The notes under the pieces: generated by a model | The model's input: only the letters and a program-made list of their open reading frames with translations | What the model was told of the DNA's origin: nothing | Database searches by the model: none | Translations under genes and position numbers: made by a program | Source: Eggerthellaceae bacterium | Lineage (GTDB): Bacteria; Actinomycetota; Coriobacteriia; Coriobacteriales; Eggerthellaceae | Direction: 5' to 3' | Length of the DNA: 64,000 nt | Assembly (NCBI GenBank): GCA_009782605.1 | Contig: WRIR01000012.1 | Coordinates: forward strand, 183-64,182 | In this document: positions 1 through 64,000 of the stretch, one piece after another | How the letters are laid out: every line of letters starts with the position of its first letter | Numbering within the stretch: position 1 is the first letter of the stretch

Positions 1-72
1 GCCCTGAGCGGCGCGGCGCTCCTTCTCCTTGCTGTCCGCTCCAGGAGGGCGTTGCCCAAGCGCCCGGAGTGA
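1..72 (+). CDS. 3' end of an upstream CDS (partial, unnamed)
   Basis: Frame 1 is open from the window edge to TGA at 70-72 (...AALLLLAVRSRRALPKRPE*). Codons are GC3-rich. Too short to identify. Confidence 0.25.
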   Translation, partial: ALSGAALLLLAVRSRRALPKRPE

Positions 73-120
73 CAGGATTGTTACGGGGGCGGTGATTCAT
101 TACCTCCACCGCCCTCGTGA

Positions 121-216
121 CTGTGACAGGGGGCCGTATAGGGTGTCACATTTCATTCGCTTTCCTGGATAAGAGGATATACGAAATGTGACACCCTATA
201 CGGCCCCCTGTCACAG
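121..216. repeat. Perfect 34-bp inverted repeat (arms 121-154 and 183-216) around a 28-nt spacer
   Basis: Arm 1 is ctgtgacagggggccgtatagggtgtcacatttc and arm 2 is its exact reverse complement. Each arm itself contains TGTGACA-N15-TGTCACA. A further CCCCCTGTCACA copy lies at 222-233. Confidence 0.9.
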
Positions 217-345
217 TCCGGCCCCCTGTCACACGGCCCGCAATCCTGACCGCCCCGGTCCGCAGCCCGCGGCTTGTCCCCTTCTTCCTGGTCTTTCCCC
301 CCTCAAGCGAAATCTCTTTTCGCAGAGTTTGATGCTTGCGGTACA

Positions 346-1050
346 ATGTCTTATGAAAGCTTTGGCAAGGACAAGGAAGCGATGGAAGAAGCGACGACAG
401 ACACCCCCTCACCCGGGGAAGAGGCCCTGCAAGACGAAAGCGCCGCCACCCCGGCGCCCGCCCGTTCTTTTGCGGACGCGATTGCCCAGGGGCAGGTCGG
501 CCTCGGTGTCGATATCGTCGAGATATCCCGCATGAAGCGCATCCTTGCACGGACGCCGCGTTTCGCCGGGAAGGTGTTTTCCGAAGACGAGCGTGCCTAC
601 TGCGAGACAAAGGTCACGCCGGAGGTCCACTACGCGACCCGCTTTGCCGCGAAGGAGGCGGTGCTAAAGGCATTGGGCACAGGCTTTTCCGGAGGGATCG
701 GCGTGCGCGACATAGAAGTGGGCCGGAATACGAAGGGGAGGCCCTACGTCGTCTTGCGGGGCCGGGCGAAGGAGCTTGCCGACACCTACGGCGTCCTGGA
801 AGTCCCCCTGTCGCTTTCATACACGCACCGCGACGCCATAGCCTGCGCCATGGCTATCACCGCAGAGTCGCTTAAATCCTCCCAGGAGCGCATCGACCCC
901 ATGGAGGAACTTGCACGGCAGTTCAAGGAAGCACGGAACCTGCTGGATGAGATAGGAACGGCCAAGGAAGAGGCGGGAGGCGCGGCCGAGGAAGAATCAA
1001 AGGCCGGGCTTGAAGCCGAAGCCGCCGTTGAGCCTGGAGACGAAGGGTAG
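346..1050 (+). CDS. acpS: holo-[acyl-carrier-protein] synthase (4'-phosphopantetheinyl transferase) with N- and C-terminal extensions
   Basis: The core GLGVDIVEISRM...RFAAKEAVLKALGTG...VRDIEV...GRPYVVL...SLSYTHRDAIACAMAI matches the AcpS family. The ORF opens at 274; likely starts are ATG 346 or ATG 382. An acidic tail of about 60 aa follows the core. Confidence 0.85.
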   Translation: MSYESFGKDKEAMEEATTDTPSPGEEALQDESAATPAPARSFADAIAQGQVGLGVDIVEISRMKRILARTPRFAGKVFSEDERAYCETKVTPEVHYATRFAAKEAVLKALGTGFSGGIGVRDIEVGRNTKGRPYVVLRGRAKELADTYGVLEVPLSLSYTHRDAIACAMAITAESLKSSQERIDPMEELARQFKEARNLLDEIGTAKEEAGGAAEEESKAGLEAEAAVEPGDEG

Positions 1051-1056
1051 GAACAC

Positions 1057-1929
1057 ATGGAACGCTATGGCAAAGAGGGGCTTGCGGCACTTCTCCCCTG
1101 GCCCGATGCTGAAGCAAACAAGTACTCGCGCGGACGACTTATCCTGTTCGCGGGAAGCTCGGTCTATCCGGGAGCTGCCTGTTTGGCGGCATCTGCCAGC
1201 CAGCAGGCGGGCGCGGGCTACACCGAGGTCTACACGGCACCGCGGGCCGTCCAGGTCGTCCAGGTATTCCGCCCCTCCCTGGTCGTCCGCTCCTGGGAGG
1301 GCATCAACCACGAAGAGCTGCAGGCCACGCAGCAGAAGAGGCCCTGTGCCTATGTCGTCGGCCCGGGCTTCGACCTCGAAAAGAGCAGCACCGCGTCGCT
1401 TACCTATATCGTGCTCGGGAAGGCGAAGGCCCCCGTCCTCATCGACGGCGGCGCACTTTCGGCCCTGAACTCGGCAGCGGGAAGGACACTGTGCAAGAAC
1501 CGCGTCGCCGACGGCTTCCCCACGATCATCACGCCCCATGCGGGCGAGGCGGAAGGCCTGCTGGTGGGCACCAACGTGCTCTTCAACGACCTTCCCGTGG
1601 TCGCCCGGGAGCTTTCTGCCCGCTACAGTGCGGTAACGGTCCTGAAAGGGCCTGTGACCTATGTGTCGGACGGCTACGAGGTCTTCGCCTTGAGCCAGGG
1701 GACACCGGCCTTGGCGAAGGCGGGGACCGGCGACGTGCTCGCGGGGATCATCGGCGCCTTCCTGGCCCAGGGGCTCGACCCCTTCGACGCGGCTATCCTG
1801 GGGACGAGCCTCCATGCCGAGGCCGGCTGCCTCGCCGCCGCCGCGCTGACCCTGCTGTGCGTCACCGCCGAGGACGTGATAGAGTACCTTCCCGAGGCCA
1901 TCAGGGCCCTCGCCCCGGCAAGACGATGA
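1057..1929 (+). CDS. nnrD: ADP-dependent NAD(P)H-hydrate dehydratase (YjeF C-terminal type carbohydrate kinase fold)
   Basis: Motifs seen: KYSRGRLILFAGS..YPGAACLAA, GPGFD, VLIDGGAL, ITPHAGEA, VLKG, and KAGTGDVLAGIIGAFLAQG. Confidence 0.85.
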   Translation: MERYGKEGLAALLPWPDAEANKYSRGRLILFAGSSVYPGAACLAASASQQAGAGYTEVYTAPRAVQVVQVFRPSLVVRSWEGINHEELQATQQKRPCAYVVGPGFDLEKSSTASLTYIVLGKAKAPVLIDGGALSALNSAAGRTLCKNRVADGFPTIITPHAGEAEGLLVGTNVLFNDLPVVARELSARYSAVTVLKGPVTYVSDGYEVFALSQGTPALAKAGTGDVLAGIIGAFLAQGLDPFDAAILGTSLHAEAGCLAAAALTLLCVTAEDVIEYLPEAIRALAPARR

Positions 1930-4167
<2,238 letters not shown>

Positions 4168-4287
4168 CCTCTCATTGCTCCCCCCACCGTCATCGCGGGC
4201 CTGACCCGCAATCTTCAAGCAAGGGATTCGGCAGGATTGCTGATCGAGGGCGTCCCCGTTGACACCCGTCCCCGTTGACACGCTCCC

Positions 4288-5535
4288 TCACATGTCGACC
4301 GACAGGTCGACCCGGAACTCGGAGCCGACTATCTGGGCGTCTGCCTCTTTCAACCACGAGATGGGGTTCGGCAGGTCCTCGAAGGCACGGTGGCGGGCGG
4401 CGAGGCTGGGGGTGTAGTCCTTGAGCGCATAGATGCGGTAGTTCCCCTCTTCCGAGTGGTTGACCAGCGGCGTCCAGTGTATCTTCTCGATGCGGGTGCC
4501 GTCTGCGCTTTTCACGAAGTCGCAGCGGAGCATCCCCTCAAGCTCGTTGATGGGGTTCGGGGTGTCGTAGCGGCTCAAGAAGTCGCCCAGGGAATAGGCG
4601 ACCAGCGTCCGGTTGCCCCCGGCGCCCTCGACCCAGGCAAGCGGGCCGATCACGTGGGGATGTGAGCCGAGGACGAGGTCGGCCCCGCCGTCCGCTAGCA
4701 GCTGCGCCCAGTAGAGTTGGCCCTCGTCGGGCTCGCTTTGGTTCTCGGTGCCCCAGTGCATGGCAACGATCACGATGTCGCTGAGCGCACGGGCCTGGGC
4801 GAGGTCGCCCCGGACGCGGTCCTCGGTCGCGTAGTTGACGGTATGGGAGGGGATGTCCGCCTCGTCGTAGCCGTTGATGCCATAGGTGTAGTTCAAGAAC
4901 GTGAACACGATGCCGTTCTTCTCGAAGGGCTTGATGGAATAGGCTTCCTCGGGGGTGAGCGCGGTGCCCGCATAGACGACGGGCTTGTCCTTCCACAGGG
5001 CAATGGAATGCTCGATGGCTTCCTGCCCCCAGTCATAGCTGTGGTTCGTGGCGGAAGCGATAAGGTTGAAGCCCGTGTCGCAGATGGCATCGACCATGGC
5101 GTCGGTCGTGTTGAAGGAGGGCCATCCCCGGGGCCCGATCTCGTCGCCCCCGGCATGGGTCTCGAAGTTGATGTAGGCAAGGTCGGCCTTTTGGATGTAG
5201 GGCTTGATGGCCCGATAGATCGGGCGGTAGTCGTAGAGGCCGTCGCCCGTCTCCCCCGACTGGGAGTTCGCATACATTCCGATTACGTCGTCGGGGAGGT
5301 TGTCGCCCACCGCCACGAAAGAAACCCGGCTTTCATCCGTGGCCTTGGGTTTCGAGGGGGAGAAGAGGCCGGTCCGCTGCCTGCCTTCGCCGTCGGGTGC
5401 TGCGAGGGCGAGGTGGGCGCCCATGCCGACGAGGGCGAGGACAGCGCAGGCCGCCACGAGCTTTCCTGTGGCAAACGAGAAGGCGGACTTGCGGTTCGGC
5501 GCACGCCGATATGTCGGTTTGTAACCTCTAGCCAT
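4288..5535 (-). CDS. CapA/PGA_cap family metallophosphatase-like protein, N-terminal membrane anchor
   Basis: TM segment LVAACAVLALVGMGAHLALA, then SFVAVGDNL, INFETH, ATNHSYDWG, VAMHWGTEN and LVLGSHPHVIGP. The ORF opens with GTG at 5544; ATG at 5535 has better SD spacing. Confidence 0.8.
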   Translation of the reverse strand: MARGYKPTYRRAPNRKSAFSFATGKLVAACAVLALVGMGAHLALAAPDGEGRQRTGLFSPSKPKATDESRVSFVAVGDNLPDDVIGMYANSQSGETGDGLYDYRPIYRAIKPYIQKADLAYINFETHAGGDEIGPRGWPSFNTTDAMVDAICDTGFNLIASATNHSYDWGQEAIEHSIALWKDKPVVYAGTALTPEEAYSIKPFEKNGIVFTFLNYTYGINGYDEADIPSHTVNYATEDRVRGDLAQARALSDIVIVAMHWGTENQSEPDEGQLYWAQLLADGGADLVLGSHPHVIGPLAWVEGAGGNRTLVAYSLGDFLSRYDTPNPINELEGMLRCDFVKSADGTRIEKIHWTPLVNHSEEGNYRIYALKDYTPSLAARHRAFEDLPNPISWLKEADAQIVGSEFRVDLSVDM

Positions 5536-5841
5536 GTGGTGCACATCCCCTAGCCATGCGGTTTACATCGGTCGCATCGGTTCCATCATCCATCCGAATA
5601 TTTCCATTATATCACCATATCAGGGGATTTCCCGAAGGTTACCAAAAGGTAAGGGTATCGTCATCGAAAAATTATGTTGTCCATCGGGACCGCCGCAGAG
5701 GTGGAGTATAATAGCCAACGGACCAAAAGTCAGTTTTCAGATTTCCCCTCCATCGGCCGGGCCGCGTCTGAGCCCCCTGGCGCTGGAGGGATTTTGCCGA
5801 GAGGACGGAGCGTCGGGCGCGTGAGCGAGAAGAACCAGGAT

Positions 5842-6423
5842 ATGAAGGACCTTGCCCTCCGGGCACAAAAGGAGCCTGCCGTCTTGCGGGAGCTGGTTGG
5901 GAACCTGAGCGGCGCCTCCCGCCGCCTCCGCCAGTATTCCGCTGCCTGCCTCGGCCTCGTCGCGAAGGAGGACCCCTCGCTCCTTGTCGATCACAGCGCC
6001 GACCTCATCGACGCCCTCAACCGTCCCGAGGCCCAGACGCGCTGGGAATGCCTCGACATGCTCACGATGCTGGTCAGCTTGGATTCCCGCGCCTGCGACA
6101 AGGCTATAAGCGGCGTCGAGGCGGCCCTGTTCGACGATGAGAGCGGCCCGGTGCGCCTGGGCGCCATGCGCTTCCTGTGTCGCCTGGGCTCGACGACCGA
6201 GAACCGCTCCGAGAAACTGTGGTCTTTGATAGACGAGGGCATCCAGTGCTACCATGGGGACCTCGAGTTTCCCGACATGATGGCGGCGGTGGTCGAGTTC
6301 TCGCAGGGCAAGATCGCAGCCTCGACGAAGGAGGCGCTGGCAAGCCGTATGGCCTTCGACGCCGAGAACAGCAAGGGTGCCCTGAAACGCCGCGCCCAAC
6401 AGATAATAACGAACGTGTCTTAG
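5842..6423 (+). CDS. hypothetical helical-repeat (HEAT/ARM-like) protein
   Basis: GC3-rich ORF. ATG at 5842 ([12 protein letters not shown]...) is preferred over the 5674 extension. No recognisable catalytic motif. Confidence 0.5.
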
Positions 6424-6533
6424 GGGTAACGCATGCGCCGCAGGAGGACAGGTGGCTTCGCTGGGCGACATGTGGAAAAATCATGAAGAAGGACATAAGC
6501 GTAAACGGACATGCGGAAACGAAGGAGGCCGAA

Positions 6534-7622
6534 ATGGCAAAGCACACGGTGACACTGATTCCGGGAGACGGAATCGGCCCGGAGATTATCGCGGCGATGT
6601 GCAGGGTGGTCGAGGCCGCCGGCGCCGACATCGAATGGGAGGTCGCCGACGCTGGCGCCCACCTCATGGACGAGCACGGGACGCCGCTGCCGGACTATGT
6701 CATCGAGTCCATCAAGAAGAACAAGGTCGCCATCAAGGGCCCGGTGACCACGCCGGTCGGCACGGGGTTCAGGAGCGTGAACGTGGCGTTGCGCAAGGCG
6801 CTGGACCTCTACACCAACCTGCGCCCCTCCTTCTCCCTGCCGGGCACGGGCGCGCGCTACGACGACGTCGACCTGGTGCTCGTGCGCGAGAACACCGAGG
6901 ACCTGTATGCGGGGATCGAGTTCGAGGAGGGGAGCGCGGACGCGGCGGAGCTCATCGAGTTCTGCGCGGCGAAGGGCGCCGGGACCATCCGCCCGGACTC
7001 CGGCATCTCGCTCAAGCCTATCTCGGTCACGGGGAGCCAGCGCATCGTGCGCTGGGCCTTCGAGTATGCCCTCGACAACGGCCGCAAGAAGGTGACCGCC
7101 GTCCATAAGGCGAACATCCTCAAGCACAGCGACGGCCTCTTCCTGCGCGAGGCCCGCAAGGTCGCCGAGGAATACGCCGGCCGCATCGAGTTTGAGGACC
7201 GCATCGTCGACGCCTGCTGCATGGGCCTGGTGCTCAACCCCGCGAACTTCGACGTGCTCGTCCTGCCCAACCTCTACGGCGACATCGTGAGCGACCTGTG
7301 CGCCGGCCTTATCGGCGGCCTGGGGATAGCCCCCGGCGCGAATATCGGCGCCGAGTGCGCCGTCTTCGAGCCGGTCCACGGCTCCGCGCCCATCCACGCG
7401 GGCAAGAACCGCGCGAACCCGACGGCGGAGATACTGTCGGCCATCCTGATGCTGCGCCACCTGGGCGAGGAAGCGGTGGCGGACAAGGTCCTCGCGGCCG
7501 TCAGCGCCGTGCTGGCCGAGGGTGCGAGCGTGACCTACGACATCAAGCGGACGCTGACGGGCTCCACCGACGGCTCGGTCGGCACGGCGGAGTACGCCGA
7601 CGCCATCATAGCGAAGCTCTGA
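6534..7622 (+). CDS. icd: isocitrate dehydrogenase (isocitrate/isopropylmalate dehydrogenase family)
   Basis: GAAGGAGG lies 5 nt before ATG 6534. Motifs: [48 protein letters not shown] and GG.G.APGAN. It sits directly upstream of aconitase. Confidence 0.85.
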
Positions 7623-7657
7623 GGCCCTTCGGGGCCGCGGAGGAAGGAAGGACGGCG

Positions 7658-10405
<2,748 letters not shown>

Positions 10406-10407
10406 TC

Positions 10408-12336
10408 GTGGCACAGGAAAAGACAGGCATCAACGCATTGCTGGACGCGCTCAAGCAGGCAGGCGCCGAATTCGACGGGGGGTCGGGCCCTTCCGCAAGC
10501 GCCGGCACCGGTGGCGAGGGGCGGGCAAGGGCCTCATCGTCCGGCGGCTCGCAGGAACCGCCGGAGATAAAGGTGAACTTCCCCTTCGGCGAACAGATGG
10601 CCCAGTGGGGCAGGCGCGCGCTGATCATTGCCGCCGTTGCCCTGGTGCTGGTCGTCGCCGGCTGCTATTGGTGGTTCCATCCGCCCATCAACATCCACAG
10701 CGCCGACACCTGGTACTTTGTCATCATCTTCATCCTGATCCCGATATTCTTCTTCCTCATGACGCGCTATCAGGCCTACCAGAAGGGCACGGCCAAGGTC
10801 ACGCGCAACGAAGGGAAGGCGAAGGCCTACAGGGGGCTTTCCTACATCCCGGTCGCCATCGTGCTTGTCGGCATCCTCGGGTGGATAGCCTCGATGCCCA
10901 TCTTCCCGGGCAACGCCGAGCGCTACGCGCACGTCCTGCAGACCGACCGCCTCGACTTCGCCGAGGACATCAAGGAAGTCAACTACTCGGAGGTCCCGAT
11001 CATCGACCGGAACTCGGCGGCCCTTCTGGGCAACCGGGCCATGGGCATGATCCCGGAATACGTCAGCCAGTTCGAGATATCGCCGCTGTACAGCCAGATC
11101 AACTACAAGCAGAACCCGGTGCGCGTCAGCCCCTTGGGCTATGCCGACATCTTCAAATGGTGGGCCAACAGGCAGGCGGGCATCCCGGCCTACGTGCTGG
11201 TGAACATGACGACGCAAGACACCAGCATCGTCAAGCTCGACGAGGGCATCAAGTATTCCCAATCCGAGCCCCTTGGGCGCAACATCGACCGCTACGTGCA
11301 GCTCAAGTACCCCTTCTACATGTTCGACTCGAAGTCCTTTGAGATCGACGACGAGGGGCATCCGTGGTGGATATGCCCGGTGAAGCAGTTCACCATCGGC
11401 CTTTTCGGCGGCCTGACCATCTCGCGGGTCGTCCTGTGCGACGCGGCGACCGGCGAGTGCACCGACATACCCATCGAGGAATGCCCGCAATGGGTCGACC
11501 GCGTCTATCCCGCCGAGCTGGTTATCCAGCAGTACAACTGGAGCGGCGCCTACATGAGCGGCTGGCTGAACTCCTGGCTCGGGCAGCAGGGCGTCGTGCA
11601 GACGACGCCGGGGACCAGCGGGCAGCTGGGCTACAACTACATCGCCAAGGACGACGACGTCTGGGTCTATTCCGGCGTGACCTCCGCGACGGCCGACAAC
11701 TCCATAGTCGGGTTCGTGCTGGTGAACCAGCGCACGGCGCAGTCGCACTTCTACGCGGTCGCCGGCGCGACCGAGGAATCGGCGATGTACTCGGCCGAAG
11801 GCCAGGTGCAGCACCTCCGCTACCGCGCGACCTTCCCCATACTGCTCAACATCAACAACCAGCCCACCTACTTCATGGCCTTGAAGGACGACGCGGGGCT
11901 TGTCAAGATGTATGCGATGCTCGACATCAAGCGCTACCAGAACGTCGCCGTCGCGGACACGGTGAGCGGCACCCAGAAGGCCTACACGCAGCTGCTCGTG
12001 ACCAACGGCGTGCTGACGGAGGAAGAGGGCACGCTGCAGGCAGGCTCGGCTGAGGCGAGCGGCACCATCGTCCATATGGCGACGGCGGTCGTCGAGGGCA
12101 ACTCGCACTTCTACCTGCGCCTTGCGGGCGACACCAATATCTACGACTTCGCCCTGCCCGCCCTGCTCGACATCGTCGCCTACGGGGTAGGCGACCACAT
12201 CGAGTTCACCTACTTCGAGTCCGACCCGACCTTCATTGCCGTGGAGATCACCTCGGAAGCCCCTGTCGCTGTTGCGGGGGCGCCCGCCTCCCCGGGCTCG
12301 AAGGACGACGACCAGAAGAACAACATAGGGACCTGA
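10408..12336 (+). CDS. hypothetical polytopic membrane protein with large extracytoplasmic domain
   Basis: GTG start 2 nt after the acnA stop, preceded by GAGGAAGGA. Three hydrophobic helices (ALIIAAVALVLVVAGCYWWF, WYFVIIFILIPIFFFLM, YIPVAIVLVGILGWIASMPIF) are followed by a soluble domain of about 450 aa. I recognise no family. Confidence 0.6.
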   Translation: MAQEKTGINALLDALKQAGAEFDGGSGPSASAGTGGEGRARASSSGGSQEPPEIKVNFPFGEQMAQWGRRALIIAAVALVLVVAGCYWWFHPPINIHSADTWYFVIIFILIPIFFFLMTRYQAYQKGTAKVTRNEGKAKAYRGLSYIPVAIVLVGILGWIASMPIFPGNAERYAHVLQTDRLDFAEDIKEVNYSEVPIIDRNSAALLGNRAMGMIPEYVSQFEISPLYSQINYKQNPVRVSPLGYADIFKWWANRQAGIPAYVLVNMTTQDTSIVKLDEGIKYSQSEPLGRNIDRYVQLKYPFYMFDSKSFEIDDEGHPWWICPVKQFTIGLFGGLTISRVVLCDAATGECTDIPIEECPQWVDRVYPAELVIQQYNWSGAYMSGWLNSWLGQQGVVQTTPGTSGQLGYNYIAKDDDVWVYSGVTSATADNSIVGFVLVNQRTAQSHFYAVAGATEESAMYSAEGQVQHLRYRATFPILLNINNQPTYFMALKDDAGLVKMYAMLDIKRYQNVAVADTVSGTQKAYTQLLVTNGVLTEEEGTLQAGSAEASGTIVHMATAVVEGNSHFYLRLAGDTNIYDFALPALLDIVAYGVGDHIEFTYFESDPTFIAVEITSEAPVAVAGAPASPGSKDDDQKNNIGT

Positions 12337-12337
12337 C

Positions 12338-13519
12338 GTGGCGGTACGTGAAGAGATCGACGCCCTGAAAGCCGAGATACAGGGCGTCTTAGGCAAGACG
12401 GAAAGCACGCAGATACTCGAAAGGCTCAAAGCCGAGGTCCTGGCCGTCATCAGCAAGGAAGAGAACCAGCAGGCGATCCTCACGCTGAGGACGGAGATAT
12501 TCAACGCGATCACGGGGTCGAAGACTTTGCAGGACCTCGACCAGGTGCGCGTCAGGACCCTGGGGAAGCTGGGGATACTCACGGCCTACCTCGGCTCGAT
12601 AGGCAGCCTGCCGCAGGGCGAGCGGGCCTTCGTCGGCAAGACGGCAAACGAGATGCGCGTCGCCGTCGAGGCCGCGCTCGAAGCACGCAAGGCGGAGCTT
12701 TCCGCCTTTGAGATGGCTGCCCGGATCGATGCGAGCGCGGTCGACGTCACGCTGCCGGGACGCGCCCAGCAGATGGGCACGCGCCATTTGATCAGCCGCA
12801 TCACCGACGAGGTTGCCGAGATATTCCTCGGCATCGGCTACTCGGTTGCCCAGGGCCCCGAGGTCGAGACCGACTACTATAACTTTGAAGCGCTCAACGC
12901 CCCGCCCGACCACCCCTCGCGCGGCCTGGCCGACACCTTCTACGTGCGCGACCTCTCGGGCGCGGCCGCCGCGGTGACGGGCGAGAGCGACGTGCTGCTG
13001 CGCACCCAGACCTCCGGGGTGCAGGTGCGCGTGATGGAGCAGCAAAAGCCCCCCATCTATGTCATCGTGCCGGGGAAGGTCTACCGGCGCGACGTGGCCG
13101 ACCCGAGCCACCTGCCGCAGTTCACGCAGATAGAGGGCCTTGTCGTCGACAAGGGCATCACCTTCGGCGACCTCAAGGGCACCCTCGACTATTTCTGCAA
13201 ACAAATGTTCGGGCAGGACCGCAAAACGCGGGTGCGTGCCCACTACTTCCCCTTCACGGAGCCTTCCGCCGAGGTGGACGTGAGCTGCGGGATATGCCAG
13301 GGCGAGGGCTGCCGCTTCTGCAAGGGCACCGGCTGGCTTGAGATAATGGGCTGCGGCATGGTGGACCCGAACGTCTTCGGCTATGTGGGCATCGACGCGC
13401 AGGAATACACCGGCTTCGCCTTCGGCATGGGGGTCGAGCGTATCGCTTGCCTGAAGTACAACGTGCCTGACTTGCGTATGCTCGTCGAAGGCGACATGCG
13501 CTTCCTGCGCCAGTTCTGA
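12338..13519 (+). CDS. pheS: phenylalanine--tRNA ligase alpha subunit
   Basis: Motifs: HPSRGLADTFY, LLRTQTSGVQ.R, YRRD..D.SHLPQFTQIEG, FPFTEPSAEVDV and GFAFGMGVERI. GTG start; long coiled N-terminus. Confidence 0.93.
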   Translation: MAVREEIDALKAEIQGVLGKTESTQILERLKAEVLAVISKEENQQAILTLRTEIFNAITGSKTLQDLDQVRVRTLGKLGILTAYLGSIGSLPQGERAFVGKTANEMRVAVEAALEARKAELSAFEMAARIDASAVDVTLPGRAQQMGTRHLISRITDEVAEIFLGIGYSVAQGPEVETDYYNFEALNAPPDHPSRGLADTFYVRDLSGAAAAVTGESDVLLRTQTSGVQVRVMEQQKPPIYVIVPGKVYRRDVADPSHLPQFTQIEGLVVDKGITFGDLKGTLDYFCKQMFGQDRKTRVRAHYFPFTEPSAEVDVSCGICQGEGCRFCKGTGWLEIMGCGMVDPNVFGYVGIDAQEYTGFAFGMGVERIACLKYNVPDLRMLVEGDMRFLRQF

Positions 13520-13555
13520 TTTTCCCTGTTCTCAAGCCCATAAGGATGTAAAACG

Positions 13556-16063
13556 ATGAAAGTATCACTGAAATGGCTGAAAGAGTACGTGGCGCTGCCC
13601 GACGACGTCAAGGCGCTGTGCGATAGGCTCGACCTGACGGGCACCGGCGTGGAGGCCGTCGAGAAGACAGGCGCGGCCTTCGACAAGATAGTGACGGGGC
13701 GCATCGCCGAGAAGGCCGCCCATCCCGACTCCGACCACCTGTGGGTGACGAAGGTCGATGTGGGAGAGGCGAACCTCGGCGAGGACGGCACCCCCCAGCC
13801 GCTGCAGATAGTCTGCGGCGCGCAGAACTTCGACGCGGGCGACCACGTGGCGGTTGCCTTGGTGGGGGCCGTCTTGCCGGGCGGCGCCCAGATAAAGAAG
13901 TCAAAGCTGCGTGGGGTCACGAGCTGCGGCATGAACTGCTCCGAGCGGGAGCTGGGCTTGGGCGCCGAGCACGACGGCATCATGATCCTCCCTGCGGGAG
14001 CGCCGGTCGGCCTGCCCTTCGCCGACTATATGCAGATGGGCGATGTGGTGCTCGATCTGGAAATCACGCCGAACCGCCCTGACTGCCTGTCCATGGTCGG
14101 CATGGCGCGGGAGATAGGGGCGCTCTACAACGAGGACGTCACCTGGCCGAGCCATGAGCTTGTCGAGGTCGGTGAAGCGGCATCCGACTACGTGACCGTG
14201 GAGGTGGGCGAGGCTGCGCGGTGCCCCCGCTACACCGCCCGCGTCATCAAGGGCGCAACCGTGGGGCCGAGCCCCGACTGGCTTGCCGAGCGCGTGACGG
14301 CGGCTGGGGCACGCCCCATCAACAACGTCGTCGACGTGACGAACTACATCCTGTTCCTCTTCGGACAGCCACTCCATGCCTTTGATTTCGACAGCCTGAA
14401 AAGCCCCGACGGAAAGGCGCACATCGTTGTGCGTCCCGCCGAGGAGGGGGAGCGCTTCACCACGCTTGACGGGGAGGAACGCAGCCTGAAAGGTGACATG
14501 ACCGTGATTGCCACGCCAGAGCGTGCGGTGGCGCTTGCCGGGGTCATGGGCGGCCAAGACAGCGAGGTGACCGAGGCGACGACGACCATCCTTCTTGAGG
14601 CTGCGACCTTTTCGCCTGCGCACACCAGCCGCACGAGCCGCAACCTCGGCCTTATCAGCGAGTCCTCGATGCGCTATGAGCGCGGAGTTGACGACAATCC
14701 TATTGGATTCAACACGGATTTTGCGGCGGCCCTCTTGGCGGAGGTGTCCGGCGGCGAGGTGTGCAGCGGCATCGTGGATGTGTGGCCGGTAAAGACCGAG
14801 CCGGTAAACCTGTTGTTCCACCTTGAGCGCTTCAACGCGATGGTCGGGGCCGACATCCCCCGCGAGTTCGTGTGCGAGACCCTTGCCCGCCTGGGTTGCG
14901 AGGTCGGCGAGGCCCTGGGAGAGCCGGAGTCGGCGGGCGAGCCGGGCAGAGGGCTGCACGGCAAGCAGGCAGAGGTGCTGCGGGTCGTCGCGCCCACCTT
15001 CAGGCCCGACCTTGAGCGCGAGATAGACCTGTTCGAGGAAGTCCTGCGCATCTATGGCATGGACCGCGTCGAGCCGACCCTGCCGGGCGGGCGGGGGCGC
15101 ATCGGCGTGCGCAGCGTCTTTGAGCAGGCCTTGGCCACCGTCCACGCGAGCCTGCGGGCAAGCGGCCTGAACGAGACCATGACCTATTCCTTTGCGGAGC
15201 CGGGCGAGCTCGGGCGCTTGCGCATGGCCGCCGACGAGATGGGCTGTGCGGTCGAGCTCATCAACCCGATAAACGCCGACCAGTCCGTCATGCGCCAAAG
15301 CATCATCCCGGGGCTTTTGAAGTCGGTCGCCTACAACCAGAGCCATGGGGTGAAAAACATCCAGCTCTACGAGGTGGGCGCCGTGTTCTTCGGTGCCGAG
15401 GGCAAAAAGCAGCCGAAGGAGAAGCAGAAGGTGGCAGGCCTTTTTGCCGGTGCGATGGGGGAAGTCGGCTGGAACACGCAACCGGCGGGCTTCGACTTCT
15501 TCGACGGCAAAGGCGCCCTCGAAAACCTCATGCGCGAACTTGCCGTGCCCCGCCTGCGCTTCAAGGCGCTTGAAAGCGCGGAAGCGCCCCACCTGCAGCC
15601 GGGGCGTGCGGCCGCGCTCTGGTCGGGCGGCAGCCTGCTGGGTTGGGTGGGGGAGCTCCACCCGCTTGCGCTTGAGGCCTTCGACGCGGTCGCCCCCGTG
15701 GTCGCCTTCGAGCTCGACCTGGCAGCGCTTGTCAAGGCCGCCCGGCCCGCCCGCGACTACATTGACATCCCCGTATTCCCCGCGGTCACGATGGACGTGG
15801 CCCTGGTGGTCGACGAGGACGTGACCCACGAGCGGCTTTTACAGTGCATGGTGGGTGCGGGCGGGAGCCTCCTTGAGCAGGTGAGCCTCTTCGACGTCTA
15901 CCGCGACGAGCAGCGTGTCGGGCAGGGCAAGAAGTCGATGGCCTACGCGCTCGTGTACCGTGCGGCGGACAGGACCCTCACCAGCGCCGAGGCCGACAAG
16001 GCGCACGAGCGTATCATCAACAAGGTCAAAGGGGCGACCGGCGCAGAGGTTCGCGGCTCGTGA
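13556..16063 (+). CDS. pheT: phenylalanine--tRNA ligase beta subunit
   Basis: MKVSLKWLKEYV start, tRNA-binding OB (HPDSDHLWVTKVDVG..LQIVCGAQN), B3/4 and B5 regions (NNVVDVTNYILF..GQPLHAFD) and a C-terminal FDX-ACB (DVALVVDEDV...FDVY). Confidence 0.95.
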   Translation: MKVSLKWLKEYVALPDDVKALCDRLDLTGTGVEAVEKTGAAFDKIVTGRIAEKAAHPDSDHLWVTKVDVGEANLGEDGTPQPLQIVCGAQNFDAGDHVAVALVGAVLPGGAQIKKSKLRGVTSCGMNCSERELGLGAEHDGIMILPAGAPVGLPFADYMQMGDVVLDLEITPNRPDCLSMVGMAREIGALYNEDVTWPSHELVEVGEAASDYVTVEVGEAARCPRYTARVIKGATVGPSPDWLAERVTAAGARPINNVVDVTNYILFLFGQPLHAFDFDSLKSPDGKAHIVVRPAEEGERFTTLDGEERSLKGDMTVIATPERAVALAGVMGGQDSEVTEATTTILLEAATFSPAHTSRTSRNLGLISESSMRYERGVDDNPIGFNTDFAAALLAEVSGGEVCSGIVDVWPVKTEPVNLLFHLERFNAMVGADIPREFVCETLARLGCEVGEALGEPESAGEPGRGLHGKQAEVLRVVAPTFRPDLEREIDLFEEVLRIYGMDRVEPTLPGGRGRIGVRSVFEQALATVHASLRASGLNETMTYSFAEPGELGRLRMAADEMGCAVELINPINADQSVMRQSIIPGLLKSVAYNQSHGVKNIQLYEVGAVFFGAEGKKQPKEKQKVAGLFAGAMGEVGWNTQPAGFDFFDGKGALENLMRELAVPRLRFKALESAEAPHLQPGRAAALWSGGSLLGWVGELHPLALEAFDAVAPVVAFELDLAALVKAARPARDYIDIPVFPAVTMDVALVVDEDVTHERLLQCMVGAGGSLLEQVSLFDVYRDEQRVGQGKKSMAYALVYRAADRTLTSAEADKAHERIINKVKGATGAEVRGS

Positions 16064-16081
16064 CGCAGTAGAGCCAGGATT

Positions 16082-17005
16082 ATGCAAGAGAGGGCGGCTA
16101 TGACACAGGCAGTTCTGCGGACGCATGCCCTGACAAAGAAATACGGCGGCTCATGTGCGCTCGACGGCGTCTCGCTCGCCGTATACGAGGGCGACATCTA
16201 TGGCCTGGTCGGCCGGAACGGCGCCGGGAAGACCACCTTCTTCAAGTGCGTCATAGGGCTTTGCAGGCCTTCCGCCGGAGAGATCGAGATAGACGGCGAC
16301 ACGGGCAGGCTCAGTGTGTCACGCCGCCGCACGGGCTTCATGATAAGCCCGTCCTTCTTCCCCTACCTGGATCCGCGGGAAAGCCTCGAATACCTCTGCC
16401 GGGTCAAGGGGATAGCGCCTGCGGGGGAGGTTGACCGGCTGCTCGGGCTCGTGGGGCTCGCCGGGGTGAGAAAGCCCTTCAAGTCCTTCTCGCTCGGCAT
16501 GAAGCAGCGGCTCGGCATTGCCGGGGCCCTGCTCGGCTCCCCCTCCCTCGTGGTGCTCGACGAGCCGATCAACGGCCTCGACCCGCAAGGGATCATCGAC
16601 ATGCGCGAGCTCATCAAGAACGTCCATGCCCAGACGGGGGCGACCCTCGTCGTCTCGTCCCACATTTTAAGCGAGCTCGACATGGTGGCGACCCGTTTCG
16701 GCTTCATAGAGCAAGGCGTGCTCCTTAAAGAGATCAGCCACCAAGACCTTCACGCGAGGACGAAGAAGTCGCTGGTCATCGAAGTCGATGACGTCCCGAA
16801 GGCCTGTGCCCTGCTCAACGCGGCGGGCATCGAAGGGATAGCCGCCAAGGGCGACCAGCTGGTCTTGCAGTCCCATCTTGACCGTGCGCCCTGGGTAGCC
16901 CGCATCCTCGTGAGCGGCAACATAGGCTTGAAGGGCCTCCATCGACAGGAGACGACGCTGGAAGAATACTTCATGCAGCTGGTGGGAGGCGGGCACGGTG
17001 ATTAG
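16082..17005 (+). CDS. ABC transporter ATP-binding protein
   Basis: Walker A GRNGAGKTT, signature LSLGMKQRLGIAGAL, Walker B LVVLDEPINGLD and H-loop SSH. The start may be ATG 16100. Confidence 0.9.
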   Translation: MQERAAMTQAVLRTHALTKKYGGSCALDGVSLAVYEGDIYGLVGRNGAGKTTFFKCVIGLCRPSAGEIEIDGDTGRLSVSRRRTGFMISPSFFPYLDPRESLEYLCRVKGIAPAGEVDRLLGLVGLAGVRKPFKSFSLGMKQRLGIAGALLGSPSLVVLDEPINGLDPQGIIDMRELIKNVHAQTGATLVVSSHILSELDMVATRFGFIEQGVLLKEISHQDLHARTKKSLVIEVDDVPKACALLNAAGIEGIAAKGDQLVLQSHLDRAPWVARILVSGNIGLKGLHRQETTLEEYFMQLVGGGHGD

Positions 17006-17726
17006 ACTGATACGCGGGGAGTTCTACCGCCTGCTCCACAAGAAGAGCACCTACCTTTACTTTGCCCTGCTTGCCGTCGGCTACTTCCTGGTTGCCTTCG
17101 TCCGCTCGGGCGGCTTCACCGCCCAGTCGGTGGTGGACGACGCGCTCAATGCCTTCGTCTTCCTGCCGGTGTTGGTCGGGGGCTTCCTGTTCGCCGCAGT
17201 CTACACCGACGACCTCAACGCAAGAAACCTTGCGGTGCTCGTGGGCTTCGGCATCAGCAAGACGAAGGTTGTGCTTGCCAAGCTTGTCTGTGCGGCAGTT
17301 CTCAATGCGGCTGCCTTCGCTCTCGTTCCCCTCTTCCATGTCGCGGTCTATGCGTTGTTCGGGTCGGCAGCGACCACGGATGCCCTTGGTTCGGTTTACG
17401 CCGTTGCCTTCAAGTTCTACCTGACGACCGTGGCATTTTCCGCACTGTCGGGAATCGTGGTATACGGCCTGCAGCGCACGACCTTCGCCGTCGTGGCCTT
17501 CGTCCTGCTTGCCTTCAACGTGGTGAGCGGCCTGGCCGCGAGCCTGTTCGGCCTGATCGACCCGGCTCTCAGGGACCACCTCATACCCGGCATCACCGAC
17601 CGGATTGTATCCGGCGTGGTGTTCGGCAGCCCCGTGGCAGGGGCCCTTGTCGAGTACATCGCGTACGTGGCGTTTGCCGTCGCAGTATCGGCGGTAGTCT
17701 TCCACCGGAAGGAAATGGAGTTTTAG
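16998..17726 (+). CDS. ABC-2 type permease (bacteriocin/lantibiotic-immunity-like)
   Basis: It overlaps the ATPase stop by 8 nt. About six hydrophobic helices with no soluble domain. Confidence 0.7.
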   Translation: MIRLIRGEFYRLLHKKSTYLYFALLAVGYFLVAFVRSGGFTAQSVVDDALNAFVFLPVLVGGFLFAAVYTDDLNARNLAVLVGFGISKTKVVLAKLVCAAVLNAAAFALVPLFHVAVYALFGSAATTDALGSVYAVAFKFYLTTVAFSALSGIVVYGLQRTTFAVVAFVLLAFNVVSGLAASLFGLIDPALRDHLIPGITDRIVSGVVFGSPVAGALVEYIAYVAFAVAVSAVVFHRKEMEF

Positions 17727-17728
17727 CC

Positions 17729-18145
17729 ATGAAGAAGAAACCAGCCCGGTGGGTCGTTTTGGCCCTGGTAGCCGTCATTGTGGTGGCGGGGGCCTTCTGG
17801 GGACGGCAGTATTACGAGGACCGCTACGTGGGGACGGACTTTTACGCCAGGGTGCCGCTTGACTACGACATGGCTTCGGTGTCCGTGCGCAACATGGAGG
17901 GCAAGGAAATAGGGACCGCTGTCGAGTACAACCTGACAGCTTACAACGAGCAGGGCGAGGCCGTCTCCGTCTCGTTTCGGGTGCACGACCCCGACAGCGA
18001 CATCAGTATCGGGGAGGAACAGCCGCAGCCCGGGGACTACCTCCGCCTCAAAGTCAGCAAGCAGCTTGTGATCAGCTGGGAGTTTTTGGATTACGCCGAC
18101 GTGCCAGCCGGCGTGGTGGGTTACGCTGATTTACAATCAACGTAA
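17729..18145 (+). CDS. YxeA-family small membrane-anchored protein
   Basis: N-terminal TM segment WVVLALVAVIVVAGAF, then GTDFYARVP...YNLTAYNEQGE...YLRLKV, the pattern typical of YxeA-like proteins that accompany ABC exporters. Confidence 0.55.
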   Translation: MKKKPARWVVLALVAVIVVAGAFWGRQYYEDRYVGTDFYARVPLDYDMASVSVRNMEGKEIGTAVEYNLTAYNEQGEAVSVSFRVHDPDSDISIGEEQPQPGDYLRLKVSKQLVISWEFLDYADVPAGVVGYADLQST

Positions 18146-18156
18146 CCTGCGGCTTC

Positions 18157-18245
18157 CTGTGGCATCCGGTCTTGCCCCTTTTGCGCTTGCCTTCGCGTAC
18201 CGAAGTACGCTCAGCCGCACAACGGGGCAATCTCGGGTGCCACAG
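18157..18245. terminator. Long imperfect hairpin between convergent genes (possible bidirectional terminator)
   Basis: ctgtggcatccggtcttgcccc (18157-18178) pairs with ggggcaatctcgggtgccacag (18224-18245) at 20 of 22 positions, counting G-U pairs. An inner gcgtac-cgaa-gtacgc hairpin is present. There is no clear U-tract. Confidence 0.35.
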
Positions 18246-18306
18246 AAACCCTCGCTGACTGGCGTGGATCTGGGGGACACAAAGGCTGATCAAGACAGGG
18301 GAGGGC

Positions 18307-18735
18307 TTAGTTGCAAACCTCTACGAGGGTGATCTCGAAGGTCAGGTCCTTGCCTGCCAGCTCGTGGTTCATGTCGAAGATTACCTCGTCTTCGGTCTTC
18401 TCCTTGATGAACACGGGGCAGGGTCGGCCCATGGGGTCGCGCAGGTAGACGGTTTCGCCAACGGGCAGCTCGTCGGCGTTGGGGACCTGTGCGAGCGGGG
18501 CACGCTGGATGAGGTCGGGGTTGTGCTCCCCGTAGGCGTCGGCCGCAGGGATGTGCACCGTCTTCGTCTCGTCGACGGACATGTCTTTGACGGCTGCGTC
18601 GAACCCGGGAATCATCTGGCCGGCGCAGCAGGTGAACTCGATAGGCTCGCCGCGGTCGAGGGATGAGTCGAACTTCGTCCCGTCGTCGAGGGTGCCGGTG
18701 TAATGTGCCTTGACCTTCTTGCCTTCGTTGCTCAT
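18307..18735 (-). CDS. FKBP-type peptidyl-prolyl cis-trans isomerase (SlyD-like)
   Basis: KVKAHYTGTLDDGTKFDSS.DRGEPIEF..G.GQMIPGFD and the insert-in-flap region ending FDMNHELAGKDLTFEITL. Confidence 0.85.
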   Translation of the reverse strand: MSNEGKKVKAHYTGTLDDGTKFDSSLDRGEPIEFTCCAGQMIPGFDAAVKDMSVDETKTVHIPAADAYGEHNPDLIQRAPLAQVPNADELPVGETVYLRDPMGRPCPVFIKEKTEDEVIFDMNHELAGKDLTFEITLVEVCN

Positions 18736-18811
18736 AGAAGGGCTCCTTTCGTAGGTATCCAGTCCAGTCTAGCGGACTTTCCCTCCAAGTTCGATTATGT
18801 TGCAATAACTG

Positions 18812-20158
18812 CTAAATTTTCTCTGCCTCGTCGGCGAGGGTCCTGCGGCGGGAGACGAGGTCGTCGAGCGGGGCAAGGCAGCGGCGGTCCCGGTCGTCTA
18901 ATGCCTCCTTCGCAACTGTCATAAGCCTGTCGGCGACCTCAGCGACCGGCTGCCCGTAGACCTCGGCCTCATAGCCTGCGGCCATGATGCGCTCCTTTGC
19001 CTCGCCGACAGCCCCTGCGTCCACGTCGGCGAAGAGCTCGTCGAGGGCGTCGAGGCTCGCCTCGCTGTAGAAAAGCCCCCTGATGAGCGCCGCATAGGCG
19101 ATAACGAAGGGTATCGGCATCGCGTCGGCCGGCCGGATCTCGATATAGGTCTTGAGGCGGACGTCGTTGAAGAACATGGACAGGGCGTGCTCGACGTCGG
19201 CGCGCTCCATGGCGGTGTCGGCATAGATGTCGCCGAAGGCCTTGTCGGAGTAGCACCATTCCTGGCTGCTGCAGGGGACGAGGATGGCGGGCGTGTCCAG
19301 GACGTATTCGGCATAGCGCTCAAGCGTGAAGTCCCGGTCCATGACGCCGGGCACGAGGCCGCAGCGGTCGGGGTCGCACTCAAGCCATATCTTGGTGCGC
19401 ACGGCCTTGTGCGGCCGCGCCTTCCCCTCGAAGACGGGCGCGTTGTCGGTGATGAGCGAGAAGACGGGCACGCAGGCAAAGGCAAGGCGCAGCTTCCGGA
19501 GGCAGTCCTCGACCGAGGAATAGTCTATCGACACCTGGGTCGAGGCGCTTCCCCGCATCATGCGTGGGCCGAAGGCCCCGATGTCGCCCAGGTAATAGTT
19601 CATGAACTTGTAGCGGCGCTTGGGGATGAGCTCAAGCTCGCTCGCGACGGCGGTGGGGTGGTAGCCGACGAGCAGCGCGCGCTGGCCGACGGGCGCAAGG
19701 AGGCGGGCGAGCTTTTTGCTGAAGGCATCGAAACAGGCCGAGGCCTCGGCGAGGTCGGTGAAGGGGCCCGCCGAGAGCTCAAGCTGGCCGGCGGGCTCAA
19801 GCGTGACGGCCTCGCCGGGCCGCGTGAGGCCCAGTATGTCGCCGTCCGCGTCGCGGATGGCCTGCGGGTAGTCCCCCCGCAGCTGCTCAAGCAGCCAGCG
19901 GACCCCCTGCTCGTCGGTGTAGCCCACGGGCGCGAGGCCCGGGTCGCGCACGATGATGTGCTCAAGCTCGATCCCCAGCTTCTCCGGGTGCGCGGTGATG
20001 CCGCTTTCGAAGCAGGCGACCAAGGCGGCAACGTTGTCTTTTCGGGCGGGCTGGCCCGCGTGCTGGCAGGGCGCCTGGCATGACGGTTGGTCCGACACCC
20101 GGCCCGGCTCCTGGTCCGAGGCCTCGCCTGCAGCGGCTGCTGTTCTCGTGTGATTCAT
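18812..20158 (-). CDS. glutamate--cysteine ligase family protein
   Basis: Motifs: KLGIELEHIIV, VTLEPAGQLELSAGP, IPKRRY..M and MMRGSASTQVSIDY. ATG 20158 follows CAGGAG at good spacing; the ORF extends to 20203. Confidence 0.7.
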   Translation of the reverse strand: MNHTRTAAAAGEASDQEPGRVSDQPSCQAPCQHAGQPARKDNVAALVACFESGITAHPEKLGIELEHIIVRDPGLAPVGYTDEQGVRWLLEQLRGDYPQAIRDADGDILGLTRPGEAVTLEPAGQLELSAGPFTDLAEASACFDAFSKKLARLLAPVGQRALLVGYHPTAVASELELIPKRRYKFMNYYLGDIGAFGPRMMRGSASTQVSIDYSSVEDCLRKLRLAFACVPVFSLITDNAPVFEGKARPHKAVRTKIWLECDPDRCGLVPGVMDRDFTLERYAEYVLDTPAILVPCSSQEWCYSDKAFGDIYADTAMERADVEHALSMFFNDVRLKTYIEIRPADAMPIPFVIAYAALIRGLFYSEASLDALDELFADVDAGAVGEAKERIMAAGYEAEVYGQPVAEVADRLMTVAKEALDDRDRRCLAPLDDLVSRRRTLADEAEKI

Positions 20159-20351
20159 ATAACGGACTCCTGAAAGCGGGTGCAATGCGTCCCATACTAC
20201 CATTACCGAGGGGAAATACCTTCATATTATTGACACTTTGCCGTGATTTTACGATGGCTACCTATTGCCAAATCCCCCATTCTTTCATACGATGATTTGG
20301 GTATTTTGTGAAGAAGGTATTGACGGGGGAAACCCCTCATTAAGGAGCGTG

Positions 20352-21413
20352 ATGAGAAAGGCAGGAATAGTCGGCGCGGCAGGCTTTACGGGGGCCGAGC
20401 TCATGCGGCTTTTGCAGGCGCACCCCGATTTTGAGCTTCATGCCGTCACTTCCGACGCGCTGGCAGGCACCCCGGTGGCATCGGTGAACCCGACCTTTGC
20501 CGGTTCGGGCGGCCTGTGCTTCTCTGCCCACGACGACGCCCGGCTCTTTGAGTGCGACGCGGTCTTCCTCGCGGTCCCCCATACCGTGGCGCTCGACTTC
20601 GCGCCGCGGCTGCTTGCGCACGCGGTCTCGGTGTTCGACCTGTCTGCCGACTACCGCCTGCGCGACCCGGACGCCTATGAGAAGTGGTACGGGAAGAGGC
20701 ACACGTCCCCCGAGCTCTTGGTTTCTGCCGCGTTCGGCCTGCCCGAGCTTTTCCCAGACGGGCTGCTCGACGCACATAGGCGCTGCGCCCAGGGGGAAGC
20801 CGTGCTCGTGGCCTGTGCCGGATGCTACCCGACTGCCTCGACGCTTGCGGCCTTCCCTGCGCTCCAGGCGGGGATCGTCCGTCCGCCTGTCATCATCGAC
20901 GCGATCTCCGGGGTGACCGGCGCGGGGAAGACGGCGAACGAGCGCACTCACTTCTGCTTTGCGAACGAGAGCCTTGAGGCTTACAACATAGGAAAGCACC
21001 GCCACACCCCCGAGATAGAGCAGATACTCGGGCTTCCCGGCCAGGTGGCCTTCACCCCGCACCTGGCCCCCTTGAACCGTGGCCTGCTTGCGACGGTGTA
21101 CCTGCCGCTTGCGCACGACGCCGCCTCGCTCGGCGGCATCGAGGGCATCGGGCAGCTCTACCAGGACTTCTACGAGGGATCCCCCTTCGTCGAAGTGCTC
21201 GGCCAGGGCGTCCTGCCCAAGACCGCGTCGGTGGCGGGAAGCAACCGGGTGCATATCGGGCTCGCCTTGCAGGAGCCCGCCAACATGCTCGTTGCGGTGT
21301 CGGCGATAGACAACCTGTGCAAAGGGGCCTCGGGCCAGGCCGTCCAGTGCGCCAACATTGTGTTCGGGCTGGCAGAGGACCGGGGCCTTGCGGCCTTGGC
21401 CTGCTATGTGTAA
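20352..21413 (+). CDS. argC: N-acetyl-gamma-glutamyl-phosphate reductase
   Basis: AAGGAG before ATG 20352. Motifs: GIVGAAGFTGAELMRLL, active-site region ACAGCYPTA and ISGVTGAGK. Confidence 0.93.
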   Translation: MRKAGIVGAAGFTGAELMRLLQAHPDFELHAVTSDALAGTPVASVNPTFAGSGGLCFSAHDDARLFECDAVFLAVPHTVALDFAPRLLAHAVSVFDLSADYRLRDPDAYEKWYGKRHTSPELLVSAAFGLPELFPDGLLDAHRRCAQGEAVLVACAGCYPTASTLAAFPALQAGIVRPPVIIDAISGVTGAGKTANERTHFCFANESLEAYNIGKHRHTPEIEQILGLPGQVAFTPHLAPLNRGLLATVYLPLAHDAASLGGIEGIGQLYQDFYEGSPFVEVLGQGVLPKTASVAGSNRVHIGLALQEPANMLVAVSAIDNLCKGASGQAVQCANIVFGLAEDRGLAALACYV

Positions 21414-21426
21414 GGATGCGCAGAGG

Positions 21427-22725
21427 ATGACGGCGACCAGGAAAACGACAAGGGCCACCGAGGCGCTACGGGCGCCCTACCGTGTAGTCGAAGGCGGCGG
21501 CGTCGCATCTGCGCGGGGCTTTTCCGCGGCGGGTATCCATGCCGGCTTCAAGAAGGAGGCCGAAAGCCTCGACCTGGCGCTCGTCCTCGCGGATGCGGCC
21601 TGCCCGACAGCGGCGGTGTTCACGAAGAGCGTCTTCTGCGCGGCACCGGTGCTCGTGTCCCGCGAACACCTCGGCACAGCATCCTTCGGCCATGCGCGGG
21701 CCATCCTCATGAACTCGGGCAACGCCAACGCCTCGACAGGGCAGCCGGGCATCGAGTACGTGCGCGAGAGCACCCGGAAGGCCGCCGAGGCAATCGGCTG
21801 TGAGCCCCGCGAGGTGCTTATGGCCTCCACGGGCGTCATCGGGGTCTTTATGCCGCCCGGCCCCCTCGAAGAGCATATAGCCCCCCTGCTGGGCTGCGCC
21901 TCGCACGCAGGCGGCCATGCGGCCGCCCGGGCCATAATGACGACCGACACCCATCCGAAGGAGTGCGCGGTCTCATACGTGAGCGCCGACCCCGCATACG
22001 AGGGCAGGGAGTTCACGGTTGGGGGCATGGCCAAGGGCTCGGGCATGATAATGCCCGACATGGCGACGATGCTTGCGGCCCTTACGACCGACGCCCCGCT
22101 CGACCCGGCGCTCGCCTACTGGGCGCTCAAGGCGGCGGCCGACACGAGCTTCAACAAGGTCACGGTCGACTCGGACACGTCCACCAACGACAGCTGCTTC
22201 CTCATGGCAAGCGGCCAGGCCGCGCCTGCTGCGGACGGCTTCGCCCCCTTTGCGGAAGGCTCGCCCGCCTACTGCGAGCTCGCAGGCGCCCTTGAGGCGG
22301 TCTGCATCAGCCTCGCACGCCAGATAGCCGCAGACGGGGAAGGGGCGACCCGCCTCGTGACCGTCAACCTCAGGGGTGCTGCGGACGAGGCCGATGCGGA
22401 CAGGGCCGCCCGCGCGATAGCGAACTCCCCGCTTGTGAAGACCGCGGTGTTCGGCCACGACGCCAACTGGGGGCGCATTGCCATGGCAGTCGGCAAGTCC
22501 GGCGCGCGCTTTCGCCAAGAGGACGTCGTGATAGACCTCATGGGCCTGCCTGTCTGCCAAGGCGGGCTGTCGGTGGCCTTTGACGAAAAGGAGGCGCTGC
22601 GGCGCTTCGAGGCGCCCGAGGTCGTCATCGACGTCGACCTGGGTGCCGGTCCTGCGGCTACCACCGTGTGGACCTGCGACCTGACGCACGGTTACGTCAC
22701 GATAAATGGAGATTACCGGACATGA
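21427..22725 (+). CDS. argJ: bifunctional glutamate N-acetyltransferase / amino-acid acetyltransferase
   Basis: Motifs: GF.AAGIHAG.KK, NSGNANA, autoprocessing site ATMLAALTTDA, DSDTSTND, GEGATRL and the C-terminal TCDLTHGYV.INGDYRT. Confidence 0.93.
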   Translation: MTATRKTTRATEALRAPYRVVEGGGVASARGFSAAGIHAGFKKEAESLDLALVLADAACPTAAVFTKSVFCAAPVLVSREHLGTASFGHARAILMNSGNANASTGQPGIEYVRESTRKAAEAIGCEPREVLMASTGVIGVFMPPGPLEEHIAPLLGCASHAGGHAAARAIMTTDTHPKECAVSYVSADPAYEGREFTVGGMAKGSGMIMPDMATMLAALTTDAPLDPALAYWALKAAADTSFNKVTVDSDTSTNDSCFLMASGQAAPAADGFAPFAEGSPAYCELAGALEAVCISLARQIAADGEGATRLVTVNLRGAADEADADRAARAIANSPLVKTAVFGHDANWGRIAMAVGKSGARFRQEDVVIDLMGLPVCQGGLSVAFDEKEALRRFEAPEVVIDVDLGAGPAATTVWTCDLTHGYVTINGDYRT

Positions 22726-23669
22726 AATACGCAAAGGATACCAGGCCGGCGGGCCACAAGGACGATACTGCGGAAGTCATTATCGAGGCGCTTCCCTGGA
22801 TCAAGAACGTCACCGGCAAGACCGTCGTCATCAAGTACGGCGGCTCTGCCATGGTGGACAAGGAGCTGCAAGACCACGTCGTGAGCGATATCGTCTTGCT
22901 GAAGATCATCGGCGTGAACGTCGTCATCGTCCACGGCGGCGGCCATGCCGTTACCGAAATGATGCAGCGCCTGAGCATGCCGGTGGAGTTCAAAGGCGGC
23001 CTGCGGGTCACTTCCGACGCAGGCATGGAGGTCACCAAGATGGTGCTCGTCGGCAAGGTCAACCAAGAGCTGGTCGAGGCCGTCAACGAGCACGGGAACC
23101 TTGCGGTCGGGGTGTCGGGCAGCGATGCCGGAACCATCCAGGCCCGGCAATACGACCCGGAACTGGGGCGTGTCGGCACGATAAGCGGCATCAGCTCGAC
23201 CTACCTTGAGGACCTGATCGCCGCCGACTACATCCCGGTCGTCGCGTCCATCGCGCGTGGCGAGGACGGGGGCTTCTACAACGTGAATGCCGACATGGTG
23301 GCCGGGGAGGTCGCCGCAACGCTGGGCGCACACAAGATAATCTTCCTGACCGATGTCGACGGCCTCTTCGAGGACTTCGACGACAAGGACAGCCTCATCT
23401 CGAACCTGACCCTGTGCGAGGTGAAGGCCATGCTTGAGGACGGGTCGGTCTCGACGGGCATGATCCCCAAGTTGAAGGCCTGCATCAGCGCCCTTGAGGC
23501 CGGCGTGTTCCGCACCCACATCATCAACGGCACGGTGCCGCATTCGCTGCTCTTGGAGCTCCTGACCAATATCGGCATCGGGACCACTATGCATTCCACG
23601 GATGAGGCCTGCGTTTTCGATGCTCATCCTCTTGGTAATTTCGCTTCAAAACTTTTTGAGAACAGGTGA
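22722..23669 (+). CDS. argB: acetylglutamate kinase
   Basis: ATGA overlap with the argJ stop. Motifs: GKTVVIKYGGSAM, VIVHGGG, NVNADMVAGEVA and FLTDVDG. Confidence 0.93.
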   Translation: MKYAKDTRPAGHKDDTAEVIIEALPWIKNVTGKTVVIKYGGSAMVDKELQDHVVSDIVLLKIIGVNVVIVHGGGHAVTEMMQRLSMPVEFKGGLRVTSDAGMEVTKMVLVGKVNQELVEAVNEHGNLAVGVSGSDAGTIQARQYDPELGRVGTISGISSTYLEDLIAADYIPVVASIARGEDGGFYNVNADMVAGEVAATLGAHKIIFLTDVDGLFEDFDDKDSLISNLTLCEVKAMLEDGSVSTGMIPKLKACISALEAGVFRTHIINGTVPHSLLLELLTNIGIGTTMHSTDEACVFDAHPLGNFASKLFENR

Positions 23670-25795
23670 TGATTATGAGTCTTGAAAGACAACAACAGCT
23701 TGAAGCCGCCTATGTCATGCCCACCTTCGCCCGCAAGCCGGTCGAGTTGAGCTTCGGCGGCGGCATGTATGCCTACGACGCGGAAAAGAAGCCCTACCTC
23801 GACTTCATCGCAGGCATCGGCGTCTTGAGCCTCGGGCATTGCCACCCGATGGTCGTCGAAGCGCTCTCGAACCAGGCCACAAAGCTCATCCATGTAGGCA
23901 ACTACTACTACATCGAGAACCGCGGCGAGGTTGCCAAGATGATCTCGGACCTCTTGAGCGAGACGGACGAAGTGACCGAGGCCGACGGGAGCGAAACAGA
24001 GGTCGATCTACTCGACTTAGGCGAGAAGGTCGATATGGCCGACTTCGTCGAGGTGGATGCTGTTCCAGCCGATGCGGACGATGCGGGCAGAACCGCCCAG
24101 GCGGGCTCGGCAGGCGCGGCGGACAGGGCAGCTTCGGCGGGCCAGGTGTACAAAGCGGGCCCGGCAGGCTCGGCAGGCTCGGTGGACGGGGCTGTCGCAG
24201 CCGCTGTTATCGAGCCGACTGCCAAGGTTAAGATGATCACCAGGGCCGAGGCGATTGCCAAGGCCAAGGCGGCGGTCGAGGCGCGGGCGGCTGCTGTGGC
24301 CCTGACCGAGGCGACCGCAAAGGCCGCAGCAGCTGAAGTGGTCGAAGTGGCTGACGTGGCCGCAGCGGTTGAGGCGGCCGTGCGGATAGATGTGCCCCGT
24401 GCCGTTTCGGCCGAGGTACTCGCCGCCGACGAGATAGACAGGACCCTCTTCATCGATGCCGTGGTCGCGGGTGTCAAGACCCTGACCAAGGGGAAAGGCG
24501 AGACCTCGTCTGTCACCGCCAAAGCTGCCGCCAAGGCCGCCGACACCGATACCGCTACTGAGACAGGCATCGATGCCGACGCGGTCGCCGCCAAGGCTGC
24601 CGACGCCGCCAAGGCTGCCGACGCCGCCACCGCCAACACCGACATGGTCGTCGCGAAGGACGTAGACGAGCCCCCTGTGACCTTCACCGCCCCTCCGGCG
24701 GGCGACCTGGTTGCCGTGCAACTGCCCGCCGAAGACGCCGACGCCGCCGTGCAGCCGCCCGCTGCCGACGCTGCCGACGCGGCCGTGCAACCGCCCACCG
24801 CCGACGCCGCCGCCGTGCAGTCGCCCGCTGAGGGCGCGACCGCCGCCGTGCAGCCCGACACGTGGAAGACCTTCTTTGCGAACTCGGGCGCCGAGGCCAA
24901 CGAGTGCGCCATCAAGCTCGCGCGCGCCCATGCCAGGCATCAGGGCAGGAAGTCCCGGGAAATCCTCACCTTCCGGGGAGGCTTCCACGGGCGGACGCTT
25001 GCCGCCCTGGCAGCGACCAGCCAGCCGGCGAAGCAGGAGAAGTTCGCGCCGCTCCCGAAGGGCTTCGCAAACATCCCCTTCAACGACATCAACGCCCTTG
25101 AGAAGGTATTCAAGTACGCCTCGGGCCTCATCTGCGCCGTCATGGTCGAATGCGTGCAGGGCGAGAGGGGCGTGTACCCCTGCTCTCCCGAGTTCCTGCG
25201 GTCCGTCGAGCGCCTTGCCCATGAGAACGGGGCGCTTCTCATCTGCGACGAGATTCAGACCGGCATCTACCGGTGCGGGTCGAAGCCCTTCGCATTCCAG
25301 CGCTACGGCATCCAGCCCGACATCGTGACTATCGCAAAGGGGGTCGCGTCAGGGTTCCCGACAGGCATGTGCGCGGCACGCAGCGAGGTGGCGGACCTGT
25401 TCGAGCCGGGCGACCACGGCACGACCTTCGGCGGGTCGAACCTTGCCGTCGCGGCCACAAAGGCGACGCTTGAGGCCCTTGCCACCACGGGGGTCACGGG
25501 CCGCATCGAAGAGACGGGGAACTATCTGCGCGAGGCGTTGCGGGCCCTGCCCCAGGTGACCGAGGTTCGGGGGATGGGCCTTATGACGGCCTGCGACCTG
25601 GACAGGCGGCTGAGCGCGCCCACTATCGTCGAGCAAGGCCTCGAAGCAGGGCTCCTGCTCAACGCGACGGGGCCGCAGACCCTCCGCTTCCTCCCGCCGC
25701 TCATTTGCGAGAAGAAGCATGTCGACGAGATGATCGAGAAGCTGCAGGCAGTTTTGGGTCAGTATGACGCGGAGCAGGACGAGGAAGCCCTGTGA
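23666..25795 (+). CDS. argD: acetylornithine aminotransferase interrupted by a roughly 300-aa Ala-rich low-complexity insertion
   Basis: The N-terminal block (YVMPTFARKPV...DFIAGIGVLSLGHCHP...HVGNYYY) and the C-terminal block (FFANSGAEANECAIKLAR, FHGRT, DEIQTG..R.G, TIAKG, GDHGTTFGG) are canonical class-III aminotransferase. They are separated in frame by about 900 nt. Confidence 0.85.
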   Translation: MMIMSLERQQQLEAAYVMPTFARKPVELSFGGGMYAYDAEKKPYLDFIAGIGVLSLGHCHPMVVEALSNQATKLIHVGNYYYIENRGEVAKMISDLLSETDEVTEADGSETEVDLLDLGEKVDMADFVEVDAVPADADDAGRTAQAGSAGAADRAASAGQVYKAGPAGSAGSVDGAVAAAVIEPTAKVKMITRAEAIAKAKAAVEARAAAVALTEATAKAAAAEVVEVADVAAAVEAAVRIDVPRAVSAEVLAADEIDRTLFIDAVVAGVKTLTKGKGETSSVTAKAAAKAADTDTATETGIDADAVAAKAADAAKAADAATANTDMVVAKDVDEPPVTFTAPPAGDLVAVQLPAEDADAAVQPPAADAADAAVQPPTADAAAVQSPAEGATAAVQPDTWKTFFANSGAEANECAIKLARAHARHQGRKSREILTFRGGFHGRTLAALAATSQPAKQEKFAPLPKGFANIPFNDINALEKVFKYASGLICAVMVECVQGERGVYPCSPEFLRSVERLAHENGALLICDEIQTGIYRCGSKPFAFQRYGIQPDIVTIAKGVASGFPTGMCAARSEVADLFEPGDHGTTFGGSNLAVAATKATLEALATTGVTGRIEETGNYLREALRALPQVTEVRGMGLMTACDLDRRLSAPTIVEQGLEAGLLLNATGPQTLRFLPPLICEKKHVDEMIEKLQAVLGQYDAEQDEEAL
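23957..24856 (+). repeat. In-frame low-complexity (A/V/D/E/P-rich) insertion within argD, with internal short repeats
   Basis: Repeats such as AAKAADAAKAADAATA and four AAVQ(P/S)P units. The DNA repeats gccgacgccgccaaggctgcc and gccgtgcagccgccc. Confidence 0.8.
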
Positions 25796-26094
25796 CCCTC
25801 CCCGGCTCCTTTCAGGGCGGGGCACAGACCAGCATCACGGACCCGCAGGCCCGAGCGACGGCTGCACAGGAGCCCCCGTGCAGCCACTCACGGGGCGGCG
25901 AAGCGCATGAAAACAGGGGTATTCGCGTGCCGCCCGCCCGTCGTCTGTGCCGAGTTGTGAATTTCACTCAAAAACCACGAAACTGTGCCATAAATGTGGT
26001 ATCGTGGTAACAATAAGGAGCATTGCAGTTTCTTGCATATTCTGATAACCTTGATAAGGTTGTACTCGTCTTTAAGAGGTGGGAATACGGTTCT

Positions 26095-26526
26095 GTGATA
26101 AGAAAACGCCAACAAAGACATGATGTCATACGCCATATCGTACGGAGCTACGATATCAGGACCCAAAGAGACCTGGCCGAGCGGCTTCAAGCTGCTGGTT
26201 ATGAGTGTACCCAGGCAACTATATCCCGAGACATTATGGAGATGGGGCTCATCAAGTCGCAGGAGGGCTGTTATGCGCTCCCCGAGGAAATCCGCCTCCA
26301 GCGGATGGTTTCCGAACTGGTTGAAGAGGTCCATGCTGCAGGCAACATGGTTGTGGTGAAGACTTATTCCGGAGGGGCAGCGGGCGTGTCTGCCGCACTT
26401 GACCGGGCAGACCTCAAGGGCGCCCTCGGAACCGTCGCCGGCGACAACACCATTTTCCTGGCGGCCGAGAACCCCGAAGCGGCCGAGAACATCCAAGCCG
26501 CCATTGACCGACTGCGACGACGTTAG
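26095..26526 (+). CDS. argR: arginine repressor
   Basis: Winged-helix segment RQQRHDVIRHIV....IRTQRDLAERL...G...TQATISRDI.E.GL.K and C-terminal oligomerisation/Arg-binding segment VVVKT..GGA..V..ALD......LGT.AGDNTI. GTG 26095 follows AAGAGGTGGG; the track ORF opens at 26023. Confidence 0.85.
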   Translation: MIRKRQQRHDVIRHIVRSYDIRTQRDLAERLQAAGYECTQATISRDIMEMGLIKSQEGCYALPEEIRLQRMVSELVEEVHAAGNMVVVKTYSGGAAGVSAALDRADLKGALGTVAGDNTIFLAAENPEAAENIQAAIDRLRRR

Positions 26527-26756
26527 TCGTCTATACTGTTTCTGGGGCCGCTGCGCCCCACCACCCACCCCGTACTACCCCGTGTTGCCCAAGGTCGGTT
26601 TCGCGCCTTGGACTGAGAGGTGAGAGCCTGTGCCGGGCACAGGCACCCGAAAGGTTTGGCGAGGTTGCCGCAGACGGCGAGACCGCAGGCGGGAAGACCG
26701 ACAAGGCCTCTCGGACCTCAATATAAAACGAAAGGATCCCAAGAAAGGTGTTTGAC

Positions 26757-28004
26757 ATGGCAAAAGACAAAGTGATACTCGCATATTCGGGCGGGCTGGA
26801 CACGTCGGTGTGCATCAAATGGCTCCAAGAAGAATACGGGCTCGACGTGATCGCCCTCGTAGGCGATGTGGGGCAGGAGCACGACGGCCTGCAGGCCATC
26901 AAGGAAAAGGCTTTGAAGAGCGGCGCTGTTGCCTGCGAGGTCATCGACATGAAGGAGGAGTTCGTCAACGAGTACCTCACCAAGGCGATTGCCGCCAACG
27001 CCATGTACGAGAACAAGTACCCGCTGCTCTCGGCGCTGTCCCGGCCGGTCATCTCGAAGTACCTCGTGGAGGCGGCCCATCAGCACAAGGCGAAATACAT
27101 AGCCCACGGCTGCACGGGCAAAGGCAACGACCAGGTCCGCTTCGAGTCGAGCGTCTCGGTGCTCGACCCGACGCTGAAGGTCATCGCCCCGGTCAGGGAA
27201 TGGGACTTGAAGACGCGCGCGGAAGAGATCGAGTGGGCCCAGGCGCACGGGATAGACGTTCCGGTGACGAAGGACTCCCCCTATTCCATCGACGACAACC
27301 TCTGGGGCCGCGCAATCGAGTGCGGGGTCTTGGAGGATCCCTGGAACGAGCCGCCTGAGGACATCTTCACCATCACGGCCTCCCCGCTTGAGGCACCCGG
27401 TCAGCCCGAGTACGTCGAAGTCGAGTTCAAGGAGGGCATCCCTTGTGCCCTCGACGGAAAGGCGATGAGCTTCCTCGACATCATCTACGAGCTGAACGCC
27501 CTGGTCGGAAAGCACGGCTTCGGGAGGATCGACATGATAGAGAACAGGCTCGTCGGGGTCAAGAGCAGGGAATGCTACGAGGTCCCCGCCGGCCTTGCGC
27601 TCATCATGGCCCACCGGGCGCTTGAGGACCTCTGCCTTGAGCGGGACGTGCTCCACTACAAGCTCTCCATCGAGCAGAGTTGGGCGGTCGCGGTCTACAA
27701 CGGCCAGTGGTTCTCGCCGCTCAAGAACGCCCTCGACGCCTTCTGCGCCACCACGCAGGGGGACGTGAACGGCACCGTGAGGCTGAAGCTCTTCAAGGGC
27801 TCGTGCCTCGTCGTCGGCTCAAAAAGCGTCTCGTCGCTCTACGACTACGCCCTTGCCACCTACGACAAGGAAGACGCCTTCGACCATGGGGCAGCCAAAG
27901 GCTTCATTGCGCTGCACGGCCTTTCCACCAAGGTCTGGGCGATGAAGCAGCTGGAGCGCAAGGCCAAAGGAACGAGCGCCGACAAGGCTCTTTCCGGCAT
28001 GTGA
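26757..28004 (+). CDS. argG: argininosuccinate synthase
   Basis: Motifs: KVILAYSGGLDTSV, AHGCTGKGNDQVRFE, YSIDDNLWGR and ENRLVG.KSRE.YE. Confidence 0.95.
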   Translation: MAKDKVILAYSGGLDTSVCIKWLQEEYGLDVIALVGDVGQEHDGLQAIKEKALKSGAVACEVIDMKEEFVNEYLTKAIAANAMYENKYPLLSALSRPVISKYLVEAAHQHKAKYIAHGCTGKGNDQVRFESSVSVLDPTLKVIAPVREWDLKTRAEEIEWAQAHGIDVPVTKDSPYSIDDNLWGRAIECGVLEDPWNEPPEDIFTITASPLEAPGQPEYVEVEFKEGIPCALDGKAMSFLDIIYELNALVGKHGFGRIDMIENRLVGVKSRECYEVPAGLALIMAHRALEDLCLERDVLHYKLSIEQSWAVAVYNGQWFSPLKNALDAFCATTQGDVNGTVRLKLFKGSCLVVGSKSVSSLYDYALATYDKEDAFDHGAAKGFIALHGLSTKVWAMKQLERKAKGTSADKALSGM

Positions 28005-28031
28005 GAGACCTAAGAGGAAGGAAGGACCCCC

Positions 28032-29423
28032 ATGGCACTGTGGTCAGGGAGGTTTGAGCAGGGTGTCGATGCCTTCACGCAGGAATTCGGCGCCTCGCTT
28101 GCGGTAGACCGGGTGATGTACAAGCAGGATATCGCCGGCTCGCGGGCCCATGCCCGCATGCTTGCGGCCCAGGGGATCATCACAGACGAGGATGCGCTGC
28201 GGATTGTCGAGGGGCTTGCCACGATCGAGCATGCCATCGACTCCGGCGACTTTGTCTTCGACGTCAACGACGAGGACATCCACATGGCTATCGAGAAGGC
28301 GCTGACAGAAGCCATCGGCGACCCCGGTGCGCGCCTCCATACCGGCCGGAGCCGCAACGACCAGGTTGCGACCGACACAAGGCTCTACGTGAAAGAGCTG
28401 CTCCGTTCGCTCATGGGGCACAACGCCGCCTTGAGGGGGACCTTGCTGGCCCAGGCAAAGATCCACCTCGGAGTCGTCATGCCGGGCTACACCCACCTCC
28501 AGCATGCGCAGCCCGTCCTGTTCTCCCACCACCTGCTTGCCTATTTCTGGATGCTGGCCCGCGATCACGCCCGCCTTGAGCAGGCTTATCGTTCCGCAGA
28601 CCTGTGTCCTTTGGGCGCGGCCGCCCTCGCGGGGACGAGCTACCCGCTCGACCGGGAGACTACCGCCGGGGAGCTCGGTTTCGCCGCAGTGTCGCCGAAC
28701 TCGCTTGATGCCGTGTCCGACCGCGACTACCTGCTCGATTTGTGCTATGCCTGCTCGGTTTCGATGGTCCACCTCTCGCGGCTGTGCGAGGAGCTTATCC
28801 TGTGGTCAAGCTCCGAGTTCGGCTTCATCACGCTTGCCGACTCGTTCTCGACCGGCTCTTCCATCATGCCCCAGAAAAAGAATCCCGACTTCGCGGAGCT
28901 CGTTCGGGGAAAGACCGGACGGGTCGTAGGTGACCTCGTCGCCCTGCTCATGGTCTTGAAGGCGCTACCGCTTGCTTACAACAAGGACCTCCAGGAGGAC
29001 AAGGAGGGTAGCTTCGATGCGGCGAAGACCCTGGCAGACGCGCTTGTCTGCATGGAGGGGATGCTTGCCACCATGCAGGTCAACGCCGAGGCGATGCGGG
29101 CCCAGGCCCAAAAGGGCTTCCTTGCGGCGACCGACGTCGCCGACTACCTGGCGAAGCGGGGGGTGCCTTTCAGAGAGGCGCACGAGGTCGTGGGAAGCCT
29201 CGTCCTGCTGTGCGAGAAGCGGGGCTGCGGCCTCGAAGACCTCGCCCTTGAGGACTTTCAGCAGGCGAGCAGCCTGTTCGAGGCCGACATCGTGGGCTCC
29301 CTCGACATCGAGGCCATCGTTGCTGTGCGCAACACCTTCGGGGGGACGGGACATGAGGCCGTAAAGGCCCAGATAGCGCTTGCCGAGGAAACCCTGGCAT
29401 CGCAGGGCCCCGAAGGGCTGTGA
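28032..29423 (+). CDS. argH: argininosuccinate lyase
   Basis: Motifs: LWSGRF, HTGRSRNDQVATD, GYTHLQ.AQP and the fumarate-lyase signature GSSIMPQKKNPD. Confidence 0.95.
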   Translation: MALWSGRFEQGVDAFTQEFGASLAVDRVMYKQDIAGSRAHARMLAAQGIITDEDALRIVEGLATIEHAIDSGDFVFDVNDEDIHMAIEKALTEAIGDPGARLHTGRSRNDQVATDTRLYVKELLRSLMGHNAALRGTLLAQAKIHLGVVMPGYTHLQHAQPVLFSHHLLAYFWMLARDHARLEQAYRSADLCPLGAAALAGTSYPLDRETTAGELGFAAVSPNSLDAVSDRDYLLDLCYACSVSMVHLSRLCEELILWSSSEFGFITLADSFSTGSSIMPQKKNPDFAELVRGKTGRVVGDLVALLMVLKALPLAYNKDLQEDKEGSFDAAKTLADALVCMEGMLATMQVNAEAMRAQAQKGFLAATDVADYLAKRGVPFREAHEVVGSLVLLCEKRGCGLEDLALEDFQQASSLFEADIVGSLDIEAIVAVRNTFGGTGHEAVKAQIALAEETLASQGPEGL

Positions 29424-29644
29424 GCCGCTGAGAAGGGCTGCGAGTCCCCGTGCCCCCCGCGAAGGAGTGAGCCTCTGTAAAGGGCCGCGAGCCCCCAATG
29501 TGAGCTTCTGGTTGTTCGAGGCTGTTTGCCCCGGTTGCTTTGTGGTGCCTGGGGTTTTCCTCACGGTTTCCCCACAGAATTCTTGCTTATTGGCGAATAC
29601 CGCCGCGGGAATGATACAATACGCAAAAGACTTGGAGGTGAGCC

Positions 29645-31948
29645 GTGGCATCGCGATCGCTTAAAAACAGGGAAGGCATCAAGAAGAAGCACCCCATCGT
29701 GGGCCTCTTGGTGGTTTTTGCGGTCCTTGCGGGGCTCGGCATCTCGGCGGTCGTCGGCGTGTACGCGCTGGGCTCTTCGTGGCTCGAAGACCTGCCCGAT
29801 TACAAGGACGTCTCCCTCTACAACAGCGCCCGGAAGACCGAGGTGTACGCAAACGACGAGACCACCTTGCTGGGCGAGTTCTATATCGAGAACCGCATAC
29901 CGGTCACCCTTGACGATATCAGCCCCTATGTGCTCGATGGCACCATCGCCACCGAGGACGAGCGCTACTTTGCCCATGAGGGCATCGACCTGTGGGGCAT
30001 CGGGCGTGCGCTGTTCGTGAACATGGGCGGCGGCAGCCTCGAGGGCGCCTCCACTATCACCCAGCAGTTCGTGCGTGCAACCGTGCTCAATGACGAGGCG
30101 ACCGACATCTCGTTCAAGCGCAAGGTGCGTGAGATGTATATCGCCGTCAAGCTTGAGGACATATACTACAAGGACGACCTCCTGCTCATGTACCTCAACA
30201 CCATCAACTACGGGCAGAACGCCTATGGGATAGAGGCGGCGTCGCAGACCTACTTCTCGAAGCATGCCATCGACCTGAGCCTTGCGGAGGCGGCCGCCTT
30301 GGTGGGAATCCCGCAGTCGCCGACCTACAACAACCCCGTGGACAACTACGACTACTGCCTGAAGCGCCGCGACCACGTGCTTGAGCGCATGCTCACGGCC
30401 CACCGGATCAACCAGGCACAATACGACGCTGCCCTTGCCGAGCCCCTCGTGCTCAACGTGCAGAATAGGCCCATGGACGGGATATACCTCTACCCCTACT
30501 TCACCACCTATATCCGCGACACCCTGGTCGAGCAGTATTCCATGGACGAGATATTCAAGGGCGGGCTGAAGGTCTATACCACGCTCGACCTTGGCATTCA
30601 GGCAGAGGCGGAGCGTGCGGCCCGGAACAAGGAAGAGGCCATCGACGACGACCTGGAAGTCGCCATCACCGCAGTCGAGCCGGACACCGGCTATATCCGT
30701 GCGATGGTGGGTGGCAAGGATTTCTACAATAACGACCAGTACGGCCAGTTCAACCTTGCAACGCAGGGCATGCGCTCCTGCGGGTCGTCCTTCAAGACCT
30801 TCACCCTGGTCACGGCGCTCGAGGAAGGCATCTCGCCGACTACGAGCATCAGCTGCTCGGCACGGGTGCAGCTGGGCGACTGGACGCCGGAGAACTACGG
30901 CGGCAGCGAATACGGGACCAGGTCGATCGCGGGGGCCTTCGAGGTCTCCTCAAACACCGCCTTCGCGCGGCTCATCATGGCGCTCGGCCCCGAGAGGGTG
31001 GTCGAGACAGCCTACCGTATGGGAATCCAGTCCGAGCTGAGGCCGCTGCCTGCTGTCACGCTCGGATCGGTCGAGGTCTCGACTGCCGAGATGGCGGGCG
31101 CATACGCGACCATCGCCACAGGCGGCATCCGGCGCGACGTGACGGGAATCAAGTATATCCTCGACCACACCGGCGAGGTCATCTACCGGGCAGACACGAC
31201 GGGGGAGCGGGTGCTCTCGCCCGAGGTCGCCTATGCCGCGACCGAGGTCATGAAAGGCGTGGTCCTGCGTGGCACGGGAACGGCCGCGAACTTGTGGAAC
31301 GGGCAGCCGGTAGCGGGCAAGACCGGGACCTCCGAGAACTACCGCGACAGCTACTTCGTCGGCATCACCCCGCAGCTCTCAGTGGCTATCTGGCTGGGGG
31401 CCCGCGAAGAGCGCTCCATGCCCCCGGCCTATACGGCATCGAGCGTGTTCAGCGACTTCGTCGGCGCGGTGCTCAACGGGCAGCCGATACGCGATTTCCC
31501 GCAGGCTGCCAACCCTGTCTATCAGCCCTTCGTCAACGCCTCCCTCAATATCGGCTCCGGCGGATACAGCGACGGCAAGAAGGAAGAGGACAAGAAAAAG
31601 AAGGAAGAAGACAGGAAGCAGAAGGAAGAGGACAAGAAGAAGAAGGAAGCGGAAGCAAAGAAGAAGGAAGAGGACAAGAAGAAGAAGGAAGAAGAGGCCA
31701 ATAAGAACCAAGGCGGCTCCGGTGGCGGCTCCGGCTCCGGTGGAGGCGGCTCCGGCGGTGGGGGTTCCGGCGGCGGAGGCGGCTCCGGCGGAGGCGGAGG
31801 CTCTGGCGGCGGAGGCGGGGGCTCCGGTGGAGGCGGCGGCTCTGGCGACGGGGCCAACGACACCAAGCCGCCAAGCGGCGGCTCCGGCGACGGCGACGGC
31901 GGCGGAAGCGGAGGCGGCAGCTCCGGCGACGACGGCGACGACGACTAG
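29645..31948 (+). CDS. class A penicillin-binding protein (glycosyltransferase + transpeptidase) with K/E-rich and poly-Gly/Ser C-terminal tail
   Basis: GTG start and an N-terminal TM segment. GT51 motifs ATEDERYFAHEGID, GASTITQQ and RKVREM. Transpeptidase motifs SCGSSFK, SSN and KTGTS. Confidence 0.9.
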   Translation: MASRSLKNREGIKKKHPIVGLLVVFAVLAGLGISAVVGVYALGSSWLEDLPDYKDVSLYNSARKTEVYANDETTLLGEFYIENRIPVTLDDISPYVLDGTIATEDERYFAHEGIDLWGIGRALFVNMGGGSLEGASTITQQFVRATVLNDEATDISFKRKVREMYIAVKLEDIYYKDDLLLMYLNTINYGQNAYGIEAASQTYFSKHAIDLSLAEAAALVGIPQSPTYNNPVDNYDYCLKRRDHVLERMLTAHRINQAQYDAALAEPLVLNVQNRPMDGIYLYPYFTTYIRDTLVEQYSMDEIFKGGLKVYTTLDLGIQAEAERAARNKEEAIDDDLEVAITAVEPDTGYIRAMVGGKDFYNNDQYGQFNLATQGMRSCGSSFKTFTLVTALEEGISPTTSISCSARVQLGDWTPENYGGSEYGTRSIAGAFEVSSNTAFARLIMALGPERVVETAYRMGIQSELRPLPAVTLGSVEVSTAEMAGAYATIATGGIRRDVTGIKYILDHTGEVIYRADTTGERVLSPEVAYAATEVMKGVVLRGTGTAANLWNGQPVAGKTGTSENYRDSYFVGITPQLSVAIWLGAREERSMPPAYTASSVFSDFVGAVLNGQPIRDFPQAANPVYQPFVNASLNIGSGGYSDGKKEEDKKKKEEDRKQKEEDKKKKEAEAKKKEEDKKKKEEEANKNQGGSGGGSGSGGGGSGGGGSGGGGGSGGGGGSGGGGGGSGGGGGSGDGANDTKPPSGGSGDGDGGGSGGGSSGDDGDDD
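31574..31945 (+). repeat. Simple-sequence coding tract: (K/E/D)-rich repeats followed by (GGGGS)n-like repeats
   Basis: It encodes KKEEDKKKKEEDRKQKEEDKKKKEAEAKKKEEDKKKKEEE, then GGSGGGSGSGGGGSGGGGSGGGGGSGGGGG... and an acidic end. The DNA is aagaaggaagagga and ggcggctccggc iterations. Confidence 0.9.
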
Positions 31949-32000
31949 GACGGTGGCGGGCGTGGCCCTGCCGCAGGCAGCCATCACATCTTACACAACC

Positions 32001-32032
32001 ACCGCCGCGTCTACGGGATGCGGCGGTTTTTT
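32001..32032 (+). terminator. Rho-independent terminator after the PBP gene
   Basis: Stem ccgccgc (32002-32008) pairs with gcggcgg (32020-32026), followed by TTTTTT (32027-32032). Confidence 0.7.
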
Positions 32033-32065
32033 ATGGTACAGTAGCGTCTGTCGGTTTTTTGAAAG

Positions 32066-32611
32066 GTGATTATGAAGAAGTATCTTCCTTTACGTTGGGC
32101 GGCCTCCCTCGCCTTGGTGGCGGTAATGTTGGCAGCCCTGGCCTCATGTATGATGTCCCCCGATGATCCCGCGGCCGACGAACGTGCCGCAAACCGGGAC
32201 TACCTCGCCTCGGTCAACCGTGTCATAAGCGCTTTGACGACCGATCTGGAGCGTTTCAGCGAGGCGGTGTCCCAGAGGGATGTCGTGGGCATGAACGCCC
32301 AGGCGGACAGCGCCTCCCGTTCGATTGACGAGCTGTTGAGGCTTGAGCCGCCGAGCGGGCTTGTGGACGTCCATACGGAACATGCGAAGGGGTGCCGCGA
32401 GCTGCGGGATGCCCTGGACGCCTATCGGGCCCTTTTTGCGGAAATCGATGCAGCAACCGAGGCCCGGCCCTTCGACTTCTCGACCTATGAGCCACGGGTA
32501 TCGAACATCCAAAAAGCCTATGAGAAGGGCATCTCTCATTTGGAGAAGGCAGACCAGCTTTTGACGAGCCTTGTCGATCCGGAAGCGGACGCGGGCACAG
32601 AGGCAGAATAG
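32066..32611 (+). CDS. hypothetical lipoprotein
   Basis: Signal peptide with lipobox LAALASC; a helical soluble part follows. The start may be ATG 32072 after GAAAGG. Confidence 0.65.
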   Translation: MIMKKYLPLRWAASLALVAVMLAALASCMMSPDDPAADERAANRDYLASVNRVISALTTDLERFSEAVSQRDVVGMNAQADSASRSIDELLRLEPPSGLVDVHTEHAKGCRELRDALDAYRALFAEIDAATEARPFDFSTYEPRVSNIQKAYEKGISHLEKADQLLTSLVDPEADAGTEAE

Positions 32612-32667
32612 CCCTTCTCGCCACCGCGCCACCCGCCTTCTTGCTGCGTTTACCGAGAAGGCTTATA

Positions 32668-34896
32668 TCAGGGATCGGGGGAGTCCGGGTCAGGGTCCTG
32701 CTCGGGGTCGGGCTTGGTATCGGGCTTGGCGTCAGGCTTGGGTGTCGGCTCCGCCTTGCTGGGGTCCTTGCCCTTGGAGACGATGATAATGACCGTGTCG
32801 TCGGACACCTTCTGGCTGATGACCTTTCCCGCAGGAACGGTGTTCGAGTATTCTTCGACCATCTCGTACTCGAAGCCCTCCAGTGCGGCGATTGCCTCTT
32901 CAAGCGTCATGCCGTCCACCTTCGGCGCATTATCGGTACCCGTGTCAAAGAGGCCCTTCTGTTTCTCGTTGAAGGGGTTGTTGTAGGGCGGGTCCACCGC
33001 TGTGTCGAAGTTGACTATCTCGCGGTCCTCCAAGGCCATGGTCATGAAGTTGTGCCACACGCCCGAGGCGGTGAGCGACTCGGGCATGGTTCGCTCTACC
33101 TGGGGGGCGCCTATCCAGACGGCGCAGGAGAGCTGGGGTGTATAGCCGCACAGCCAGCTGTCGCGCCAGTCTTCCGACGTGCCGGTCTTGCCGGCACAGG
33201 GCTGCCCGCTCCAAAGGCCCGAGCCCGATGCGGTGCCCTCGGTGAAGACGGTCTGCAAGACCCGCGTGGCCGCGTAGGAGACCTCGGGGGTGAGTATCTG
33301 CTCGGGGGCGTCCTCATGATGGTAGATGATGTCGTCGTTGTGGTCGATGACGGTGGTGATGGCGACGGCGTTGCGTTTGATCCCGCCCGTTGCGAGTGTC
33401 GCGTAGGCGTTCGCCATCTCAAGCGTGTTGACCCCGTAGGCGCCGAGCGTGATAGCGTCGCCCACGCCCAGCACGGCTTCATCCGCTGAAAGGTTGACGG
33501 TTCCGGTGTCCACGGACACGATGCCCATGCGGCGGGCGGTCTGGTAGACCTCCACGGAATCAACCTCCTGCACCAGGCGGGCATAGCCGGTGTTCGAGGA
33601 TATGGCGGTCGCTCCCTGGATGGTCCGAATGCCGTAGCTCCCCCCACCGTAGTTCTCGACCCGCCAGCCGTTGATGTCCACCGGAGAGCTGCAGTCGATC
33701 TTTGTTGACGGGCTGATGCCTTGTTCGATGGCGGTGACGAGGGTGAAGACCTTGAAGGAAGAGCCAGCGTGCCGCGCTGCCTGAGTGGCCAGGTTGAACT
33801 GGCCGTCAGCCTCGTCATAGAAGTTCCGGCCACCCACCATGGCGAGGATATAGCCGGTCGAGGGGTCGACAGCAGTGAGCGAGACGTCGAGGTCGTCGTC
33901 CATGAGGGCGTACTGTTCGGCGGTTGCCTGTTCGGCCTTGTATTGAAGGGTGGGGTCAATGGTCGTGTAGATGGTCAGGCCGCCCCTGAAGACCTCGGCC
34001 ATCGTGAATTGTTCGATAAGCTGTTCGCGCACATAGCTGGTGAAATGAGGGAAGGCATAGATGCCGTTGGGTGCCTCTGCCGGCGCGGGGTTGAGGGCCA
34101 GCGGCTCGGCGACAGCAGCGTCGTGCTCTTCCTGGGTGATTATCTTGTTTGCGAGCATGCGGCTCAAGACGTGGTTCCGGCGATCGAAGCAGGCATCGGG
34201 GTTCGTCTTGGGGTTAAGGTAGTTGGGCGACTGCGGGATGCCTACCAGGGTCGCCGCTTCGACCAGGCTCAGGTCCAAGGCGGACTTCTGGAAGTAGTTG
34301 CGTGCGGCAGCCTCTATGCCGTAACAGCCGTCGCCGTAGTTGATGGTATTGAGATATATCATCAGTATCTCGTCTTTTTCATGGATCTTCTCAAGGTTGA
34401 TGGCAAGCTGGGCTTCCCGTATCTTTCGCTTGAGGGATATCTCGTTCGCCTCGTTTGACAGCAGCGTCGCACGGACGAACTGCTGGGTGATGGTGGAGGC
34501 GCCTTCAAGCTCGCCGCCCTGCAGGTTCACGTACAGGGCGCGGGCGATGCCCTGGGGGTCGACGCCGTTGTGCTCGTAGAAGCGCTCGTCCTCGGTGGCG
34601 ACCGTGCCCCTCAAGACGTAGTTGCTCACCTGTTCTATCGAGACGGGCTCGCGGTTTTCGAGGAAGAACTCTGCCAACAGGGTGGTCTTGTCATTTGCGT
34701 ACACATAGGTCTTGCGGGCATAGTTGAACGCATCCGAGTTCTCGACGCTCGGCAAATCCTCAAGCCATGAGTTGATGATGCCGAAGACTCCCTGTACCGC
34801 GCCATACGCGATAACGACAGCCGCGAGGACTGCGACAAACAGGCTCCAACTGAAGCCATGGGTTCTCTTCTGGCGTATTTTCCGGCGACGCTTCAT
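32668..34896 (-). CDS. class A penicillin-binding protein (second copy) with PASTA-like C-terminal domain and P/D/K-rich tail
   Basis: TM segment, then GT51 motifs ATEDERFYEHNGVD, GASTITQQ and RKIREA. Transpeptidase motifs HAGSSFK, SSN and KTGTS. The C-terminus reads TLEEAIAALEG.EYEMVEEYS.TVPAGKVISQ...IIIVSKG and then KPDAKPDTKPDPEQDPDPD. Confidence 0.9.
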   Translation of the reverse strand: MKRRRKIRQKRTHGFSWSLFVAVLAAVVIAYGAVQGVFGIINSWLEDLPSVENSDAFNYARKTYVYANDKTTLLAEFFLENREPVSIEQVSNYVLRGTVATEDERFYEHNGVDPQGIARALYVNLQGGELEGASTITQQFVRATLLSNEANEISLKRKIREAQLAINLEKIHEKDEILMIYLNTINYGDGCYGIEAAARNYFQKSALDLSLVEAATLVGIPQSPNYLNPKTNPDACFDRRNHVLSRMLANKIITQEEHDAAVAEPLALNPAPAEAPNGIYAFPHFTSYVREQLIEQFTMAEVFRGGLTIYTTIDPTLQYKAEQATAEQYALMDDDLDVSLTAVDPSTGYILAMVGGRNFYDEADGQFNLATQAARHAGSSFKVFTLVTAIEQGISPSTKIDCSSPVDINGWRVENYGGGSYGIRTIQGATAISSNTGYARLVQEVDSVEVYQTARRMGIVSVDTGTVNLSADEAVLGVGDAITLGAYGVNTLEMANAYATLATGGIKRNAVAITTVIDHNDDIIYHHEDAPEQILTPEVSYAATRVLQTVFTEGTASGSGLWSGQPCAGKTGTSEDWRDSWLCGYTPQLSCAVWIGAPQVERTMPESLTASGVWHNFMTMALEDREIVNFDTAVDPPYNNPFNEKQKGLFDTGTDNAPKVDGMTLEEAIAALEGFEYEMVEEYSNTVPAGKVISQKVSDDTVIIIVSKGKDPSKAEPTPKPDAKPDTKPDPEQDPDPDSPDP

Positions 34897-35089
34897 ATAA
34901 CTCCTTCAAACTGTACTCAGAACCACTATATACTAAATCACCCCTCAGAGGAACTGCCCCCGCCGCTTTCCGTCCGCTTTCCTCGCTTTCCGCATTGCGC
35001 GCATACTGTTTTTCGGGGGTTTTTGGGTGTTCTGCTCTTTTCGCGGGGTGGCATGACTTGGGGCCTTGATTGCCCTATAGTGTCTTGCC

Positions 35090-37609
35090 ATGAAGAACAA
35101 GCCAACAGAACTCCTTGCGCCCGCAGGCAACGCCCCCTGCCTCCGGGCCGCCGTGAGTGCCGGTGCCGATGCGGTCTACCTGGGCCTGGAGTCCTTCAAT
35201 GCGCGGCGGGGCGCCGACAACTTCACGCTCGACACGCTTGAAGACGCCTGCGACTACGCCCATGTGCGGGACGTGCTGGTCTACCTGACCTTGAACACGC
35301 TCATCCTCCCGGCGGAGGTCGGGGCGGCGACCGAGATGGCGCGGCAGGCCTACCGCCGGGGCGTCGACGGCTTTATTGTGCAGGACGTCGGCATCGCAAG
35401 CGAGCTGCTGCGCGTTATCCCCGAGGCCCGCATCCATGCCTCGACCCAGATGAACACGCACACGGTCGCGGGTGTCGAGGCCCTTCACGGGCTCGGGTTC
35501 AAGCGGGTCACTCTGGCACGCGAGCTCGGCCTGCCGGAGGTCGCCGGGCTTTCCCGGGCCGCTGCCGCTTACGGTATGGAGGCCGAGGCCTTCGTCCACG
35601 GTGCCTTGTGCGTCTGCTATTCAGGGCAGTGTCTCCTGTCCTCGATGGTCGGCGGGCGCTCGGCGAACCGGGGGCTGTGCGCGCAGGCCTGCCGCCTTCC
35701 CTACAGCCTCCACAATGTCGCCCTGCGCAAGACCCTGGCATCGGAAGGGGAGCATCTTTTGTCGCCGAAGGACCTGTGCGCCATCGACCTCGTCCCCGAC
35801 CTCGTTTTGGCGGGGGTCGCATCGTTCAAGGTCGAGGGGCGCATGAAGTCGCCCGAGTACGTGTCTGCCGTGACGTCGGTCTATCGCGCGGCCCTCGACG
35901 CCGCCCTGGCAGAAGGGCCCGAGGGCCCCGGAGGGGGCGAAGGGACGCATACAGCGCCGACAGCGGCACCGGCACCGGCGGAGGAGGGCCGTGCGCTGCT
36001 CGCAGAGGTCTTCTCCCGCGGCTTCACGACGGCCTACCTTGAGGGGAGGCGGGACAACGCCATCATGAGCTACGGCCGCCCCAACAACCGGGGCGTGTTC
36101 ATAGGCCGGGTCACAGCCACCGAGGGGAGGCAGGCGGCCATCGCCACAGAGGCGGCGCTCCATGTGGGGGACGTCCTTGAGTTTTGGACGCGGAAGGGGC
36201 ATTTTGCCCATACCGTCAGCGACGCCGACTGCCCGGCGCACCAGGAGCACCAGGAACAGGGTTCGAGGTCATATTCCCTGTCCCTCTCGGAGCCCGTCTC
36301 GAAGGGGGACCGGGTGTTCCGCGTCCGCAACGTGCAGATGGCCTTTTCCGACGACCCCTTTGCGCCCCGGGTCCCGGTCTGCGGCGAGGTGTCCCTTATC
36401 GAGGGGGAACCCCTGCGCCTGGCCCTCAGGGCGGTGCGCGGCAGGACTGCCGAGCCGGGCGAGGTCGTGGTTGAGGTCGAGAGTGCCCCTGTCGAGGCGG
36501 CACGCACGAAGCCCGTCGAGGCGGCAGAGGTCGAAGAGCACGTCGGGAGGTTCGGCAACACGCCCTTCATACTCTCGCAGCTGCAGGTTACCTTGGGAAA
36601 GGGGGTCGGCATCGGCTTCTCGCAGCTCCATAAGGCTCGCGCTCAGGCAGCAGACGAGTTGCACGAGGCCCTGCTCGCCCCTTACCGCACCCGCAGGCTC
36701 CACCGCGCTGAGTCCCAGGAGATGCTGCTGCCCGTCGGGCACAGGGGGTGTGTGGTCGTGGCATGGGCGACAAACCCCGCCTGTGCGCGGGCGGCGAAGC
36801 GTGCCGGAGCCGAGCAGGTCTACATTCCCGCCCTGAACTACCGGAGGGGGCAGGCCGCCGTCGCCGGGCAGGTCTCTTCGACCGTCGAGTCGGCGGGCTA
36901 TCCGAAACAGGGCATCATCGCCTTGCCGGCAGTTGCCCACGACCCGGCCCCCGGGACGCGCGAGCTCGGGCAGGGCTTCGACCTGCGCTCCTTCATGAAG
37001 GCGGACAAGCCGCTTTTTGTCGAGAACCTCGGGCAGCTTCACGAGGCGGTGCGCGAAGGCTCGCTTGCCGAGGTCGGCCCGCACCTGCCGGTGACAAACC
37101 CCTTGGCGCTCCAGGTGGTGGCGCGGATGGGCGCGTGCCGGGTGTGGCTCCCGCCGGAGCTTACCCTCGACCAGATAGCGGACATGGGCGCACTTTCGCC
37201 GCTGCCGCTCGGGCTGACGCTCATAGGCAGCCAGGAGCTGATGGTGACGGAGCACTGTCTCCTTATGAGCCAAGGCCCCTGCGACGAGGACTGCGTGTCC
37301 TGCCAGCGGCGGAAAAGCCCTCATTACCTCAAGGACCGGAAAGGCTACGAGCTCCCCGTGATGACCGACTGCCTGGGAAGGAGCCGCCTGTACAACGCGG
37401 TCGCCTTCGATGCGGCACATGCGGCGCCCGAGCTTATCCGTGCCGGCATCTCGGCCTTCATGGTCGACACGACGCTCATGACCGTCGATGAGACGACGAA
37501 GGCTGTCCGGCGTGCCGTCCGTGCGCGGGATATCGCGCTCAAGAGCGCCGACGCGGTCTCAAAGGCACCGGACAAGACGACCGGCCACCTGTTCCGAGGC
37601 GTCTCCTGA
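35090..37609 (+). CDS. peptidase U32 family protein (long form)
   Basis: ELLAPAGN start, GADAVYLG and the U32 signature EAFVHGALCVCYSGQCLLSS, with a long C-terminal extension. Confidence 0.85.
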   Translation: MKNKPTELLAPAGNAPCLRAAVSAGADAVYLGLESFNARRGADNFTLDTLEDACDYAHVRDVLVYLTLNTLILPAEVGAATEMARQAYRRGVDGFIVQDVGIASELLRVIPEARIHASTQMNTHTVAGVEALHGLGFKRVTLARELGLPEVAGLSRAAAAYGMEAEAFVHGALCVCYSGQCLLSSMVGGRSANRGLCAQACRLPYSLHNVALRKTLASEGEHLLSPKDLCAIDLVPDLVLAGVASFKVEGRMKSPEYVSAVTSVYRAALDAALAEGPEGPGGGEGTHTAPTAAPAPAEEGRALLAEVFSRGFTTAYLEGRRDNAIMSYGRPNNRGVFIGRVTATEGRQAAIATEAALHVGDVLEFWTRKGHFAHTVSDADCPAHQEHQEQGSRSYSLSLSEPVSKGDRVFRVRNVQMAFSDDPFAPRVPVCGEVSLIEGEPLRLALRAVRGRTAEPGEVVVEVESAPVEAARTKPVEAAEVEEHVGRFGNTPFILSQLQVTLGKGVGIGFSQLHKARAQAADELHEALLAPYRTRRLHRAESQEMLLPVGHRGCVVVAWATNPACARAAKRAGAEQVYIPALNYRRGQAAVAGQVSSTVESAGYPKQGIIALPAVAHDPAPGTRELGQGFDLRSFMKADKPLFVENLGQLHEAVREGSLAEVGPHLPVTNPLALQVVARMGACRVWLPPELTLDQIADMGALSPLPLGLTLIGSQELMVTEHCLLMSQGPCDEDCVSCQRRKSPHYLKDRKGYELPVMTDCLGRSRLYNAVAFDAAHAAPELIRAGISAFMVDTTLMTVDETTKAVRRAVRARDIALKSADAVSKAPDKTTGHLFRGVS

Positions 37610-37620
37610 GGCTGTGCCGC

Positions 37621-38865
37621 CTACCCTTTCGAGCTGCCCTCGATGATTCGGACGATGCTTTGGGCCAGGCTCCGCGCATTCCCTCCGTCGTTGAACGAGA
37701 CATACTTGGCGAGGAAGGCCTGTTGCTCTTGAGGGGAATGCCGTTCGTGGACAAGGGCTGCGACGAGGCTGCGGGCATCCCGGTGGATCCCCCCCGGCAT
37801 CTCGTGCGCGTAGTCGATGATAAGCCCACGCTCATGCTCGTACCTGTCGAGGTCGAATGCGAAGAAGTAGGTCGGCAGCCCCAAAAGCATGGACTCGAAG
37901 ATAAGCGAGGAGTAATCCGACACACAGGCCCAGGCGACCATGCCTATCTCGGTTGTTGAGAACCTCTTGTCGAACAGGACGCAGCTGCCCTGGCTGGCAG
38001 GCCCTTCCGTGGGGCTTTCGTAGGAATCCCCCGACTGATTCTTCCAGTTCTTCCGCTGCCTGGGATGGGGCTTGATAACCAGGGCATACTCGCCATGCTC
38101 CCGGTTTGCCTCGTTGACGGCCTCGACAAGCTCCCGGATCCTCCCGGGAAGCTCGTCGTTGTTCTTTCTCAATGTCGGGACATAGAGGATGACCTTCTTG
38201 TCCCGCAAGAAGGGGTAGGCTGCATAGACCGCCGAACGTGCCGCGCTTTTCGCTTCCTCGTCTTGGAGGAGGTCGACGCGGGGAAGGGCGCCGATAAGCG
38301 CCTCTTCGAGAGGGAGGGGGTGGGCCTTGCGGCCTTCGGAAGGGCTTTCTGTGTAGCCGAAGCACCGCAGCCGGGCATCCTTGGCGGCTTCCGAGCTTAC
38401 CAGGATATGGGTATACCCCTTGTGCATGGAAAGCACCCGGGCATTCTCCTTGCTCCAGCCTTCCTCGGTCCCGACCGCCGCATAGCCGATTTTCTTCATG
38501 AGCCCGAGGGCATGCCATATCTGTACGACCTTAAGGCCGCGCTTGTGGCTCAAGATGCTGATGGGGATGCAATAGGAGTCGAGTATGACGAGCCTTGACG
38601 TCGCAATATGGAACATCTGCACAAGCATGGCGGGAGCGTAGCGCAAAAGGCTGCCGAGGCCGCTGGAGAACCTCCGGCATTTTGTTGCGAACGCATAATC
38701 CGGCAACAGGGCTTCCAGCTCCGCCTGGAGCAAGGCAAAGTCCACAGAGGGGCCGTCTCCCAGTTTGCTTATGAATGTTATTTTCTTGCGCGTCGGAACC
38801 AGCTTCAAGAAGAAGTAGAGAAAACGCAAACAGGAGCATGCCGCCCTTATCCCTAAGGTAGACAT
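37621..38865 (-). CDS. CDP-glycerol glycerophosphotransferase family (TagB/TagF-like) protein
   Basis: Motifs: KKITFISK.G, VVQIWHALGLMKK.GY, ILYVPT.R, VIKPHP and VSDYSSLIFE..LLG.P..FFAFDLD.Y...RG. The start is uncertain; the ORF extends to 38952. Confidence 0.7.
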   Translation of the reverse strand: MSTLGIRAACSCLRFLYFFLKLVPTRKKITFISKLGDGPSVDFALLQAELEALLPDYAFATKCRRFSSGLGSLLRYAPAMLVQMFHIATSRLVILDSYCIPISILSHKRGLKVVQIWHALGLMKKIGYAAVGTEEGWSKENARVLSMHKGYTHILVSSEAAKDARLRCFGYTESPSEGRKAHPLPLEEALIGALPRVDLLQDEEAKSAARSAVYAAYPFLRDKKVILYVPTLRKNNDELPGRIRELVEAVNEANREHGEYALVIKPHPRQRKNWKNQSGDSYESPTEGPASQGSCVLFDKRFSTTEIGMVAWACVSDYSSLIFESMLLGLPTYFFAFDLDRYEHERGLIIDYAHEMPGGIHRDARSLVAALVHERHSPQEQQAFLAKYVSFNDGGNARSLAQSIVRIIEGSSKG

Positions 38866-39151
38866 GTCTCCAGCCCAGATCGAGCCCTTGCGCCGTTTCC
38901 AACAGTCGGTCTCATGAGCAAAGAATAGCACAAGGCACCCCGCGCCTCCCACCTCAAGGGAAAAATGGTTTTCAAGTGACTAACATTTTGGAAGGGGCGT
39001 GTTGTTGTACGATTTCCACAGGTGTAAAAACGGATAGGCGGGTCGGATGACCCAAGGGAAAATACCCCGGATTTGCCGATGAAGGACATATTGAAGACAG
39101 GCCGCACTTGAGGCTCCTCGCACAGGTCTCAGGTGTTTTGTCGGAGCAGGG

Positions 39152-40216
39152 ATGAGCCCAAACATGCAAATAAGCGGCATCGAGAAGGCTATAGGCAGGA
39201 AAATCAGGCTCACCGCCGTCTATTGTCGGCGCATCCTCCTTGCAAAGAACCATCAAAAGTGCCCGTGGTACAAGAAGCTGAAGGCAAACCTGTCCGGGGG
39301 CTTTCTGGCCGACCAGTGGATCCTGTACGACTTGGACCACAACGACAGGAGGGAATACCTGTCCGAATACGACTGGTACCGCTCCCGCTACATAAACGAG
39401 CCCTTCAGCTTTTTGCTGAACAACAAGATAATCGCCTCGGAAATGCTGAAGCAGCATATCCGGGTCCCGGAGAACTACGTGATAAAGAACGGGGACTTCC
39501 TCGTGGACCTCAAAGGCGGGATGCTTGGGTATAATGAGGCGATCGAAGTGCTTAAGGCCAAAGGGCAGGTTTTCATAAAGCCGTTCGACAAAGGAAAGGG
39601 CACCGACATCAACCTCCTTTCGTATCGCGAGGGGCAGTTCTATGTCGATGCGAGGCCCTGCTCCGACAAGTCCCTGGCAGCCCTTTTGAAAAGCAGGAAG
39701 AACTGGTATATGAGCGAATCCGTGGAACAGAGCGACTATGCCTCAAACCTGTTCGAGAAGACGGCAAACACCATCAGGATCATCACCTTGAGGTCCCCAG
39801 AGACGAAGGAGCTCGTCATTTTCTTCGCAGTCCAAAGGATCGGGACAGAGAAGACCATACCGGTTGACAACGGCAGCCAAGGCGGGCTGATCTCGAAGAT
39901 CGACATCGGGACGGGCGTGCTTTCCGAAGCCCGCTCCCTGCATGGCCTTGCCGCCTACCCGAAGCACCCCGACTCCCACAGTCAGATCGAGGGAGTGGTC
40001 GTTCCCTTTTGGGAGGAGACGAAAAGACAGGTCCTCAGCCTGGCGAACAAGCTCCCCTATATGCATTTTGTCGCCTGGGATATCCTGATGACGCAGAAAG
40101 GGATATGCGTTATCGAGGCGAACACCTCTTCGGGGGTGAACATCATCCAGCTTTGGGGAGGGCAAAGAAACCGGGAGCTCGGTAATTTTTACCGCTTCCA
40201 TAACATTATCAACTAA
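39152..40216 (+). CDS. stand-alone sugar-transfer-associated ATP-grasp (RimK-related amide ligase-like) protein
   Basis: Motifs: FIKP..G..G, NTIRIITL, VDNGSQGGLISKIDIGTG and HFVAWDIL......CVIEANTSSG. These are shared with the other three ATP-grasp modules of the island. Confidence 0.7.
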   Translation: MSPNMQISGIEKAIGRKIRLTAVYCRRILLAKNHQKCPWYKKLKANLSGGFLADQWILYDLDHNDRREYLSEYDWYRSRYINEPFSFLLNNKIIASEMLKQHIRVPENYVIKNGDFLVDLKGGMLGYNEAIEVLKAKGQVFIKPFDKGKGTDINLLSYREGQFYVDARPCSDKSLAALLKSRKNWYMSESVEQSDYASNLFEKTANTIRIITLRSPETKELVIFFAVQRIGTEKTIPVDNGSQGGLISKIDIGTGVLSEARSLHGLAAYPKHPDSHSQIEGVVVPFWEETKRQVLSLANKLPYMHFVAWDILMTQKGICVIEANTSSGVNIIQLWGGQRNRELGNFYRFHNIIN

Positions 40217-40271
40217 CAATAGAGGTCGGCTTTAAAAGCGCATGTCGGATGATACGGATACATGAGGTGAT

Positions 40272-40910
40272 ATGAAGTACATTATTATGGCAGATGGGAA
40301 GAGCGACAGGTGGGACAACTACCTGTCTGTCCCCAAGCATTTCATAGAGATCGACGGGGAGCCCATCATCGAGCGCACGATACGCCTTCTGCACGCCTAT
40401 GACCAGAAAAGCGAGGTCATCGTCACCTCGCACAACAAGGACTATGAGCTTGCGGGCTCCACACGCTACGAGCCCCTTGACAATACCCTGGAAGTGGACA
40501 GGTTCACCCGAGAGCTCATAGTCGACGATACCTGCTTCCTCTACGGCGACACCTACTACACCGAAGACGCGATTCGCCGCATCATACAGACCGAGGCCGA
40601 GGACATCCTCTTTTTTGGGAACAGGGATTCGATCGTGGCTATCAAGATAAAGGACGGCGCCCTTTTCGAGGAGCACGTAGACCGGGTACGGGGCCTTTTC
40701 CTGATCGGGGCGATAGAGCACTGCATCGGATGGCAGGTGTACCAGTCGTTCCAGGGCCTGCCCTTCAACGGGAAGGGAATCGCCGACAAGTACATCCTCT
40801 TCAACGACAAGACCATGGATTTCAACGACCCGGAAGACTATTTGCGAAAAATCGGCAACTTCCCCTTGACAAACCCCGCGTTCCGCAGCATTTATGACCA
40901 GTCGACCTAG
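40272..40910 (+). CDS. NTP-transferase-like (MobA/LicC-type nucleotidyltransferase fold) protein
   Basis: N-terminus KYIIMADGKSDRW....PKHFIEIDGEPIIERTIRLL and DDTCFLYGDTYY. It is paralogous over its full length to residues 1-200 of the next ORF. Confidence 0.55.
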   Translation: MKYIIMADGKSDRWDNYLSVPKHFIEIDGEPIIERTIRLLHAYDQKSEVIVTSHNKDYELAGSTRYEPLDNTLEVDRFTRELIVDDTCFLYGDTYYTEDAIRRIIQTEAEDILFFGNRDSIVAIKIKDGALFEEHVDRVRGLFLIGAIEHCIGWQVYQSFQGLPFNGKGIADKYILFNDKTMDFNDPEDYLRKIGNFPLTNPAFRSIYDQST

Positions 40911-40922
40911 ACGGGGCCGTGC

Positions 40923-43910
40923 ATGGAGTTTGTCATAATATCAGGCGGGAACGGCGGTTTTTGGGAAGCACGTCAGGGCATGCTCGGCCGTCCGGCCAAG
41001 ATCGACGGAGAGACGCTGCTACAAAGGACGGCACGGCTTATCGGGGACTGCAACCCTGGAGGCAGTATCACGGTCGTTGCGGAAAACGACCCGGGCGTGC
41101 CGGAGGGCAGCGCCTTTTACCGCCTGCAGCAAGGCAGCCTGGAGATCGACCGCCTCCCCTATGAGCTGATCGAGGACGATACCTGCTTCCTTTTCGGGGA
41201 TGTCTTCTACACGCGTCCGAGCATGCTCAAGCTCATGGCCATCCCGACAAGCGATGTGGCCTTCTTCGGGTCAAAGGAACAGATCCTCGCCATCAAGGTG
41301 CACGATGCAGAGGCAATGAGGGCGCACGTCGACAGCATAAAAGAACGCTACGCCCAAGGAGAGATAGGCAGCTGCGGCGAATGGCAGCTCTATCAGTCGT
41401 TCACGGACCTTCCTTTTGGGGAGGCTGCCATCGCAGAGAACTACTTCCTGCTGTCCGCGGGTACGCGAAGCATCAGCAGCATTGAGGACTACCAGCAGCT
41501 CAGGAAGGCCCACAAGCGCAAAGCCGCCGCAAGGAAGCGCAGGGCGAGGAAGAAGGGGCGCCGAGACACCATCGAGAGAACCAAGAAGTTTTTATGGAAG
41601 GTACTCTCATTCAAGTTAGTTTTAGAAGGCTTCTCTATACCTCAGGCATTAGAATGGACCCACCGGGTCTATAGCGACCTTAGATGGAACAGGAGTGCGT
41701 CGTTGCGTGCTAAGCTGTGGGCTTACCGTCGTGGTTTTTTACCTGCACAGGTAAAAAGACTCGGGGTTTCAAGGATAGAGGCAGGCGGGCTAATCTCAGA
41801 AAGAGACTATCGTTTCATCATGCCTATTAACGGCATTTACAATAAATGGCTCCACAGCTTTTTTTTGAGAAAATATCTGTTTACTCCTTTCTCCGATTAT
41901 TTTGTTGAATGCTATTACCAAATCGGAAATAGAGACGGTCGACGCCAATTCATTCTCCTGCCTGATTGCCCTCAAGGCTATGGCGAAAATGCTCAAGATG
42001 TTTTGCAGCTTATTAAAGACAAGGGTTCTGTTGTAATAAAAAGGCTATCAGGAAAGAGTTATAAGAAAACCTACCATGTAAGCTATATTGAAAACACCTA
42101 CTTTATGGATGCACGAGAAATAACAGCACAAGATTTGGAAGAGTTTATTTCTCGATGCAAATCAGGAATCCTCCGAATTTTCGAACACCTGGAGTCTTCC
42201 TCTGACCACATATTGAATGTACAACTGATTATTATTAATGAATCAGGAAACGACCCTATTATCAGTGATGCTTTTGTCTTATGCAAACAATTCAAAACTG
42301 CTGTAAATTTTGGAAACTTTGAAAAAAAGGATTCTTTAAGGACAACTCAACTGATTAGAGTTGACGCAGAAACAGGGCGATACTCTTATGAGGGAATAGC
42401 AGAAACCGTCCCCTACTACCAAGAGATTAAAGAACAGGTTCGACGGATATGTCTTTTTGCAGTTACCCTTGAATTCATGGGTATAGCAATTACTATCGCT
42501 GATAACAGTTTCAAAATTACCCGCATGACCGCCAAGCCAGAGTATAAGAATTCATATACTTTCAGCGAATCTTCCACTTCTTATCTCTTGTCAAAGCTGG
42601 AAAAAAAGAATGCGAGTAAAAAAGGATTTATAAAAAAATCGAAGCACATTCGTCGCCAAATTGTATTAAGAATCCGAAGAAGATACACGCGAGCTTTCTT
42701 TCCACCGGGAGTCTACCCTTTTGTAGGAGCACGATGGACTTCACTAATCCTCAGTGACTTATGGATAAACAAAGATGCCACACTGAAAGAAAAACTATGG
42801 GCATACAAAAACGGTTTTCTTTCTTATCGAATCAAGCAATACGGCATTACCAAAGAAAACCGATTGAACTATATATCGGATCTTGAATACTATTGGCTGC
42901 GCCACATCAATAAAAAAGTAAGGATTGTTCTTGAAGACAAGATAACACCTCGTTATATTCTCCGTGACTATAAAGAGTGTTTTCCTGCCTATTACTACTA
43001 CGTTGCCCCTAGGCGCGGGGAAAATCGTATTATGCCTATGATAGATTGCCCAAAAGGGTATTCAGGAAAATATAGCGATGTCTTAAGATTAGTTGCCGAA
43101 AAGGGTGTGCTCGCTCTCAAGCCAGCCCAAGGCTCTCATGGTGACGGCTTCTTCAAATTCTCCTATGAGAACAATAAATACTATCTGAACTCTGAAGAAG
43201 TCAATGAAGAACAAGTTGAAGCTCTCTTCAAAGATGTCGATAATAAATATCTTATCACCGAGTATATTCAAATGCATCCTGAGCTGAAAAAAATATACGA
43301 GGGAGCAGTAAATACCCTTCGAATAGTTGTGTTCAAAAAAGACGGGAAAACGCCCGAAATCGGCAATGCATATATGCGCATTGGATCCAGCAAAACCGGG
43401 ACAGTAGACAATATGAGTGCCGGCGGCATGTACGCACAAATTGATACCGACACCGGACGCTACCACAAAGCCAAGAGCATCGAGAACAACCAAATCCTGC
43501 CATGCGAGTATCACCCTGATACGGGAGTAAAAATCGAAGGCTACCTCCCTAATTGGAATCTAACAAAACAGCTGGTTCTCGATATAGCACAAAAAATGCC
43601 ATTTCTTGAATATTTTGGATTTGATGTTGCGATAACCGAAAATGGTATTAAACTTCCTGAAATCAATAGATTCCCCGACTATCCAAAAATTGAAACACTC
43701 TCTGAAAACACCATTGATTATCTCCTCTACAAGCTGGAGCAAAAAAAATTGCGAGTTCACTATAATAAGAAAAGGTCAATAAGGTTGTTCAATTTGCCCA
43801 AAAGACCATTCACAGAGGAAGAACCGGGAACCGACTATTTGTACGAACAAGAACATGAGAATCTCAATGAACTTGAAGAATACCCGGAAGGCCACGAATA
43901 CTCTATATAG
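40923..43910 (+). CDS. tri-module fusion: NTP-transferase-like domain + K/R-rich linker + two tandem sugar-transfer-associated ATP-grasp modules
   Basis: Residues 1-200 parallel ORF 40272. The linker reads KAHKRKAAARKRRARKKGRR. Both modules open with RWNRSASLRAKLWAYRRGF / LWINKDATLKEKLWAYKNGF. Only the second keeps VDNMSAGGMYAQIDTDTG and FGFDVAIT.NGIKLPEIN. Confidence 0.7.
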   Translation: MEFVIISGGNGGFWEARQGMLGRPAKIDGETLLQRTARLIGDCNPGGSITVVAENDPGVPEGSAFYRLQQGSLEIDRLPYELIEDDTCFLFGDVFYTRPSMLKLMAIPTSDVAFFGSKEQILAIKVHDAEAMRAHVDSIKERYAQGEIGSCGEWQLYQSFTDLPFGEAAIAENYFLLSAGTRSISSIEDYQQLRKAHKRKAAARKRRARKKGRRDTIERTKKFLWKVLSFKLVLEGFSIPQALEWTHRVYSDLRWNRSASLRAKLWAYRRGFLPAQVKRLGVSRIEAGGLISERDYRFIMPINGIYNKWLHSFFLRKYLFTPFSDYFVECYYQIGNRDGRRQFILLPDCPQGYGENAQDVLQLIKDKGSVVIKRLSGKSYKKTYHVSYIENTYFMDAREITAQDLEEFISRCKSGILRIFEHLESSSDHILNVQLIIINESGNDPIISDAFVLCKQFKTAVNFGNFEKKDSLRTTQLIRVDAETGRYSYEGIAETVPYYQEIKEQVRRICLFAVTLEFMGIAITIADNSFKITRMTAKPEYKNSYTFSESSTSYLLSKLEKKNASKKGFIKKSKHIRRQIVLRIRRRYTRAFFPPGVYPFVGARWTSLILSDLWINKDATLKEKLWAYKNGFLSYRIKQYGITKENRLNYISDLEYYWLRHINKKVRIVLEDKITPRYILRDYKECFPAYYYYVAPRRGENRIMPMIDCPKGYSGKYSDVLRLVAEKGVLALKPAQGSHGDGFFKFSYENNKYYLNSEEVNEEQVEALFKDVDNKYLITEYIQMHPELKKIYEGAVNTLRIVVFKKDGKTPEIGNAYMRIGSSKTGTVDNMSAGGMYAQIDTDTGRYHKAKSIENNQILPCEYHPDTGVKIEGYLPNWNLTKQLVLDIAQKMPFLEYFGFDVAITENGIKLPEINRFPDYPKIETLSENTIDYLLYKLEQKKLRVHYNKKRSIRLFNLPKRPFTEEEPGTDYLYEQEHENLNELEEYPEGHEYSI

Positions 43911-43924
43911 TACTATGCGTCGAA

Positions 43925-46375
43925 ATGGGGGATTTGAAATTGAAAAAGAGGTTTGGGAAAACTAAAGACTACAAATATATTCTAAGTGGTCGTAACGCAG
44001 AAATCACAGAGTATCTTGGTTCAGAAACGGTAGTAAACATACCGGAAACTTTAAACAACTCTATTGTGGCCGCAATAGGTGAACGAGCTTTTTACAATAA
44101 TGAAAGTGTTACAAAAGTTTTTATACCGGCTTCTGTAAGTGCTTTGAGAAAGGAAGCTTTTTCATGTTGTAAAAATTTAATTAAGATCAATATAGACAAC
44201 GGGCTTTCCACTATTTCCTCTTTTTGTTTTTCGAATTGCAGCGCTTTAGACGCAATTATATTGCCAAAATCAGTTACTACTATTTATCGAGGAGCCTTTC
44301 GTAACTGCGTCGCACTCAAAGAAATTGAAATCCCCGAAGGGATTACTGTTTTAAGCGCAGAGTTGTTTTATGGTTGTGAGCGATTGGAGCAAGTTGGACT
44401 GCCTTATGGACTAGAGCGAATATACTCAGGTGCTTTTCAGAATTGTTCGAAGCTTCATACTTTTTACCACTATGGTAAAAGAAATATCAACTCTATAATG
44501 GTTATTGATAAGAACCTCAAAGAGTATGAATTCCCAACACGAATTACCCATATTGGCAACAGCGCATTTGAAGATTGCATTTCTTTATCCCAAGCAAGAA
44601 TTCCCCATAGAGTCAGCATTATTGGTGAAGGAACTTTCAAGAATTGTAAAGCTTTGACTACTGTTTATACACATAATCTATTGAGAGAAATTAAAAACGA
44701 GGCATTTTATGGTTGTGAAAATTTGAAGGTAATTAAGCTTCCTGTTTTTACTAGAAAAATAGGGCGAAATGCGTTCAATAGCCTCACTTGTATCCATTGT
44801 GAAAAAGCAGCCTTCGCTGCAACTTATGCTTCTCGCAATTATCTATCATGCCGTTATATTGAAGAATCAGCACCGTCTCTTTTCAGTCATATGATTCCCG
44901 CACAAAGCAAACGGGCAAAACTGAATAACCATCCTCTGTTCTATACAGAACAAGACCTTCGAGAATGCCAAGAAAAATTCGAAATGCGTCCCCCTTCCTA
45001 TAAAAAATCAGAAAAATCCTTTCGAACAGCAGAAGCAATAGAATCTTCCCGATTCGACTATGCAAATGGCATGTATACCAACAAAAATAGATCACAAAAA
45101 AGTAGAGCAGTTATTATGATGGCGGGAGGCCTGCTTTGTGGAGCCCGACATCAGGAGACATCTTTTGATAGCGGCAAATATTTTTTTGATACGAACTTCC
45201 TCCTTATAAAGGATCTTTTGAAACAGTCTGACTTTGCCATAGCAACGCTCGAATCCATGGTGTCTCCTTCTGCTCCTCTAACTGCTGAAGTTGAGTATGT
45301 TAACACCGCAAAACATCACAATGCTCCGGAATCATACTTAGGTGCAATTAGAAAAGCTTCGTTCGATGCAGTGATAAACGCCCAAAACCATGCGTACGAT
45401 ACTGGTGTTCAAGGCATTTTTGAAACACTCGATATGCAAAATAGATATCAACTGATGCATACCGGTGTTTTTGCCAGCACAGAGGATAAGCGATACCTTT
45501 TCCTTGAAATAAATGGCATTCGCATAGCTTGCTTGTCTTACCTTGATAGCGCAAAAGGGAGATTAAAGAAAGTGAATTTTAGCAGAATCGGACGAGAAAC
45601 CCTCCTTAATTATCTCAACAGTGACGAAGCAGAAAAAACACAAATAGGTCAAGATGTTGCAAATGCAAAGGCCGAAGGCGCAGAATTTATCATTGCTTTC
45701 TGTCATTGGGGAAAAGAGTATTCCCAGCAATTAACCGAGCGCCAGCTGCTCTTTAGCCAACAGGTCGCAGATGCTGGGGTTGATTACATTTTTGGTTCTC
45801 ATTCGCATTGCGTTCAACCTTACGATGTCATTACAGCAAGTGATGGTCGTCGAGTTCCGGTTTATTATTCGGCAGGAAGCCTAATATCGGATATCAGTGT
45901 GCGGCTTCCTATCACACGAGATGCCCTTATTGGTGAGCTGATATTGAAGAGAGACGAAGACGGACAAGTAACTATTGAACGTGAAGGATATTATCCTTGC
46001 AGAGTCGTGAATCTTGAAGAAGATGAGATAAACTACATGGTTGTTCCTACAGCCATGCAATTTGAAGAACGCACGCTCAGAAACAAACGCTTGGCTGATG
46101 CTGAGGGGCGAATAAAAAGAGCAGTAGGAACCAAGATAAACGAAAGAATCCCCCAGGAGATTCCTTTACTAATTAGCGAGCTAGCAATCCACAAAACCCC
46201 TGAATCCGAATTCGACATTGCAGAGGTAGCAAAACTTTTAGATGTCGAGTTTATAAAGAATAACGCCAACACAAAACTTAGCAACCTCACATACAGGATT
46301 AATAGTATAGACGAACACTCCGTTTTTGTTGGACTTCGCATAAAAGAACAAGAGCTCGATAGCACTAGTTCCTAG
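43925..46375 (+). CDS. BspA-type leucine-rich-repeat (LRR_5) + CapA/PGA_cap metallophosphatase-like fusion protein, no signal peptide
   Basis: The LRR units are of the type IGERAFYN...LRKEAFSCCKNL...ISSFCFSNCSAL...IYRGAFRNCVAL. The CapA blocks are ATLESMV, INAQNHAYD, AFCHWGKEY and FGSHSHCVQP. Confidence 0.75.
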   Translation: MGDLKLKKRFGKTKDYKYILSGRNAEITEYLGSETVVNIPETLNNSIVAAIGERAFYNNESVTKVFIPASVSALRKEAFSCCKNLIKINIDNGLSTISSFCFSNCSALDAIILPKSVTTIYRGAFRNCVALKEIEIPEGITVLSAELFYGCERLEQVGLPYGLERIYSGAFQNCSKLHTFYHYGKRNINSIMVIDKNLKEYEFPTRITHIGNSAFEDCISLSQARIPHRVSIIGEGTFKNCKALTTVYTHNLLREIKNEAFYGCENLKVIKLPVFTRKIGRNAFNSLTCIHCEKAAFAATYASRNYLSCRYIEESAPSLFSHMIPAQSKRAKLNNHPLFYTEQDLRECQEKFEMRPPSYKKSEKSFRTAEAIESSRFDYANGMYTNKNRSQKSRAVIMMAGGLLCGARHQETSFDSGKYFFDTNFLLIKDLLKQSDFAIATLESMVSPSAPLTAEVEYVNTAKHHNAPESYLGAIRKASFDAVINAQNHAYDTGVQGIFETLDMQNRYQLMHTGVFASTEDKRYLFLEINGIRIACLSYLDSAKGRLKKVNFSRIGRETLLNYLNSDEAEKTQIGQDVANAKAEGAEFIIAFCHWGKEYSQQLTERQLLFSQQVADAGVDYIFGSHSHCVQPYDVITASDGRRVPVYYSAGSLISDISVRLPITRDALIGELILKRDEDGQVTIEREGYYPCRVVNLEEDEINYMVVPTAMQFEERTLRNKRLADAEGRIKRAVGTKINERIPQEIPLLISELAIHKTPESEFDIAEVAKLLDVEFIKNNANTKLSNLTYRINSIDEHSVFVGLRIKEQELDSTSS

Positions 46376-46380
46376 AATCA

Positions 46381-46405
46381 AAGTAATCAACACAGCTGAT
46401 TACTT
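46381..46405 (+). terminator. AT-rich 9-bp hairpin between the two LRR-CapA paralogues (weak terminator/processing site candidate)
   Basis: aagtaatca (46381-46389) pairs with tgattactt (46397-46405) across a 7-nt loop. There is no strong T-run. Confidence 0.3.
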
Positions 46406-46458
46406 TAAGAGAGGGCAGTCAAGGAAAACAATTGTGGAACACAAGGGAGCGGCAGAGT

Positions 46459-49400
46459 ATGACCGGAACTAATCATGAAGCCAGGTCAAGAACAGAACAG
46501 GAACTAGGAGATAAGAAATTGGGCGTGGTTAAGGAAACAGAAAACTACAGGTTTACTGTGCTTGGTCACAGTGCAGAGATTCTTGAATATGTTGGTTCGA
46601 AAACATGTGTAGACATACCGGAAATCCTAGGTGACTGCACCGTTACTTCAATAGGCGAACGCGCCTTTTACAACACAGCTATCATCAAGGTAACCACACC
46701 AGACTCAGTAGTAGCGCTGGGAAAGGAAGCTTTTTCGTGCTGTAGAAACCTTGTCGAAATAAACATCAACACGAGCCTTACTACAATATCCTCTTTTTGC
46801 TTTTCAAGTTGTAGTGCCTTAAAAAAAGTGACTCTTCCAGAATCACTTACCACTCTTCATGAAGCAGCCTTCTATAATTGCAGCAATCTTGAAGAAGTTG
46901 AAATTCCGAGAGGAATTGCCGTCTTAAATGCAGAACTTTTTTTTGGCTGCGAAAAACTAAAGCAAATCGGGCTGCCCCATAACTTGAATCGGATATGCTC
47001 CGAAGTCTTTAAAAACTGTTCTAATCTCGAAAACTTTTACTATTGCAGCATACCAACCACCAAGCACATCATGATGAGTGCAAATCAAAAGAAAAGGACA
47101 TACGAGCTTCCTGATCACATCAGCCATATAGGAAAAAACGCATTTGAAAACTGCGCTTCTTTAAGAAAAATAAGAATACCTTATAAAGTAAGCATAATAA
47201 ATGAAGGGGTTTTTAAGAACTGCACAGTTTTAGCAAAAGTTCATGTGCATAGCTCATTAAAAGAGATAAAAAATGAAGCTTTTTATGGCTGTGAAAATTT
47301 GGAGGAGATTAAACTTCCGGGTTTTACAAAAAAAATTGGAGACAATGTATTTAGCCGAAAAACAGAAATTCTCTGCGAGGGAGAAGATTTTGGTGCAATA
47401 TATGCTGCTCAAAATGCTTTGCCATGTCGGTATATTGTGAAAACAACACCACCGCTCTCAAGCCATATGATTCCTTCTCAAAACGAACAGGTCAATCTCA
47501 GTGATTGCACCTCCTTTTATACGGAGGAAGACTTAAGAAAATGTGTAGAGAAATTTGAAATGCGCCCTCCTTCCTATGAGTACATTCAAAGGTCTAATAT
47601 GGCTGTTGAAGAAGAAATAGCTTCTTCTCGATTTGTTTATAAAGAAGGCAAATACATCAATAAAAATCGAACAGCCGAAGGTAGAGCAACAATCATGATG
47701 ACCGGAGATCTGATGGCTCTTCCTAGATATCAAGGGTTTTCGAGCAAAGCCGATCGATACATTTTTGATAGTAGTTTTCATTTTGTTAAGGATATTTTGC
47801 AACAGTCGGACTTTGCGATTGGAAATCTAGAATCTTTAGTAGCTCCCTCTGCGCCCCTGATGATTGAGACTGAATATGTTGATGGTGTCCTCCACCTGAA
47901 CGCTCCGGAATCATATTTAAGAGCTATAAAAGAAGCTTCTTTCGATGCTGTTATTAACGCACAAAACCACATTTATGATGCCGGTGTTCGAGGAATTTTT
48001 GAAACACTTGATATGCAAAATAAGTACCAATTAATGCACACCGGCGCTTTTGTCGGTAATGAGGACAAAAGATATTTAATGCTTGAGATAAATGGAATTA
48101 GAATAGCTTGCGTATCATATTTTGATCTCGCAAGGCAACCAACGAGGAGCGTGAATTTTACAAATATTGGAAAGCAAACTCTTTTTAGTCTTCTAGGTAT
48201 TCAAGAAACAGTATTACAGCAAATTACACAAGACATTGAGGATGCAAAAGCAGAAGGCGCTGAATTTATCATTGCTTTTTGTCACTGGGGAAAAGAATAT
48301 ACAAACGAATTGACAGACCGACAAATTCTCTTCAGTAAAACCATTGCAAAAGCCGGAGCAAACTATATTTTCGGGTCTCACCCACACTGTGTGCAGCCCT
48401 ATGATGTTATTACAACTGATGATGGGAGAAGTGTCCCGGTTTTTTATTCGGCAGGAAATTTTATGTCTGACAGTAGTGCGTGGTCGTCTGTTAGCAGAGA
48501 TACCATTATTGGAGAATTGGTTCTAAGGAAAGATGAAAGCAAGGGCGTATACATTGAAAGTAGCGGGTACTACCCTTGTAAAATAATGAATCTCGAAAAA
48601 GATTCCTTCACCTATACCGTTATTCCAACTGCTATGAAATTCGAAGGGAGCCCAGCCAAAAATAAATATTTATCAGACGCTGAAATAAAAATAGAAAAAA
48701 ATATAGGAGCAAAGATAAAAAAATTAATTCCTCAAGGAATAGTCCTAACGGTAATCAAAAAATCACAGGCAAAAGGCGATAGCGAAGCTTATCACAAGAC
48801 AAAACACTTAAAGACTGGAGATGATAGCCTTGTGTTTACCATCGAAGAGCTTTGTTATCTATTAAAAATAGAATTGCCGAAACAATATCAAGAGAATAGT
48901 AGTTTTTTTGTGACTCAGACATCTTTGTTCAATAGATTGGAAAACAAAGAAAAACTATTGAGAGAAATAAAGGAAACAGAAGATTACTGCTATCATCATT
49001 ATGAAGAAATCAAAGCTAACGCCGCACAGTTTAAGAATCATTACTGTGGCGTAGGGAATACAAGAAAAACTGAAACTGAGTTACTGGAAATGTTTGTTGA
49101 ATGGATTTATATTTTCAGGCCCTTAGGCTTTTATCCCGATGACTATTTTAATTATGAGCTATATGATAAGACGATTACAGAAGCTAATGAATTTATTAGT
49201 GGTGAATACAGAAGGAAAATTGCAAAAGTATGCAGAAATAATTCGTATTTAAAATACTTTCTTAACAAAGTTTTTTTCCTTAAAACTTTCAGCAGATATG
49301 TAAAACGCGACTATTTAGATACGACCTCATGCACCTTGAGCGAATTTAAAGCATTTACCGAAAAAAATCCTCAATTTTTCGGTAAACCAATCCTGGGTTC

Positions 49401-50013
49401 CGGTGGTCACAATTCCGGTATTTTTGAATCGAACGACAATGATATACAACTGCTTCAGAAATGCAAAAAGGAGAAACTGATTGTTGAAGAAATTGTTAGG
49501 CAACACGAAAGTTTGGCTGCATTTAATAAAAGTACCTTAAACACAATAAGAATATATACTTTGCTAACAGCCAATAATGAGGCTATTGTAATGCTCGCCG
49601 GAGCTCGTTTTGGAAGAGCAAGTGCTGTAGTTGACAATTTTCATAGCGGCGGTCTAACGGCTGGTGTTGATATTCTTACGGGCATGGTTGTCACTGACGC
49701 CATAAATAGAGACCATGTTCGATACTCCGTACATCCAGATTCTTTATTGGAATTTCGAGGGTTTCAGGTTCCTTGCTGGAATCAGGCAATAGAGACTGTA
49801 AAAGAATCGGCGAAACAGATGCCCCATGTTAGACATGTAGGATGGGATGTCGCCATAACTAATCAAAATGAAATCGAACTTATCGAAGGAAATTCATTAC
49901 CAAACTTTGATATTACGCAAGCAGTAGATCAGATTGGGAAGAAGTACCTTTATGAAGAACATATTAACGAACTGGAAGCTGTTGCAAAGAAGAAAGACTC
50001 GAAAAGAAAGTAG
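46459..50013 (+). CDS. BspA-type LRR + CapA/PGA_cap + sugar-transfer-associated ATP-grasp triple fusion protein
   Basis: AAGGGAG lies 9 nt before ATG 46459; the track ORF opens with TTG at 46432. The LRR and CapA parts look about 60-70% identical by eye to ORF 43925. The C-terminal ATP-grasp has FFGKPILGSGG, NTIRIYTL, VDNFHSGGLTAGVDILTG and VGWDVAITNQNEIELIEGNS. Confidence 0.75.
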   Translation: MTGTNHEARSRTEQELGDKKLGVVKETENYRFTVLGHSAEILEYVGSKTCVDIPEILGDCTVTSIGERAFYNTAIIKVTTPDSVVALGKEAFSCCRNLVEININTSLTTISSFCFSSCSALKKVTLPESLTTLHEAAFYNCSNLEEVEIPRGIAVLNAELFFGCEKLKQIGLPHNLNRICSEVFKNCSNLENFYYCSIPTTKHIMMSANQKKRTYELPDHISHIGKNAFENCASLRKIRIPYKVSIINEGVFKNCTVLAKVHVHSSLKEIKNEAFYGCENLEEIKLPGFTKKIGDNVFSRKTEILCEGEDFGAIYAAQNALPCRYIVKTTPPLSSHMIPSQNEQVNLSDCTSFYTEEDLRKCVEKFEMRPPSYEYIQRSNMAVEEEIASSRFVYKEGKYINKNRTAEGRATIMMTGDLMALPRYQGFSSKADRYIFDSSFHFVKDILQQSDFAIGNLESLVAPSAPLMIETEYVDGVLHLNAPESYLRAIKEASFDAVINAQNHIYDAGVRGIFETLDMQNKYQLMHTGAFVGNEDKRYLMLEINGIRIACVSYFDLARQPTRSVNFTNIGKQTLFSLLGIQETVLQQITQDIEDAKAEGAEFIIAFCHWGKEYTNELTDRQILFSKTIAKAGANYIFGSHPHCVQPYDVITTDDGRSVPVFYSAGNFMSDSSAWSSVSRDTIIGELVLRKDESKGVYIESSGYYPCKIMNLEKDSFTYTVIPTAMKFEGSPAKNKYLSDAEIKIEKNIGAKIKKLIPQGIVLTVIKKSQAKGDSEAYHKTKHLKTGDDSLVFTIEELCYLLKIELPKQYQENSSFFVTQTSLFNRLENKEKLLREIKETEDYCYHHYEEIKANAAQFKNHYCGVGNTRKTETELLEMFVEWIYIFRPLGFYPDDYFNYELYDKTITEANEFISGEYRRKIAKVCRNNSYLKYFLNKVFFLKTFSRYVKRDYLDTTSCTLSEFKAFTEKNPQFFGKPILGSGGHNSGIFESNDNDIQLLQKCKKEKLIVEEIVRQHESLAAFNKSTLNTIRIYTLLTANNEAIVMLAGARFGRASAVVDNFHSGGLTAGVDILTGMVVTDAINRDHVRYSVHPDSLLEFRGFQVPCWNQAIETVKESAKQMPHVRHVGWDVAITNQNEIELIEGNSLPNFDITQAVDQIGKKYLYEEHINELEAVAKKKDSKRK

Positions 50014-50203
50014 TGTACAAATAAAGACGCCGCCCTAAAATCGAGCGATATTGTTCTCAAAGATGATACAATTCTTGCTAAAGTTCCATGGAATGAGTTT
50101 TATTGAAATCATCTGCTTTTTGGAAAAGCCATAAAGAACCCACGCTTATCTCCCGTTGGTTATCTAAATACATGTAATTACTAAAAGATAAGAAATCTGG
50201 AAA

Positions 50204-50293
50204 ATGTTTAAAAATAATGAACCTGACTTTGATATTGAAGCAATTGCCGAATTGCTCAATACTCGACTAGGGGGTTTGATAAGAAAGGCTTGA
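50204..50293 (+). CDS. 29-codon ORFlet abutting the next gene (possible gene remnant)
   Basis: MFKNNEPDFDIEAIAELLNTRLGGLIRKA*. Its TGA (50291-50293) is immediately followed by the ATG ATG of ORF 50294. No SD is seen. Confidence 0.15.
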   Translation: MFKNNEPDFDIEAIAELLNTRLGGLIRKA

Positions 50294-52750
50294 ATGATGC
50301 GTGATTTTATACACCAAGGTGAAATCAGCATACGCTACATACTTCGCAAAGCTGCCGCGCCTTCCGATATTCTTGTCGTCACGTTTCCCGGTGCACATGG
50401 ATGGCGGGAAAATGCCATGCCGCATTTGGGGTATGCCTATTTGAACGCCATTGCTTCCTTCAATGTCAACGGACTCTTTCTTAAGGGAGGCATTGAAGAA
50501 GAGGCGAGCACCCTTGGGCGCATGGTCTGTGTTAATCGCGATTTCAAGGTTGAACGTACAGTAGTCGAGCTCATCAACAGAGCAAAAGAGGAAACCGGCA
50601 GTACCCGCGTTATTGCTATTGGTTCAAGTATGGGCGGATGGTGCAGCGCATACTATGGGCTGAAGTATGGGTATGATGTTATCTCGGGTTCACCAGCGTA
50701 TGAGTTCAAAAGCGATCAAAGCGTGGAATTCGTTGCAGGGGGCACCAGTGAGGAAGATTATGGGTTTTGTAACTCCCTTATGCCCAATGTCATAAAGAAT
50801 GCGGGAGCGGACGGCTACGACAAGTTTTTTTTCATCTCGTGGGGAGAGGGCGAGGGGAACTGGGTACGAAAGGAGCATGGCCCCCAATTTCTTGCAGCTT
50901 TAGATGAGGCGAGCATTAAATACAAGCATAAGCTGCATAGCTTCTCTTCTCACTGGGCTGTTCATTGGTTATTTCCAGATGTCTTAACTCGACAGCTTTC
51001 AGCCGCACTTGGACTACCGGTAAGCGAAGAACAAGAGGCGTTAACGGATTTACAAAAAGCAAGCACAGAGATTAAAAAAATGAAAGAAACCCTCAAAGCG
51101 GAAATTGACGCTCTTGATGGGTCCGCGCCGAACTACAGCAATGCTTACATTGTAGGCTATGGCAGTAATAGCCGCGACATACAGCTCCGTACCTTCGTTT
51201 ATGGAGCGCAGGGATATCATTGGTGGCGAAGAGGGGAGGGGCAAGAGAAAGCCTACAATATTGGTCCTCTTGACGTATTCTGGGGATCAGCCACCGTCAT
51301 AAACGAGGACTATGCTACATCTTTTTGGTTTCATCAGACACTGCTTAATTTCTATAAAACCGAAGGAAACCAAGATGCGTGGGAGCTGCTCGATAAAAGT
51401 ACACGCCAGTTTTTCTACCAAGTTGATGCGGTTGCGAAAGTGGCGAAGACATATAACAGTTGGTGGACGGCAGTACGCCGGATGCATTTCTTCCTTGATT
51501 GGGCGAATGTGCTTGATGGCCATAACGTGCCGGACGGCATTACTGCCCAAGTAACCGATACGCTCAATATCCTCCTCGATATACAGCTGGCCATAAACTT
51601 CAATGCGACGAATCAATATCGTGTCCTTCTTGCCTTGACTCATGCAACACAGTATTTCCGGAACAGTGCAGCTTTTTTTGAAAAAGCATCCATGGCGGAG
51701 CTTCATGGTTTTGCGGCATTGAATAGCTATTACTTTGACAAGAATGGGATATGTGTGTTTCAGCAAGTGCGTGCCCAACACGCACTGCGCACACAGGTTA
51801 ACGTGCTTATCGAGTTCATAGTCGGGAATGAGTTTTCTCATGACCCAATAATGAAGAAAATCAAACGGCATGCAGAGAAAATTGAAAACGCGACCAGGCA
51901 CCTCATACGTCCCAACGGGCAAATACCGAATCTTGGACATACTGTCGGGGGGAAAACCAAGCTGGCACGTTCAGGTGGAAACCTCATCTTGCCGACATCC
52001 AATCTGGCAATACTCGATGAAGAGGGAACATACATCACCATCAACAGCGGCAACCCGTGCCATTCGGCGTACAAGCATTGCGACTTGCTCTCGTTCACGT
52101 TCTTCTATGATGGGCGCCTGCTTGTTGCAGATGCGGGCGGCGGTGTCGGCGCACTTGCGGATTTTTCGTGCTCCGCGATAGCGCACTCAGCGTTGATCTG
52201 CGACGACAGCGATTACGTCATTCCTGAGTACAGCGATTTCACCACAATCGATGCGGTTTCAGAACATGAGGACTATGTCTTGCTCGGGATGTCGCACCGG
52301 CTGTATCCGGATGTGGAGCTGCGCCGTGCCTTTTTGTGGCTCAAGCCGAATATCGTGATCCTGCTTGACTCTGCCGAGTCCGGCACAGAACATGCCTACG
52401 TGCAGAACTTCTTGCTCGAAAAGGATGCCCAGCAATTCCTGTCGATCACGCAACAGGGCAACAGCTGCGACCTCGAAACCTTCACTGGCACAACGGATGC
52501 CGACGATTACGAGCACCTGCGCGGCTCGATTATCTCCAACCTTAAGAAGCCTGCGCGGGCCATGAACCTTGCATACACGCAGAAGGGCACGTCGGCAAGC
52601 TATGTGACCGTGCTTGAGGCCCACAGCGGCAAAGAGGGTGAGATCGCCATCAAGTCTGTGCAGGTTGACGGTGGAAATGTTAAGATAACGCCCGTCAAGG
52701 GCAGCACAAAAGTAATCCCCCTTGATGTCGAGGCGGGTCAGTTGATATGA
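50294..52750 (+). CDS. alpha/beta-hydrolase-like N-terminal domain fused to heparinase II/III-like (alpha/alpha toroid + beta-sandwich) domain
   Basis: N-terminus ILVVTFPGAHGW...VIAIGSSMGGWCSAYYGLKYG (GxSxG nucleophile elbow, reminiscent of Asp2). C-terminus HSAYKHCDLLSFTFFYDGRLLVADAGG......AHSALICDD, typical of heparinase II/III family proteins. Confidence 0.6.
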   Translation: MMRDFIHQGEISIRYILRKAAAPSDILVVTFPGAHGWRENAMPHLGYAYLNAIASFNVNGLFLKGGIEEEASTLGRMVCVNRDFKVERTVVELINRAKEETGSTRVIAIGSSMGGWCSAYYGLKYGYDVISGSPAYEFKSDQSVEFVAGGTSEEDYGFCNSLMPNVIKNAGADGYDKFFFISWGEGEGNWVRKEHGPQFLAALDEASIKYKHKLHSFSSHWAVHWLFPDVLTRQLSAALGLPVSEEQEALTDLQKASTEIKKMKETLKAEIDALDGSAPNYSNAYIVGYGSNSRDIQLRTFVYGAQGYHWWRRGEGQEKAYNIGPLDVFWGSATVINEDYATSFWFHQTLLNFYKTEGNQDAWELLDKSTRQFFYQVDAVAKVAKTYNSWWTAVRRMHFFLDWANVLDGHNVPDGITAQVTDTLNILLDIQLAINFNATNQYRVLLALTHATQYFRNSAAFFEKASMAELHGFAALNSYYFDKNGICVFQQVRAQHALRTQVNVLIEFIVGNEFSHDPIMKKIKRHAEKIENATRHLIRPNGQIPNLGHTVGGKTKLARSGGNLILPTSNLAILDEEGTYITINSGNPCHSAYKHCDLLSFTFFYDGRLLVADAGGGVGALADFSCSAIAHSALICDDSDYVIPEYSDFTTIDAVSEHEDYVLLGMSHRLYPDVELRRAFLWLKPNIVILLDSAESGTEHAYVQNFLLEKDAQQFLSITQQGNSCDLETFTGTTDADDYEHLRGSIISNLKKPARAMNLAYTQKGTSASYVTVLEAHSGKEGEIAIKSVQVDGGNVKITPVKGSTKVIPLDVEAGQLI

Positions 52751-52765
52751 AGCGAGGCAAGGTAG

Positions 52766-53584
52766 ATGCTCTACAAGGTCAGTGTTAACCAATCCATCCT
52801 CGATTTGTTGTCCGTTCGGCATGTCTTGATGCTGAGCAGCAGGTATCATCGCGACATCAGCATCAAGATCGGGGATACGGTGGTCTTTGCAGACGACCTT
52901 GAGGTATACCCCTATACCACGTTCATGGCGGGAAATGCGCTCTTCAGCATGGGCTCTTTCAGTTACTCGCGCTCAGAGCTCGGCGGGGACGCGGGCAGGA
53001 ACAACGTGCAGCAGGTCCAGGTCGGGCGCTACTGCTCGATAGCCGACAACGTGCGGGTCTTCCAAGGCAACCACCGCATGGACGCATACACTACCAGCAG
53101 CTTCATTTACGCATTCCCCGGCTTCCGGCACGAGACGTGGCATGTCAGGGAAAGGGCGAAGGAAAAAGGGATCGAAAGGCCGGCTGCCCTCGCATTGGGG
53201 GATGACGATGTTTGCCAGACCGTAAGAATCGGCAACGATGTCTGGATCGGCTCCCATGTGGCATTGAAGCCGGGCATACGCATCGGCGACGGTTCCTGCA
53301 TCGGCACGGGGGCGCTTGTTACCAAGGATGTGCCGCCCTATGCGATAGTTGCAGGCGTGCCCGCCAAGGTTGTCAAGTACCGTTTCGATGACAGCGTGAT
53401 AGAGCAGCTGCTCGCGCTCAGGTGGTGGGACTACGACTTTTTAGACTTCGCCGTGCACCCCGAAGAGCCGATAGACGCTTTTATCAAGGCAGTGAAAGAG
53501 CAGGTAGAGAGCAACAAGATACTGCCGTACAGCTCGGACCCGATACGGGCAAAGGACATACTGGGATTAAGGAGTGGCACATAA
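52766..53584 (+). CDS. hexapeptide-repeat acyltransferase of the xenobiotic acyltransferase (XAT; Vat/CatB-like) class
   Basis: Motifs: GNHRMDAYTTSSF, VRIGNDVWIGSHVALKPGIRIGDGSCIGTGALVTKDVPPYAIVAGVPAKVVKYRF and LLALRWWDY. Confidence 0.8.
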   Translation: MLYKVSVNQSILDLLSVRHVLMLSSRYHRDISIKIGDTVVFADDLEVYPYTTFMAGNALFSMGSFSYSRSELGGDAGRNNVQQVQVGRYCSIADNVRVFQGNHRMDAYTTSSFIYAFPGFRHETWHVRERAKEKGIERPAALALGDDDVCQTVRIGNDVWIGSHVALKPGIRIGDGSCIGTGALVTKDVPPYAIVAGVPAKVVKYRFDDSVIEQLLALRWWDYDFLDFAVHPEEPIDAFIKAVKEQVESNKILPYSSDPIRAKDILGLRSGT

Positions 53585-53817
53585 TGGAACAGCAGTTCAT
53601 TGACCTTCTGAACAAGGTAAACGAAGAGATCTTCGACAACCCCGATGCCGATCTCGTCGAGGATGGCGTTATAGACAGCCTCGACATCATGAACCTCGTT
53701 GCCGGGCTGGAGCAGGTCTTCGGGGTTGACTTCGACCCGGACGACATAATACCGGAGAACTTCGCATCCCCCGAAGCCCTGTGGGGGCTCGTCCAGCGCT
53801 ACCAGGCAGAGAGGTGA
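53584..53817 (+). CDS. D-alanyl-carrier-protein-like (DltC-like) aminoacyl carrier protein
   Basis: 77 aa. The ATG overlaps the preceding TAA (TAATG). The Ser attachment context is EDGVIDSLDIMNLVAGLEQVFGV, and length and layout match DltC. Confidence 0.75.
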   Translation: MEQQFIDLLNKVNEEIFDNPDADLVEDGVIDSLDIMNLVAGLEQVFGVDFDPDDIIPENFASPEALWGLVQRYQAER

Positions 53818-53821
53818 CAGT

Positions 53822-55333
53822 ATGCCGGTGCTGAAGTCCGTGACGCAGTGGCTTGATGCCACGGCAGAGAGGCTGCCCGACAAGGTCGCGTTCGGCGAGG
53901 ACAAGGCAGGGACGTTGACCTTTGCGCAGCTGCGCGGCGCTTCGCGTGCAACGGGCACGTTCTTGGCGAAACGGGGAATAAACAAGCAGCCGGTTCTGGT
54001 TGCCCTGGGTAAGACTCCGCAGTGCGTAGCGGCGATGCTCGGGGCAGCATATGCCAACTGCCCGTATACGCCGCTGGATGTTGACATGCCGCCAGGGCGC
54101 ATCCGCAAGGTTATCGACACCCTGCAACCGGCCGCCTGTATCACGGATGCCAAGCACGAGCAGCTGATGCTTGAAAGTGGGTTGGCGCAGGACAGCATCC
54201 TGCTCTACGAGTGCGTATCGAACACCCCCATAGACGAAGATGCTTTGGCAGACGTCCATGAAAGGCGTATCAGCACAGACTTGCTGTACATCCCTTTCAC
54301 CAGCGGCTCTACGGGTGCGCCGAAAGGCGTTGCGGTAAGCAACGGCAACGTGATCGACTACACGCCCCAGGCTGCCGAGAAGTTCGGCTTTAACGATGAG
54401 ACGGTTTTCGGGCAAAGCGTGCCTTTTGTTTTCGACGGCTCTATACTCTACGTCTACCAGACGCTGCTGAACGGCTGCACGGATTGGATAATCTCGAAAG
54501 TCGACCTGATGTTCGCTGCAAAGACGGTGGACTTCCTTAACAGGCACCGGTGCAACACGGTTTACATGATGCCGACCCTCTACAGCATAATTGCGAAAAG
54601 CGGCATATTGAACAAATCCAAGCCTGAGTATCTGCAAAAGTGCCTATTCGTGGGAGAGGTGATGCCCAATAGCGTGTTGAACATATGGCGGCGAGCATTG
54701 CCGAAGGCGACATTTGCGAACCTGTTCGGGCCCACGGAGGCAACAACCTTTTTATGCTATGTCGTCGACCGCGACTTCACCGACGAAGAGCCTTTGCCTA
54801 TCGGGACGCCGTATGAAAACAACGAAGTCTTGCTATTGGACGAGAACGGCACCGAGACGAAACGCGGCGAGGTGGGCGAGATGTGCGTTAGGGGGGCAAA
54901 AGTGACGCAGGGGTACTACAACGACCCCGAAAGGTCGGCCGCAGTGTTCGTGCAGAACCCCTTGAACAGGGCATACCGCGAGACAATCTACAGGACAGGC
55001 GACTTTGCATACCTCAATGAGCAGGGCGAGTACATGTTCATGGGGCGCAAGGACTTCCAGGTAAAGCTCGCGGGGCACCGTATCGAGCTCGGGGAGGTCG
55101 AAGTTCAGGCAATGGCAATGCCTGGGGTGGAGCTCTGCGCCTGCGTGCTCGATGAGGAGGCACAAAGACTTGTGTTGTTCTATGTCGGAGAGGCCGGGCA
55201 AAAGGAGCTGAGGGACGAACTGAAGCGCAAGCTGCAGGGCTATATGGTTCCCGCGCAGATAACGTCGATCGATGCCATGCCCAGGACAGGCAGCGGCAAG
55301 ATAGACAGGATCGCTTTGAAAGAGGCCCTTTGA
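53822..55333 (+). CDS. DltA-like amino acid--carrier protein ligase (adenylate-forming enzyme)
   Basis: 503 aa. Motifs: LLYIPFTSGSTGAPKGV, FGPTE, YRTGD, GRKDFQVKLAGHRIELGEVE and PRTGSGKIDR. Confidence 0.8.
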   Translation: MPVLKSVTQWLDATAERLPDKVAFGEDKAGTLTFAQLRGASRATGTFLAKRGINKQPVLVALGKTPQCVAAMLGAAYANCPYTPLDVDMPPGRIRKVIDTLQPAACITDAKHEQLMLESGLAQDSILLYECVSNTPIDEDALADVHERRISTDLLYIPFTSGSTGAPKGVAVSNGNVIDYTPQAAEKFGFNDETVFGQSVPFVFDGSILYVYQTLLNGCTDWIISKVDLMFAAKTVDFLNRHRCNTVYMMPTLYSIIAKSGILNKSKPEYLQKCLFVGEVMPNSVLNIWRRALPKATFANLFGPTEATTFLCYVVDRDFTDEEPLPIGTPYENNEVLLLDENGTETKRGEVGEMCVRGAKVTQGYYNDPERSAAVFVQNPLNRAYRETIYRTGDFAYLNEQGEYMFMGRKDFQVKLAGHRIELGEVEVQAMAMPGVELCACVLDEEAQRLVLFYVGEAGQKELRDELKRKLQGYMVPAQITSIDAMPRTGSGKIDRIALKEAL

Positions 55334-55557
55334 CCCCAAAAAACAAGAAGAAGCACACCTGACGCAAAGGGCAGGGTCTCTGGAGTGCTGGGCACAATAA
55401 TTAGTAGTGCCGAGTGCAGAAAAATACAAAACGTGGTCAAATGCACGTGGTCGAATATGGTCAGGGTTCCCTGTTGTGCTAACATGGCTGTTGGACGCAA
55501 TGACAAAGGCCGGGCGCAGGCCAAAGAGGCGAAAAGACGACGGAAGCGACAAAGACC

Positions 55558-56772
55558 ATGACCATACCCCTTGAAGAACAGCTGCATATCATCAAGTCCG
55601 GGACGACGCAGATAGTCCCCGAGGGCTCCTTGTTGGACAAGCTGAGGCGTGGGGCGCCCCTGAACGTGAAGCTCGGCGTCGACCCGACCGCGCCCGACAT
55701 CCATGTGGGACACGCGGTGCCGCTGCGTAAGCTGCGTGCGTTCCAAGACCTCGGCCACCACGTCACCCTCATCATCGGGGACGGCACGGCGCTCATCGGG
55801 GATCCCTCGGGGCGCAGCTCGACCCGCCCGCAGCTTTCCCCAAGCGAGATCAAGGCAAACGCCCAAACCTACGTGGACCAGGCCTTCAAGATACTCGACA
55901 GGGAAAAGACCACCTTGAGGCACAACTCAGAATGGCTCTTGGCCTTGACGCTTGAGGATCTGTTGAAGATCACCGCGAACTTCACGGTCGCCCGCACCCT
56001 TGAGCGCGACGACTTCCAGAAGCGCTACACCACGAACCAGCCCATCAGCCTGCACGAGTTCTTCTATCCCGTCATGCAGGCCTATGACTCGGTCGTTATC
56101 GGGGCCGATGTCGAGATAGGCGGCACCGACCAGCTCTTCAACCTCCTTGCGGGGCGCGAGCTCATGGAGAAGCTGGGGCACGAGCCGCAGGTCTGCCTCA
56201 CCTTGCCGCTCCTTGAGGGCACCGACGGGGTGCAGAAGATGTCGAAGAGCTACGGCAACTATATCGGGCTCACCGACGAGCCGGCAGACATGTTCGGCAA
56301 GGTCATGTCGATACCCGATGAGATTATGGTGAAGTATTACCGTCTGGCCTCGACGGTCCCGGTCGACGAGATCGACCGGATCGAGGAGGGCCTTGCCGCA
56401 GGGAGCCTGCACCCGAACCTAGTGAAGCGCTCGCTTGCACACAACATCGTCGCGACCTACTACTGTGAAGACGCAGCCCATGCCGCCGAAGAACAGTTCG
56501 ACCTCGTCTTCAAGAAGCACGAGATTCCGGATGTCGTCGACGAGTATGCAGCCGACCTCACCCCCAATGACGAGGGCAGGGTATACCTCGCAAAGATCAT
56601 CGCTGATGCAGGGCTCACCCCCTCGGCCGCCGAAGCCCGCCGCATGATCGACGGGGGAGCCGTGAAGGTCAACGGGCAGGCGCTCGGAGCCAAGGCCTAC
56701 AACGTAGACCCCGGCCTCCTGGAAGGCGCGGTTGTGCAGGTTGGTAAGCGGAAGTTCATCAGGCTCGTCTAA
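55558..56772 (+). CDS. tyrS: tyrosine--tRNA ligase
   Basis: HIGH-type motif PDIHVGHA, KMSKS, and a C-terminal S4 domain (SAAEARRMIDGGAVKVNG). Confidence 0.93.
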   Translation: MTIPLEEQLHIIKSGTTQIVPEGSLLDKLRRGAPLNVKLGVDPTAPDIHVGHAVPLRKLRAFQDLGHHVTLIIGDGTALIGDPSGRSSTRPQLSPSEIKANAQTYVDQAFKILDREKTTLRHNSEWLLALTLEDLLKITANFTVARTLERDDFQKRYTTNQPISLHEFFYPVMQAYDSVVIGADVEIGGTDQLFNLLAGRELMEKLGHEPQVCLTLPLLEGTDGVQKMSKSYGNYIGLTDEPADMFGKVMSIPDEIMVKYYRLASTVPVDEIDRIEEGLAAGSLHPNLVKRSLAHNIVATYYCEDAAHAAEEQFDLVFKKHEIPDVVDEYAADLTPNDEGRVYLAKIIADAGLTPSAAEARRMIDGGAVKVNGQALGAKAYNVDPGLLEGAVVQVGKRKFIRLV

Positions 56773-56813
56773 GCAGGGGCTTCGTCATCCCGGCTTACGG
56801 ACGCTGCTGCAAC

Positions 56814-56835
56814 GCCCGCCGCCCGAGGGGCGGGC
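56814..56835. terminator. GC-rich hairpin between convergent tyrS and FKBP genes
   Basis: gcccgcc (56814-56820) pairs with ggcgggc (56829-56835). No U-tract. Confidence 0.3.
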
Positions 56836-56881
56836 AGCGCCTCTGTGCTCGGAGCCTCGCCCGAAACCCTGTCCGGGGCCG

Positions 56882-57331
56882 TCAGATAAAGGGGACCCCG
56901 TCGCTCTCTTCGGTGAAGTCTACGAGCTCGACATCGACGACAAGGCCTTTTCCGGCCAAAGGGTGGTTCATGTCGAGGATATAGAAATCCTCTTCCTCGG
57001 AGATCACCTTAGCGGGCACCGGTTCCCCCAGGTCGCCTTGGAAGGTGATGGTCTGTCCGACCTCGATGCCGTTATAGAAGGTGGTCTTCCTCACACGGCG
57101 GCGCTTTATCGTGTCATAGTTGCCGTGCGCTTCTTCTGGCGGGACCTTTACGGTGGCTTTCTCGCCCTTCTCAAGGGTCTTCACGGCGCTGTTCATGGCG
57201 GCAATAACCCGGTTCGAGTCAACGGTAAACCTGAACGGCTGCTTCTTCCCATAACTTGATTCGAGCTCTTCGCCGTCATCGGTACAGACGCGATGGAGGA
57301 CATAGACGGTATCGCCGGACTTCGGTTTCAT
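56882..57331 (-). CDS. FKBP-type peptidyl-prolyl cis-trans isomerase (SlyD-like, second copy)
   Basis: GAGGAG lies 7 nt before ATG 57331. Motifs: GDTVYVLHRVCTDDGEELESS and ILDMNHPLAGKGLVVDVELV. Confidence 0.8.
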   Translation of the reverse strand: MKPKSGDTVYVLHRVCTDDGEELESSYGKKQPFRFTVDSNRVIAAMNSAVKTLEKGEKATVKVPPEEAHGNYDTIKRRRVRKTTFYNGIEVGQTITFQGDLGEPVPAKVISEEEDFYILDMNHPLAGKGLVVDVELVDFTEESDGVPFI

Positions 57332-57407
57332 GATCGGGCTCCTCAACGGATAGACGTGGATAGAAAAAGGTGCCTACGGCATAGGGGCGCAGGCGAAAAT
57401 CGGTCGG

Positions 57408-57617
57408 CTACTCTTCGAGGATCATCGGCTTCATGCCGCCCCCGCCGTGCGAGGAACAGGCGCCGCCGCCGATCTCGGGGGGCTTCTCAAAGACCTCGAA
57501 AACCCTGCTTGACTCATCTTTACAGTGAGGGCAGGCTTCTTTGTCAAGATGGCCCAAGGGCCGGTCGACCTCGAAGGTCACATCGCATGCGTTGCAGTGG
57601 TATGAATAAAGAGGCAC
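57408..57617 (-). CDS. FmdB-family zinc-ribbon protein
   Basis: MPLYSYHCNACDVTFEV...CPHC, followed by a Gly-rich tail. Confidence 0.8.
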   Translation of the reverse strand: MPLYSYHCNACDVTFEVDRPLGHLDKEACPHCKDESSRVFEVFEKPPEIGGGACSSHGGGGMKPMILEE

Positions 57618-57696
57618 AGCAGACTCCTTTCACAAGAACAATCCGACTTCTTTGTTTATTTGGTTGTGGGTCTATTATAGCGCGGTTTGGTGCTGT

Positions 57697-57724
57697 GGGG
57701 GGCGGGGCTTTTGAAGCCCCGCCC
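57697..57724. terminator. GC-rich hairpin downstream of the ferredoxin gene
   Basis: ggggggcggggc (57697-57708), loop ttttgaa, then gccccgccc (57716-57724). On the minus strand a TATAAT box for the FmdB gene follows. Confidence 0.45.
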
Positions 57725-57743
57725 TTTAAACCAGGTGTTGCAA

Positions 57744-58094
57744 TCAATCGATAGGCATGTACAGCGTCTGCTTGCCCGGGCGGGACTCCATCAGCTTGGC
57801 CAGTTCTTCAACTGTGCCGTAGTCGATGCAGTCTCCAAGGCAGTGATGTGCGCACATGGGCTTATAGCCCTTCTCTACTTCGTCAACGCACATATCGCAA
57901 AGCTCGGTGGGAACAGGAAGGTAGATCCACTCGAACTTGTCAGGTGTACCTTGCTCGATGATGAAGGGGCCGACCTCAATGAGCTTTATGCCCCACTTTC
58001 CAACAGGCAGGTCCAGGTGGTTTTTACAAGCAACCTCGCAACTGTGACATCCCGTGCAGTACTTGTAATCAATCAACAAGCCTTTCTTTGACAT
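57744..58094 (-). CDS. small 4Fe-4S dicluster ferredoxin-type subunit
   Basis: AAGAGGTG precedes ATG 58094. The Cys patterns are CTGCHSCEVAC and CDMC...C...C...C. It lies 50 nt downstream of the molybdoenzyme gene. Confidence 0.8.
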   Translation of the reverse strand: MSKKGLLIDYKYCTGCHSCEVACKNHLDLPVGKWGIKLIEVGPFIIEQGTPDKFEWIYLPVPTELCDMCVDEVEKGYKPMCAHHCLGDCIDYGTVEELAKLMESRPGKQTLYMPID

Positions 58095-58144
58095 CGGTTT
58101 CACCTCTTTCAAGGGTGTAGTGTTTACAGTAAAAATGCAAGGTG

Positions 58145-64000: not shown

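Follow-up and report, generated by a model that had tools for sequence, protein, structure and literature searches.

A candidate teichoic-acid-type locus with amino-acid-activating enzymes in an Eggerthellaceae bacterium

A 17.7-kb block in an Eggerthellaceae bacterium, made up of a TagF-like gene and a nine-gene array, is a real gene cluster with a patchwork composition. The divergent TagF-like gene and the array are best explained as one locus making a teichoic-acid-type anionic polymer that carries amino acids or a short peptide (estimated probability about 0.6). As anticipated in a preliminary description of this DNA, several independent ATP-dependent carboxylate-activating chemistries, namely ATP-grasp ligases and an adenylation enzyme with its carrier, stand beside a polymer-type phosphotransferase. 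No description of such enzyme combinations was found in the literature searched.

Layout and conserved core of the locus

The window, i.e. the whole stretch of 64,000 nucleotides that was analysed, has housekeeping genes on both flanks of the block. ORF calling identified nine co-directional genes, all on the + strand, at 39152-55333. The tiny gaps and overlaps described earlier are indeed found, with one exception of 280 bp (50014-50293), which is AT-rich with a GC content of 0.35. The features are:

37621-38865, - strand: TagF-like CDP-alditol phosphotransferase (Glyphos_transf), 414 aa from the JGI-called ATG; the longest ORF extends to 38952
38866-39151, no strand: intergenic region separating the divergent TagF-like and O1 genes, 286 bp, GC 0.53
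39152-40216, +: O1, stand-alone ATPgrasp_ST ligase, amide- or ester-forming (PF14397), 354 aa
40272-40910, +: O2, small nucleotidyltransferase-fold protein (NTP_transf_3/IspD, sub-cutoff), 212 aa
40923-43910, +: O3, whole ORF, NTase-like domain and two ATP-grasp modules
40923-41522, +: O3 N-terminal domain (aa 1-200), O2 paralogue, followed by a Lys/Arg-rich linker
41598-42677, +: O3a (aa 226-585), degenerate ATP-grasp module
42678-43910, +: O3b (aa 586-995), ATPgrasp_ST with intact motifs
43925-46375, +: O4, LRR_5 (BspA-type) and PGA_cap (Pfam), 816 aa
46432/46459-50013, +: O5, LRR_5, PGA_cap and ATPgrasp_ST fusion (Pfam)
50294-52750, +: O6, alpha/beta-hydrolase and heparinase III / PL12-like fusion (Pfam, AF2, Foldseek), 818 aa
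52766-53584, +: O7, XAT-class hexapeptide-repeat acyltransferase (Pfam Hexapep), 272 aa
53584-53817, +: carrier protein, PP-binding (Pfam), 77 aa
53822-55333, +: O8, stand-alone amino-acid adenylation enzyme (Pfam AMP-binding), 503 aa

The region 38866-39151 is presumed to be a bidirectional promoter region; a consensus promoter scan of it gave no signal above chance. In line with the preliminary description, a 19-residue hydropathy scan of every island protein retrieved neither a TM helix nor a signal peptide, and no integrase, transposase, tRNA, glycosyltransferase or polymer exporter was found within the window. All island proteins look cytoplasmic from their sequences, and the chemistry also requires ATP.

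The TagF-like protein matches Glyphos_transf (E 2.5e-44, 152 bits) over profile positions 9-366 of 367. O1 matches PF14397 (E 5.6e-35) with its K-P, VDN..GG and E-x-N motifs present; orthologues occur in 38 metagenome loci at 45-70% identity, and the family comprises 7099 representative clusters at E<=1e-3. O2 scores 26 bits against NTP_transf_3 and 25 bits against IspD, just under the 27-bit Pfam cutoff. Its motif IIMADGKxxRW..PKH is conserved in 901 homologues, and its AF2 model (pLDDT 86.5) is nearest to CTP:inositol-1-P cytidylyltransferase, LicC, PntC, MurU and IspD. O2 is predicted to be an alcohol-phosphate cytidylyltransferase.

Linkage was counted across related metagenome loci with a length of 6 kb or more, 22 in total. 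O1 and O2 are adjacent in all of them and a TagF-like gene is present in 19, followed by TagH (12), TagG (11), double-grasp O3-type genes (10), LRR fusions (9), MurF-like (8) and Ddl (4) genes. In addition, one protein (P0261) fuses Glyphos_transf to ATPgrasp_ST, i.e. TagF-like and O1-like domains. On these comparisons, the TagF-like gene, O1 and O2 are the conserved core of the system, and the TagF-like gene is more than the mere neighbour it was taken for. A minimal operon in spore-forming Firmicutes holds six genes: TagF-like, O1, O2, ABC2_membrane, ABC_tran and LytR_cpsA_psr. L002, a locus from an Eggerthellaceae MAG, shares synteny with the window (61-91% amino-acid identity) and additionally carries TagGH-like genes and an amino-acid racemase overlapping the end of the A-domain gene. 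Some relatives use other ligases instead, MurF-like (TIGR01143, 301 bits versus a cutoff of 288.6) and Ddl, in fusion with the same LRR domains.

Ligase, epimerase-like and acyl decoration modules

Nearly all of the earlier domain calls (LRR, PGA_cap, heparinase fusion, XAT) hold in Pfam and NCBIfam profile searches, which also confirm PP-binding in the carrier protein, AMP-binding in O8 and ATPgrasp_ST in O1, O3 and O5. Four ATP-grasp modules had been described; all four are real, but only three keep their catalytic motifs. O3b is intact (PF14397, E 1.1e-38, aa 719-920). Its homologue O3a (BLASTP E 3e-38) is missed by Pfam, lacks the VDN..GG loop and reads 'KITRMTA' at the E-x-N metal site, a degeneracy conserved in orthologues (A1 consensus). 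O3a is probably a pseudo-ligase. Likewise, the two NTP-transferase-like modules described before are related, at 33% identity, but the motifs of the second are lost: the O3 N-terminal domain has 'IISGGNGGFW..GRPAK' where the family has 'IMADGKGTRW..IPKH'. It looks like a catalytically degenerate O2 paralogue without the NTP-binding residues. A precedent for polymer amidation comes from a sister ATP-grasp family: the TupA-like Cj1438 domain amidates capsular glucuronate in C. jejuni (PMC11800379).

O4 combines LRR_5 (E 1.8e-53) with PGA_cap (E 3.5e-49, aa 397-656). O5, with which it is 55% identical, is 1184 aa long from ATG 46459 or 1193 aa from TTG 46432; in the latter numbering it contains LRR_5 (E 2.6e-54), PGA_cap (E 1.3e-53, aa 420-680) and ATPgrasp_ST (E 2.2e-45, aa 938-1169). 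The PGA_cap domains resemble MslH, the only PDB sequence match, an epimerase acting on the peptide C-terminus whose mechanism has been described (PMC10406935). A motif alignment shows equivalents of MslH Glu44, Asn87-His88-x-x-Asp91 and His295 conserved in PGA_cap, and the score of the NCBIfam MslH model is far under its cutoff. O5 has the full set of MslH-type catalytic motifs as well as the ATP-grasp motifs. O4 reads 'MMAGGL' and lacks the equivalent of Asp11, which is essential in MslH; its PGA_cap domain is possibly degenerate, which speaks against epimerase activity there. The fold is also that of metallophosphoesterases, and PGA_cap could instead be a phosphoesterase, e.g. on a phosphodiester polymer. 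Two further observations favour an epimerase: in B. subtilis, the D/L ratio of poly-glutamate is 5/95 without pgsA and 75/25 with it (PMC6029982), and the ligase to which PGA_cap is fused varies, being of the ATP-grasp, MurF-like or RimK type.

O6 matches Hepar_II_III_C (E 1.9e-11) and, weakly, alpha/beta-hydrolases. The hydrolase domain (aa ~1-240) has the nucleophile elbow GSSMG, with G110-S111-S112-M113-G114 and H220 invariant across 16 homologues, and resembles esterases and the N. meningitidis capsule O-acetyltransferase CsaC (6yuo, TM 0.70; PMC7501274). In the AF2 model of O6 (pLDDT 84.3), the C-terminal part is a heparinase III / PL12-like toroid and beta-sandwich (Foldseek to HepC/heparinase III, E 1e-17). 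O7 matches the NCBIfam models Vat, CatB and phn_thr-fam (E 1e-27 to 2e-32, all under cutoffs) and is 86% identical to its L002 orthologue. Its stop overlaps the start of the carrier-protein gene, whose product (PP-binding E 3.5e-7; NCBIfam DltC 32 bits versus a 68-bit cutoff) is 91% identical to that of L002. O8 matches AMP-binding (E 7e-66) and TIGR01733 (314 bits, cutoff 317.4), and the motifs FDGS (Asp235) and GKIDR (Lys517) can be read in its sequence. It scores 267-269 bits with the DltA models (cutoffs 476 and 560); in the PDB it matches NRPS A domains best (LgrA, 322 bits), with DltA behind them (172-185 bits). O6, O7, the carrier and O8 are a separable, putative carrier-protein-dependent acyl decoration module: in capsule or teichoic-type loci that are otherwise unrelated, O6 is again accompanied by an acyltransferase, a 78-aa protein and an AMP-binding enzyme. 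The locus is better described as a composite of two recurrent modules, TagF/O1/O2 with ligases and O6/acyltransferase/carrier/A-domain enzyme, than as an ad hoc assembly.

Proposed pathway and alternatives

Both the assembly of the polymer, on a lipid carrier, and its decoration would take place in the cytoplasm. O2 might provide a CDP-activated alcohol-phosphate donor, and the TagF-like enzyme, of clear family but presumed substrate, would add the alcohol-phosphate unit to the growing chain. O1 would convert a carboxylate into an acyl-phosphate and, forming an amide or ester, attach an amino acid to the polymer or its unit; O3b and the O5 ATP-grasp domain might supply further residues. The PGA_cap domain of O5, perhaps also that of O4, could turn the C-terminal residue just added into the D-form in an MslH-like manner. 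The LRR and degenerate domains (O3 N-terminal domain, O3a, possibly O4 PGA_cap) might serve for non-catalytic docking and substrate holding in a multi-enzyme complex. In a separate module on the same polymer, O8 would adenylate an amino acid and load it on the 77-aa carrier, the lyase-fold domain of O6 could hold the polyanion, and the Ser-His alpha/beta-hydrolase domain of O6 might, with O7, perform aminoacyl transfer or further acylation.

A WecA/TagO-like primer enzyme, an LCP ligase and a racemase are absent from the window, as is an exporter, so the locus may be incomplete or depend on unseen genes. Export, priming and wall attachment would have to be encoded elsewhere in the genome, because related loci carry them beside the cluster and the window does not. 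Against the polymer reading, the NCBIfam equivalogs TarL, TarB, TarF, DltA, DltC and MslH all score far below their cutoffs, O2 stays just under the Pfam gathering score, and LRR domains, which usually bind proteins, would fit a protein substrate.

Among the alternatives, the one surviving best, although unlikely, is that the product of the ligases is a free poly-amino acid or small peptide metabolite (poly-gamma-glutamate-, cyanophycin- or L-amino-acid-ligase-like), independent of the TagF product, the operon being merely shared. PGA_cap belongs to the PgsA/CapA family and is fused to Mur-ligase domains in relatives; PgsB is a Mur-ligase-type enzyme, and cyanophycin and dipeptides are made by ATP-grasp enzymes. 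However, PgsB and PgsC are absent from the window, and the Mur-ligase domains in the fusions are of the MurF-like kind. O1 and O2 always sit side by side, usually linked to TagF, and a TagF-O1 fusion exists; polymer-type ABC2 transporters are the only export genes in related loci.

Next in rank, and likewise improbable, is a protein or ribosomal-peptide C-terminus as the target of O3, O4, O5 and perhaps O1, comparable to RimK, tubulin-tyrosine-ligase-like enzymes and MslH. The LRR would then recognise proteins, and the TagF linkage would reflect modification of a wall-associated protein instead of a polymer. This agrees with the typical protein binding of LRR_5, with the peptide substrate of MslH and with the nearest NCBIfam match of the ATP-grasp modules, a RimK-related alpha-L-glutamate ligase model. 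Yet no candidate substrate gene is conserved across loci, O1 is fused to a phosphotransferase in P0261, the minimal operon has only TagF, O1, O2, TagGH and LCP, and MurF-like and Ddl enzymes in sister loci point to non-ribosomal peptide-stem chemistry.

Less probable still, O1 might esterify alditol-phosphate hydroxyls with amino acids in the cytoplasm, independently of Dlt and by D-Ala-D-lactate-ligase chemistry, with no amide or peptide formed; the additional modules would then be variants, redundant or strain-specific, that add different single residues. Ddl/VanA-type ATP-grasp ligases can form esters, the minimal operon has a single ligase, and DltB and DltD are absent from the window. On the other hand, the sister family that has been characterised (Cj1438C) makes amide bonds at the carboxylate of a polymer, and the MurF-like, Ddl and terminal-residue epimerase-like domains in sister loci argue for peptide chains with free C-termini.

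Patchwork composition and wider context

The GC content is 0.63 outside the block, ~0.54 at 39-41.6 kb, 0.30-0.47 per 200 bp (mean ~0.38) at 41.8-50.3 kb, ~0.47-0.49 at 50.4-52.0 kb and ~0.56 at 52-55.3 kb. When third codon positions were segmented by a Bernoulli change-point analysis, four segments emerged, with GC3 values of 0.77, 0.35, 0.49 and 0.74 (log-likelihood gains 212, 21 and 150, far beyond chance), compared to 0.82-0.87 in flanking housekeeping genes. The shift first seen by hand counting of GC is therefore confirmed. The junctions are:

41591, no strand: GC3 0.77 to 0.35, O3 aa ~223, linker joining the N-terminal domain to O3a
49989, no strand: GC3 0.35 to 0.49, 3' end of O5, AT-rich gap next
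52033, no strand: GC3 0.49 to 0.74, at O6 aa ~580, toroid/beta-sandwich boundary

The O3 N-terminal domain has a GC3 of 0.71-0.76, and identity to the L002 orthologue changes from 36-53% before the first junction to 59-88% after it. The third junction coincides with a secondary-structure boundary in the O6 AF2 model. Junctions at domain boundaries within O3 and O6 fit homologous cassette replacement, and the low-GC core looks like such a replacement rather than an integrative island. The locus had been called laterally assembled; this suits the central 8.4 kb and a further 2.0 kb of intermediate composition, which look recently imported, but not the outer parts (GC3 0.74-0.77), which are near the host.

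A JGI contig is identical to the block over 33925-56375 and an ENA MEGAHIT contig over 38923-45910, making a misassembled chimera less likely. That the mosaic joins homologous clusters of two co-occurring organisms is very improbable: the window is part of a metagenome-assembled contig and the junctions sit inside genes conserved between relatives, but both contigs match identically across the junctions they cover, the junction-spanning O3 protein occurs on six contigs, every reading frame is intact, and the sides of the O3 junction, 0.4 apart in GC3, would have no long k-mers in common that could lead an assembler astray. Lower-GC donors would be the source of the central 8.4 kb (O3a to O5) and of the 2.0 kb next to it, with entry by recombination inside conserved genes, comparable to serotype-cassette switching.

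The preliminary description found no known teichoic-acid gene set, which is correct for the window itself but not for sister loci, where TagG/TagH-like exporters, a WecA/TagO-like GT4 (in L004) and, in Firmicutes, an LCP wall ligase are present. These genes place the system in an ABC-transporter-dependent teichoic-acid-type pathway. The polymer system of the window would thus be of the same type, with new decoration enzymes added.

Gene content and base composition of the locus

The locus consists of nine co-directional genes and a divergent TagF-like gene, with one sizeable gap inside the operon:

37621-38865 (-): TagF-like gene, divergent
39152-55333 (+): nine ORFs, O1 to O8 and the gene for a 77-aa carrier protein
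50014-50293: non-coding gap of 280 bp between O5 and O6, GC 0.35, the sole sizeable one in the operon

Pfam and NCBIfam profile searches confirmed nearly everything in the domain list of the preliminary description. A hydropathy scan agreed with it, showing neither a TM helix nor a signal peptide in any island protein. No tRNA, integrase or transposase is present in the window; the preliminary description had stated this for the two borders. Housekeeping genes make up the flanks (LigA, aconitase, PheT, arginine biosynthesis, two PBPs, U32 peptidase, TyrS and molybdopterin oxidoreductase), which encode neither a glycosyltransferase nor a polymer exporter. Around the locus, no riboswitch or leader RNA was retrieved with Rfam, and promoter- or terminator-like sites show no clear enrichment over shuffled sequence. 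Other features of the window, outside the locus, are:

10534-12582 (-): 682-aa ORF between the aconitase gene and pheT, without Pfam match and with an atypically low GC3 of 0.60; it may be a spurious or lineage-specific gene
23666-25795 (+): class-III aminotransferase (ArgD-like) of 709 aa after argB; a ~300-residue Ala/Asp/Val-rich low-complexity insert (aa ~100-400) divides Aminotran_3 into two stretches
63828-64000 (+): bacterial SSU rRNA gene (Rfam RF00177, 133 bits), of which the window includes the 5' end only

The GC content is ~0.63 outside the block vs ~0.54 at 39-41.6 kb, ~0.38 at 41.8-50.3 kb, ~0.48 at 50.4-52.0 kb and ~0.56 at 52-55.3 kb. Four segments were defined by change-point analysis on third codon positions, with log-likelihood gains of 212, 21 and 150 at junctions 1, 2 and 3 (41591, 49989 and 52033), respectively. 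The housekeeping genes of the window have a GC3 of 0.82-0.87, and the compositional shift of the block is far beyond chance. Both the windowed GC and the GC3 analysis show that the earlier hand counts were about right.

Third-position GC content of the block segments
Segment: GC3
39154-41588: 0.77
41591-49986: 0.35
49989-52030: 0.49
52033-55330: 0.74

Junction 1 lies in the linker of O3 (aa ~223), junction 2 at the end of O5 and junction 3 where the toroid and beta-sandwich of O6 meet (aa ~580). Junction 2 coincides with the gap between O5 and O6, which may be an internal promoter site or a recombination scar. The outer parts have a near-host composition and encode the most conserved proteins of the locus, namely the TagF-like protein, O1, O2 and the N-terminal 200 residues of O3 (O3N) on one side and the C-terminal part of O6, O7, the carrier protein and O8 on the other. 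Between them lie the central 8.4 kb of GC3 0.35, from the first ATP-grasp module of O3 (O3a) to O5, and the next 2.0 kb of GC3 0.49. The closest relative is a syntenic locus (L002/L010) of the Eggerthellaceae MAG GCA_009782615.1, isolate Nt197P3bin53, with 61-91% protein identity. The identity to L002 jumps at junction 1 from 36-53% before to 59-88% after, and amounts to 82-91% in O7, the carrier protein and O8.

This pattern fits a swap of the variable middle of a resident locus via recombination within conserved genes. Middle-cassette replacement is well known among surface-polymer loci. Cassette transfer of the wall teichoic acid genes of B. subtilis is the subject of PMC8753576. For the low-GC core, no near-identical donor was found, the best relatives having 54-74% protein identity. 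A chimeric assembly might also produce abrupt changes in composition, but is unlikely, since a JGI contig is identical to the window over 33925-56375, an ENA MEGAHIT contig is identical over 38923-45910 and the junction-spanning O3 protein is present on six contigs. An integrative genomic island was rejected because the outer parts have near-host GC3, the junctions are intragenic, the window has no tRNA and no recombinase family was retrieved among the flank or island proteins.

A TagF-centred family of loci

The TagF-like protein matches Pfam PF04464 (Glyphos_transf) over its full length with 152.1 bits vs a cutoff of 22.1, and reaches no TarL, TarB or TarF equivalog cutoff in NCBIfam. ATPgrasp_ST (PF14397, cutoff 31.4 bits) was found in O1, in the second ATP-grasp module of O3 (O3b) and in the ATP-grasp domain of O5 (O5c), with scores of 121, 133 and 155 bits, respectively. 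The ATPgrasp_ST and TupA-like families were reportedly defined in the amidoligase paper of Iyer et al. in 2009. A sequence search of O1 against the PDB gave chance matches only. Its family comprises 7099 representative clusters at E<=1e-3, a number that falls to 435 at E<=1e-30. O2 matches NTP_transf_3/IspD weakly, under the Pfam and NCBIfam cutoffs, and keeps the conserved NTP motif. Its fold is that of a nucleotidyltransferase, nearest to the alcohol-phosphate cytidylyltransferases IPCT, LicC, PntC and IspD. It has 901 detectable homologues, and the contig collection lists P0149, a variant of the family, in 300 of its blocks, beside sporulation (SpoVA) genes in Firmicutes-type loci.

Scanning metagenome contigs with an O1 alignment yielded 38 loci, of which the 22 of at least 6 kb were annotated against the reference set. 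Their GC content spans 24% to 53%.

Gene content of the annotated metagenome loci
Feature: loci
O1 and O2 adjacent: 22/22
TagF-like: 19/22
TagH: 12/22
TagG: 11/22
O3-type double grasp: 10/22
LRR fusions: 9/22
MurF-like: 8/22
Ddl: 4/22
PGA_cap: 3/22
GT4 matches: 2/22

In one locus, as well as in the representative protein P0261, Glyphos_transf and ATPgrasp_ST form a single polypeptide. In the Firmicutes-type loci near SpoVA genes, the system is reduced to a six-gene operon of TagF-like, O1, O2, ABC2_membrane, ABC_tran and LytR_cpsA_psr genes. Given this co-occurrence, the fusion and the six-gene operon, the TagF-like gene can therefore be considered the heart of the system. Based on these gene contents, the locus family is predicted to be an ABC-transporter-dependent, LCP-attached teichoic-acid-type pathway with an obligatory ATP-grasp ligase. 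The locus under study is an elaborate member of this conserved, uncharacterised TagF-centred family and not an orphan. No paper describing this gene set was found in the literature searched; PMC4000134, on a metallopeptidase-like protein in modified-polysaccharide operons, is unrelated.

Exporter, priming and attachment genes are found in the relatives. No TagG/TagH exporter is encoded in the 64-kb window, where tblastn gave just a generic ABC ATPase at 16.1 kb (25% identity). Such an exporter lies beside the cluster in 11-12 of the 22 related loci, plus L002, L004, L053 and L056, and its genes flank the cluster in L002/L010, whose operon includes the TagF-like gene between the orthologues of O2 and O3. 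Neither a TagO/WecA priming enzyme nor an LCP wall ligase is present in the window; a WecA/TagO-like GT4 was found in L004 and an LCP ligase in L056 and L057. In the metagenome loci with LRR-PGA_cap proteins, the fusion partner of PGA_cap is a ligase of either MurF-like or ATP-grasp type; the protein search alone also gave a fusion of RimK type (P0008). Further partners in these loci are LRR_5-fused MurF-like ligases, Ddl, TagF-like genes, ABC exporters and WecA/TagO-like GT4; the MurF-like protein P0001 scores above the murF subfamily cutoff. A scan of a genome collection with an O3 query, using two short peptide patterns and hence undercounting, retrieved at least two species genomes.

Several other features were observed in or near the sister loci:

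L002:20058-21878 (-) and L002:12264-13796 (-): two extra fusions without counterpart in the window, PGA_cap with a GDSL lipase/esterase and, on the opposite strand, ATPgrasp_ST with LRR_5, whereas in the window the ATP-grasp domain is joined to the end of O5
L004:15101-16597, L006:9232-10653 and 12958-14352: cytoplasmic family of ~460-500 aa without Pfam match, in MurF-like/LRR versions of the locus, with common N-termini such as 'KNGKSRLSA' and no member in the window
L053:14472-15953: unannotated 493-aa protein after TagH
L006:14440-15807: VTC and DUF4956 genes directly after the ligase cluster, families linked to polyphosphate, which may point to a role in phosphate supply
L004:519-2680: KilA-N and Bro-N domain proteins just upstream of the locus
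L053:5000-6853: faint DDE transposase match just upstream of the locus

The mobile-element-type genes upstream of L004 and L053 might be a clue to transfer of the TagF/O1/O2 module between genomes.

Ligase, PGA_cap and carrier-protein modules

O3 is a three-part protein with an N-terminal domain and two ATP-grasp modules. O3N is a paralogue of O2 that has lost the 'GKGxRW...PKH' nucleotide-binding residues; of the two NTP-transferase-like modules described previously, both are thus homologous and one lacks these residues. Neither the VDN..GG loop nor the E-x-N metal site is present in O3a (aa 226-585), a homologue of O3b (E 3e-38), and its orthologues are degenerate in the same way. The catalytic motifs are intact in O1, O3b and O5c. 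Since O3b alone is intact within O3, the four ATP-grasp modules reported before are all present, but correspond to three competent modules and one degenerate one.

O4 contains LRR_5 and PGA_cap, and O5 contains LRR_5, PGA_cap and ATPgrasp_ST (Pfam/NCBIfam). The start of O5 is ambiguous, with a TTG at 46432 giving the longest ORF (1193 aa) and an ATG at 46459 (1184 aa) in the JGI gene call and in the collection, where the longer form had no exact match. In O4, the PGA_cap domain has Gly at the position of MslH Asp11, where all other family members have Asp. In O5, the four dyad residues of MslH (His88/Asp91, His295/Asp11) as well as Glu44 and Asn87 all have equivalents, the mapping of His259/His261 being uncertain. 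The MslH model NF038314 scores 31-35 bits on the PGA_cap domains of the window vs a cutoff of 700 bits. MslH is a Ca-dependent peptide C-terminal epimerase (PMC10406935), and the poly-glutamate of B. subtilis without PgsA is almost entirely of the L-form (PMC6029982).

A possible role of the PGA_cap domains is to epimerise the C-terminal residue that has just been added. They might also be phosphoesterases; the epimerase role is proposed because MslH is their only sequence relative in the PDB, O5 retains the dyad residues, the product of B. subtilis without PgsA is as described, and the fusion partners of PGA_cap comprise ligases of three unrelated types, all of which extend C-termini. LRR domains are found repeatedly, on PGA_cap, MurF-like and ATP-grasp proteins, and must be cytoplasmic because the fused ligases require ATP. 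The best reading of these domains and of the degenerate O3N and O3a is that they serve for docking or for holding the substrate. The window also encodes a second kind of CapA homologue:

4288-5544 (-): CapA/PGA_cap protein of housekeeping composition (GC3 0.86, Pfam E 4e-59), with an N-terminal hydrophobic anchor; it resembles the classical membrane-anchored form, unlike the cytoplasmic LRR-fused island copies, and has no adjoining PgsB or PgsC gene

O6 matches alpha/beta hydrolase weakly and also Hepar_II_III_C (Pfam/NCBIfam), with an invariant GSSMG nucleophile elbow and His220. In its AF2 model (pLDDT 84.3), an alpha/beta hydrolase is joined to a heparinase III/PL12-like toroid and a beta-sandwich. 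The N-terminal domain superposes on CsaC, the O-acetyltransferase of the N. meningitidis serogroup A capsule, with a target-length-normalised TM of 0.70 at 17-18% identity. CsaC has an alpha/beta-hydrolase fold with a Ser nucleophile and works in the cytoplasm, where it acylates a capsule polymer that contains phosphate (PMC7501274); O6, however, has an additional heparinase III-like domain of ~580 aa. Homologues of O6 are rare (19 proteins). In two unrelated polymer loci, the gene order continues from the O6 homologue with an acyltransferase, of another family each time, then a 78-aa protein and an AMP-binding enzyme. One of these loci has polysialyltransferase-like and CMP-transferase genes, the other a 754-aa TagF-like gene, GT8 and pyruvyltransferases. 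Judging from these neighbourhoods, the O6-O7-carrier-O8 module is separable.

O7 is an XAT-class hexapeptide acyltransferase and the 77-aa carrier protein is of the PP-binding type. O8 is an amino-acid adenylation enzyme, nearer to NRPS A domains (TIGR01733, 314 bits vs a cutoff of 317.4) than to DltA. Inspection of its A4/A5 motifs by hand indicated that Asp235 and Lys517 are present and that the pocket residues look uncharged, with positions 278, 299 and 301 mapped uncertainly. Of an NRPS assembly line, the locus holds the A domain and the PP-binding carrier only, without a condensation or thioesterase domain. In L002/L010, the A-domain gene overlaps at its end with a gene for an amino-acid racemase. 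The L002 racemase stays under the cutoff of the CuyB model and passes the generic amino-acid racemase model alone; it hints at a D-amino acid as a candidate substrate of O8. The genetic tie of O6 to the carrier protein and adenylation enzyme suggests that the donor would be an aminoacyl- or acyl-S-carrier rather than acetyl-CoA.

Comparison with known systems and the proposed polymer

With the wall teichoic acid pathway of B. subtilis and S. aureus (TagO/TagA/TagB, TagD or TarIJ, TagF/TarL, TagGH, LCP), the window shares the Glyphos_transf phosphotransferase, a small cytidylyltransferase-fold enzyme and cytoplasmic assembly steps, and the sister loci share TagG/TagH-like exporters, a WecA/TagO-like GT4 and an LCP ligase. 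However, TagA, TagB, TagD, TagG, TagH and LCP are absent from the window, O2 is neither TagD nor TarI, and that pathway has no counterpart to the obligatory ATP-grasp partner or the LRR/PGA_cap/MurF-type accessory ligases. The C-terminal amidoligase of Cj1438 from the C. jejuni HS:2 capsule is likewise an ATP-grasp ligase in surface-polymer assembly, fused to or beside a polymerising transferase. This TupA-like ATP-grasp enzyme forms amides on the growing capsule polymer in the cytoplasm (PMC11800379). It belongs to the TupA-like Pfam family with a glycosyltransferase partner, whereas the window has ATPgrasp_ST with a TagF-like partner and no glucuronate-forming genes.

The Dlt system (DltA, DltC, DltB, DltD) also combines a stand-alone adenylation enzyme with a small carrier in a teichoic-acid context. 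Nevertheless, DltA models score 267-269 bits vs cutoffs of 476 and 560, DltC scores 32 bits vs 68, and no MBOAT (DltB) or DltD-like protein was found among the window ORFs. The partners of O8 and the carrier are instead a cytoplasmic XAT acyltransferase and an alpha/beta-hydrolase-lyase-fold fusion, and in L002 the orthologue is paired with a racemase of the Asp/Glu type instead of an alanine racemase. With PgsBCA/CapBCA and MslH, the locus shares a PGA_cap domain that bears the MslH-type motifs (Glu, Asn-His-x-x-Asp and His) and has an amide ligase as partner; the two PGA_cap copies of the locus are, however, cytoplasmic and LRR-fused without membrane anchor, and no Mur-ligase (PgsB) or PgsC gene is present in the window. 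Finally, the sister loci encode Ddl and MurF-like ligases as in peptidoglycan stem-peptide synthesis, and the window has neither. Their MurF-like domains are fused to LRR_5 and PGA_cap in TagF/TagGH operons, not in the dcw cluster. The presence of Ddl and MurF-like ligases would imply C-terminal addition of a D-Ala-D-Ala-type dipeptide.

The preliminary description had proposed that amino acids are attached to a polymer by a cytoplasmic pathway with several chemistries, and this broad idea is supported by the family assignments and gene linkage. Beyond these two, we infer all steps of the following scheme. O2 probably supplies the CDP donor for the TagF-like enzyme, after which O1 would ligate an amino acid, a task of the type that the sister ATP-grasp family of Cj1438 performs on the C. 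jejuni capsule, and O3b and O5c would add further residues, with the PGA_cap domains perhaps epimerising each freshly added C-terminus. O8 would load an amino acid onto the carrier protein, the lyase-fold domain of O6 might hold the polyanion while a group is transferred via Ser112, and O7 would transfer or cap. Taken as a whole, the product might be a 'peptido-teichoic acid', i.e. a TagF-type polymer carrying a non-ribosomal peptide made without NRPS machinery, a reading to which we give about one chance in four. Stand-alone ATP-grasp or MurF-type ligases would each be paired with a C-terminal-epimerising PGA_cap domain, and cytoplasmic BspA-type LRR and pseudo-enzyme domains would keep these enzymes together as a complex. 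For the sister loci, this reading predicts a chain terminating in D-Ala-D-Ala, via Ddl and the MurF-like ligase.

Teichoic acids and related anionic wall polymers govern cell shape, ion balance, phage and antibiotic susceptibility and host recognition. To our knowledge, amino-acid decoration of teichoic acids has so far been ascribed to the extracellular Dlt system. The ATP-grasp ligase described here goes strictly together with a TagF-type transferase, joined in relatives by TagGH exporters and an LCP ligase; a cytoplasmic ligase route would, if true, be a second way to place amino acids or peptides on teichoic-type polymers. As the core trio is not rare, going by the numbers of O2 homologues and P0149 blocks, these communities may commonly contain a wall polymer that is so far uncharacterised. 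The intragenic compositional junctions show such loci diversifying via cassette swaps at domain boundaries. The LRR-PGA_cap-ligase fusions offer a soluble, tractable system for the CapA/PgsA peptide-epimerase question in poly-gamma-glutamate synthesis, and the peptido-teichoic acid reading, if true, would give direct support for PgsA/CapA proteins in general being peptide epimerases. An exported D-Ala-D-Ala polymer could then be cross-linked into peptidoglycan by penicillin-binding proteins or, alternatively, act as a decoy for glycopeptide antibiotics.

Follow-up and report, generated by a model that had tools for sequence, protein, structure and literature searches.

O-antigen gene clusters have low-GC central regions. 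Mosaic structure is a known feature of surface-polysaccharide loci, as in the recombination at the pneumococcal cps locus during serotype switching (PMC4380333; PMC5850285). The locus described here lies within a 64,000-nucleotide stretch of an Eggerthellaceae genome (contig WRIR01000012.1), hereafter called the window. It resembles surface-polysaccharide loci in that an AT-rich and apparently foreign variable centre lies between conserved flanking genes of one pathway, the breaks fall within or next to intact genes, and the middle genes vary from one neighbouring locus to another. However, the alleles are far more divergent in composition than those of pneumococcal cps, the host is an uncultured Eggerthellaceae known here from one sampled allele, and the left break falls in the inter-domain helix of a multidomain enzyme and not in a conserved flanking gene. 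We consider it probable, at about two chances in three (0.68), that the open reading frame (ORF) containing this break, ORF 40923, represents a mosaic version of an already fused gene, in which the ~8.7-kb middle of the locus was replaced by a homologous AT-rich allele.

ORF 40923 belongs to a cell-surface gene cluster that forms a 17.9-kb island between a U32 peptidase gene and tyrS (Table 1). These two genes are adjacent in three genomes (120-304 bp apart in G001, G003 and G005) and 17.9 kb apart here, and a GC change point at 37811 (37620-37884) marks the left edge of the island. The host genome has a GC content of 62%, in a genus that spans about 48-62% GC. The flank genes have GC3 values of 0.74-0.80, GC1 of 0.49-0.57 and GC2 of 0.32-0.40, compared to genome medians of 0.78, 0.65 and 0.46, and the single-module ATP-grasp gene ORF 39152 has values of 0.77, 0.49 and 0.35. 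This combination of host-like synonymous sites and AT-type proteins suggests that the outer genes have spent a long time in GC-rich DNA. The G004 genome, from the same genus, has orthologues of ORF 39152 (68-70% identity), ORF 50294 (76%) and the right-flank acyltransferase and ligase (82-86%), and both G004 and a further locus, L039, have different genes 3' of the fused gene, i.e., the middle is variable.

Table 1. Features of the island, of ORF 40923 and of the AT-rich block, in window positions.
Feature	Position	Strand	Basis and remarks
TagF-like CDP-glycerol glycerophosphotransferase (PF04464)	37621..38952	-	Pfam E 2.5e-44; leftmost island gene; GC3 0.76
Single-module ATP-grasp (PF14397), 354 aa	39152..40216	+	Pfam; GC-adapted left flank
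Free-standing nucleotidyltransferase-like gene, 212 aa	40272..40910	+	G-x-x-x-R-W ... PK loop intact; paralogue of head
Mosaic ORF (ORF 40923)	40923..43910	+	Open frame, 995 codons; computed product 995 aa, 115.6 kDa
Head, residues 1-195	40923..41507	+	Predicted nucleotidyltransferase-like alpha/beta fold; GC3 0.74
Basic inter-domain helix, GC-rich portion, residues 196-222 (KRKAAARKRRARKKGRRDTIERTKK)	41508..41588	+	Codon listing; GC3 0.85
Left recombination junction (putative)	41574..41727		GC3 change-point support interval; best nt 41589, codon 222/223
AT-rich block, ~8.7 kb	41589..50312		GC 0.39; GC3 0.33-0.40; 21-25% host-rare codons
ATP-grasp module 1, residues ~223-560	41589..42602	+	Degenerate at catalytic residues
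ATP-grasp module 2, residues 561-995, predicted catalytic (PF14397)	42603..43910	+	Pfam, residues 719-920
LRR_5 + PGA_cap (CapA-like) protein, 816 aa	43925..46375	+	Pfam; entirely within AT-rich block
LRR_5 + PGA_cap + ATP-grasp protein, 1193 aa	46432..50013	+	Pfam; final gene of AT-rich block
Alpha/beta-hydrolase-like + heparinase II/III-like protein, 818 aa	50294..52750	+	Pfam; change points
GC-adapted right flank	52766..55333	+	Three genes; GC3 0.74
Hexapeptide acyltransferase	52766-53584	+	Right flank
Carrier protein	53584-53817	+	Right flank
AMP-binding ligase	53822-55333	+	Right flank

Four parts make up the ORF 40923 protein: a nucleotidyltransferase-like head and a long basic helix, followed by one dead and one putatively catalytic ATP-grasp module. 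This is the layout given in the initial annotation (nucleotidyltransferase-like head, basic stretch and double ATP-grasp), and it is borne out by comparisons with the paralogue, between the internal duplicates and with Pfam; the product, estimated there at ~113 kDa, is computed at 115.6 kDa. In the structure model, the inter-domain helix is a section of a single 48-residue helix (187-234) predicted with pLDDT 83-89. A separate internal start for the body was considered and rejected, as codon 222 has no in-frame start codon (ATG, GTG or TTG) in its vicinity and the first Met beyond it is residue 301.

The initial annotation had noted a sharp compositional break in this ORF from hand counts of G+C, 39/60 for 41521-41580 and 21/60 for 41581-41640, and these counts are exact. 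The following three 60-nt lines have 32, 30 and 29/60 G+C, and after those the count is ~20-22/60; the resulting 180-nt patch of ~50% GC (41641-41820) lies inside module 1. The maximum-likelihood change point for third codon positions is at codon 222, nt 41589 (2-lnL interval 41574-41727), with a GC3 of 0.76 to the left and 0.40 to the right (LLR 45.7), while the change point for all bases is at 41791 (41562-41825; GC 0.55 before and 0.39 after). AT-type codons start at TTT TTA (41589), and the step is a few codons wide. When the 831 open frames with 300 or more codons in the genome (1.95 Mb) are ranked for high-to-low GC3 breaks only, ORF 40923 comes first (LLR 47.7; 99th percentile 15.8), with an abrupt intragenic break that exceeds the genome background.

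The DNA to the left of the junction is host-like (GC3 0.76; genome median 0.78), whereas the right side, with a GC3 of 0.33-0.40, is among the most AT-rich coding DNA of the genome. Amino acid identity to the G004 orthologue jumps at the same place, from ~0.43-0.45 to 0.68-0.75. With the reading frame unbroken, these observations agree with the earlier view that the break joins DNA of two histories. It is composition only, and not phylogeny, that proves the two histories: the head-to-head path between the window and G004 is 2.12 in the tree and that between the bodies 0.61, and the AU test with the two heads as sisters gave p = 0.09, i.e., a sister relation is not significantly rejected. The low identity of the head to that of G004 (44%) may reflect relaxed constraint on a redundant, degenerate head.

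A step this sharp could also be produced by a metagenomic assembly chimera, where contigs from two organisms, one GC-rich and one AT-rich, are joined at homologous genes, and the genome assembly does consist of 30 contigs with 83% completeness. Such an artefact is very unlikely because other assemblies give identical DNA: contigs from JGI (49.7 kb) and Logan (26.7 kb) match with 100% identity over both edges of the AT-rich block, and the exact protein is encoded by five contigs in all. The identical contigs may come from overlapping read sets. A chimera would also have to cross into and out of the foreign genome at syntenic, in-frame positions, and DNA of GC3 0.76 and 0.35 would have no long k-mers in common.

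The initial annotation interpreted the junction as the event that created the fusion, with a head of resident DNA linked to a foreign double ATP-grasp gene. The break does lie within ~5-15 codons of the start point of free-standing double-grasp genes, and head and body are separate genes in most relatives, where they are adjacent (202 aa followed by 761 aa in L024, and 193 aa followed by 769 aa in L025, with a gap of 16 nt in both). However, this is the ancestral state of the family and not of the locus. The layout of head, basic helix and double ATP-grasp is found in five more proteins (P0002-P0006, 48-63% identity), and these are uniform in composition, with head and body GC3 values of 0.49 and 0.47, 0.59 and 0.59, 0.62 and 0.58, 0.37 and 0.35, and 0.36 and 0.43. 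Homologues of this kind had been named beforehand as the sign of an ancient fusion. The six fused bodies are monophyletic (support 100/99), and the body of the window is sister to the fused body of G004 (100/100), which shows that the fusion arose once and earlier than the junction. The fused protein of G004 also has the basic K/R-rich linker. In addition, the residues from ~207 can be aligned with the basic helix at the N-terminus of free-standing double-grasp proteins, and as residues ~207-222 of this body helix are encoded on the GC-rich side, the resident piece already held the start of the body. It is therefore hardly credible that the junction itself made the fusion, and since relatives have the full-length architecture, both parents of the mosaic could have been complete alleles.

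The older fusion resembles a Rosetta-stone fusion in that the nucleotidyltransferase-like and double ATP-grasp genes are neighbours in the same order in L024 and L025 and a single ORF in one clade. It differs in that this sub-clade retains a free nucleotidyltransferase-like gene next to a fused one in which the Arg of the loop is gone, and the fusion therefore probably came after a duplication of this gene. The free copy in the window, ORF 40272, is 66-67% identical to its G004 and L039 orthologues and has the loop ADGKSDRW...PKH, whereas the fused head has SGGNGGFW...RPAK, in which the Arg of the nucleotide-binding motif (G-x-G-x-R, then a Lys) is missing. Against the profiles of MobA/IspD-like nucleotidyltransferases (PF12804 and PF01128), ORF 40272 scores 26.3 and 24.9 bits, under the cut-off of 27, and the fused head has no match at E <= 0.01; the likeness of the head to these enzymes is at the fold level only. 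Gene conversion, with the upstream paralogue as the template for the head, was considered and rejected, as the two proteins share just 35% identity and the DNA 72% over 75 nt. Amino acid usage changes along the protein as well: Gly, Ala, Arg and Pro make up 28% of the head (the highest among all heads), 52% of the linker and 21% of the body, the last resembling the low-GC homologues of the body. The head of the window has a long tree branch (1.29), and that of P0005 is equally long. Judging from its loop and predicted fold, the fused head looks like a non-catalytic scaffold.

The AT-rich block continues beyond ORF 40923, and its host-rare codons (21-25%) compare with 4-6% in the flanks. As expected from the initial annotation, its right edge lies at the start of ORF 50294, where the change point is at 50312 (50217-50375; GC 0.37 before and 0.48 after). 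A further step, not described earlier, lies within ORF 50294 at 52031-52047: the first 579 codons form an intermediate stratum with a GC3 of 0.49, and from there the gene is host-like (GC3 0.71). The two LRR-CapA genes of the block, ORF 43925 and ORF 46432, are tandem paralogues joined by the repeats D1 and D2, and the closest relative of ORF 43925 is that of G004 (61%). Flanking repeats, tRNA genes and mobile-element scars were considered at the block edges and rejected; no flanking direct repeat was found, and the hits obtained reflect chance similarity over short lengths or the two paralogues themselves. Sites that resemble promoters or terminators occur no more often than in shuffled sequence.

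Searches of 5.8 billion proteins and of metagenome and genome contigs, for which the full-length protein, its head by itself, ORF 43925 and the ATP-grasp of the left flank served as queries, gave no donor nearer than G004, and the block DNA has no plasmid or phage match. The same protein, metagenome and genome-contig searches gave neither a pre-replacement allele nor another fused protein that shares the head of the window. The missing donor fits with an alternative without any import, where an old resident block diverged in place, e.g., as a strain-specific cassette that escaped the GC-biased gene conversion acting on its flanks. Further in line with this, the nearest relative of the body is that of G004 at 69% identity, close to the genome-wide orthologue median of 71%, and the GC-normalised dinucleotide signature of the block is not clearly separated from the genome (delta* 70, under the 95th percentile of 78). 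However, the composition step spans only a few codons, and the flanks, which are also accessory and absent at the site in G001, G003 and G005, are nevertheless GC-adapted. The block GC3 of 0.33-0.40 is lower than the 0.44-0.47 of its orthologues from a congener of 50% GC, and we regard divergence in place as very improbable.

Composition alone cannot order the events, and the opposite sequence could be envisaged, with the AT-rich cluster present first and its outer parts (38.9-41.6 kb and 50.3/52.0-55.3 kb) overwritten by homologous DNA of a GC-rich relative, or with the whole mosaic island imported ready-made out of another GC-rich genome. In line with this, no relative has the island at the U32 peptidase-tyrS site, and the sampled relatives of the cluster are all of low to mid GC. 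Yet it requires two flanking replacements where a single central one suffices, and the AT-type GC1 and GC2 of the flanks together with their host-like GC3 fit long residence better than import from a source that had long been GC-rich, which makes the opposite order improbable.

The family normally has, side by side, the genes for TagF-like transferase, single ATP-grasp, small nucleotidyltransferase-like protein and double ATP-grasp, and within a single clade one copy of the small gene became fused to the double ATP-grasp gene via the long basic helix. While the composition strata, the older fusion, the island and the agreement between assemblies are shown by the data, we infer for the central replacement how the events were ordered, which donor took part and how recombination proceeded. 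The host lineage would have carried the 17.9-kb cluster as an old island, its synonymous sites becoming adapted to the host. Later, the central ~8.7 kb, which starts at codon ~222 of the fused gene and includes both LRR-CapA genes, was probably swapped for the homologous stretch of a donor, most probably an unsampled low-GC relative about as distant as G004. Such a donor is plausible given the GC range of the genus (about 48-62%) and the identity of the body to that of G004 (69%), which is near the genome-wide orthologue median (71%). The left crossover would lie inside the inter-domain helix with the frame kept and the right end in the intergenic region before ORF 50294, while an older or separate exchange may end at ~52.03 kb. 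Alleles so unlike in composition offer homologous recombination very little sequence identity, which counts against a replacement.

As for function, modules 1 and 2 are internal duplicates (25% identity, E 2e-38) that differ in their conserved residues. Module 1 has neither the GSHGDG loop nor the VDNMSAGG motif, its D/E/N metal ligands are missing, and it has no Pfam match in profile searches, PF14397 included, so that it looks like a non-catalytic scaffold. Only module 2 looks catalytic: it matches PF14397 (ATPgrasp_ST) with 133.5 bits over residues 719-920 (gathering cut-off 31.4), and its K733, E780, D901, E913 and N915 are almost invariant, i.e., the conserved Lys, Glu and Asp/Glu/Asn ligands are kept. 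The protein thus resembles the PF14397 family in its second module and in having TagF-like transferases as gene neighbours, but unlike a plain member it adds a dead duplicate module and a nucleotidyltransferase-like head. We found no paper on PF14397, the computation-predicted "sugar-transfer associated ATP-grasp" family.

For module 2, the predicted model matches Ddl, RimK, LysX and carbamoyl-phosphate synthetase in Foldseek with probability 0.99-1.0. Its best structural hits are solved amide ligases, namely RimK, LysX and D-Ala-D-Ala ligase (probability 1.0, TM-score 0.4-0.5 on target), although sequence identity to them is only 9-16%. When solved structures were searched by sequence with the ORF 40923 protein, there was no significant match; the RimK-related TIGR02291 model gave a weak one of 42 bits, far under its cut-off of 314, and a TupA-like model none at E <= 0.01. 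A functional analogue of module 2 is the ATP-grasp from surface-polysaccharide loci that makes an amide on a sugar carboxylate and is likewise fused to another biosynthetic domain; it differs in belonging to another ATP-grasp family, in its GT2 glycosyltransferase partner and in its polymer. The motifs, the fold prediction and the neighbouring genes suggest that the most likely role of the product is that of an ATP-dependent amide ligase, with a teichoic-acid-type wall polymer or its precursor as the substrate.

Cassette replacement in surface-polymer loci is already well known, and the mosaic gene would be an ordinary event of such loci. It is, however, a clean and well-bounded case of two compositional strata joined in frame within a multidomain enzyme, and it makes clear that a GC break inside a gene does not necessarily signal the birth of a domain fusion. 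The host-rare codons of the AT-rich body may cause the 116-kDa product to be poorly translated. For the family, the uncharacterised but widespread four-gene module of TagF-like transferase, ATP-grasp, nucleotidyltransferase-like and double ATP-grasp genes has both split and fused forms, and the middle of its locus appears to be exchangeable. A more speculative and rather doubtful extension is that the inter-domain helix serves as a recombination-tolerant seam for the exchange of catalytic cassettes among Eggerthellaceae of very different GC. The cassette would then comprise the dead and live ATP-grasp modules and the LRR-CapA genes, and its exchange would re-tool how a teichoic-acid-type polymer is decorated with peptides or amides, while the resident head and flanks are kept. 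If true, this would be a natural case in which enzymes of cell-wall decoration swap cassettes at a domain boundary.

The compositional break within ORF 40923-43910 is real. The hand counts of the initial annotation (39/60 G+C at 41521-41580 and 21/60 at 41581-41640) are exact, and the three 60-nt lines after 41640 hold 32, 30 and 29 G+C, followed by about 20-22/60. Likelihood analysis of third codon positions places the change point at codon 222 (LLR 45.7), and the codon listing shows a switch within a few codons, from host-type AAG, CGC, AGG and GCC through AAG AAG (41583-41588) to AT-type codons beginning with TTT TTA. Within this genome (1.95 Mb, 61.8% GC, 30 contigs; median GC1/GC2/GC3 of 0.65/0.46/0.78), no other of the 831 long open frames drops as strongly from high to low GC3 as this gene does (LLR 47.7; 99th percentile 15.8). 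The amino-acid make-up changes at the junction as well as the base composition, as Gly, Ala, Arg and Pro account for 28% of the nucleotidyltransferase (NT)-like head, 52% of the linker and 21% of the double ATP-grasp body. Amino-acid identity to the orthologue in G004, an Eggerthellaceae MAG placed in the same genus, climbs at the same point from about 0.43-0.45 to 0.68-0.75. The patch of intermediate GC just inside the AT-rich side could be a leftover of the resident allele, or a mere effect of the Arg/Gly/Ala-rich protein sequence. The right edge of the AT-rich block, previously placed at the start of ORF 50294, was recovered there.

Coordinates and composition of features in and around the mosaic gene
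Feature	Window coordinates	Extent	GC3	Remarks
Cluster	37621-55333	17.9 kb		Island between U32 peptidase gene and tyrS
Outer stratum, left				TagF-like gene, single ATP-grasp, free NT gene, head
ORF 40923-43910	40923-43910 (+)	995 open codons		115.6-kDa product
Predicted helix	41481-41624	48 residues (187-234)		Includes K/R-rich linker
Junction (codon 222)	41589 (2-lnL interval 41574-41727)		0.76 left, 0.40 right
Central AT-rich block	41589-50312	8.7 kb	0.33-0.40	Host-rare codons 21-25% vs. 4-6% in flanks
ATP-grasp module 1	41589-42602
Intermediate-GC patch	41641-41820	180 nt		About 50% GC; run of GC-ending codons at 41658-41705
Right edge of block	50312 (50217-50375)
ORF 50294	50294-52750
Intermediate stratum		First 579 codons of ORF 50294	0.49
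Step in ORF 50294	~52031-52047		0.49 to 0.71
Outer stratum, right				Last third of ORF 50294, acyltransferase, carrier protein, AMP-ligase

That a metagenomic assembly chimera accounts for the break is unlikely. The exact protein is encoded by five contigs. Stretches of 23.0 kb in a JGI contig (49.7 kb) and 16.7 kb in a Logan contig (26.7 kb) match the window at 100% identity and cross both block edges. A chimera would also need syntenic, in-frame entry and exit between sequences without common long k-mers.

The junction had been read as a recombination scar that created the domain fusion. The scar stands, but the fusion is older. A search of 5.8 billion proteins returned the full head and body layout in five other proteins (P0002-P0006; 48-63% identity), together with several hundred body-only proteins of about 750-800 aa. 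As the initial annotation proposed to check, head and body do occur as adjacent separate genes: at the body-only loci L024 and L025 a head homologue of 193-202 aa lies 16 nt upstream, in a kept order of TagF-like transferase, single ATP-grasp, NT-like gene and double ATP-grasp. The bodies of all six fused proteins group in a single clade (support 100/99), in which the window's body is sister to that of P0002, the G004 protein (100/100). In 5/5 fused homologues head and body are equal in composition (head|body GC3 of 0.49|0.47, 0.59|0.59, 0.62|0.58, 0.37|0.35 and 0.36|0.43), no change-point LLR above 8 was obtained for the four that were tested, and the K/R-rich stretch is common to P0002 and P0005. 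Free-standing double-grasp proteins start at the equivalent of residues ~205-218, and the GC-rich segment reaches residue 222, so the start of the body already lies inside the GC-rich segment. Therefore, given the uniform homologues, the single fused clade and this position of the body start, the junction did not give rise to the fusion.

The gap between the U32 peptidase gene and tyrS is 120-304 bp in three genomes of the same genus (G001, G003, G005), and in G004 the homologous cluster is found at another site. Three other ORFs (~4.6 kb) occupy the U32 peptidase-tyrS interval in G004. The outer stratum has host-like GC3 (0.71-0.80) with low GC1 (0.49-0.57) and GC2 (0.32-0.40), the signature expected of an old import with equilibrated synonymous sites. 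The step inside ORF 50294 marks a third stratum and hints at more than a single exchange. The genes 3' of the fused gene are not the same in the window's genome, G004 and L039, a fused relative, so that this central part of the locus varies. In L039 the fused gene is directly followed by one for a 1785-aa protein with ATP-grasp, LRR_5, PGA_cap and Mur-ligase domains (9747-15104).

The simplest account is a central replacement, in which the middle of a resident cluster, by then both fused and GC-adapted, would have given way to a homologous AT-rich allele; we infer this order of events from parsimony. Identity to G004 is 69% for the body, near the genome-wide orthologue median of 71%, and GC content within the genus spans about 48-62%, which together make a low-GC congener a quantitatively plausible donor. 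By genome, GC is ~48-50% in G001, G003 and G004 and ~60-62% in G005 and the window's genome. Searches of the 5.8 billion proteins, metagenome and genome contigs, and plasmid and phage DNA found neither the donor nor the pre-replacement allele. The dinucleotide signature of the block is not decisive as to foreignness. Further AT-rich islands lie in the window's genome at C1:70-76 kb, C2:69-73 kb and C2:152-167 kb; the last carries surface-polysaccharide enzymes (polysaccharide pyruvyl transferase, CMP-sugar-type cytidylyltransferase) and has a dinucleotide signature close to that of the block (delta* 26).

Head identity to G004 is only 44%, and the branch length is 1.29 for the head vs. 0.46. 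These values do not prove a separate origin, because a sister relation of the window and G004 heads is not rejected by the AU test (p = 0.09) and redundancy offers another explanation: rapid evolution would be expected of a redundant head exposed to GC pressure. Residues 1-195, which make up the head, are paralogous (35% identity) to the upstream 212-aa ORF 40272, which has sub-threshold matches to MobA/IspD-type nucleotidyltransferases. At the three loci with a free NT gene (the window, G004 and L039) the fused head is without the nucleotide-binding-loop Arg, and in fused-only loci (L003, L004, L026) the loop is still G-x-G-T-R-W. The pattern suggests that a duplication was followed by the fusion, after which the copy made redundant decayed. 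Loss of the loop Arg (window 40923-41000) is seen only where a free-standing NT gene is also present.

The sole Pfam ATP-grasp match in the protein is PF14397 (residues 719-920, 133.5 bits), a family on which a literature search turned up no paper. Residues ~223-560 form an internal duplicate of this module 2 (25% identity, E 2e-38). Judged by sequence, module 1 reads as a dead copy, because the glycine-rich loop, the VDNMSAGG motif and the Asp/Glu/Asn metal ligands are missing, a degenerate state kept in all homologues, fused and split alike. A confident AlphaFold model (52-sequence alignment; pLDDT 87.8, pTM 0.78) places the K/R-rich linker in a single long helix (pLDDT 83-89), so that it is predicted not to be a disordered tether. 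A second basic helix of a similar kind (residues 569-592) precedes module 2. With Foldseek, the body matches Ddl, RimK, LysX and carbamoyl-phosphate synthetase.

The gene neighbours include a TagF-like transferase, a DltA/DltC-like pair and CapA-like proteins, and in relatives ABC exporter genes. From this neighbourhood and the intact module 2, the product most likely acts as an ATP-dependent amide ligase and decorates a wall polymer of the teichoic-acid type, or a precursor of it; module 1 and the window's head copy would be scaffolds. Among characterised proteins, the closest analogy is with the ATP-grasp amidoligase domain of C. jejuni Cj1438, although this belongs to another ATP-grasp family (PMC11800379). 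The case is one of a mosaic gene within a surface-polymer locus, similar in its logic to recombination at the pneumococcal cps locus (PMC4380333, PMC5850285) and of modest general interest.

Follow-up and report, generated by a model that had tools for sequence, protein, structure and literature searches.

A predicted ligase-epimerase joining leucine-rich repeats, a PGA_cap module and an ATPgrasp_ST ligase in a putative teichoic-acid-type locus of a gut Eggerthellaceae bacterium

The window (the whole stretch of 64 000 nt that was analysed, from a gut Eggerthellaceae bacterium) carries a gene whose product joins an LRR_5 domain, a PGA_cap module and an ATPgrasp_ST ligase (Table 1). Its open reading frame (46459-50013, forward strand) comprises 1184 codons and a stop with no interruption. 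The longest possible frame begins at a TTG at 46432, upstream of the ATG at 46459, which is preceded by an AAGGGAG Shine-Dalgarno sequence 9 nt upstream. The same 1184-aa gene is called on an ENA contig (ERZ27257299:k141_1505090) that matches the source contig at 100% over 22.4 kb and probably derives from the same data, while a JGI contig from a different sample (3300042604) spans the final ~260 codons without gaps, at 99.66% identity. There is no sign of the frameshift that the preliminary description had named as a possible flaw, the frame being intact here, on the ENA contig and C-terminally on the JGI contig, with truly independent support limited to the C-terminal part. The protein is public as MCL1799228.1, labelled only 'leucine-rich repeat protein [Eggerthellaceae bacterium]'. 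Promoter and terminator signals scored at, or only modestly above, shuffle expectation and were uninformative. The low-GC island in which it lies is a recent mosaic in the genome, and the genes of this region might therefore not be fully integrated with those flanking them.

Table 1. Features of the locus and domains of the 1184-aa protein (positions in the window)
Feature	Position	Strand	Details
TagF-like CDP-glycerol glycerophosphotransferase family protein	37621..38952	-	Pfam Glyphos_transf E 2.5e-44
Standalone ATPgrasp_ST ligase, third ligase subfamily	39152..40216	+	354 aa
IspD/MobA-like NTP-transferase, conserved partner in related clusters	40272..40910	+	212 aa
NTP-transferase-like N-domain + degenerate ATP-grasp + intact ATPgrasp_ST	40923..43910	+	995 aa
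Low-GC island containing the fusion gene	41600..50400	.	37-40% GC vs 64% for window 1-38000
Upstream paralogue, LRR_5 + PGA_cap, without ligase	43925..46375	+	816 aa
Fusion gene, LRR_5 - PGA_cap/MslH-like - ATPgrasp_ST	46459..50013	+	1184 aa, NCBI MCL1799228.1
BspA-type LRR_5 domain, residues ~22-330	46522..47448	+	Pfam E 2.4e-54; beta-strand ladder regular in model
PGA_cap/MslH-like calcineurin-fold module, residues 388-768 (Pfam core 411-671)	47620..48762	+	Pfam, Foldseek, residue mapping
Disordered fusion linker, residues 769-789, SQAKGDSEAYHKTKHLKTGDD	48763..48825	+	pLDDT <50
Complete ATPgrasp_ST ligase module, residues 790-1184 (Pfam core 929-1160)	48826..50010	+	Pfam, alignments, Foldseek
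Heparinase II/III-like gene, downstream, co-directional	50294-52750	+	
Hexapeptide acyltransferase, downstream, co-directional	52766-53584	+	
DltC-like carrier, downstream, co-directional	53584-53817	+	77 aa
DltA-like adenylating enzyme, downstream, co-directional	53822-55333	+	

The locus holds three ATP-grasp ligases, only 27-31% identical to one another, and two PGA_cap modules. Each ligase represents a subfamily of its own, sharing 65-75% identity with its orthologues compared to 27-31% between subfamilies. In the 995-aa neighbour the middle region is unrecognised by Pfam and was identified as a degenerate ATP-grasp by profile-profile comparison; the 816-aa paralogue has Gly402 where an Asp is otherwise invariant. 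From the teichoic-acid gene set, only the TagF-like and NTP-transferase-like genes occur near the fusion gene in the window, with no adjacent TagO- or TagGH-like genes, Ddl or MurF, and no CapC/PgsC or PgsB/CapB-type ligase was found among the neighbours. The downstream block (50294..55333) recurs adjoining an LRR-PGA_cap gene in the Eggerthellaceae MAG locus L005. PADLOC models matched neither the fusion protein nor four of its neighbours, and an anti-phage defence system was rejected on this ground.

Pfam, together with the AlphaFold model and Foldseek, bears out the three-domain architecture that had been proposed. Matches were obtained to LRR_5 (residues 63-191 and a second stretch, E 2.4e-54), PGA_cap (PF09587, residues 411-671, E 1.3e-53, 182.5 bits against a cut-off of 27, spanning profile positions 1-254 of 255) and ATPgrasp_ST (PF14397, residues 929-1160, E 2.2e-45, 155.5 bits against a cut-off of 31.4), and all the motifs originally quoted (IMMTGDLM, GNLESLV, NAQNH, CHWGKEY, GSHPHCVQP, VDNFHSGGLTAGVDILTG and ELIEGNS) are present. 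The full-length AF2 model has a pLDDT of 92.0 and a pTM of 0.78, with values below 50 only at the linker, both termini and a short loop at 203-205. Standalone ATPgrasp_ST homologues of ~416 aa begin to align just past this linker. The protein is cytoplasmic and soluble: it lacks a membrane segment, as had been claimed, since none of its 19-residue windows reaches the hydrophobicity that one would need, nothing resembling a signal peptide is found at the N-terminus, and a wall-anchor is also absent. The second, orphan CapA-like gene of the window (4288-5544, reverse strand) does encode an N-terminal hydrophobic anchor, in agreement with its earlier description as membrane-anchored. These features bear on the database annotation, which would make the protein a BspA-like LRR surface protein or adhesin. 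The NCBI name suggests as much, and thousands of LRR_5 matches are giant surface proteins, but two thirds of the protein consists of enzyme modules with intact active sites. Its domain content effectively refutes the adhesin reading, which the lack of export signals (signal peptide, TM segment, wall-anchor) also leads us to reject, and we consider it scarcely credible. The LRR_5 domain is a putative docking or scaffold domain.

The PGA_cap module most closely resembles MslH. A single-sequence search of the PDB returned MslH as the sole match, and a profile of alignment A4 additionally retrieved YfkN (3gve), weakly, at E 4e-7. Using Foldseek, the best matches were again MslH structures (8gqb, 8gq9 and 8itg; E 2.5e-14, target-normalised TM 0.52), with 5'-nucleotidases/2',3'-cyclic phosphodiesterases (3ive, 5eqv and 3jyf) at E ~1e-7. 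Candidate catalytic residues are D417, E458, N503, H504, D507, H609, E613, H641 and H643, and in A4 the corresponding columns (Asp, Glu, Asn-His..Asp, HWGxE and H-x-H) show little or no variation. Mutagenesis of MslH identified D11, E44, N87, H88, D91, H259 and H295 as essential (PMC10406935); these correspond, in order, to D417, E458, N503, H504, D507, H609 and H643, so that both His/Asp dyads are matched (H504/D507 and H643/D417); His261 of MslH is without a clear counterpart, HWG standing in place of HxH. The two proteins share just ~15% identity, and NF038314, the MslH model of NCBIfam, gives 30.9 bits where its cut-off is 700, short of equivalog level. Because the residues argued to be catalytic are conserved throughout the PGA_cap family, their presence does not tell an epimerase from an enzyme with some other metal-dependent activity.

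One such activity would be that of a metallophosphoesterase or hydrolase, stripping phosphate or nucleotide from a precursor or editing mis-ligated products while the ATP-grasp ligates. This is consistent with the calcineurin-like fold, the nucleotidase/phosphodiesterase Foldseek matches and the YfkN profile match, and phosphorylated intermediates are to be expected given the HAD phosphatases and NTP-transferases of related clusters. However, the canonical dimetal motifs are degraded just as in MslH (D-x-H to D-L-M in motif I, GD..D to GNLE in motif II), MslH is by far the best match in both sequence and structure, and the genetics of PgsA indicate a stereochemical role, removal of pgsA having shifted the D/L ratio of PGA from 75/25 to 5/95 with synthesis not abolished (PMC6029982). 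A hydrolase appears improbable, and the central domain is predicted probably to epimerise amino acids.

For the C-terminal module, a PDB sequence search found no relative at E <= 1. Foldseek matched its model to ArgX, Ddl, BacD, TTLL6, RimK, GshB and PsnB, and by predicted fold it appears closest to RimK, LysX/ArgX and Ddl-type ligases, whose known catalytic residues are present. The conserved residues are K976, E1010, R1050, D1059/N1060, D1130, E1143 and N1145, with K976, E1010, D1130, E1143 and N1145 invariant in alignments A2 and A3. TIGR02291 (rimK-related alpha-L-glutamate ligase) scores 38.9 bits against a cut-off of 314.2 and hence does not reach family level. ATPgrasp_ST, reportedly defined as a family in the amidoligase paper of Iyer et al. 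(2009), is large and abundant in gut and rumen bacteria and, to our knowledge, without a characterised member.

Searching for homologues required leaving out the LRR, since the full-length query was swamped by LRR_5 surface proteins. An initial scan of genome contigs with a single-protein query gave no match; for pattern design, two alignments proved too divergent and a tighter one was used. At least 37 proteins in the databases unite PGA_cap with ATPgrasp_ST, their domains arranged in seven different orders, and the fused forms are interspersed with unfused ones in a PGA_cap tree. The two domains are adjacent in seven of the nine closest genomic loci. In L005 an LRR-PGA_cap gene and an ATPgrasp_ST-LRR fusion gene are separate neighbours, this ATPgrasp_ST being more distant from that of the fusion protein (27% identity). 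Elsewhere the LRR-PGA_cap core is fused to a Mur-type ligase, a RimK-type ATP-grasp (which replaces ATPgrasp_ST in the relative P0008) or an ATP-grasp plus a Mur ligase. The ligase of our protein and the N-terminal one of P0001 are orthologues (42%), implying that the same modules have been joined in different orders. The architecture also recurs in metagenomes and GenBank MAGs and is therefore not unique. Literature on ATPgrasp_ST/PF14397, on PGA_cap with ATP-grasp and on teichoic acid with ATP-grasp yielded no description of it. The preliminary description likewise knew of no described CapA-ATP-grasp fusion; the databases searched for such co-occurrence contain it repeatedly.

The gene set around these fusions points towards the cell wall. 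The cassette is linked to TagF and a small NTP-transferase across Coriobacteriia, Bacilli and Clostridia; genes of the TagF-like, NTP-transferase, TagO-like and TagGH-like set accompany it in L003, L005, L008, L012-L016 and L090, with TagO-like and TagGH-like genes in L003, L005, L008 and L090. Clusters of relatives add Ddl and MurF-LRR fusion genes. The Mur-type partner in P0001 is MurF-like (TIGR01143, 301 bits against a cut-off of 288.6), and for the Mur-fold domains fused in relatives the best score was to MurF, with no PgsB model among the matches. The protein had been put forward as an ATP-grasp analogue of the CapB-CapA pair, and this view survives in part: the comparison of fusions and neighbourhoods strongly supports a functional pairing of PGA_cap with an amide ligase, but the Mur partners are MurF-like, CapC/PgsC is absent and the locus appears to be of teichoic-acid type.

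These observations also weigh on the possibility that the protein is a self-contained poly-amino-acid synthetase, in which the ATP-grasp would polymerise one amino acid and the CapA-like module act as in PgsBCA. With RimK (poly-alpha-glutamate) and PgsB (poly-gamma-glutamate) as models, the product would be a polyglutamate-like chain, possibly on a teichoic-acid-type polymer as in teichuronopeptide. The top structural matches of the ATP-grasp module include RimK, TTLL6 and LysX/ArgX, PGA_cap is the CapA family, P0008 has its RimK-type ATP-grasp and there is weak similarity to TIGR02291. Against this, the cluster carries three to five ligases that diverge from one another and are individually conserved between loci, the MurF-like and Ddl partners in relatives imply defined and different additions, no PgsB- or PgsC-type gene is present and the TIGR02291 score lies far under its cut-off. 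We judge a synthetase of this kind unlikely. Taken together, the TagF/NTP-transferase cluster, the divergent ligases and the Ddl/MurF-LRR genes of relatives suggest that a short hetero-peptide is put together stepwise on a wall-polymer precursor, and speak less for a synthetase of free poly-amino acids.

The teichoic-acid genes could alternatively be mere neighbours, with the system modifying protein or peptide C-termini in the manner of RimK, TTL and MslH, or making a small diffusible peptide, the LRR recognising the substrate. For both catalytic modules the nearest characterised relatives (MslH, RimK, TTLL6, LysX/ArgX) do have peptide or protein C-termini as their targets, LRRs are well known for binding proteins, and a DltA/DltC-like pair and an acyltransferase lie downstream. 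We nevertheless find this very doubtful in view of the linkage of the cassette with TagF and NTP-transferase across distant taxa, often with TagO-/TagGH-like genes, and the direct fusion of one ligase to an NTP-transferase-like domain; a conserved small precursor gene was not seen.

We postulate instead that the gene encodes a soluble bifunctional ligate-then-epimerise enzyme, one of several ligases in a pathway that puts a short peptide on a teichoic-acid-type wall-polymer precursor, a proposal for which we regard the balance as even. The acceptor would probably be nucleotide-activated. With ATP, the C-terminal ATPgrasp_ST would turn a carboxylate into an acyl-phosphate and couple it to an amine, so that a single amino acid is added. 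The PGA_cap module, a one-metal calcineurin fold like MslH, would then bind the newly exposed C-terminal carboxylate and invert C-alpha from L to D, allowing the next ligase to extend the D-configured end. Substrates and step order are likewise inferred here, as is the part given to LRR_5, which may dock the enzyme to partner ligases or to the common acceptor. Finally, the TagF-like transferase would pass the product on, followed by export. More broadly, the gene set is recurrent and undescribed in teichoic-acid-type loci, and its probable product is a wall polymer bearing short peptides that contain D-amino acids.

A more far-reaching and distinctly tentative idea is that the clusters form a second, Mur-independent stem-peptide pathway, in which soluble ATP-grasp ligases, held together by cytoplasmic LRRs, would assemble a defined peptide on a nucleotide-activated teichoic-acid unit and a PGA_cap epimerase would generate its D-residues on the chain. 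MurF-like and Ddl enzymes would, on this reading, join the ATP-grasp ligases in some lineages. If true, it would settle the long-disputed role of CapA/PgsA as that of a polyglutamate epimerase, and transpeptidases could cross-link a D-Ala-D-Ala-ended peptide into peptidoglycan, which would be a new mode of wall-polymer attachment. Irrespective of this, a PGA_cap protein that is soluble and fused by nature to a ligase offers a tractable model for CapA/PgsA, whose biochemical role has been unclear for decades, and a test case for the epimerase hypothesis suggested by MslH and the pgsA-deletion stereochemistry. The fusion and its conserved cassette also give concrete, testable predictions for ATPgrasp_ST chemistry. 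Ligase-built D-amino-acid peptides on the wall polymers of gut Coriobacteriia, Bacilli and Clostridia would, if real, be surface structures of a new class and would matter for how hosts recognise these bacteria, how phages adsorb and how antibiotics act.

Among known systems, PgsBCA/CapBCA shares with our protein the conserved metal and catalytic residues of CapA/PgsA and the functional pairing of PGA_cap with an ATP-dependent amide ligase. The control that PgsA exerts over product D/L content (PMC6029982) is consistent with a ligase-plus-epimerase logic, and amide ligase plus PGA_cap epimerase would be common to CapB-CapA and our protein, here yielding a stepwise hetero-peptide rather than a homopolymer capsule. 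In contrast to PgsBCA, the ligase is an ATP-grasp rather than the Mur-fold PgsB and is covalently fused to PGA_cap, membrane anchor and PgsC are lacking, and the teichoic-acid-type locus has several different ligases. MslH, the lasso-peptide C-terminal Trp epimerase (PDB 8GQ9; PMC10406935), is soluble with a single-metal calcineurin-like site, as predicted for the PGA_cap module, which differs in its fusion to LRR and ligase and in having neither a RiPP context nor an MslB1-type partner. With the RimK, LysX/ArgX, Ddl and glutathione synthetase class, the C-terminal module has in common the fold and the ATP- and Mg-binding residues, and the acyl-phosphate chemistry of that class on a carboxylate, often C-terminal, would be expected here too; unlike these enzymes, ATPgrasp_ST (PF14397) has an extra helical N-terminal region of ~140 residues.

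Teichuronopeptide of Bacillus halodurans is a wall polymer combining an anionic glycopolymer with peptide, and its synthesis has been linked to an ATP-grasp protein. That protein belongs to a different family (TupA-like, PF14305), and we know of no PGA_cap fusion described in this system. The B. halodurans teichuronopeptide and its TupA-like ATP-grasp are mentioned in passages of PMC4431377 and PMC8153356. Cyanophycin synthetase, too, is a single polypeptide that combines an ATP-grasp with a Mur-fold ligase. The peptidoglycan stem-peptide pathway (MurC-F, Ddl and racemases) offers a further parallel, since soluble ATP-dependent ligases add residues singly to a carboxylate, D-residues included, and the relatives of our protein similarly combine ATP-grasp, MurF-like and Ddl enzymes. 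The ligases here differ in being mostly ATP-grasp and LRR-decorated; D-configuration would arise on the chain via PGA_cap instead of from free-amino-acid racemases, and the acceptor is probably a teichoic-acid-type unit rather than UDP-MurNAc.

The protein under study is encoded by a single unbroken reading frame of 1184 codons, with an AAGGGAG ribosome-binding site 9 nt 5' of the start ATG at position 46459. All the motifs quoted in the preliminary description were found in the translated sequence, and the proposed combination of a leucine-rich repeat (LRR), a CapA/PGA_cap module and an ATP-grasp was confirmed by Pfam and Foldseek (LRR_5, Pfam E 2.4e-54; PGA_cap, residues 411–671, 182.5 bits against a cut-off of 27; ATPgrasp_ST, PF14397, residues 929–1160, 155.5 bits against 31.4). 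A Kyte-Doolittle scan revealed no membrane-like segment or signal peptide in the fusion protein, in contrast to the N-terminal membrane anchor of the second CapA-like product of the window (PGA_cap, 200 bits), and agrees with the description for both. The second CapA-like gene is an orphan: its neighbours are ligA and an isocitrate dehydrogenase gene, and neither CapB nor CapC is encoded beside it. Two further contigs gave no sign of a frameshift. An ENA metagenome contig, matching the window at 100% over 22.4 kb and probably sharing its source data, carries the identical 1184-aa gene call, and, as independent support for the C-terminal part, JGI sequence from another sample spans the final ~260 codons, gap-free, at 99.66% identity.

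The exact protein is deposited as NCBI MCL1799228.1, 'leucine-rich repeat protein [Eggerthellaceae bacterium]', although it was not its own match in our searches because clustering at 90% places it behind a 225-aa fragment. Several relatives are likewise public, but unnamed or named solely for the LRR. Annotation as an LRR surface protein is ruled out by the absent export signals and the enzyme content. The preliminary description knew of no described CapA-ATP-grasp fusion, and we found no paper on ATPgrasp_ST or on PGA_cap combined with an ATP-grasp; the component families are already known, while the surrounding multi-ligase system is undescribed.

Features of the window discussed in the text
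Feature	Position	Strand	Remarks
CapA-like gene	4288-5544	-	PGA_cap
GCS2-type glutamate-cysteine ligase family gene	18812-20203	-	
Arginine biosynthesis block	21.3-29.4 kb		argJ, argB, argD-like, argG, argH
TagF-like glycerophosphotransferase	37621-38952	-	divergent, upstream of the co-directional run
Standalone ATPgrasp_ST	39152-40216	+	
IspD/MobA-like NTP-transferase	40272-40910	+	
995-aa protein	40923-43910	+	NTP-transferase-like and ATP-grasps
Low-GC island	~41600-50400		37-40% GC
Paralogue of the fusion gene	43925-46375	+	816 aa; LRR_5 and PGA_cap
Fusion gene	46459-50013	+	1184 aa; LRR_5, PGA_cap and ATPgrasp_ST
Heparinase II/III-like protein	50294-52750	+	818 aa; without signal peptide
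Hexapeptide acyltransferase	3' of the heparinase-like gene	co-directional with the fusion gene	
DltC-like phosphopantetheine carrier	53584-53817	+	77 aa; motif GVIDSLD
DltA-like adenylating enzyme	after the DltC-like carrier	co-directional with the fusion gene	
Molybdopterin oxidoreductase	58145-60556	-	

AlphaFold2 models of the full-length protein (pLDDT 92.0, pTM 0.78) and of residues 340–1184 (pLDDT 88.8, pTM 0.72) show disorder only at both termini, in a short loop (203–205) and at residues 769–789, which form the boundary between a full LRR-PGA_cap unit and a full ATPgrasp_ST unit. Alignments with standalone ATPgrasp_ST proteins of ~416 aa cover 96–98% of residues 780–1184. The best four PDB matches in Foldseek are all the lasso-peptide epimerase MslH (8gqb, 8ith, 8gq9 and 8itg; E about 3e-14), with the whole 437-residue Foldseek target covered; below these are the ATP-grasp ligases ArgX, Ddl, BacD, TTLL6, RimK, glutathione synthetase and PsnB, and nucleotidases are also among the matches. 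MslH is the sole match of the middle module in a single-sequence PDB search, and a profile built from aligned PGA_cap domains finds it at E 7e-20, with the nucleotidase YfkN (3gve) weaker at E 4e-7. The ATP-grasp module has no sequence relative in the PDB.

Mutagenesis of MslH has shown Asp11, Glu44, Asn87, His88, Asp91, His259, His261 and His295 all to be required, and two His/Asp dyads are proposed to take and return the alpha-proton of the C-terminal residue, whose carboxylate would sit on a single Ca(II) (PMC10406935). In our protein, D417, E458, N503, H504, D507, H609 and H643 are equivalent to Asp11, Glu44, Asn87, His88, Asp91, His259 and His295, respectively. A phosphoesterase activity of PGA_cap would be compatible with the fold, but the dimetal phosphoesterase motifs are decayed as in MslH (D-L-M for D-x-H, GNLE for GD..D), and this decay together with the MslH similarity argues against it. 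The best-supported proposal for the module is MslH-like epimerisation at the residue bearing the free carboxylate. B. subtilis without pgsA still makes polyglutamate, with the D/L ratio shifted from 75/25 to 5/95 (PMC6029982), which fits an epimerase role of CapA itself. In the ligase module, K976, E1010, R1050, D1059/N1060, D1130, E1143 and N1145 are invariant in 27 family members and match by position the ATP- and Mg-binding signature expected of an ATP-grasp.

Relatives were collected from a set of 5.8 billion proteins and by exhaustive search of 1.84 billion representatives, and their domain content was assigned with phmmer. PGA_cap and ATPgrasp_ST occur together in at least 37 proteins, in seven domain orders: LRR-PGA-GRASP, as in our protein (P0002, P0126, P0128 and P0246), GRASP-LRR-PGA, GRASP-LRR-PGA-GRASP, PGA-LRR-GRASP, PGA-GRASP, GRASP-PGA and GRASP-PGA-LRR, where PGA is PGA_cap and GRASP is ATPgrasp_ST. 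Fused and unfused forms are mixed over several clades in a neighbour-joining ordering of PGA_cap domains. The LRR-PGA_cap core also occurs without a fusion partner (P0003, P0004 and others), with a RimK-type ATP-grasp (P0008), with a Mur ligase (P0007, P0130, P0133 and P0140-145) and, in the 1785-aa P0001, with both an ATP-grasp and a Mur ligase. In P0001 the orthologue of our protein's ligase (42%) is the N-terminal one, and therefore the same modules have been combined in differing orders. The Mur module of P0001 is MurF-like (TIGR01143, 301 bits against a cut-off of 288.6), and no PgsB-type model was among the profile matches of the relatives' Mur modules. Two adjacent fusion genes are present on the metagenomic locus L091 (263-4957 and 8658-12014), encoding a 1564-aa GRASP-LRR-PGA-GRASP and a 1118-aa LRR-PGA-GRASP protein.

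With each GTDB species represented by a single genome, 78 ATPgrasp_ST loci were found, all in uncultured MAGs, mostly of gut/rumen Bacilli (labelled 'Tenericutes'), Oscillospiraceae, Acutalibacteraceae and Eubacterium. By tblastn, 13 of these have PGA_cap no more than 10 kb away, and in seven of the nine closest loci an ORF-level search placed it beside ATPgrasp_ST. Fusion genes are found in GenBank MAGs at L017 (1507 aa), L058 (1172 aa) and L068 (1625 aa), with a MurF-LRR-GRASP fusion at L012. Because the fusions recur in independent arrangements and the neighbourhood is conserved, it is very likely that PGA_cap and ATPgrasp_ST share a substrate and catalyse consecutive steps on it.

In the window, the fusion gene lies in a co-directional run from the standalone ATPgrasp_ST through the DltA-like gene. 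The 995-aa protein comprises an NTP-transferase-like N-domain, a degenerate ATPgrasp_ST without the catalytic motifs, lacking VDNFHSGG and ELIEGN (hhalign 94%) and an intact ATPgrasp_ST, the only module that Pfam detects. The three intact ligases of the window are 27–31% identical to one another and 65–75% to their counterparts in other loci. A RimK-like homopolymerase paired with CapA is argued against, as the ligases are too many and too divergent. The upstream paralogue is 55–60% identical to our protein, and Gly402 (in IMMAGGLL) replaces the Asp11 equivalent, which is Asp in 124 of 125 aligned PGA_cap domains; since Asp11 is essential in MslH, this PGA_cap is probably an inactive or altered module.

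No DltB or DltD gene was found near the DltC-like carrier. The same acyltransferase/DltC/DltA-like block is present at L005, an Eggerthellaceae MAG locus, where an Asp/Glu racemase and a PGA_cap-GDSL lipase fusion come next. A heparinase II/III-like gene, a cytoplasmic lyase-/epimerase-like fold inside a wall-polymer cluster, also adjoins the ligase/NTP-transferase/PGA_cap cassette at L005 and L007. The low-GC island containing the fusion gene (positions 1-38000 are at 64% GC) has its left edge inside the gene for the 995-aa protein, immediately past the NTP-transferase-like N-domain, while homologous clusters at L003 and L005 are at ~40–46% GC throughout; together these suggest that recombination has replaced part of a variable wall-polymer locus. 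PADLOC gave no defence-system match for the fusion protein or four neighbours. Elsewhere in the window, the molybdopterin oxidoreductase is in keeping with Eggerthellaceae.

In related loci, the cassette is accompanied by TagO-like and TagGH-like genes (L003/L004), by TagGH-like genes (L005) or by Ddl and MurF-LRR genes (L001 and L090), and the spore-former locus L008 has TagO, GpsA, TagF, four ATPgrasp_ST genes, a standalone PGA_cap, TagGH and HAD. At L005, LRR-PGA_cap and ATPgrasp_ST-LRR are separate neighbouring genes, the ligase being more distant (27% identical to that of our protein). LRR_5 is attached to many cytoplasmic cluster enzymes, namely MurF-LRR, ATP-grasp-LRR and PGA_cap-LRR (L001, L005, L012, L016, L064 and L090), an uncommon role for the BspA-type repeat inside the cell, where it may serve as a shared docking module. 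A protein- or peptide-tailing or small-molecule system, with the LRR binding the substrate, is argued against by the linkage to wall-polymer genes across phyla.

The multiple distinct ligases per cluster, the MurF-like and Ddl partners of the relatives, the ligase-NTP-transferase-like fusion and the TagF-, TagO- and TagGH-like linkage point to a short peptide being built stepwise on a soluble, probably nucleotide-activated precursor of a teichoic-acid-type wall polymer. We infer the epimerase chemistry, the substrates, the step order and a scaffold role for the LRR. The preliminary description had proposed a possible ATP-grasp analogue of the CapB-CapA pairing; on our reading this does not hold at the level of product, as no homopolymer capsule synthetase is indicated, but at the level of logic it would stand, with an amide ligase and a PGA_cap epimerase paired and the ligase fold interchangeable. 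PgsB-PgsA provides a precedent for such a ligase-PGA_cap pairing, and the proposed pathway would be analogous in logic to UDP-MurNAc-peptide synthesis.

Follow-up and report, generated by a model that had tools for sequence, protein, structure and literature searches.

The window analyzed here, a 64,000-nucleotide stretch of DNA from a gut Eggerthellaceae bacterium, carries a cassette of three genes on the plus strand in the order transferase, carrier, and ligase. The first gene (52766..53584) encodes a 272-aa XAT-class hexapeptide transferase, identified from the ORF call and Pfam/NCBIfam matches. The second (53584..53817) encodes a 77-aa phosphopantetheine carrier protein (PF00550) with its serine in the motif GVIDSLD, and the third (53822..55333) a 503-aa stand-alone adenylation enzyme, or aminoacyl-carrier ligase, with AMP-binding and AMP-binding_C domains. 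The TAA stop codon of the XAT gene (53582-53584) meets the ATG of the carrier gene (53584-53586) in a TAATG overlap, and a 4-nt gap (53818-53821) separates the carrier end from the ligase start; the translational coupling proposed in a first-pass annotation is thus borne out by the ORFs. In a sister locus from another Eggerthellaceae MAG (L084), the same genes occur in the same order, with XAT, carrier, and ligase 86, 91, and 82% identical, respectively. Immediately upstream of the cassette, an 818-aa α/β-hydrolase and heparinase II/III-like protein is encoded on the plus strand (50294..52750; Pfam). It is preceded in the same one-directional island by plus-strand genes for ATP-grasp_ST ligases, a nucleotidyltransferase, and LRR_5 and PGA_cap (CapA-like) proteins (39152..50013; Pfam). 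The enzyme encoded at 346..1050 on the plus strand, earlier called AcpS, is indeed a 4'-phosphopantetheinyl transferase (234 aa; PF01648, 71.9 bits) and may prime the carrier.

The ligase is an intact adenylating enzyme of the amino-acid type, as had been claimed. It scores 314 bits against the amino-acid adenylation model TIGR01733, 3 bits under the cut-off of 317.4, and retains the core motifs TSGSTG, FDGS, NLFGPTE, YRTGD, and GKIDR (A3, A5, A7, and A8 cores and the A10 lysine). The aspartate of FDGS (FDxS), which binds the α-amino group, is kept; together with the A3 to A10 cores, the A10 lysine, and the adjacent PP-binding protein, it identifies a stand-alone type II adenylation enzyme. 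Orthology to DltA can be rejected, as the scores against the DltA equivalogs are far below cut-off (266.9 bits against 559.85 for TIGR01734 and 268.8 against 476 for NF003417), the protein branches outside the DltA clade, and the pocket differs. Compared with DltA of B. cereus and Levilactobacillus, three pocket positions hold Gly, Leu, and Val in place of Leu, Met, and Cys; the amino-binding aspartate is present, and charged residues are otherwise lacking. The likeness to DltA that was earlier ascribed to the ligase therefore does not extend to its specificity pocket. By alignment to B. cereus DltA, and with anchor positions that we take to be those of GrsA-PheA, the approximate Stachelhaus-type code is D-G-L-Y-L-V-L-T-F-K. 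This code equals no specificity code familiar to us, and for that reason we name no substrate. The pocket loop of the window ligase also has a one-residue deletion relative to all relatives, and nucleotide homology between the window and L084 stops exactly at the ligase stop codon.

Phylogenetically, the ligase falls in a separate stand-alone clade whose sister (99/99) is a Clostridia clade found in Dlt-like operons, and this ligase clade is in turn a weakly supported sister of true DltA (80/71). Because the "B. subtilis" locus (L055) held no bona fide DltA, the reference sequences were those of Levilactobacillus, C. difficile, and Macrococcus. The Clostridia operons run ligase, carrier, and MBOAT, in some cases led by a TIGR00035 racemase; an MBOAT is present in 19/20 loci and the racemase in 5/20. 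More distant relatives of the ligase in Desulfovibrionaceae are paired with a PglD-type hexapeptide transferase and a carrier in amino-sugar clusters, so a triad of ligase, carrier, and left-handed β-helix (LbH) enzyme recurs there. The Desulfovibrionaceae search returned ligases of 37-41% identity and did not recover the 50-68% group. The carrier scores 32.6 bits against PF00550, and its best NCBIfam match is DltC at sub-threshold values (26.5 bits with a cut-off of 52.35 for TIGR01688; 32 with a cut-off of 68 for NF003464). Rather than DltC, it is a generic PP-binding protein that keeps the conserved serine. From the statement that ligase and carrier have the sizes and motifs of DltA and DltC, the adenylation motifs and the carrier serine can be retained, while both proteins fail the equivalog thresholds. 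The carrier is 29-42% identical to carriers of the Clostridia Dlt-like operons, and by these sequence relationships the ligase and carrier share an evolutionary kinship with Dlt-like systems.

The leading gene encodes a hexapeptide-repeat protein (Hexapep) whose best partial matches are Vat and CatB, in agreement with its earlier placement in the Vat/CatB class. The protein is a CatB/Vat-like LbH with an extension of ~75 aa at the N terminus and a helical one of ~45 aa at the C terminus, both specific to its subfamily. In the AF2 model (pLDDT 90), the top Foldseek matches are CatB8, VatA, and PaXAT with a probability of 1.00. His103 aligns with the catalytic histidine of VatA and CatB (NHRMD) and is invariant in 46 relatives; the LbH fold and the extended loop bearing this histidine assign the protein to the XAT class. 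Orthology to a resistance enzyme is rejected, since scores against the Vat, CatB, and ApmA equivalogs (106, 96, and 76 bits) lie far under their cut-offs of 300, 350, and 550 bits. The window protein has the fold and catalytic histidine loop in common with the XAT family (Vat, CatB, PaXAT, and ApmA) at a core identity of 28-33%, but it differs from the resistance enzymes in its extra terminal segments and in being linked to a carrier and ligase instead of standing alone. All solved relatives use acetyl-CoA. We know of no XAT-class enzyme with a carrier-bound donor, and a literature search for such an enzyme gave no relevant result. Among LbH enzymes, LpxA and LpxD take acyl-ACP donors. We infer that the XAT may be the transferase of a carrier-bound aminoacyl group.

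The association of this XAT subfamily with carriers extends beyond the two Eggerthellaceae loci. Where a locus encodes an XAT at least 52% identical and includes downstream sequence, a carrier and an ANL ligase adjoin the XAT in 4/4 cases. The module itself can be swapped: in L082 and L083, the pair of XAT and 818-aa protein is accompanied by an SDR, an ACP, and a different, non-NRPS ANL ligase. For more distant XAT loci, a carrier is nearby in only 2 of ~155 among the matches listed, and one of these (L048) is a glycan locus with a Wzx flippase, a WecG/GT2 transferase, and a divergent ligase. A profile scan with the XAT alignment gave, among the matches listed, only distant XATs (30-45% identity), almost none with a carrier or ligase. 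Searches of 399 Clostridia genomes and of 300 genomes from the class of the host yielded no close XAT. Independent cases are accordingly few, with the window and L084 forming one lineage, L082 and L083 another, and L048 a distant one; the contig of L086 ends within the XAT gene. Because the set recurs in L084 and the subfamily is carrier-linked wherever downstream sequence exists, the linkage of XAT, carrier, and ligase, judged from gene content and order, exceeds chance. This supports the earlier suggestion that the acyltransferase works jointly with the carrier and ligase.

The 818-aa protein, which is cytoplasmic, is a constant upstream partner of the XAT that the first-pass annotation had left out. 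Pfam detects Hepar_II_III_C and weak Abhydrolase matches, corresponding to an N-terminal α/β-hydrolase domain and a heparinase II/III-like body. Its GSSxGG nucleophile elbow is invariant in four homologues of 37-76% identity, and look-alikes in the Atlas are auto-named YqiA/YcfP- or Asp2-like hydrolases fused to Hepar_II_III_N/C. In L082, L083, L084, and L086, this protein is encoded immediately 5' of the XAT, and carrier and ligase modules are seen beyond the XAT in L082 to L084. Judging by its domains, the hydrolase could be a rival candidate for the transfer step. Homologues of the 818-aa protein and window-type ligases also occur on contigs of matching size and source (23736, 82848, and 9875 bp) with no close XAT listed, a match that is a weak indicator of co-location, does not establish adjacency, and does not show the XAT to be absent.

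Ligase, carrier, and LbH enzyme are encoded together within a polymer gene island. A TagF-like gene adjoins the island, which also contains genes of the nucleotidyltransferase, ATP-grasp_ST, and PGA_cap types. GC content is 0.60-0.70 across the window's first 38 kb and drops to 0.37-0.40 at 42-50 kb. The island genes upstream of the cassette are conserved in L084, and those at 39152-50013 likely make the acceptor or further decorations. The island has no sugar genes that would make an acceptor, such as those for an aminotransferase or dehydratase, and no TM segments were found in the island proteins checked (39152-55333), including the 818-aa protein. An envelope or glycan context is likewise seen in L084, L082/L083, L086 (glycosyltransferases), L048 (Wzx, WecG), and L237 (DegT-GT2).

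One feature of the sister locus bears on the chirality of the amino acid. In L084, XAT, carrier, and ligase are followed by a TIGR00035 amino-acid racemase gene that overlaps the ligase end and is translationally coupled to it, which points to a D-amino acid. The window itself lacks this gene, and a tBLASTN search of the window with the L084 racemase found no credible remnant (best E-value, 0.13). The ancestral cassette probably used a D-amino acid. In the literature, a search for Dlt-like systems associated with a racemase of the aspartate type gave no relevant result.

Several known systems resemble parts of this arrangement. Like DltABCD, the window places a stand-alone adenylation enzyme of ~500 aa beside a carrier of ~78 aa, and the nearest sampled relatives of its ligase adjoin DltB-like MBOATs. 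It differs from DltABCD in running transferase-carrier-ligase and in its putative transferase, which is soluble and cytoplasmic. The DltB MBOAT (PF03062) and DltD (PF04914) had no match in the window, as first stated, or in the 1.95-Mb assembly, while control genomes were matched; because the assembly is 83% complete, this does not prove their absence. With the DltA and DltC thresholds failed and DltB and DltD not found, the cassette does not qualify as a canonical Dlt system, and the proposed departure from canonical D-alanylation holds.

The parallel previously drawn with AlmEFG stands for its logic and falls short in its components. In Vibrio cholerae El Tor, AlmEFG adds glycine to lipid A (PMC4278540). 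The logic common to AlmEFG and the proposed module is that a ligase charges a small carrier with an amino acid and a dedicated acyltransferase on the cytoplasmic side delivers it to an envelope precursor, with no DltB or DltD. They differ in that the window's transferase candidate is an LbH (XAT) enzyme; AlmG is a membrane protein of the lipid A acyltransferase family, and as far as we know Gram-positive actinobacteria such as Eggerthellaceae have no lipid A. An AlmG-type Lip_A_acyltrans gene (PF03279) had no match in the 83%-complete genome, so membership in AlmEFG is rejected. Carrier-dependent acyl decoration within a surface-glycan locus is also known from the P. syringae viosamine island (vioS, vioR, acp, and vioB; PMC3927599) and from the V. 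cholerae O1 tetronate genes wbeK-O (wbeL; PMC3441752). These loci, like the window, group genes for a carrier, for an enzyme that activates or condenses, and for an acyltransferase of the hexapeptide type. They transfer hydroxy-acyl groups to amino sugars via NeuD/PglD/VioB-type LbH enzymes, whereas the window's donor is read as an amino acid, its LbH enzyme is of the XAT class, and its island has no amino-sugar genes. The cassette is an unstudied version of a recurring design and not a new principle.

We propose, with confidence that is evenly balanced, that the cassette is a cytoplasmic, carrier-dependent aminoacylation module in a horizontally acquired cell-wall-polymer island, with a wall-glycopolymer or peptide precursor as its acceptor. 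The adenylation enzyme would activate a neutral amino acid to the aminoacyl-AMP and thioesterify it to the phosphopantetheine arm of the 77-aa carrier, itself primed by a phosphopantetheinyl transferase such as the one at 346-1050. The XAT, through its catalytic histidine, would then take the aminoacyl group off the carrier thioester and attach it, via a hydroxyl or amino group, to a precursor that is soluble or lies at the membrane face. This precursor would be handled by the 818-aa protein and the upstream ATP-grasp and CapA-like enzymes. An intracellular transferase would in this way replace the extracytoplasmic DltB/DltD route. This reading is favored by the gene coupling, the domains and ligase motifs, the Clostridia sister clade, the L084 racemase, the 4/4 linkage of close XATs, L048, the Desulfovibrionaceae triad, the XAT histidine and fold, the failure to find MBOAT, DltD, or Lip_A_acyltrans in the genome, and the precedent of LpxA and LpxD. 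Against it stand the acetyl-CoA dependence of all solved XAT relatives, the small number of independent linkage cases, the elbow of the 818-aa protein and the co-location of its homologues with window-type ligases where no close XAT is listed, the window's lack of a racemase, the pocket-loop deletion, the lack of acceptor-sugar genes, and the 83% completeness of the genome.

In a rival reading, the α/β-hydrolase domain of the 818-aa protein would unload the carrier via an acyl-serine onto a glycan held by the heparinase-like body, leaving the XAT as an ordinary acetyl-CoA enzyme that acetylates the same acceptor or caps the aminoacyl amino group. The invariant elbow, the Asp2- or YqiA/YcfP-type names of look-alikes with Hepar_II_III domains, the constant position 5' of the XAT, the contig matches, and the acetyl-CoA use of solved XATs all fit such a scheme, and the α/β-hydrolases SyrC and CmaE shuttle aminoacyl groups off carriers. 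However, the gene that overlaps the carrier start is that of the XAT and not that of the 818-aa protein; combinations of LbH enzyme, carrier, and ligase are also found with a different LbH class and no 818-aa protein; the contig matches indicate co-location only and do not imply that an XAT is absent; and an editing thioesterase is an equally good reading of the hydrolase domain. We consider this division of labor rather unlikely, at perhaps one chance in a few.

The remaining explanations dispense with either the wall polymer, the amino acid, or the joint action of the three genes. It is improbable that the genes form a minimal type II NRPS-like set for a small diffusible thiotemplated metabolite with no role in wall decoration: the ligase's scores against NRPS adenylation domains do match those against DltA, and type II prolyl-carrier ligases are among the solved structures closest to it around the pocket, but condensation, thioesterase-release, and tailoring genes are absent, and all contexts are of the envelope/glycan kind (TagF-like, ATP-grasp_ST, PGA_cap, glycosyltransferases, Wzx, and MBOAT). 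Still less probable is a carrier loaded with another small acid, e.g., a hydroxy acid, as in carrier-dependent sugar N-acylation. The FDxS aspartate, the score at the threshold of the amino-acid adenylation model, and the coupling of the ligase to an amino-acid racemase in L084 all argue for an amino acid, despite the SDR, ACP, and non-NRPS ANL ligase joined to the XAT and its partner in L082/L083 and despite the V. cholerae O1 tetronate and P. syringae viosamine carriers, which reportedly hold non-amino acyl groups. A stand-alone xenobiotic or antibiotic acetyltransferase beside an unrelated ligase/carrier pair is very improbable. The CatB-related annotation, XAT fold, and catalytic histidine are what such an enzyme would have, but the equivalog scores, the subfamily-specific extensions, the overlap of the XAT stop with the carrier start, and the carrier and ligase linkage kept across swapped modules lead us to reject a stand-alone resistance gene.

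Returning to the aminoacylation module, a more specific form of it is conceivable, though we hold it tentatively and on balance doubt it. A Dlt-type ligase and carrier would have been rewired to a soluble XAT, giving a cytoplasmic, MBOAT-independent route in Gram-positive Coriobacteriia by which a (D-)amino acid reaches a wall-polymer or peptide precursor, with the first XAT to use an aminoacyl carrier and with an Asp2-like hydrolase/heparinase-like protein as its acceptor-binding partner.

Amino-acid esters on wall polymers determine surface charge, resistance to cationic peptides, and host recognition. To our knowledge, the only well-studied routes are Dlt, in which an MBOAT and DltD act outside the membrane, and AlmEFG, which acts on lipid A. 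If the proposed module is real, a ligase/carrier lineage related to Dlt is able to supply a soluble intracellular transferase of the LbH type, and enzymes of the XAT type, which annotation commonly takes for antibiotic-resistance acetyltransferases, can serve in biosynthesis by transferring aminoacyl groups, a role that would bear on resistance-gene annotation in gut metagenomes. The analysis further points to numerous and seemingly unstudied Dlt-like operons in gut Clostridia, which might attach a D-amino acid different from alanine.

The three coupled open reading frames proposed in the first-pass annotation were confirmed, comprising an XAT-like gene (52766-53584; 272 amino acids [aa]), a carrier gene (53584-53817; 77 aa), and a ligase gene (53822-55333; 503 aa). 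The XAT stop codon and the carrier ATG have one base in common within TAATG, and a 4-nt gap separates the carrier from the ligase. The XAT-like protein matches Hexapep, and its best partial matches are Vat, CatB, and ApmA, all far under cutoff. The Dlt-like description of the ligase and carrier stood for the Pfam domains (AMP-binding plus AMP-binding_C, and PP-binding, respectively) and failed at the family level, as the DltA and DltC cutoffs were not reached. DltC is the top NCBIfam match of the carrier, under cutoff, and the ligase scored about 268 bits against DltA models (cutoffs of 476 and 560) and 314 bits against the amino acid adenylation model TIGR01733 (cutoff of 317.4). The reported lack of DltB and DltD extends to the rest of the host assembly (1.95 Mb, 30 contigs, 83% complete), in which searches for MBOAT, DltD, and the lipid A acyltransferase family gave no match. 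The gene at 346-1050, previously called AcpS, does encode a PPTase (PF01648), although at 234 aa it is Sfp-like in size.

The cassette forms the final part of a one-directional island (approximately 39.1 to 55.3 kb) bordered by an opposite-strand TagF-like gene on one side and the only tyrS of the genome on the other; a 224-nt spacer ahead of tyrS (55334-55557) marks the right edge. Upstream of the cassette, Pfam searches identified an ATP-grasp_ST ligase, a nucleotidyltransferase, a 995-aa nucleotidyltransferase/ATP-grasp protein, two LRR_5 plus PGA_cap proteins, one with an added ATP-grasp domain, and an 818-aa protein (50294-52750) with a weak α/β-hydrolase N terminus and a heparinase II/III-like body. 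No transmembrane segments were found in the upstream island proteins checked. GC content is between 0.60 and 0.70 across the window's first 38 kb, drops to 0.37 to 0.40 at 42 to 50 kb, and is approximately 0.57 over the cassette.

Alignment shows that the ligase retains every adenylation core motif, along with the A10 Lys and the FDGS Asp, which occupies the position that binds the α-amino group. In a tree that took in DltA of three Firmicutes, two NRPS domains, and other outgroups, the window ligase and its orthologue in L084, an Eggerthellaceae MAG locus on a 525-kb contig, were placed in a 10-row clade sister to a Clostridia clade (support of 99/99); the 27-row clade that contains them (99/100) has a weakly supported sister relationship to true DltA (80/71). 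Of the 399 Clostridia genomes sampled, 55 contain relatives of the ligase (42 to 48% identity), in operons encoding the ligase, a carrier, a 525- to 530-aa MBOAT, and proteins of approximately 360 and 190 aa. The MBOAT, present in 19 of 20 Clostridia loci (L194 to L213; e.g., L195:8161-14001), scores 141 bits against the DltB model, under the cutoff of 375, and a TIGR00035 amino acid racemase lies immediately upstream in 5 of the 20. At L210:4249-11259, L211:5574-12472, and L212:8611-13987, adenylation paralogues in tandem (two or three genes) share a single carrier, a 385-aa MBOAT, and an approximately 290-aa protein; one MBOAT system of this type may therefore install several different amino acids. 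Desulfovibrionaceae relatives (37 to 41% identity) lie within amino-sugar clusters with a DegT-GT2 fusion, KAS III, SDRs, and a carrier; at two of these loci, the ligase is immediately adjacent to a PglD-type LbH transferase. Clusters such as L237:827-12562, along with L236, L239, and L240, hold two KAS III genes, two SDRs, the DegT-GT2 fusion, the ligase relative, the PglD-type LbH gene, and a carrier; this type further holds an Antibiotic_NAT-like protein, an esterase, and a formyltransferase-like protein.

We read the specificity pocket from alignment to Bacillus cereus DltA and to relatives, numbered by what we take to be the GrsA-PheA anchor positions. The pocket is approximately D-G-L-Y-L-V-L-T-F-K, with no charged residue and a bulky Val at the position of the DltA Cys, and the solved structures nearest in this region are stand-alone prolyl-carrier ligases and DltA. 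From these features, we infer that the substrate is a neutral, probably small, amino acid; the pocket comparison suggested in the first-pass annotation points to no single one. At pocket position 239, the Clostridia sister-clade ligases instead carry Lys or Arg (FDACLKE); together with the racemase, this residue suggests that those systems use a D-amino acid with an acidic side chain and not D-Ala. One residue after PTEAT, present in all 25 aligned relatives including L084, is missing from the window ligase (54730-54750; residues ~304 to 310), in the loop supplying pocket positions 330 and 331, and this deletion may change specificity or weaken the enzyme.

L084 has the same upstream gene set as the window, with identities of 76% for the 818-aa protein, 86% for XAT, 91% for the carrier, and 82% for the ligase. 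In L084, a gene for a 270-aa member of the TIGR00035 "amino acid racemase" subfamily overlaps that of the ligase, a link that argues for use of a D-amino acid by the ancestral cassette. The two loci are homologous at the nucleotide level (79% across 3.3 kb) precisely up to the stop codon of the ligase and no farther; no racemase remnant was found in the window, including the 224-nt spacer, and the single Asp/Glu-type racemase of the host genome is on another contig. Located 3' of the L084 racemase (L084:13411-20501) are a PGA_cap plus GDSL fusion, a second ApmA-like XAT-class gene (287 aa), an S11 D-Ala-D-Ala carboxypeptidase-domain protein, and an AlgX/DHHW protein, all missing from the window.

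We consider it about an even chance that the cassette performs carrier-dependent cytoplasmic aminoacylation with XAT as the transferase. The best structural matches of the XAT AF2 model (pLDDT of 90) are CatB8, VatA, and PaXAT; His103 aligns to the catalytic His of such enzymes and is invariant in 46 relatives, and the subfamily has extensions of ~75 N-terminal and ~45 C-terminal residues. Among the matches listed, a carrier lies at most 4 kb away in 6 of 160 loci with XAT relatives: four with XAT at least 52% identical and downstream sequence present (the window, L084, L082, and L083) and two distant ones (L048 and L120). L082 and L083 contain a homologue of the 818-aa protein and XAT, together with a FabG-like SDR, an ACP, and an ANL ligase of another type (468 aa); the carrier and ligase module has therefore been swapped while XAT and its 818-aa partner stayed. 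In L048 (5984-15297), from a Nocardioidaceae MAG, a putative carrier and an XAT-class hexapeptide gene are flanked by a Wzx flippase gene on one side and by Asn-synthase, NAD-synthase-like, WecG, and GT2 genes on the other; a divergent ANL ligase is encoded upstream.

In a rival reading, the hydrolase domain of the 818-aa protein, instead of XAT, unloads the carrier. The gene for this protein is directly 5' of XAT in the window, L082, L083, L084, and L086; the GSSxGG elbow of the protein is invariant among homologues; and its look-alikes in the Atlas are YqiA/YcfP- or Asp2-type hydrolases fused to Hepar_II_III domains. The family is rare (19 proteins at an E value of ≤1e-30 among 8,000 candidates scored in a word-index search; homologues P0242 to P0259), and homologues occur on contigs matching in size and source three window-type ligase contigs (23,736, 82,848, and 9,875 bp) and that of the XAT P0005 (24,391 bp), which argues for co-location with the ligase or XAT in more lineages. 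We regard unloading by this protein as possible, at roughly half the likelihood given to XAT; it may instead bind the acceptor or be an editing thioesterase, and its role is the chief uncertainty of the mechanism.

With XAT as the transferase, the cassette resembles Dlt and AlmEFG (PMC4278540) in the first two steps and is a member of neither, so the proposed Alm parallel holds for those steps and, with no lipid A acyltransferase-family match in the assembly, not for membership. Two carrier-dependent systems for sugar acylation, the Vibrio cholerae O1 tetronate set (PMC3441752) and the Pseudomonas syringae viosamine island (PMC3927599), likewise have a soluble hexapeptide-type transferase. Searches of 300 genomes from the class of the host and of 399 Clostridia genomes gave no close XAT. 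The pairing of XAT with the carrier and ligase is rare among the sequences surveyed, and module recombination is its probable origin. Three features are particular to this locus: its LbH enzyme is of the XAT class, that enzyme is constantly paired with the hydrolase/heparinase-like protein, and the ligase and carrier are directly related to those of MBOAT-type Dlt-like operons. The contexts of the Clostridia and Desulfovibrionaceae relatives indicate that the ligase family serves envelope decoration via MBOAT or LbH transferases.
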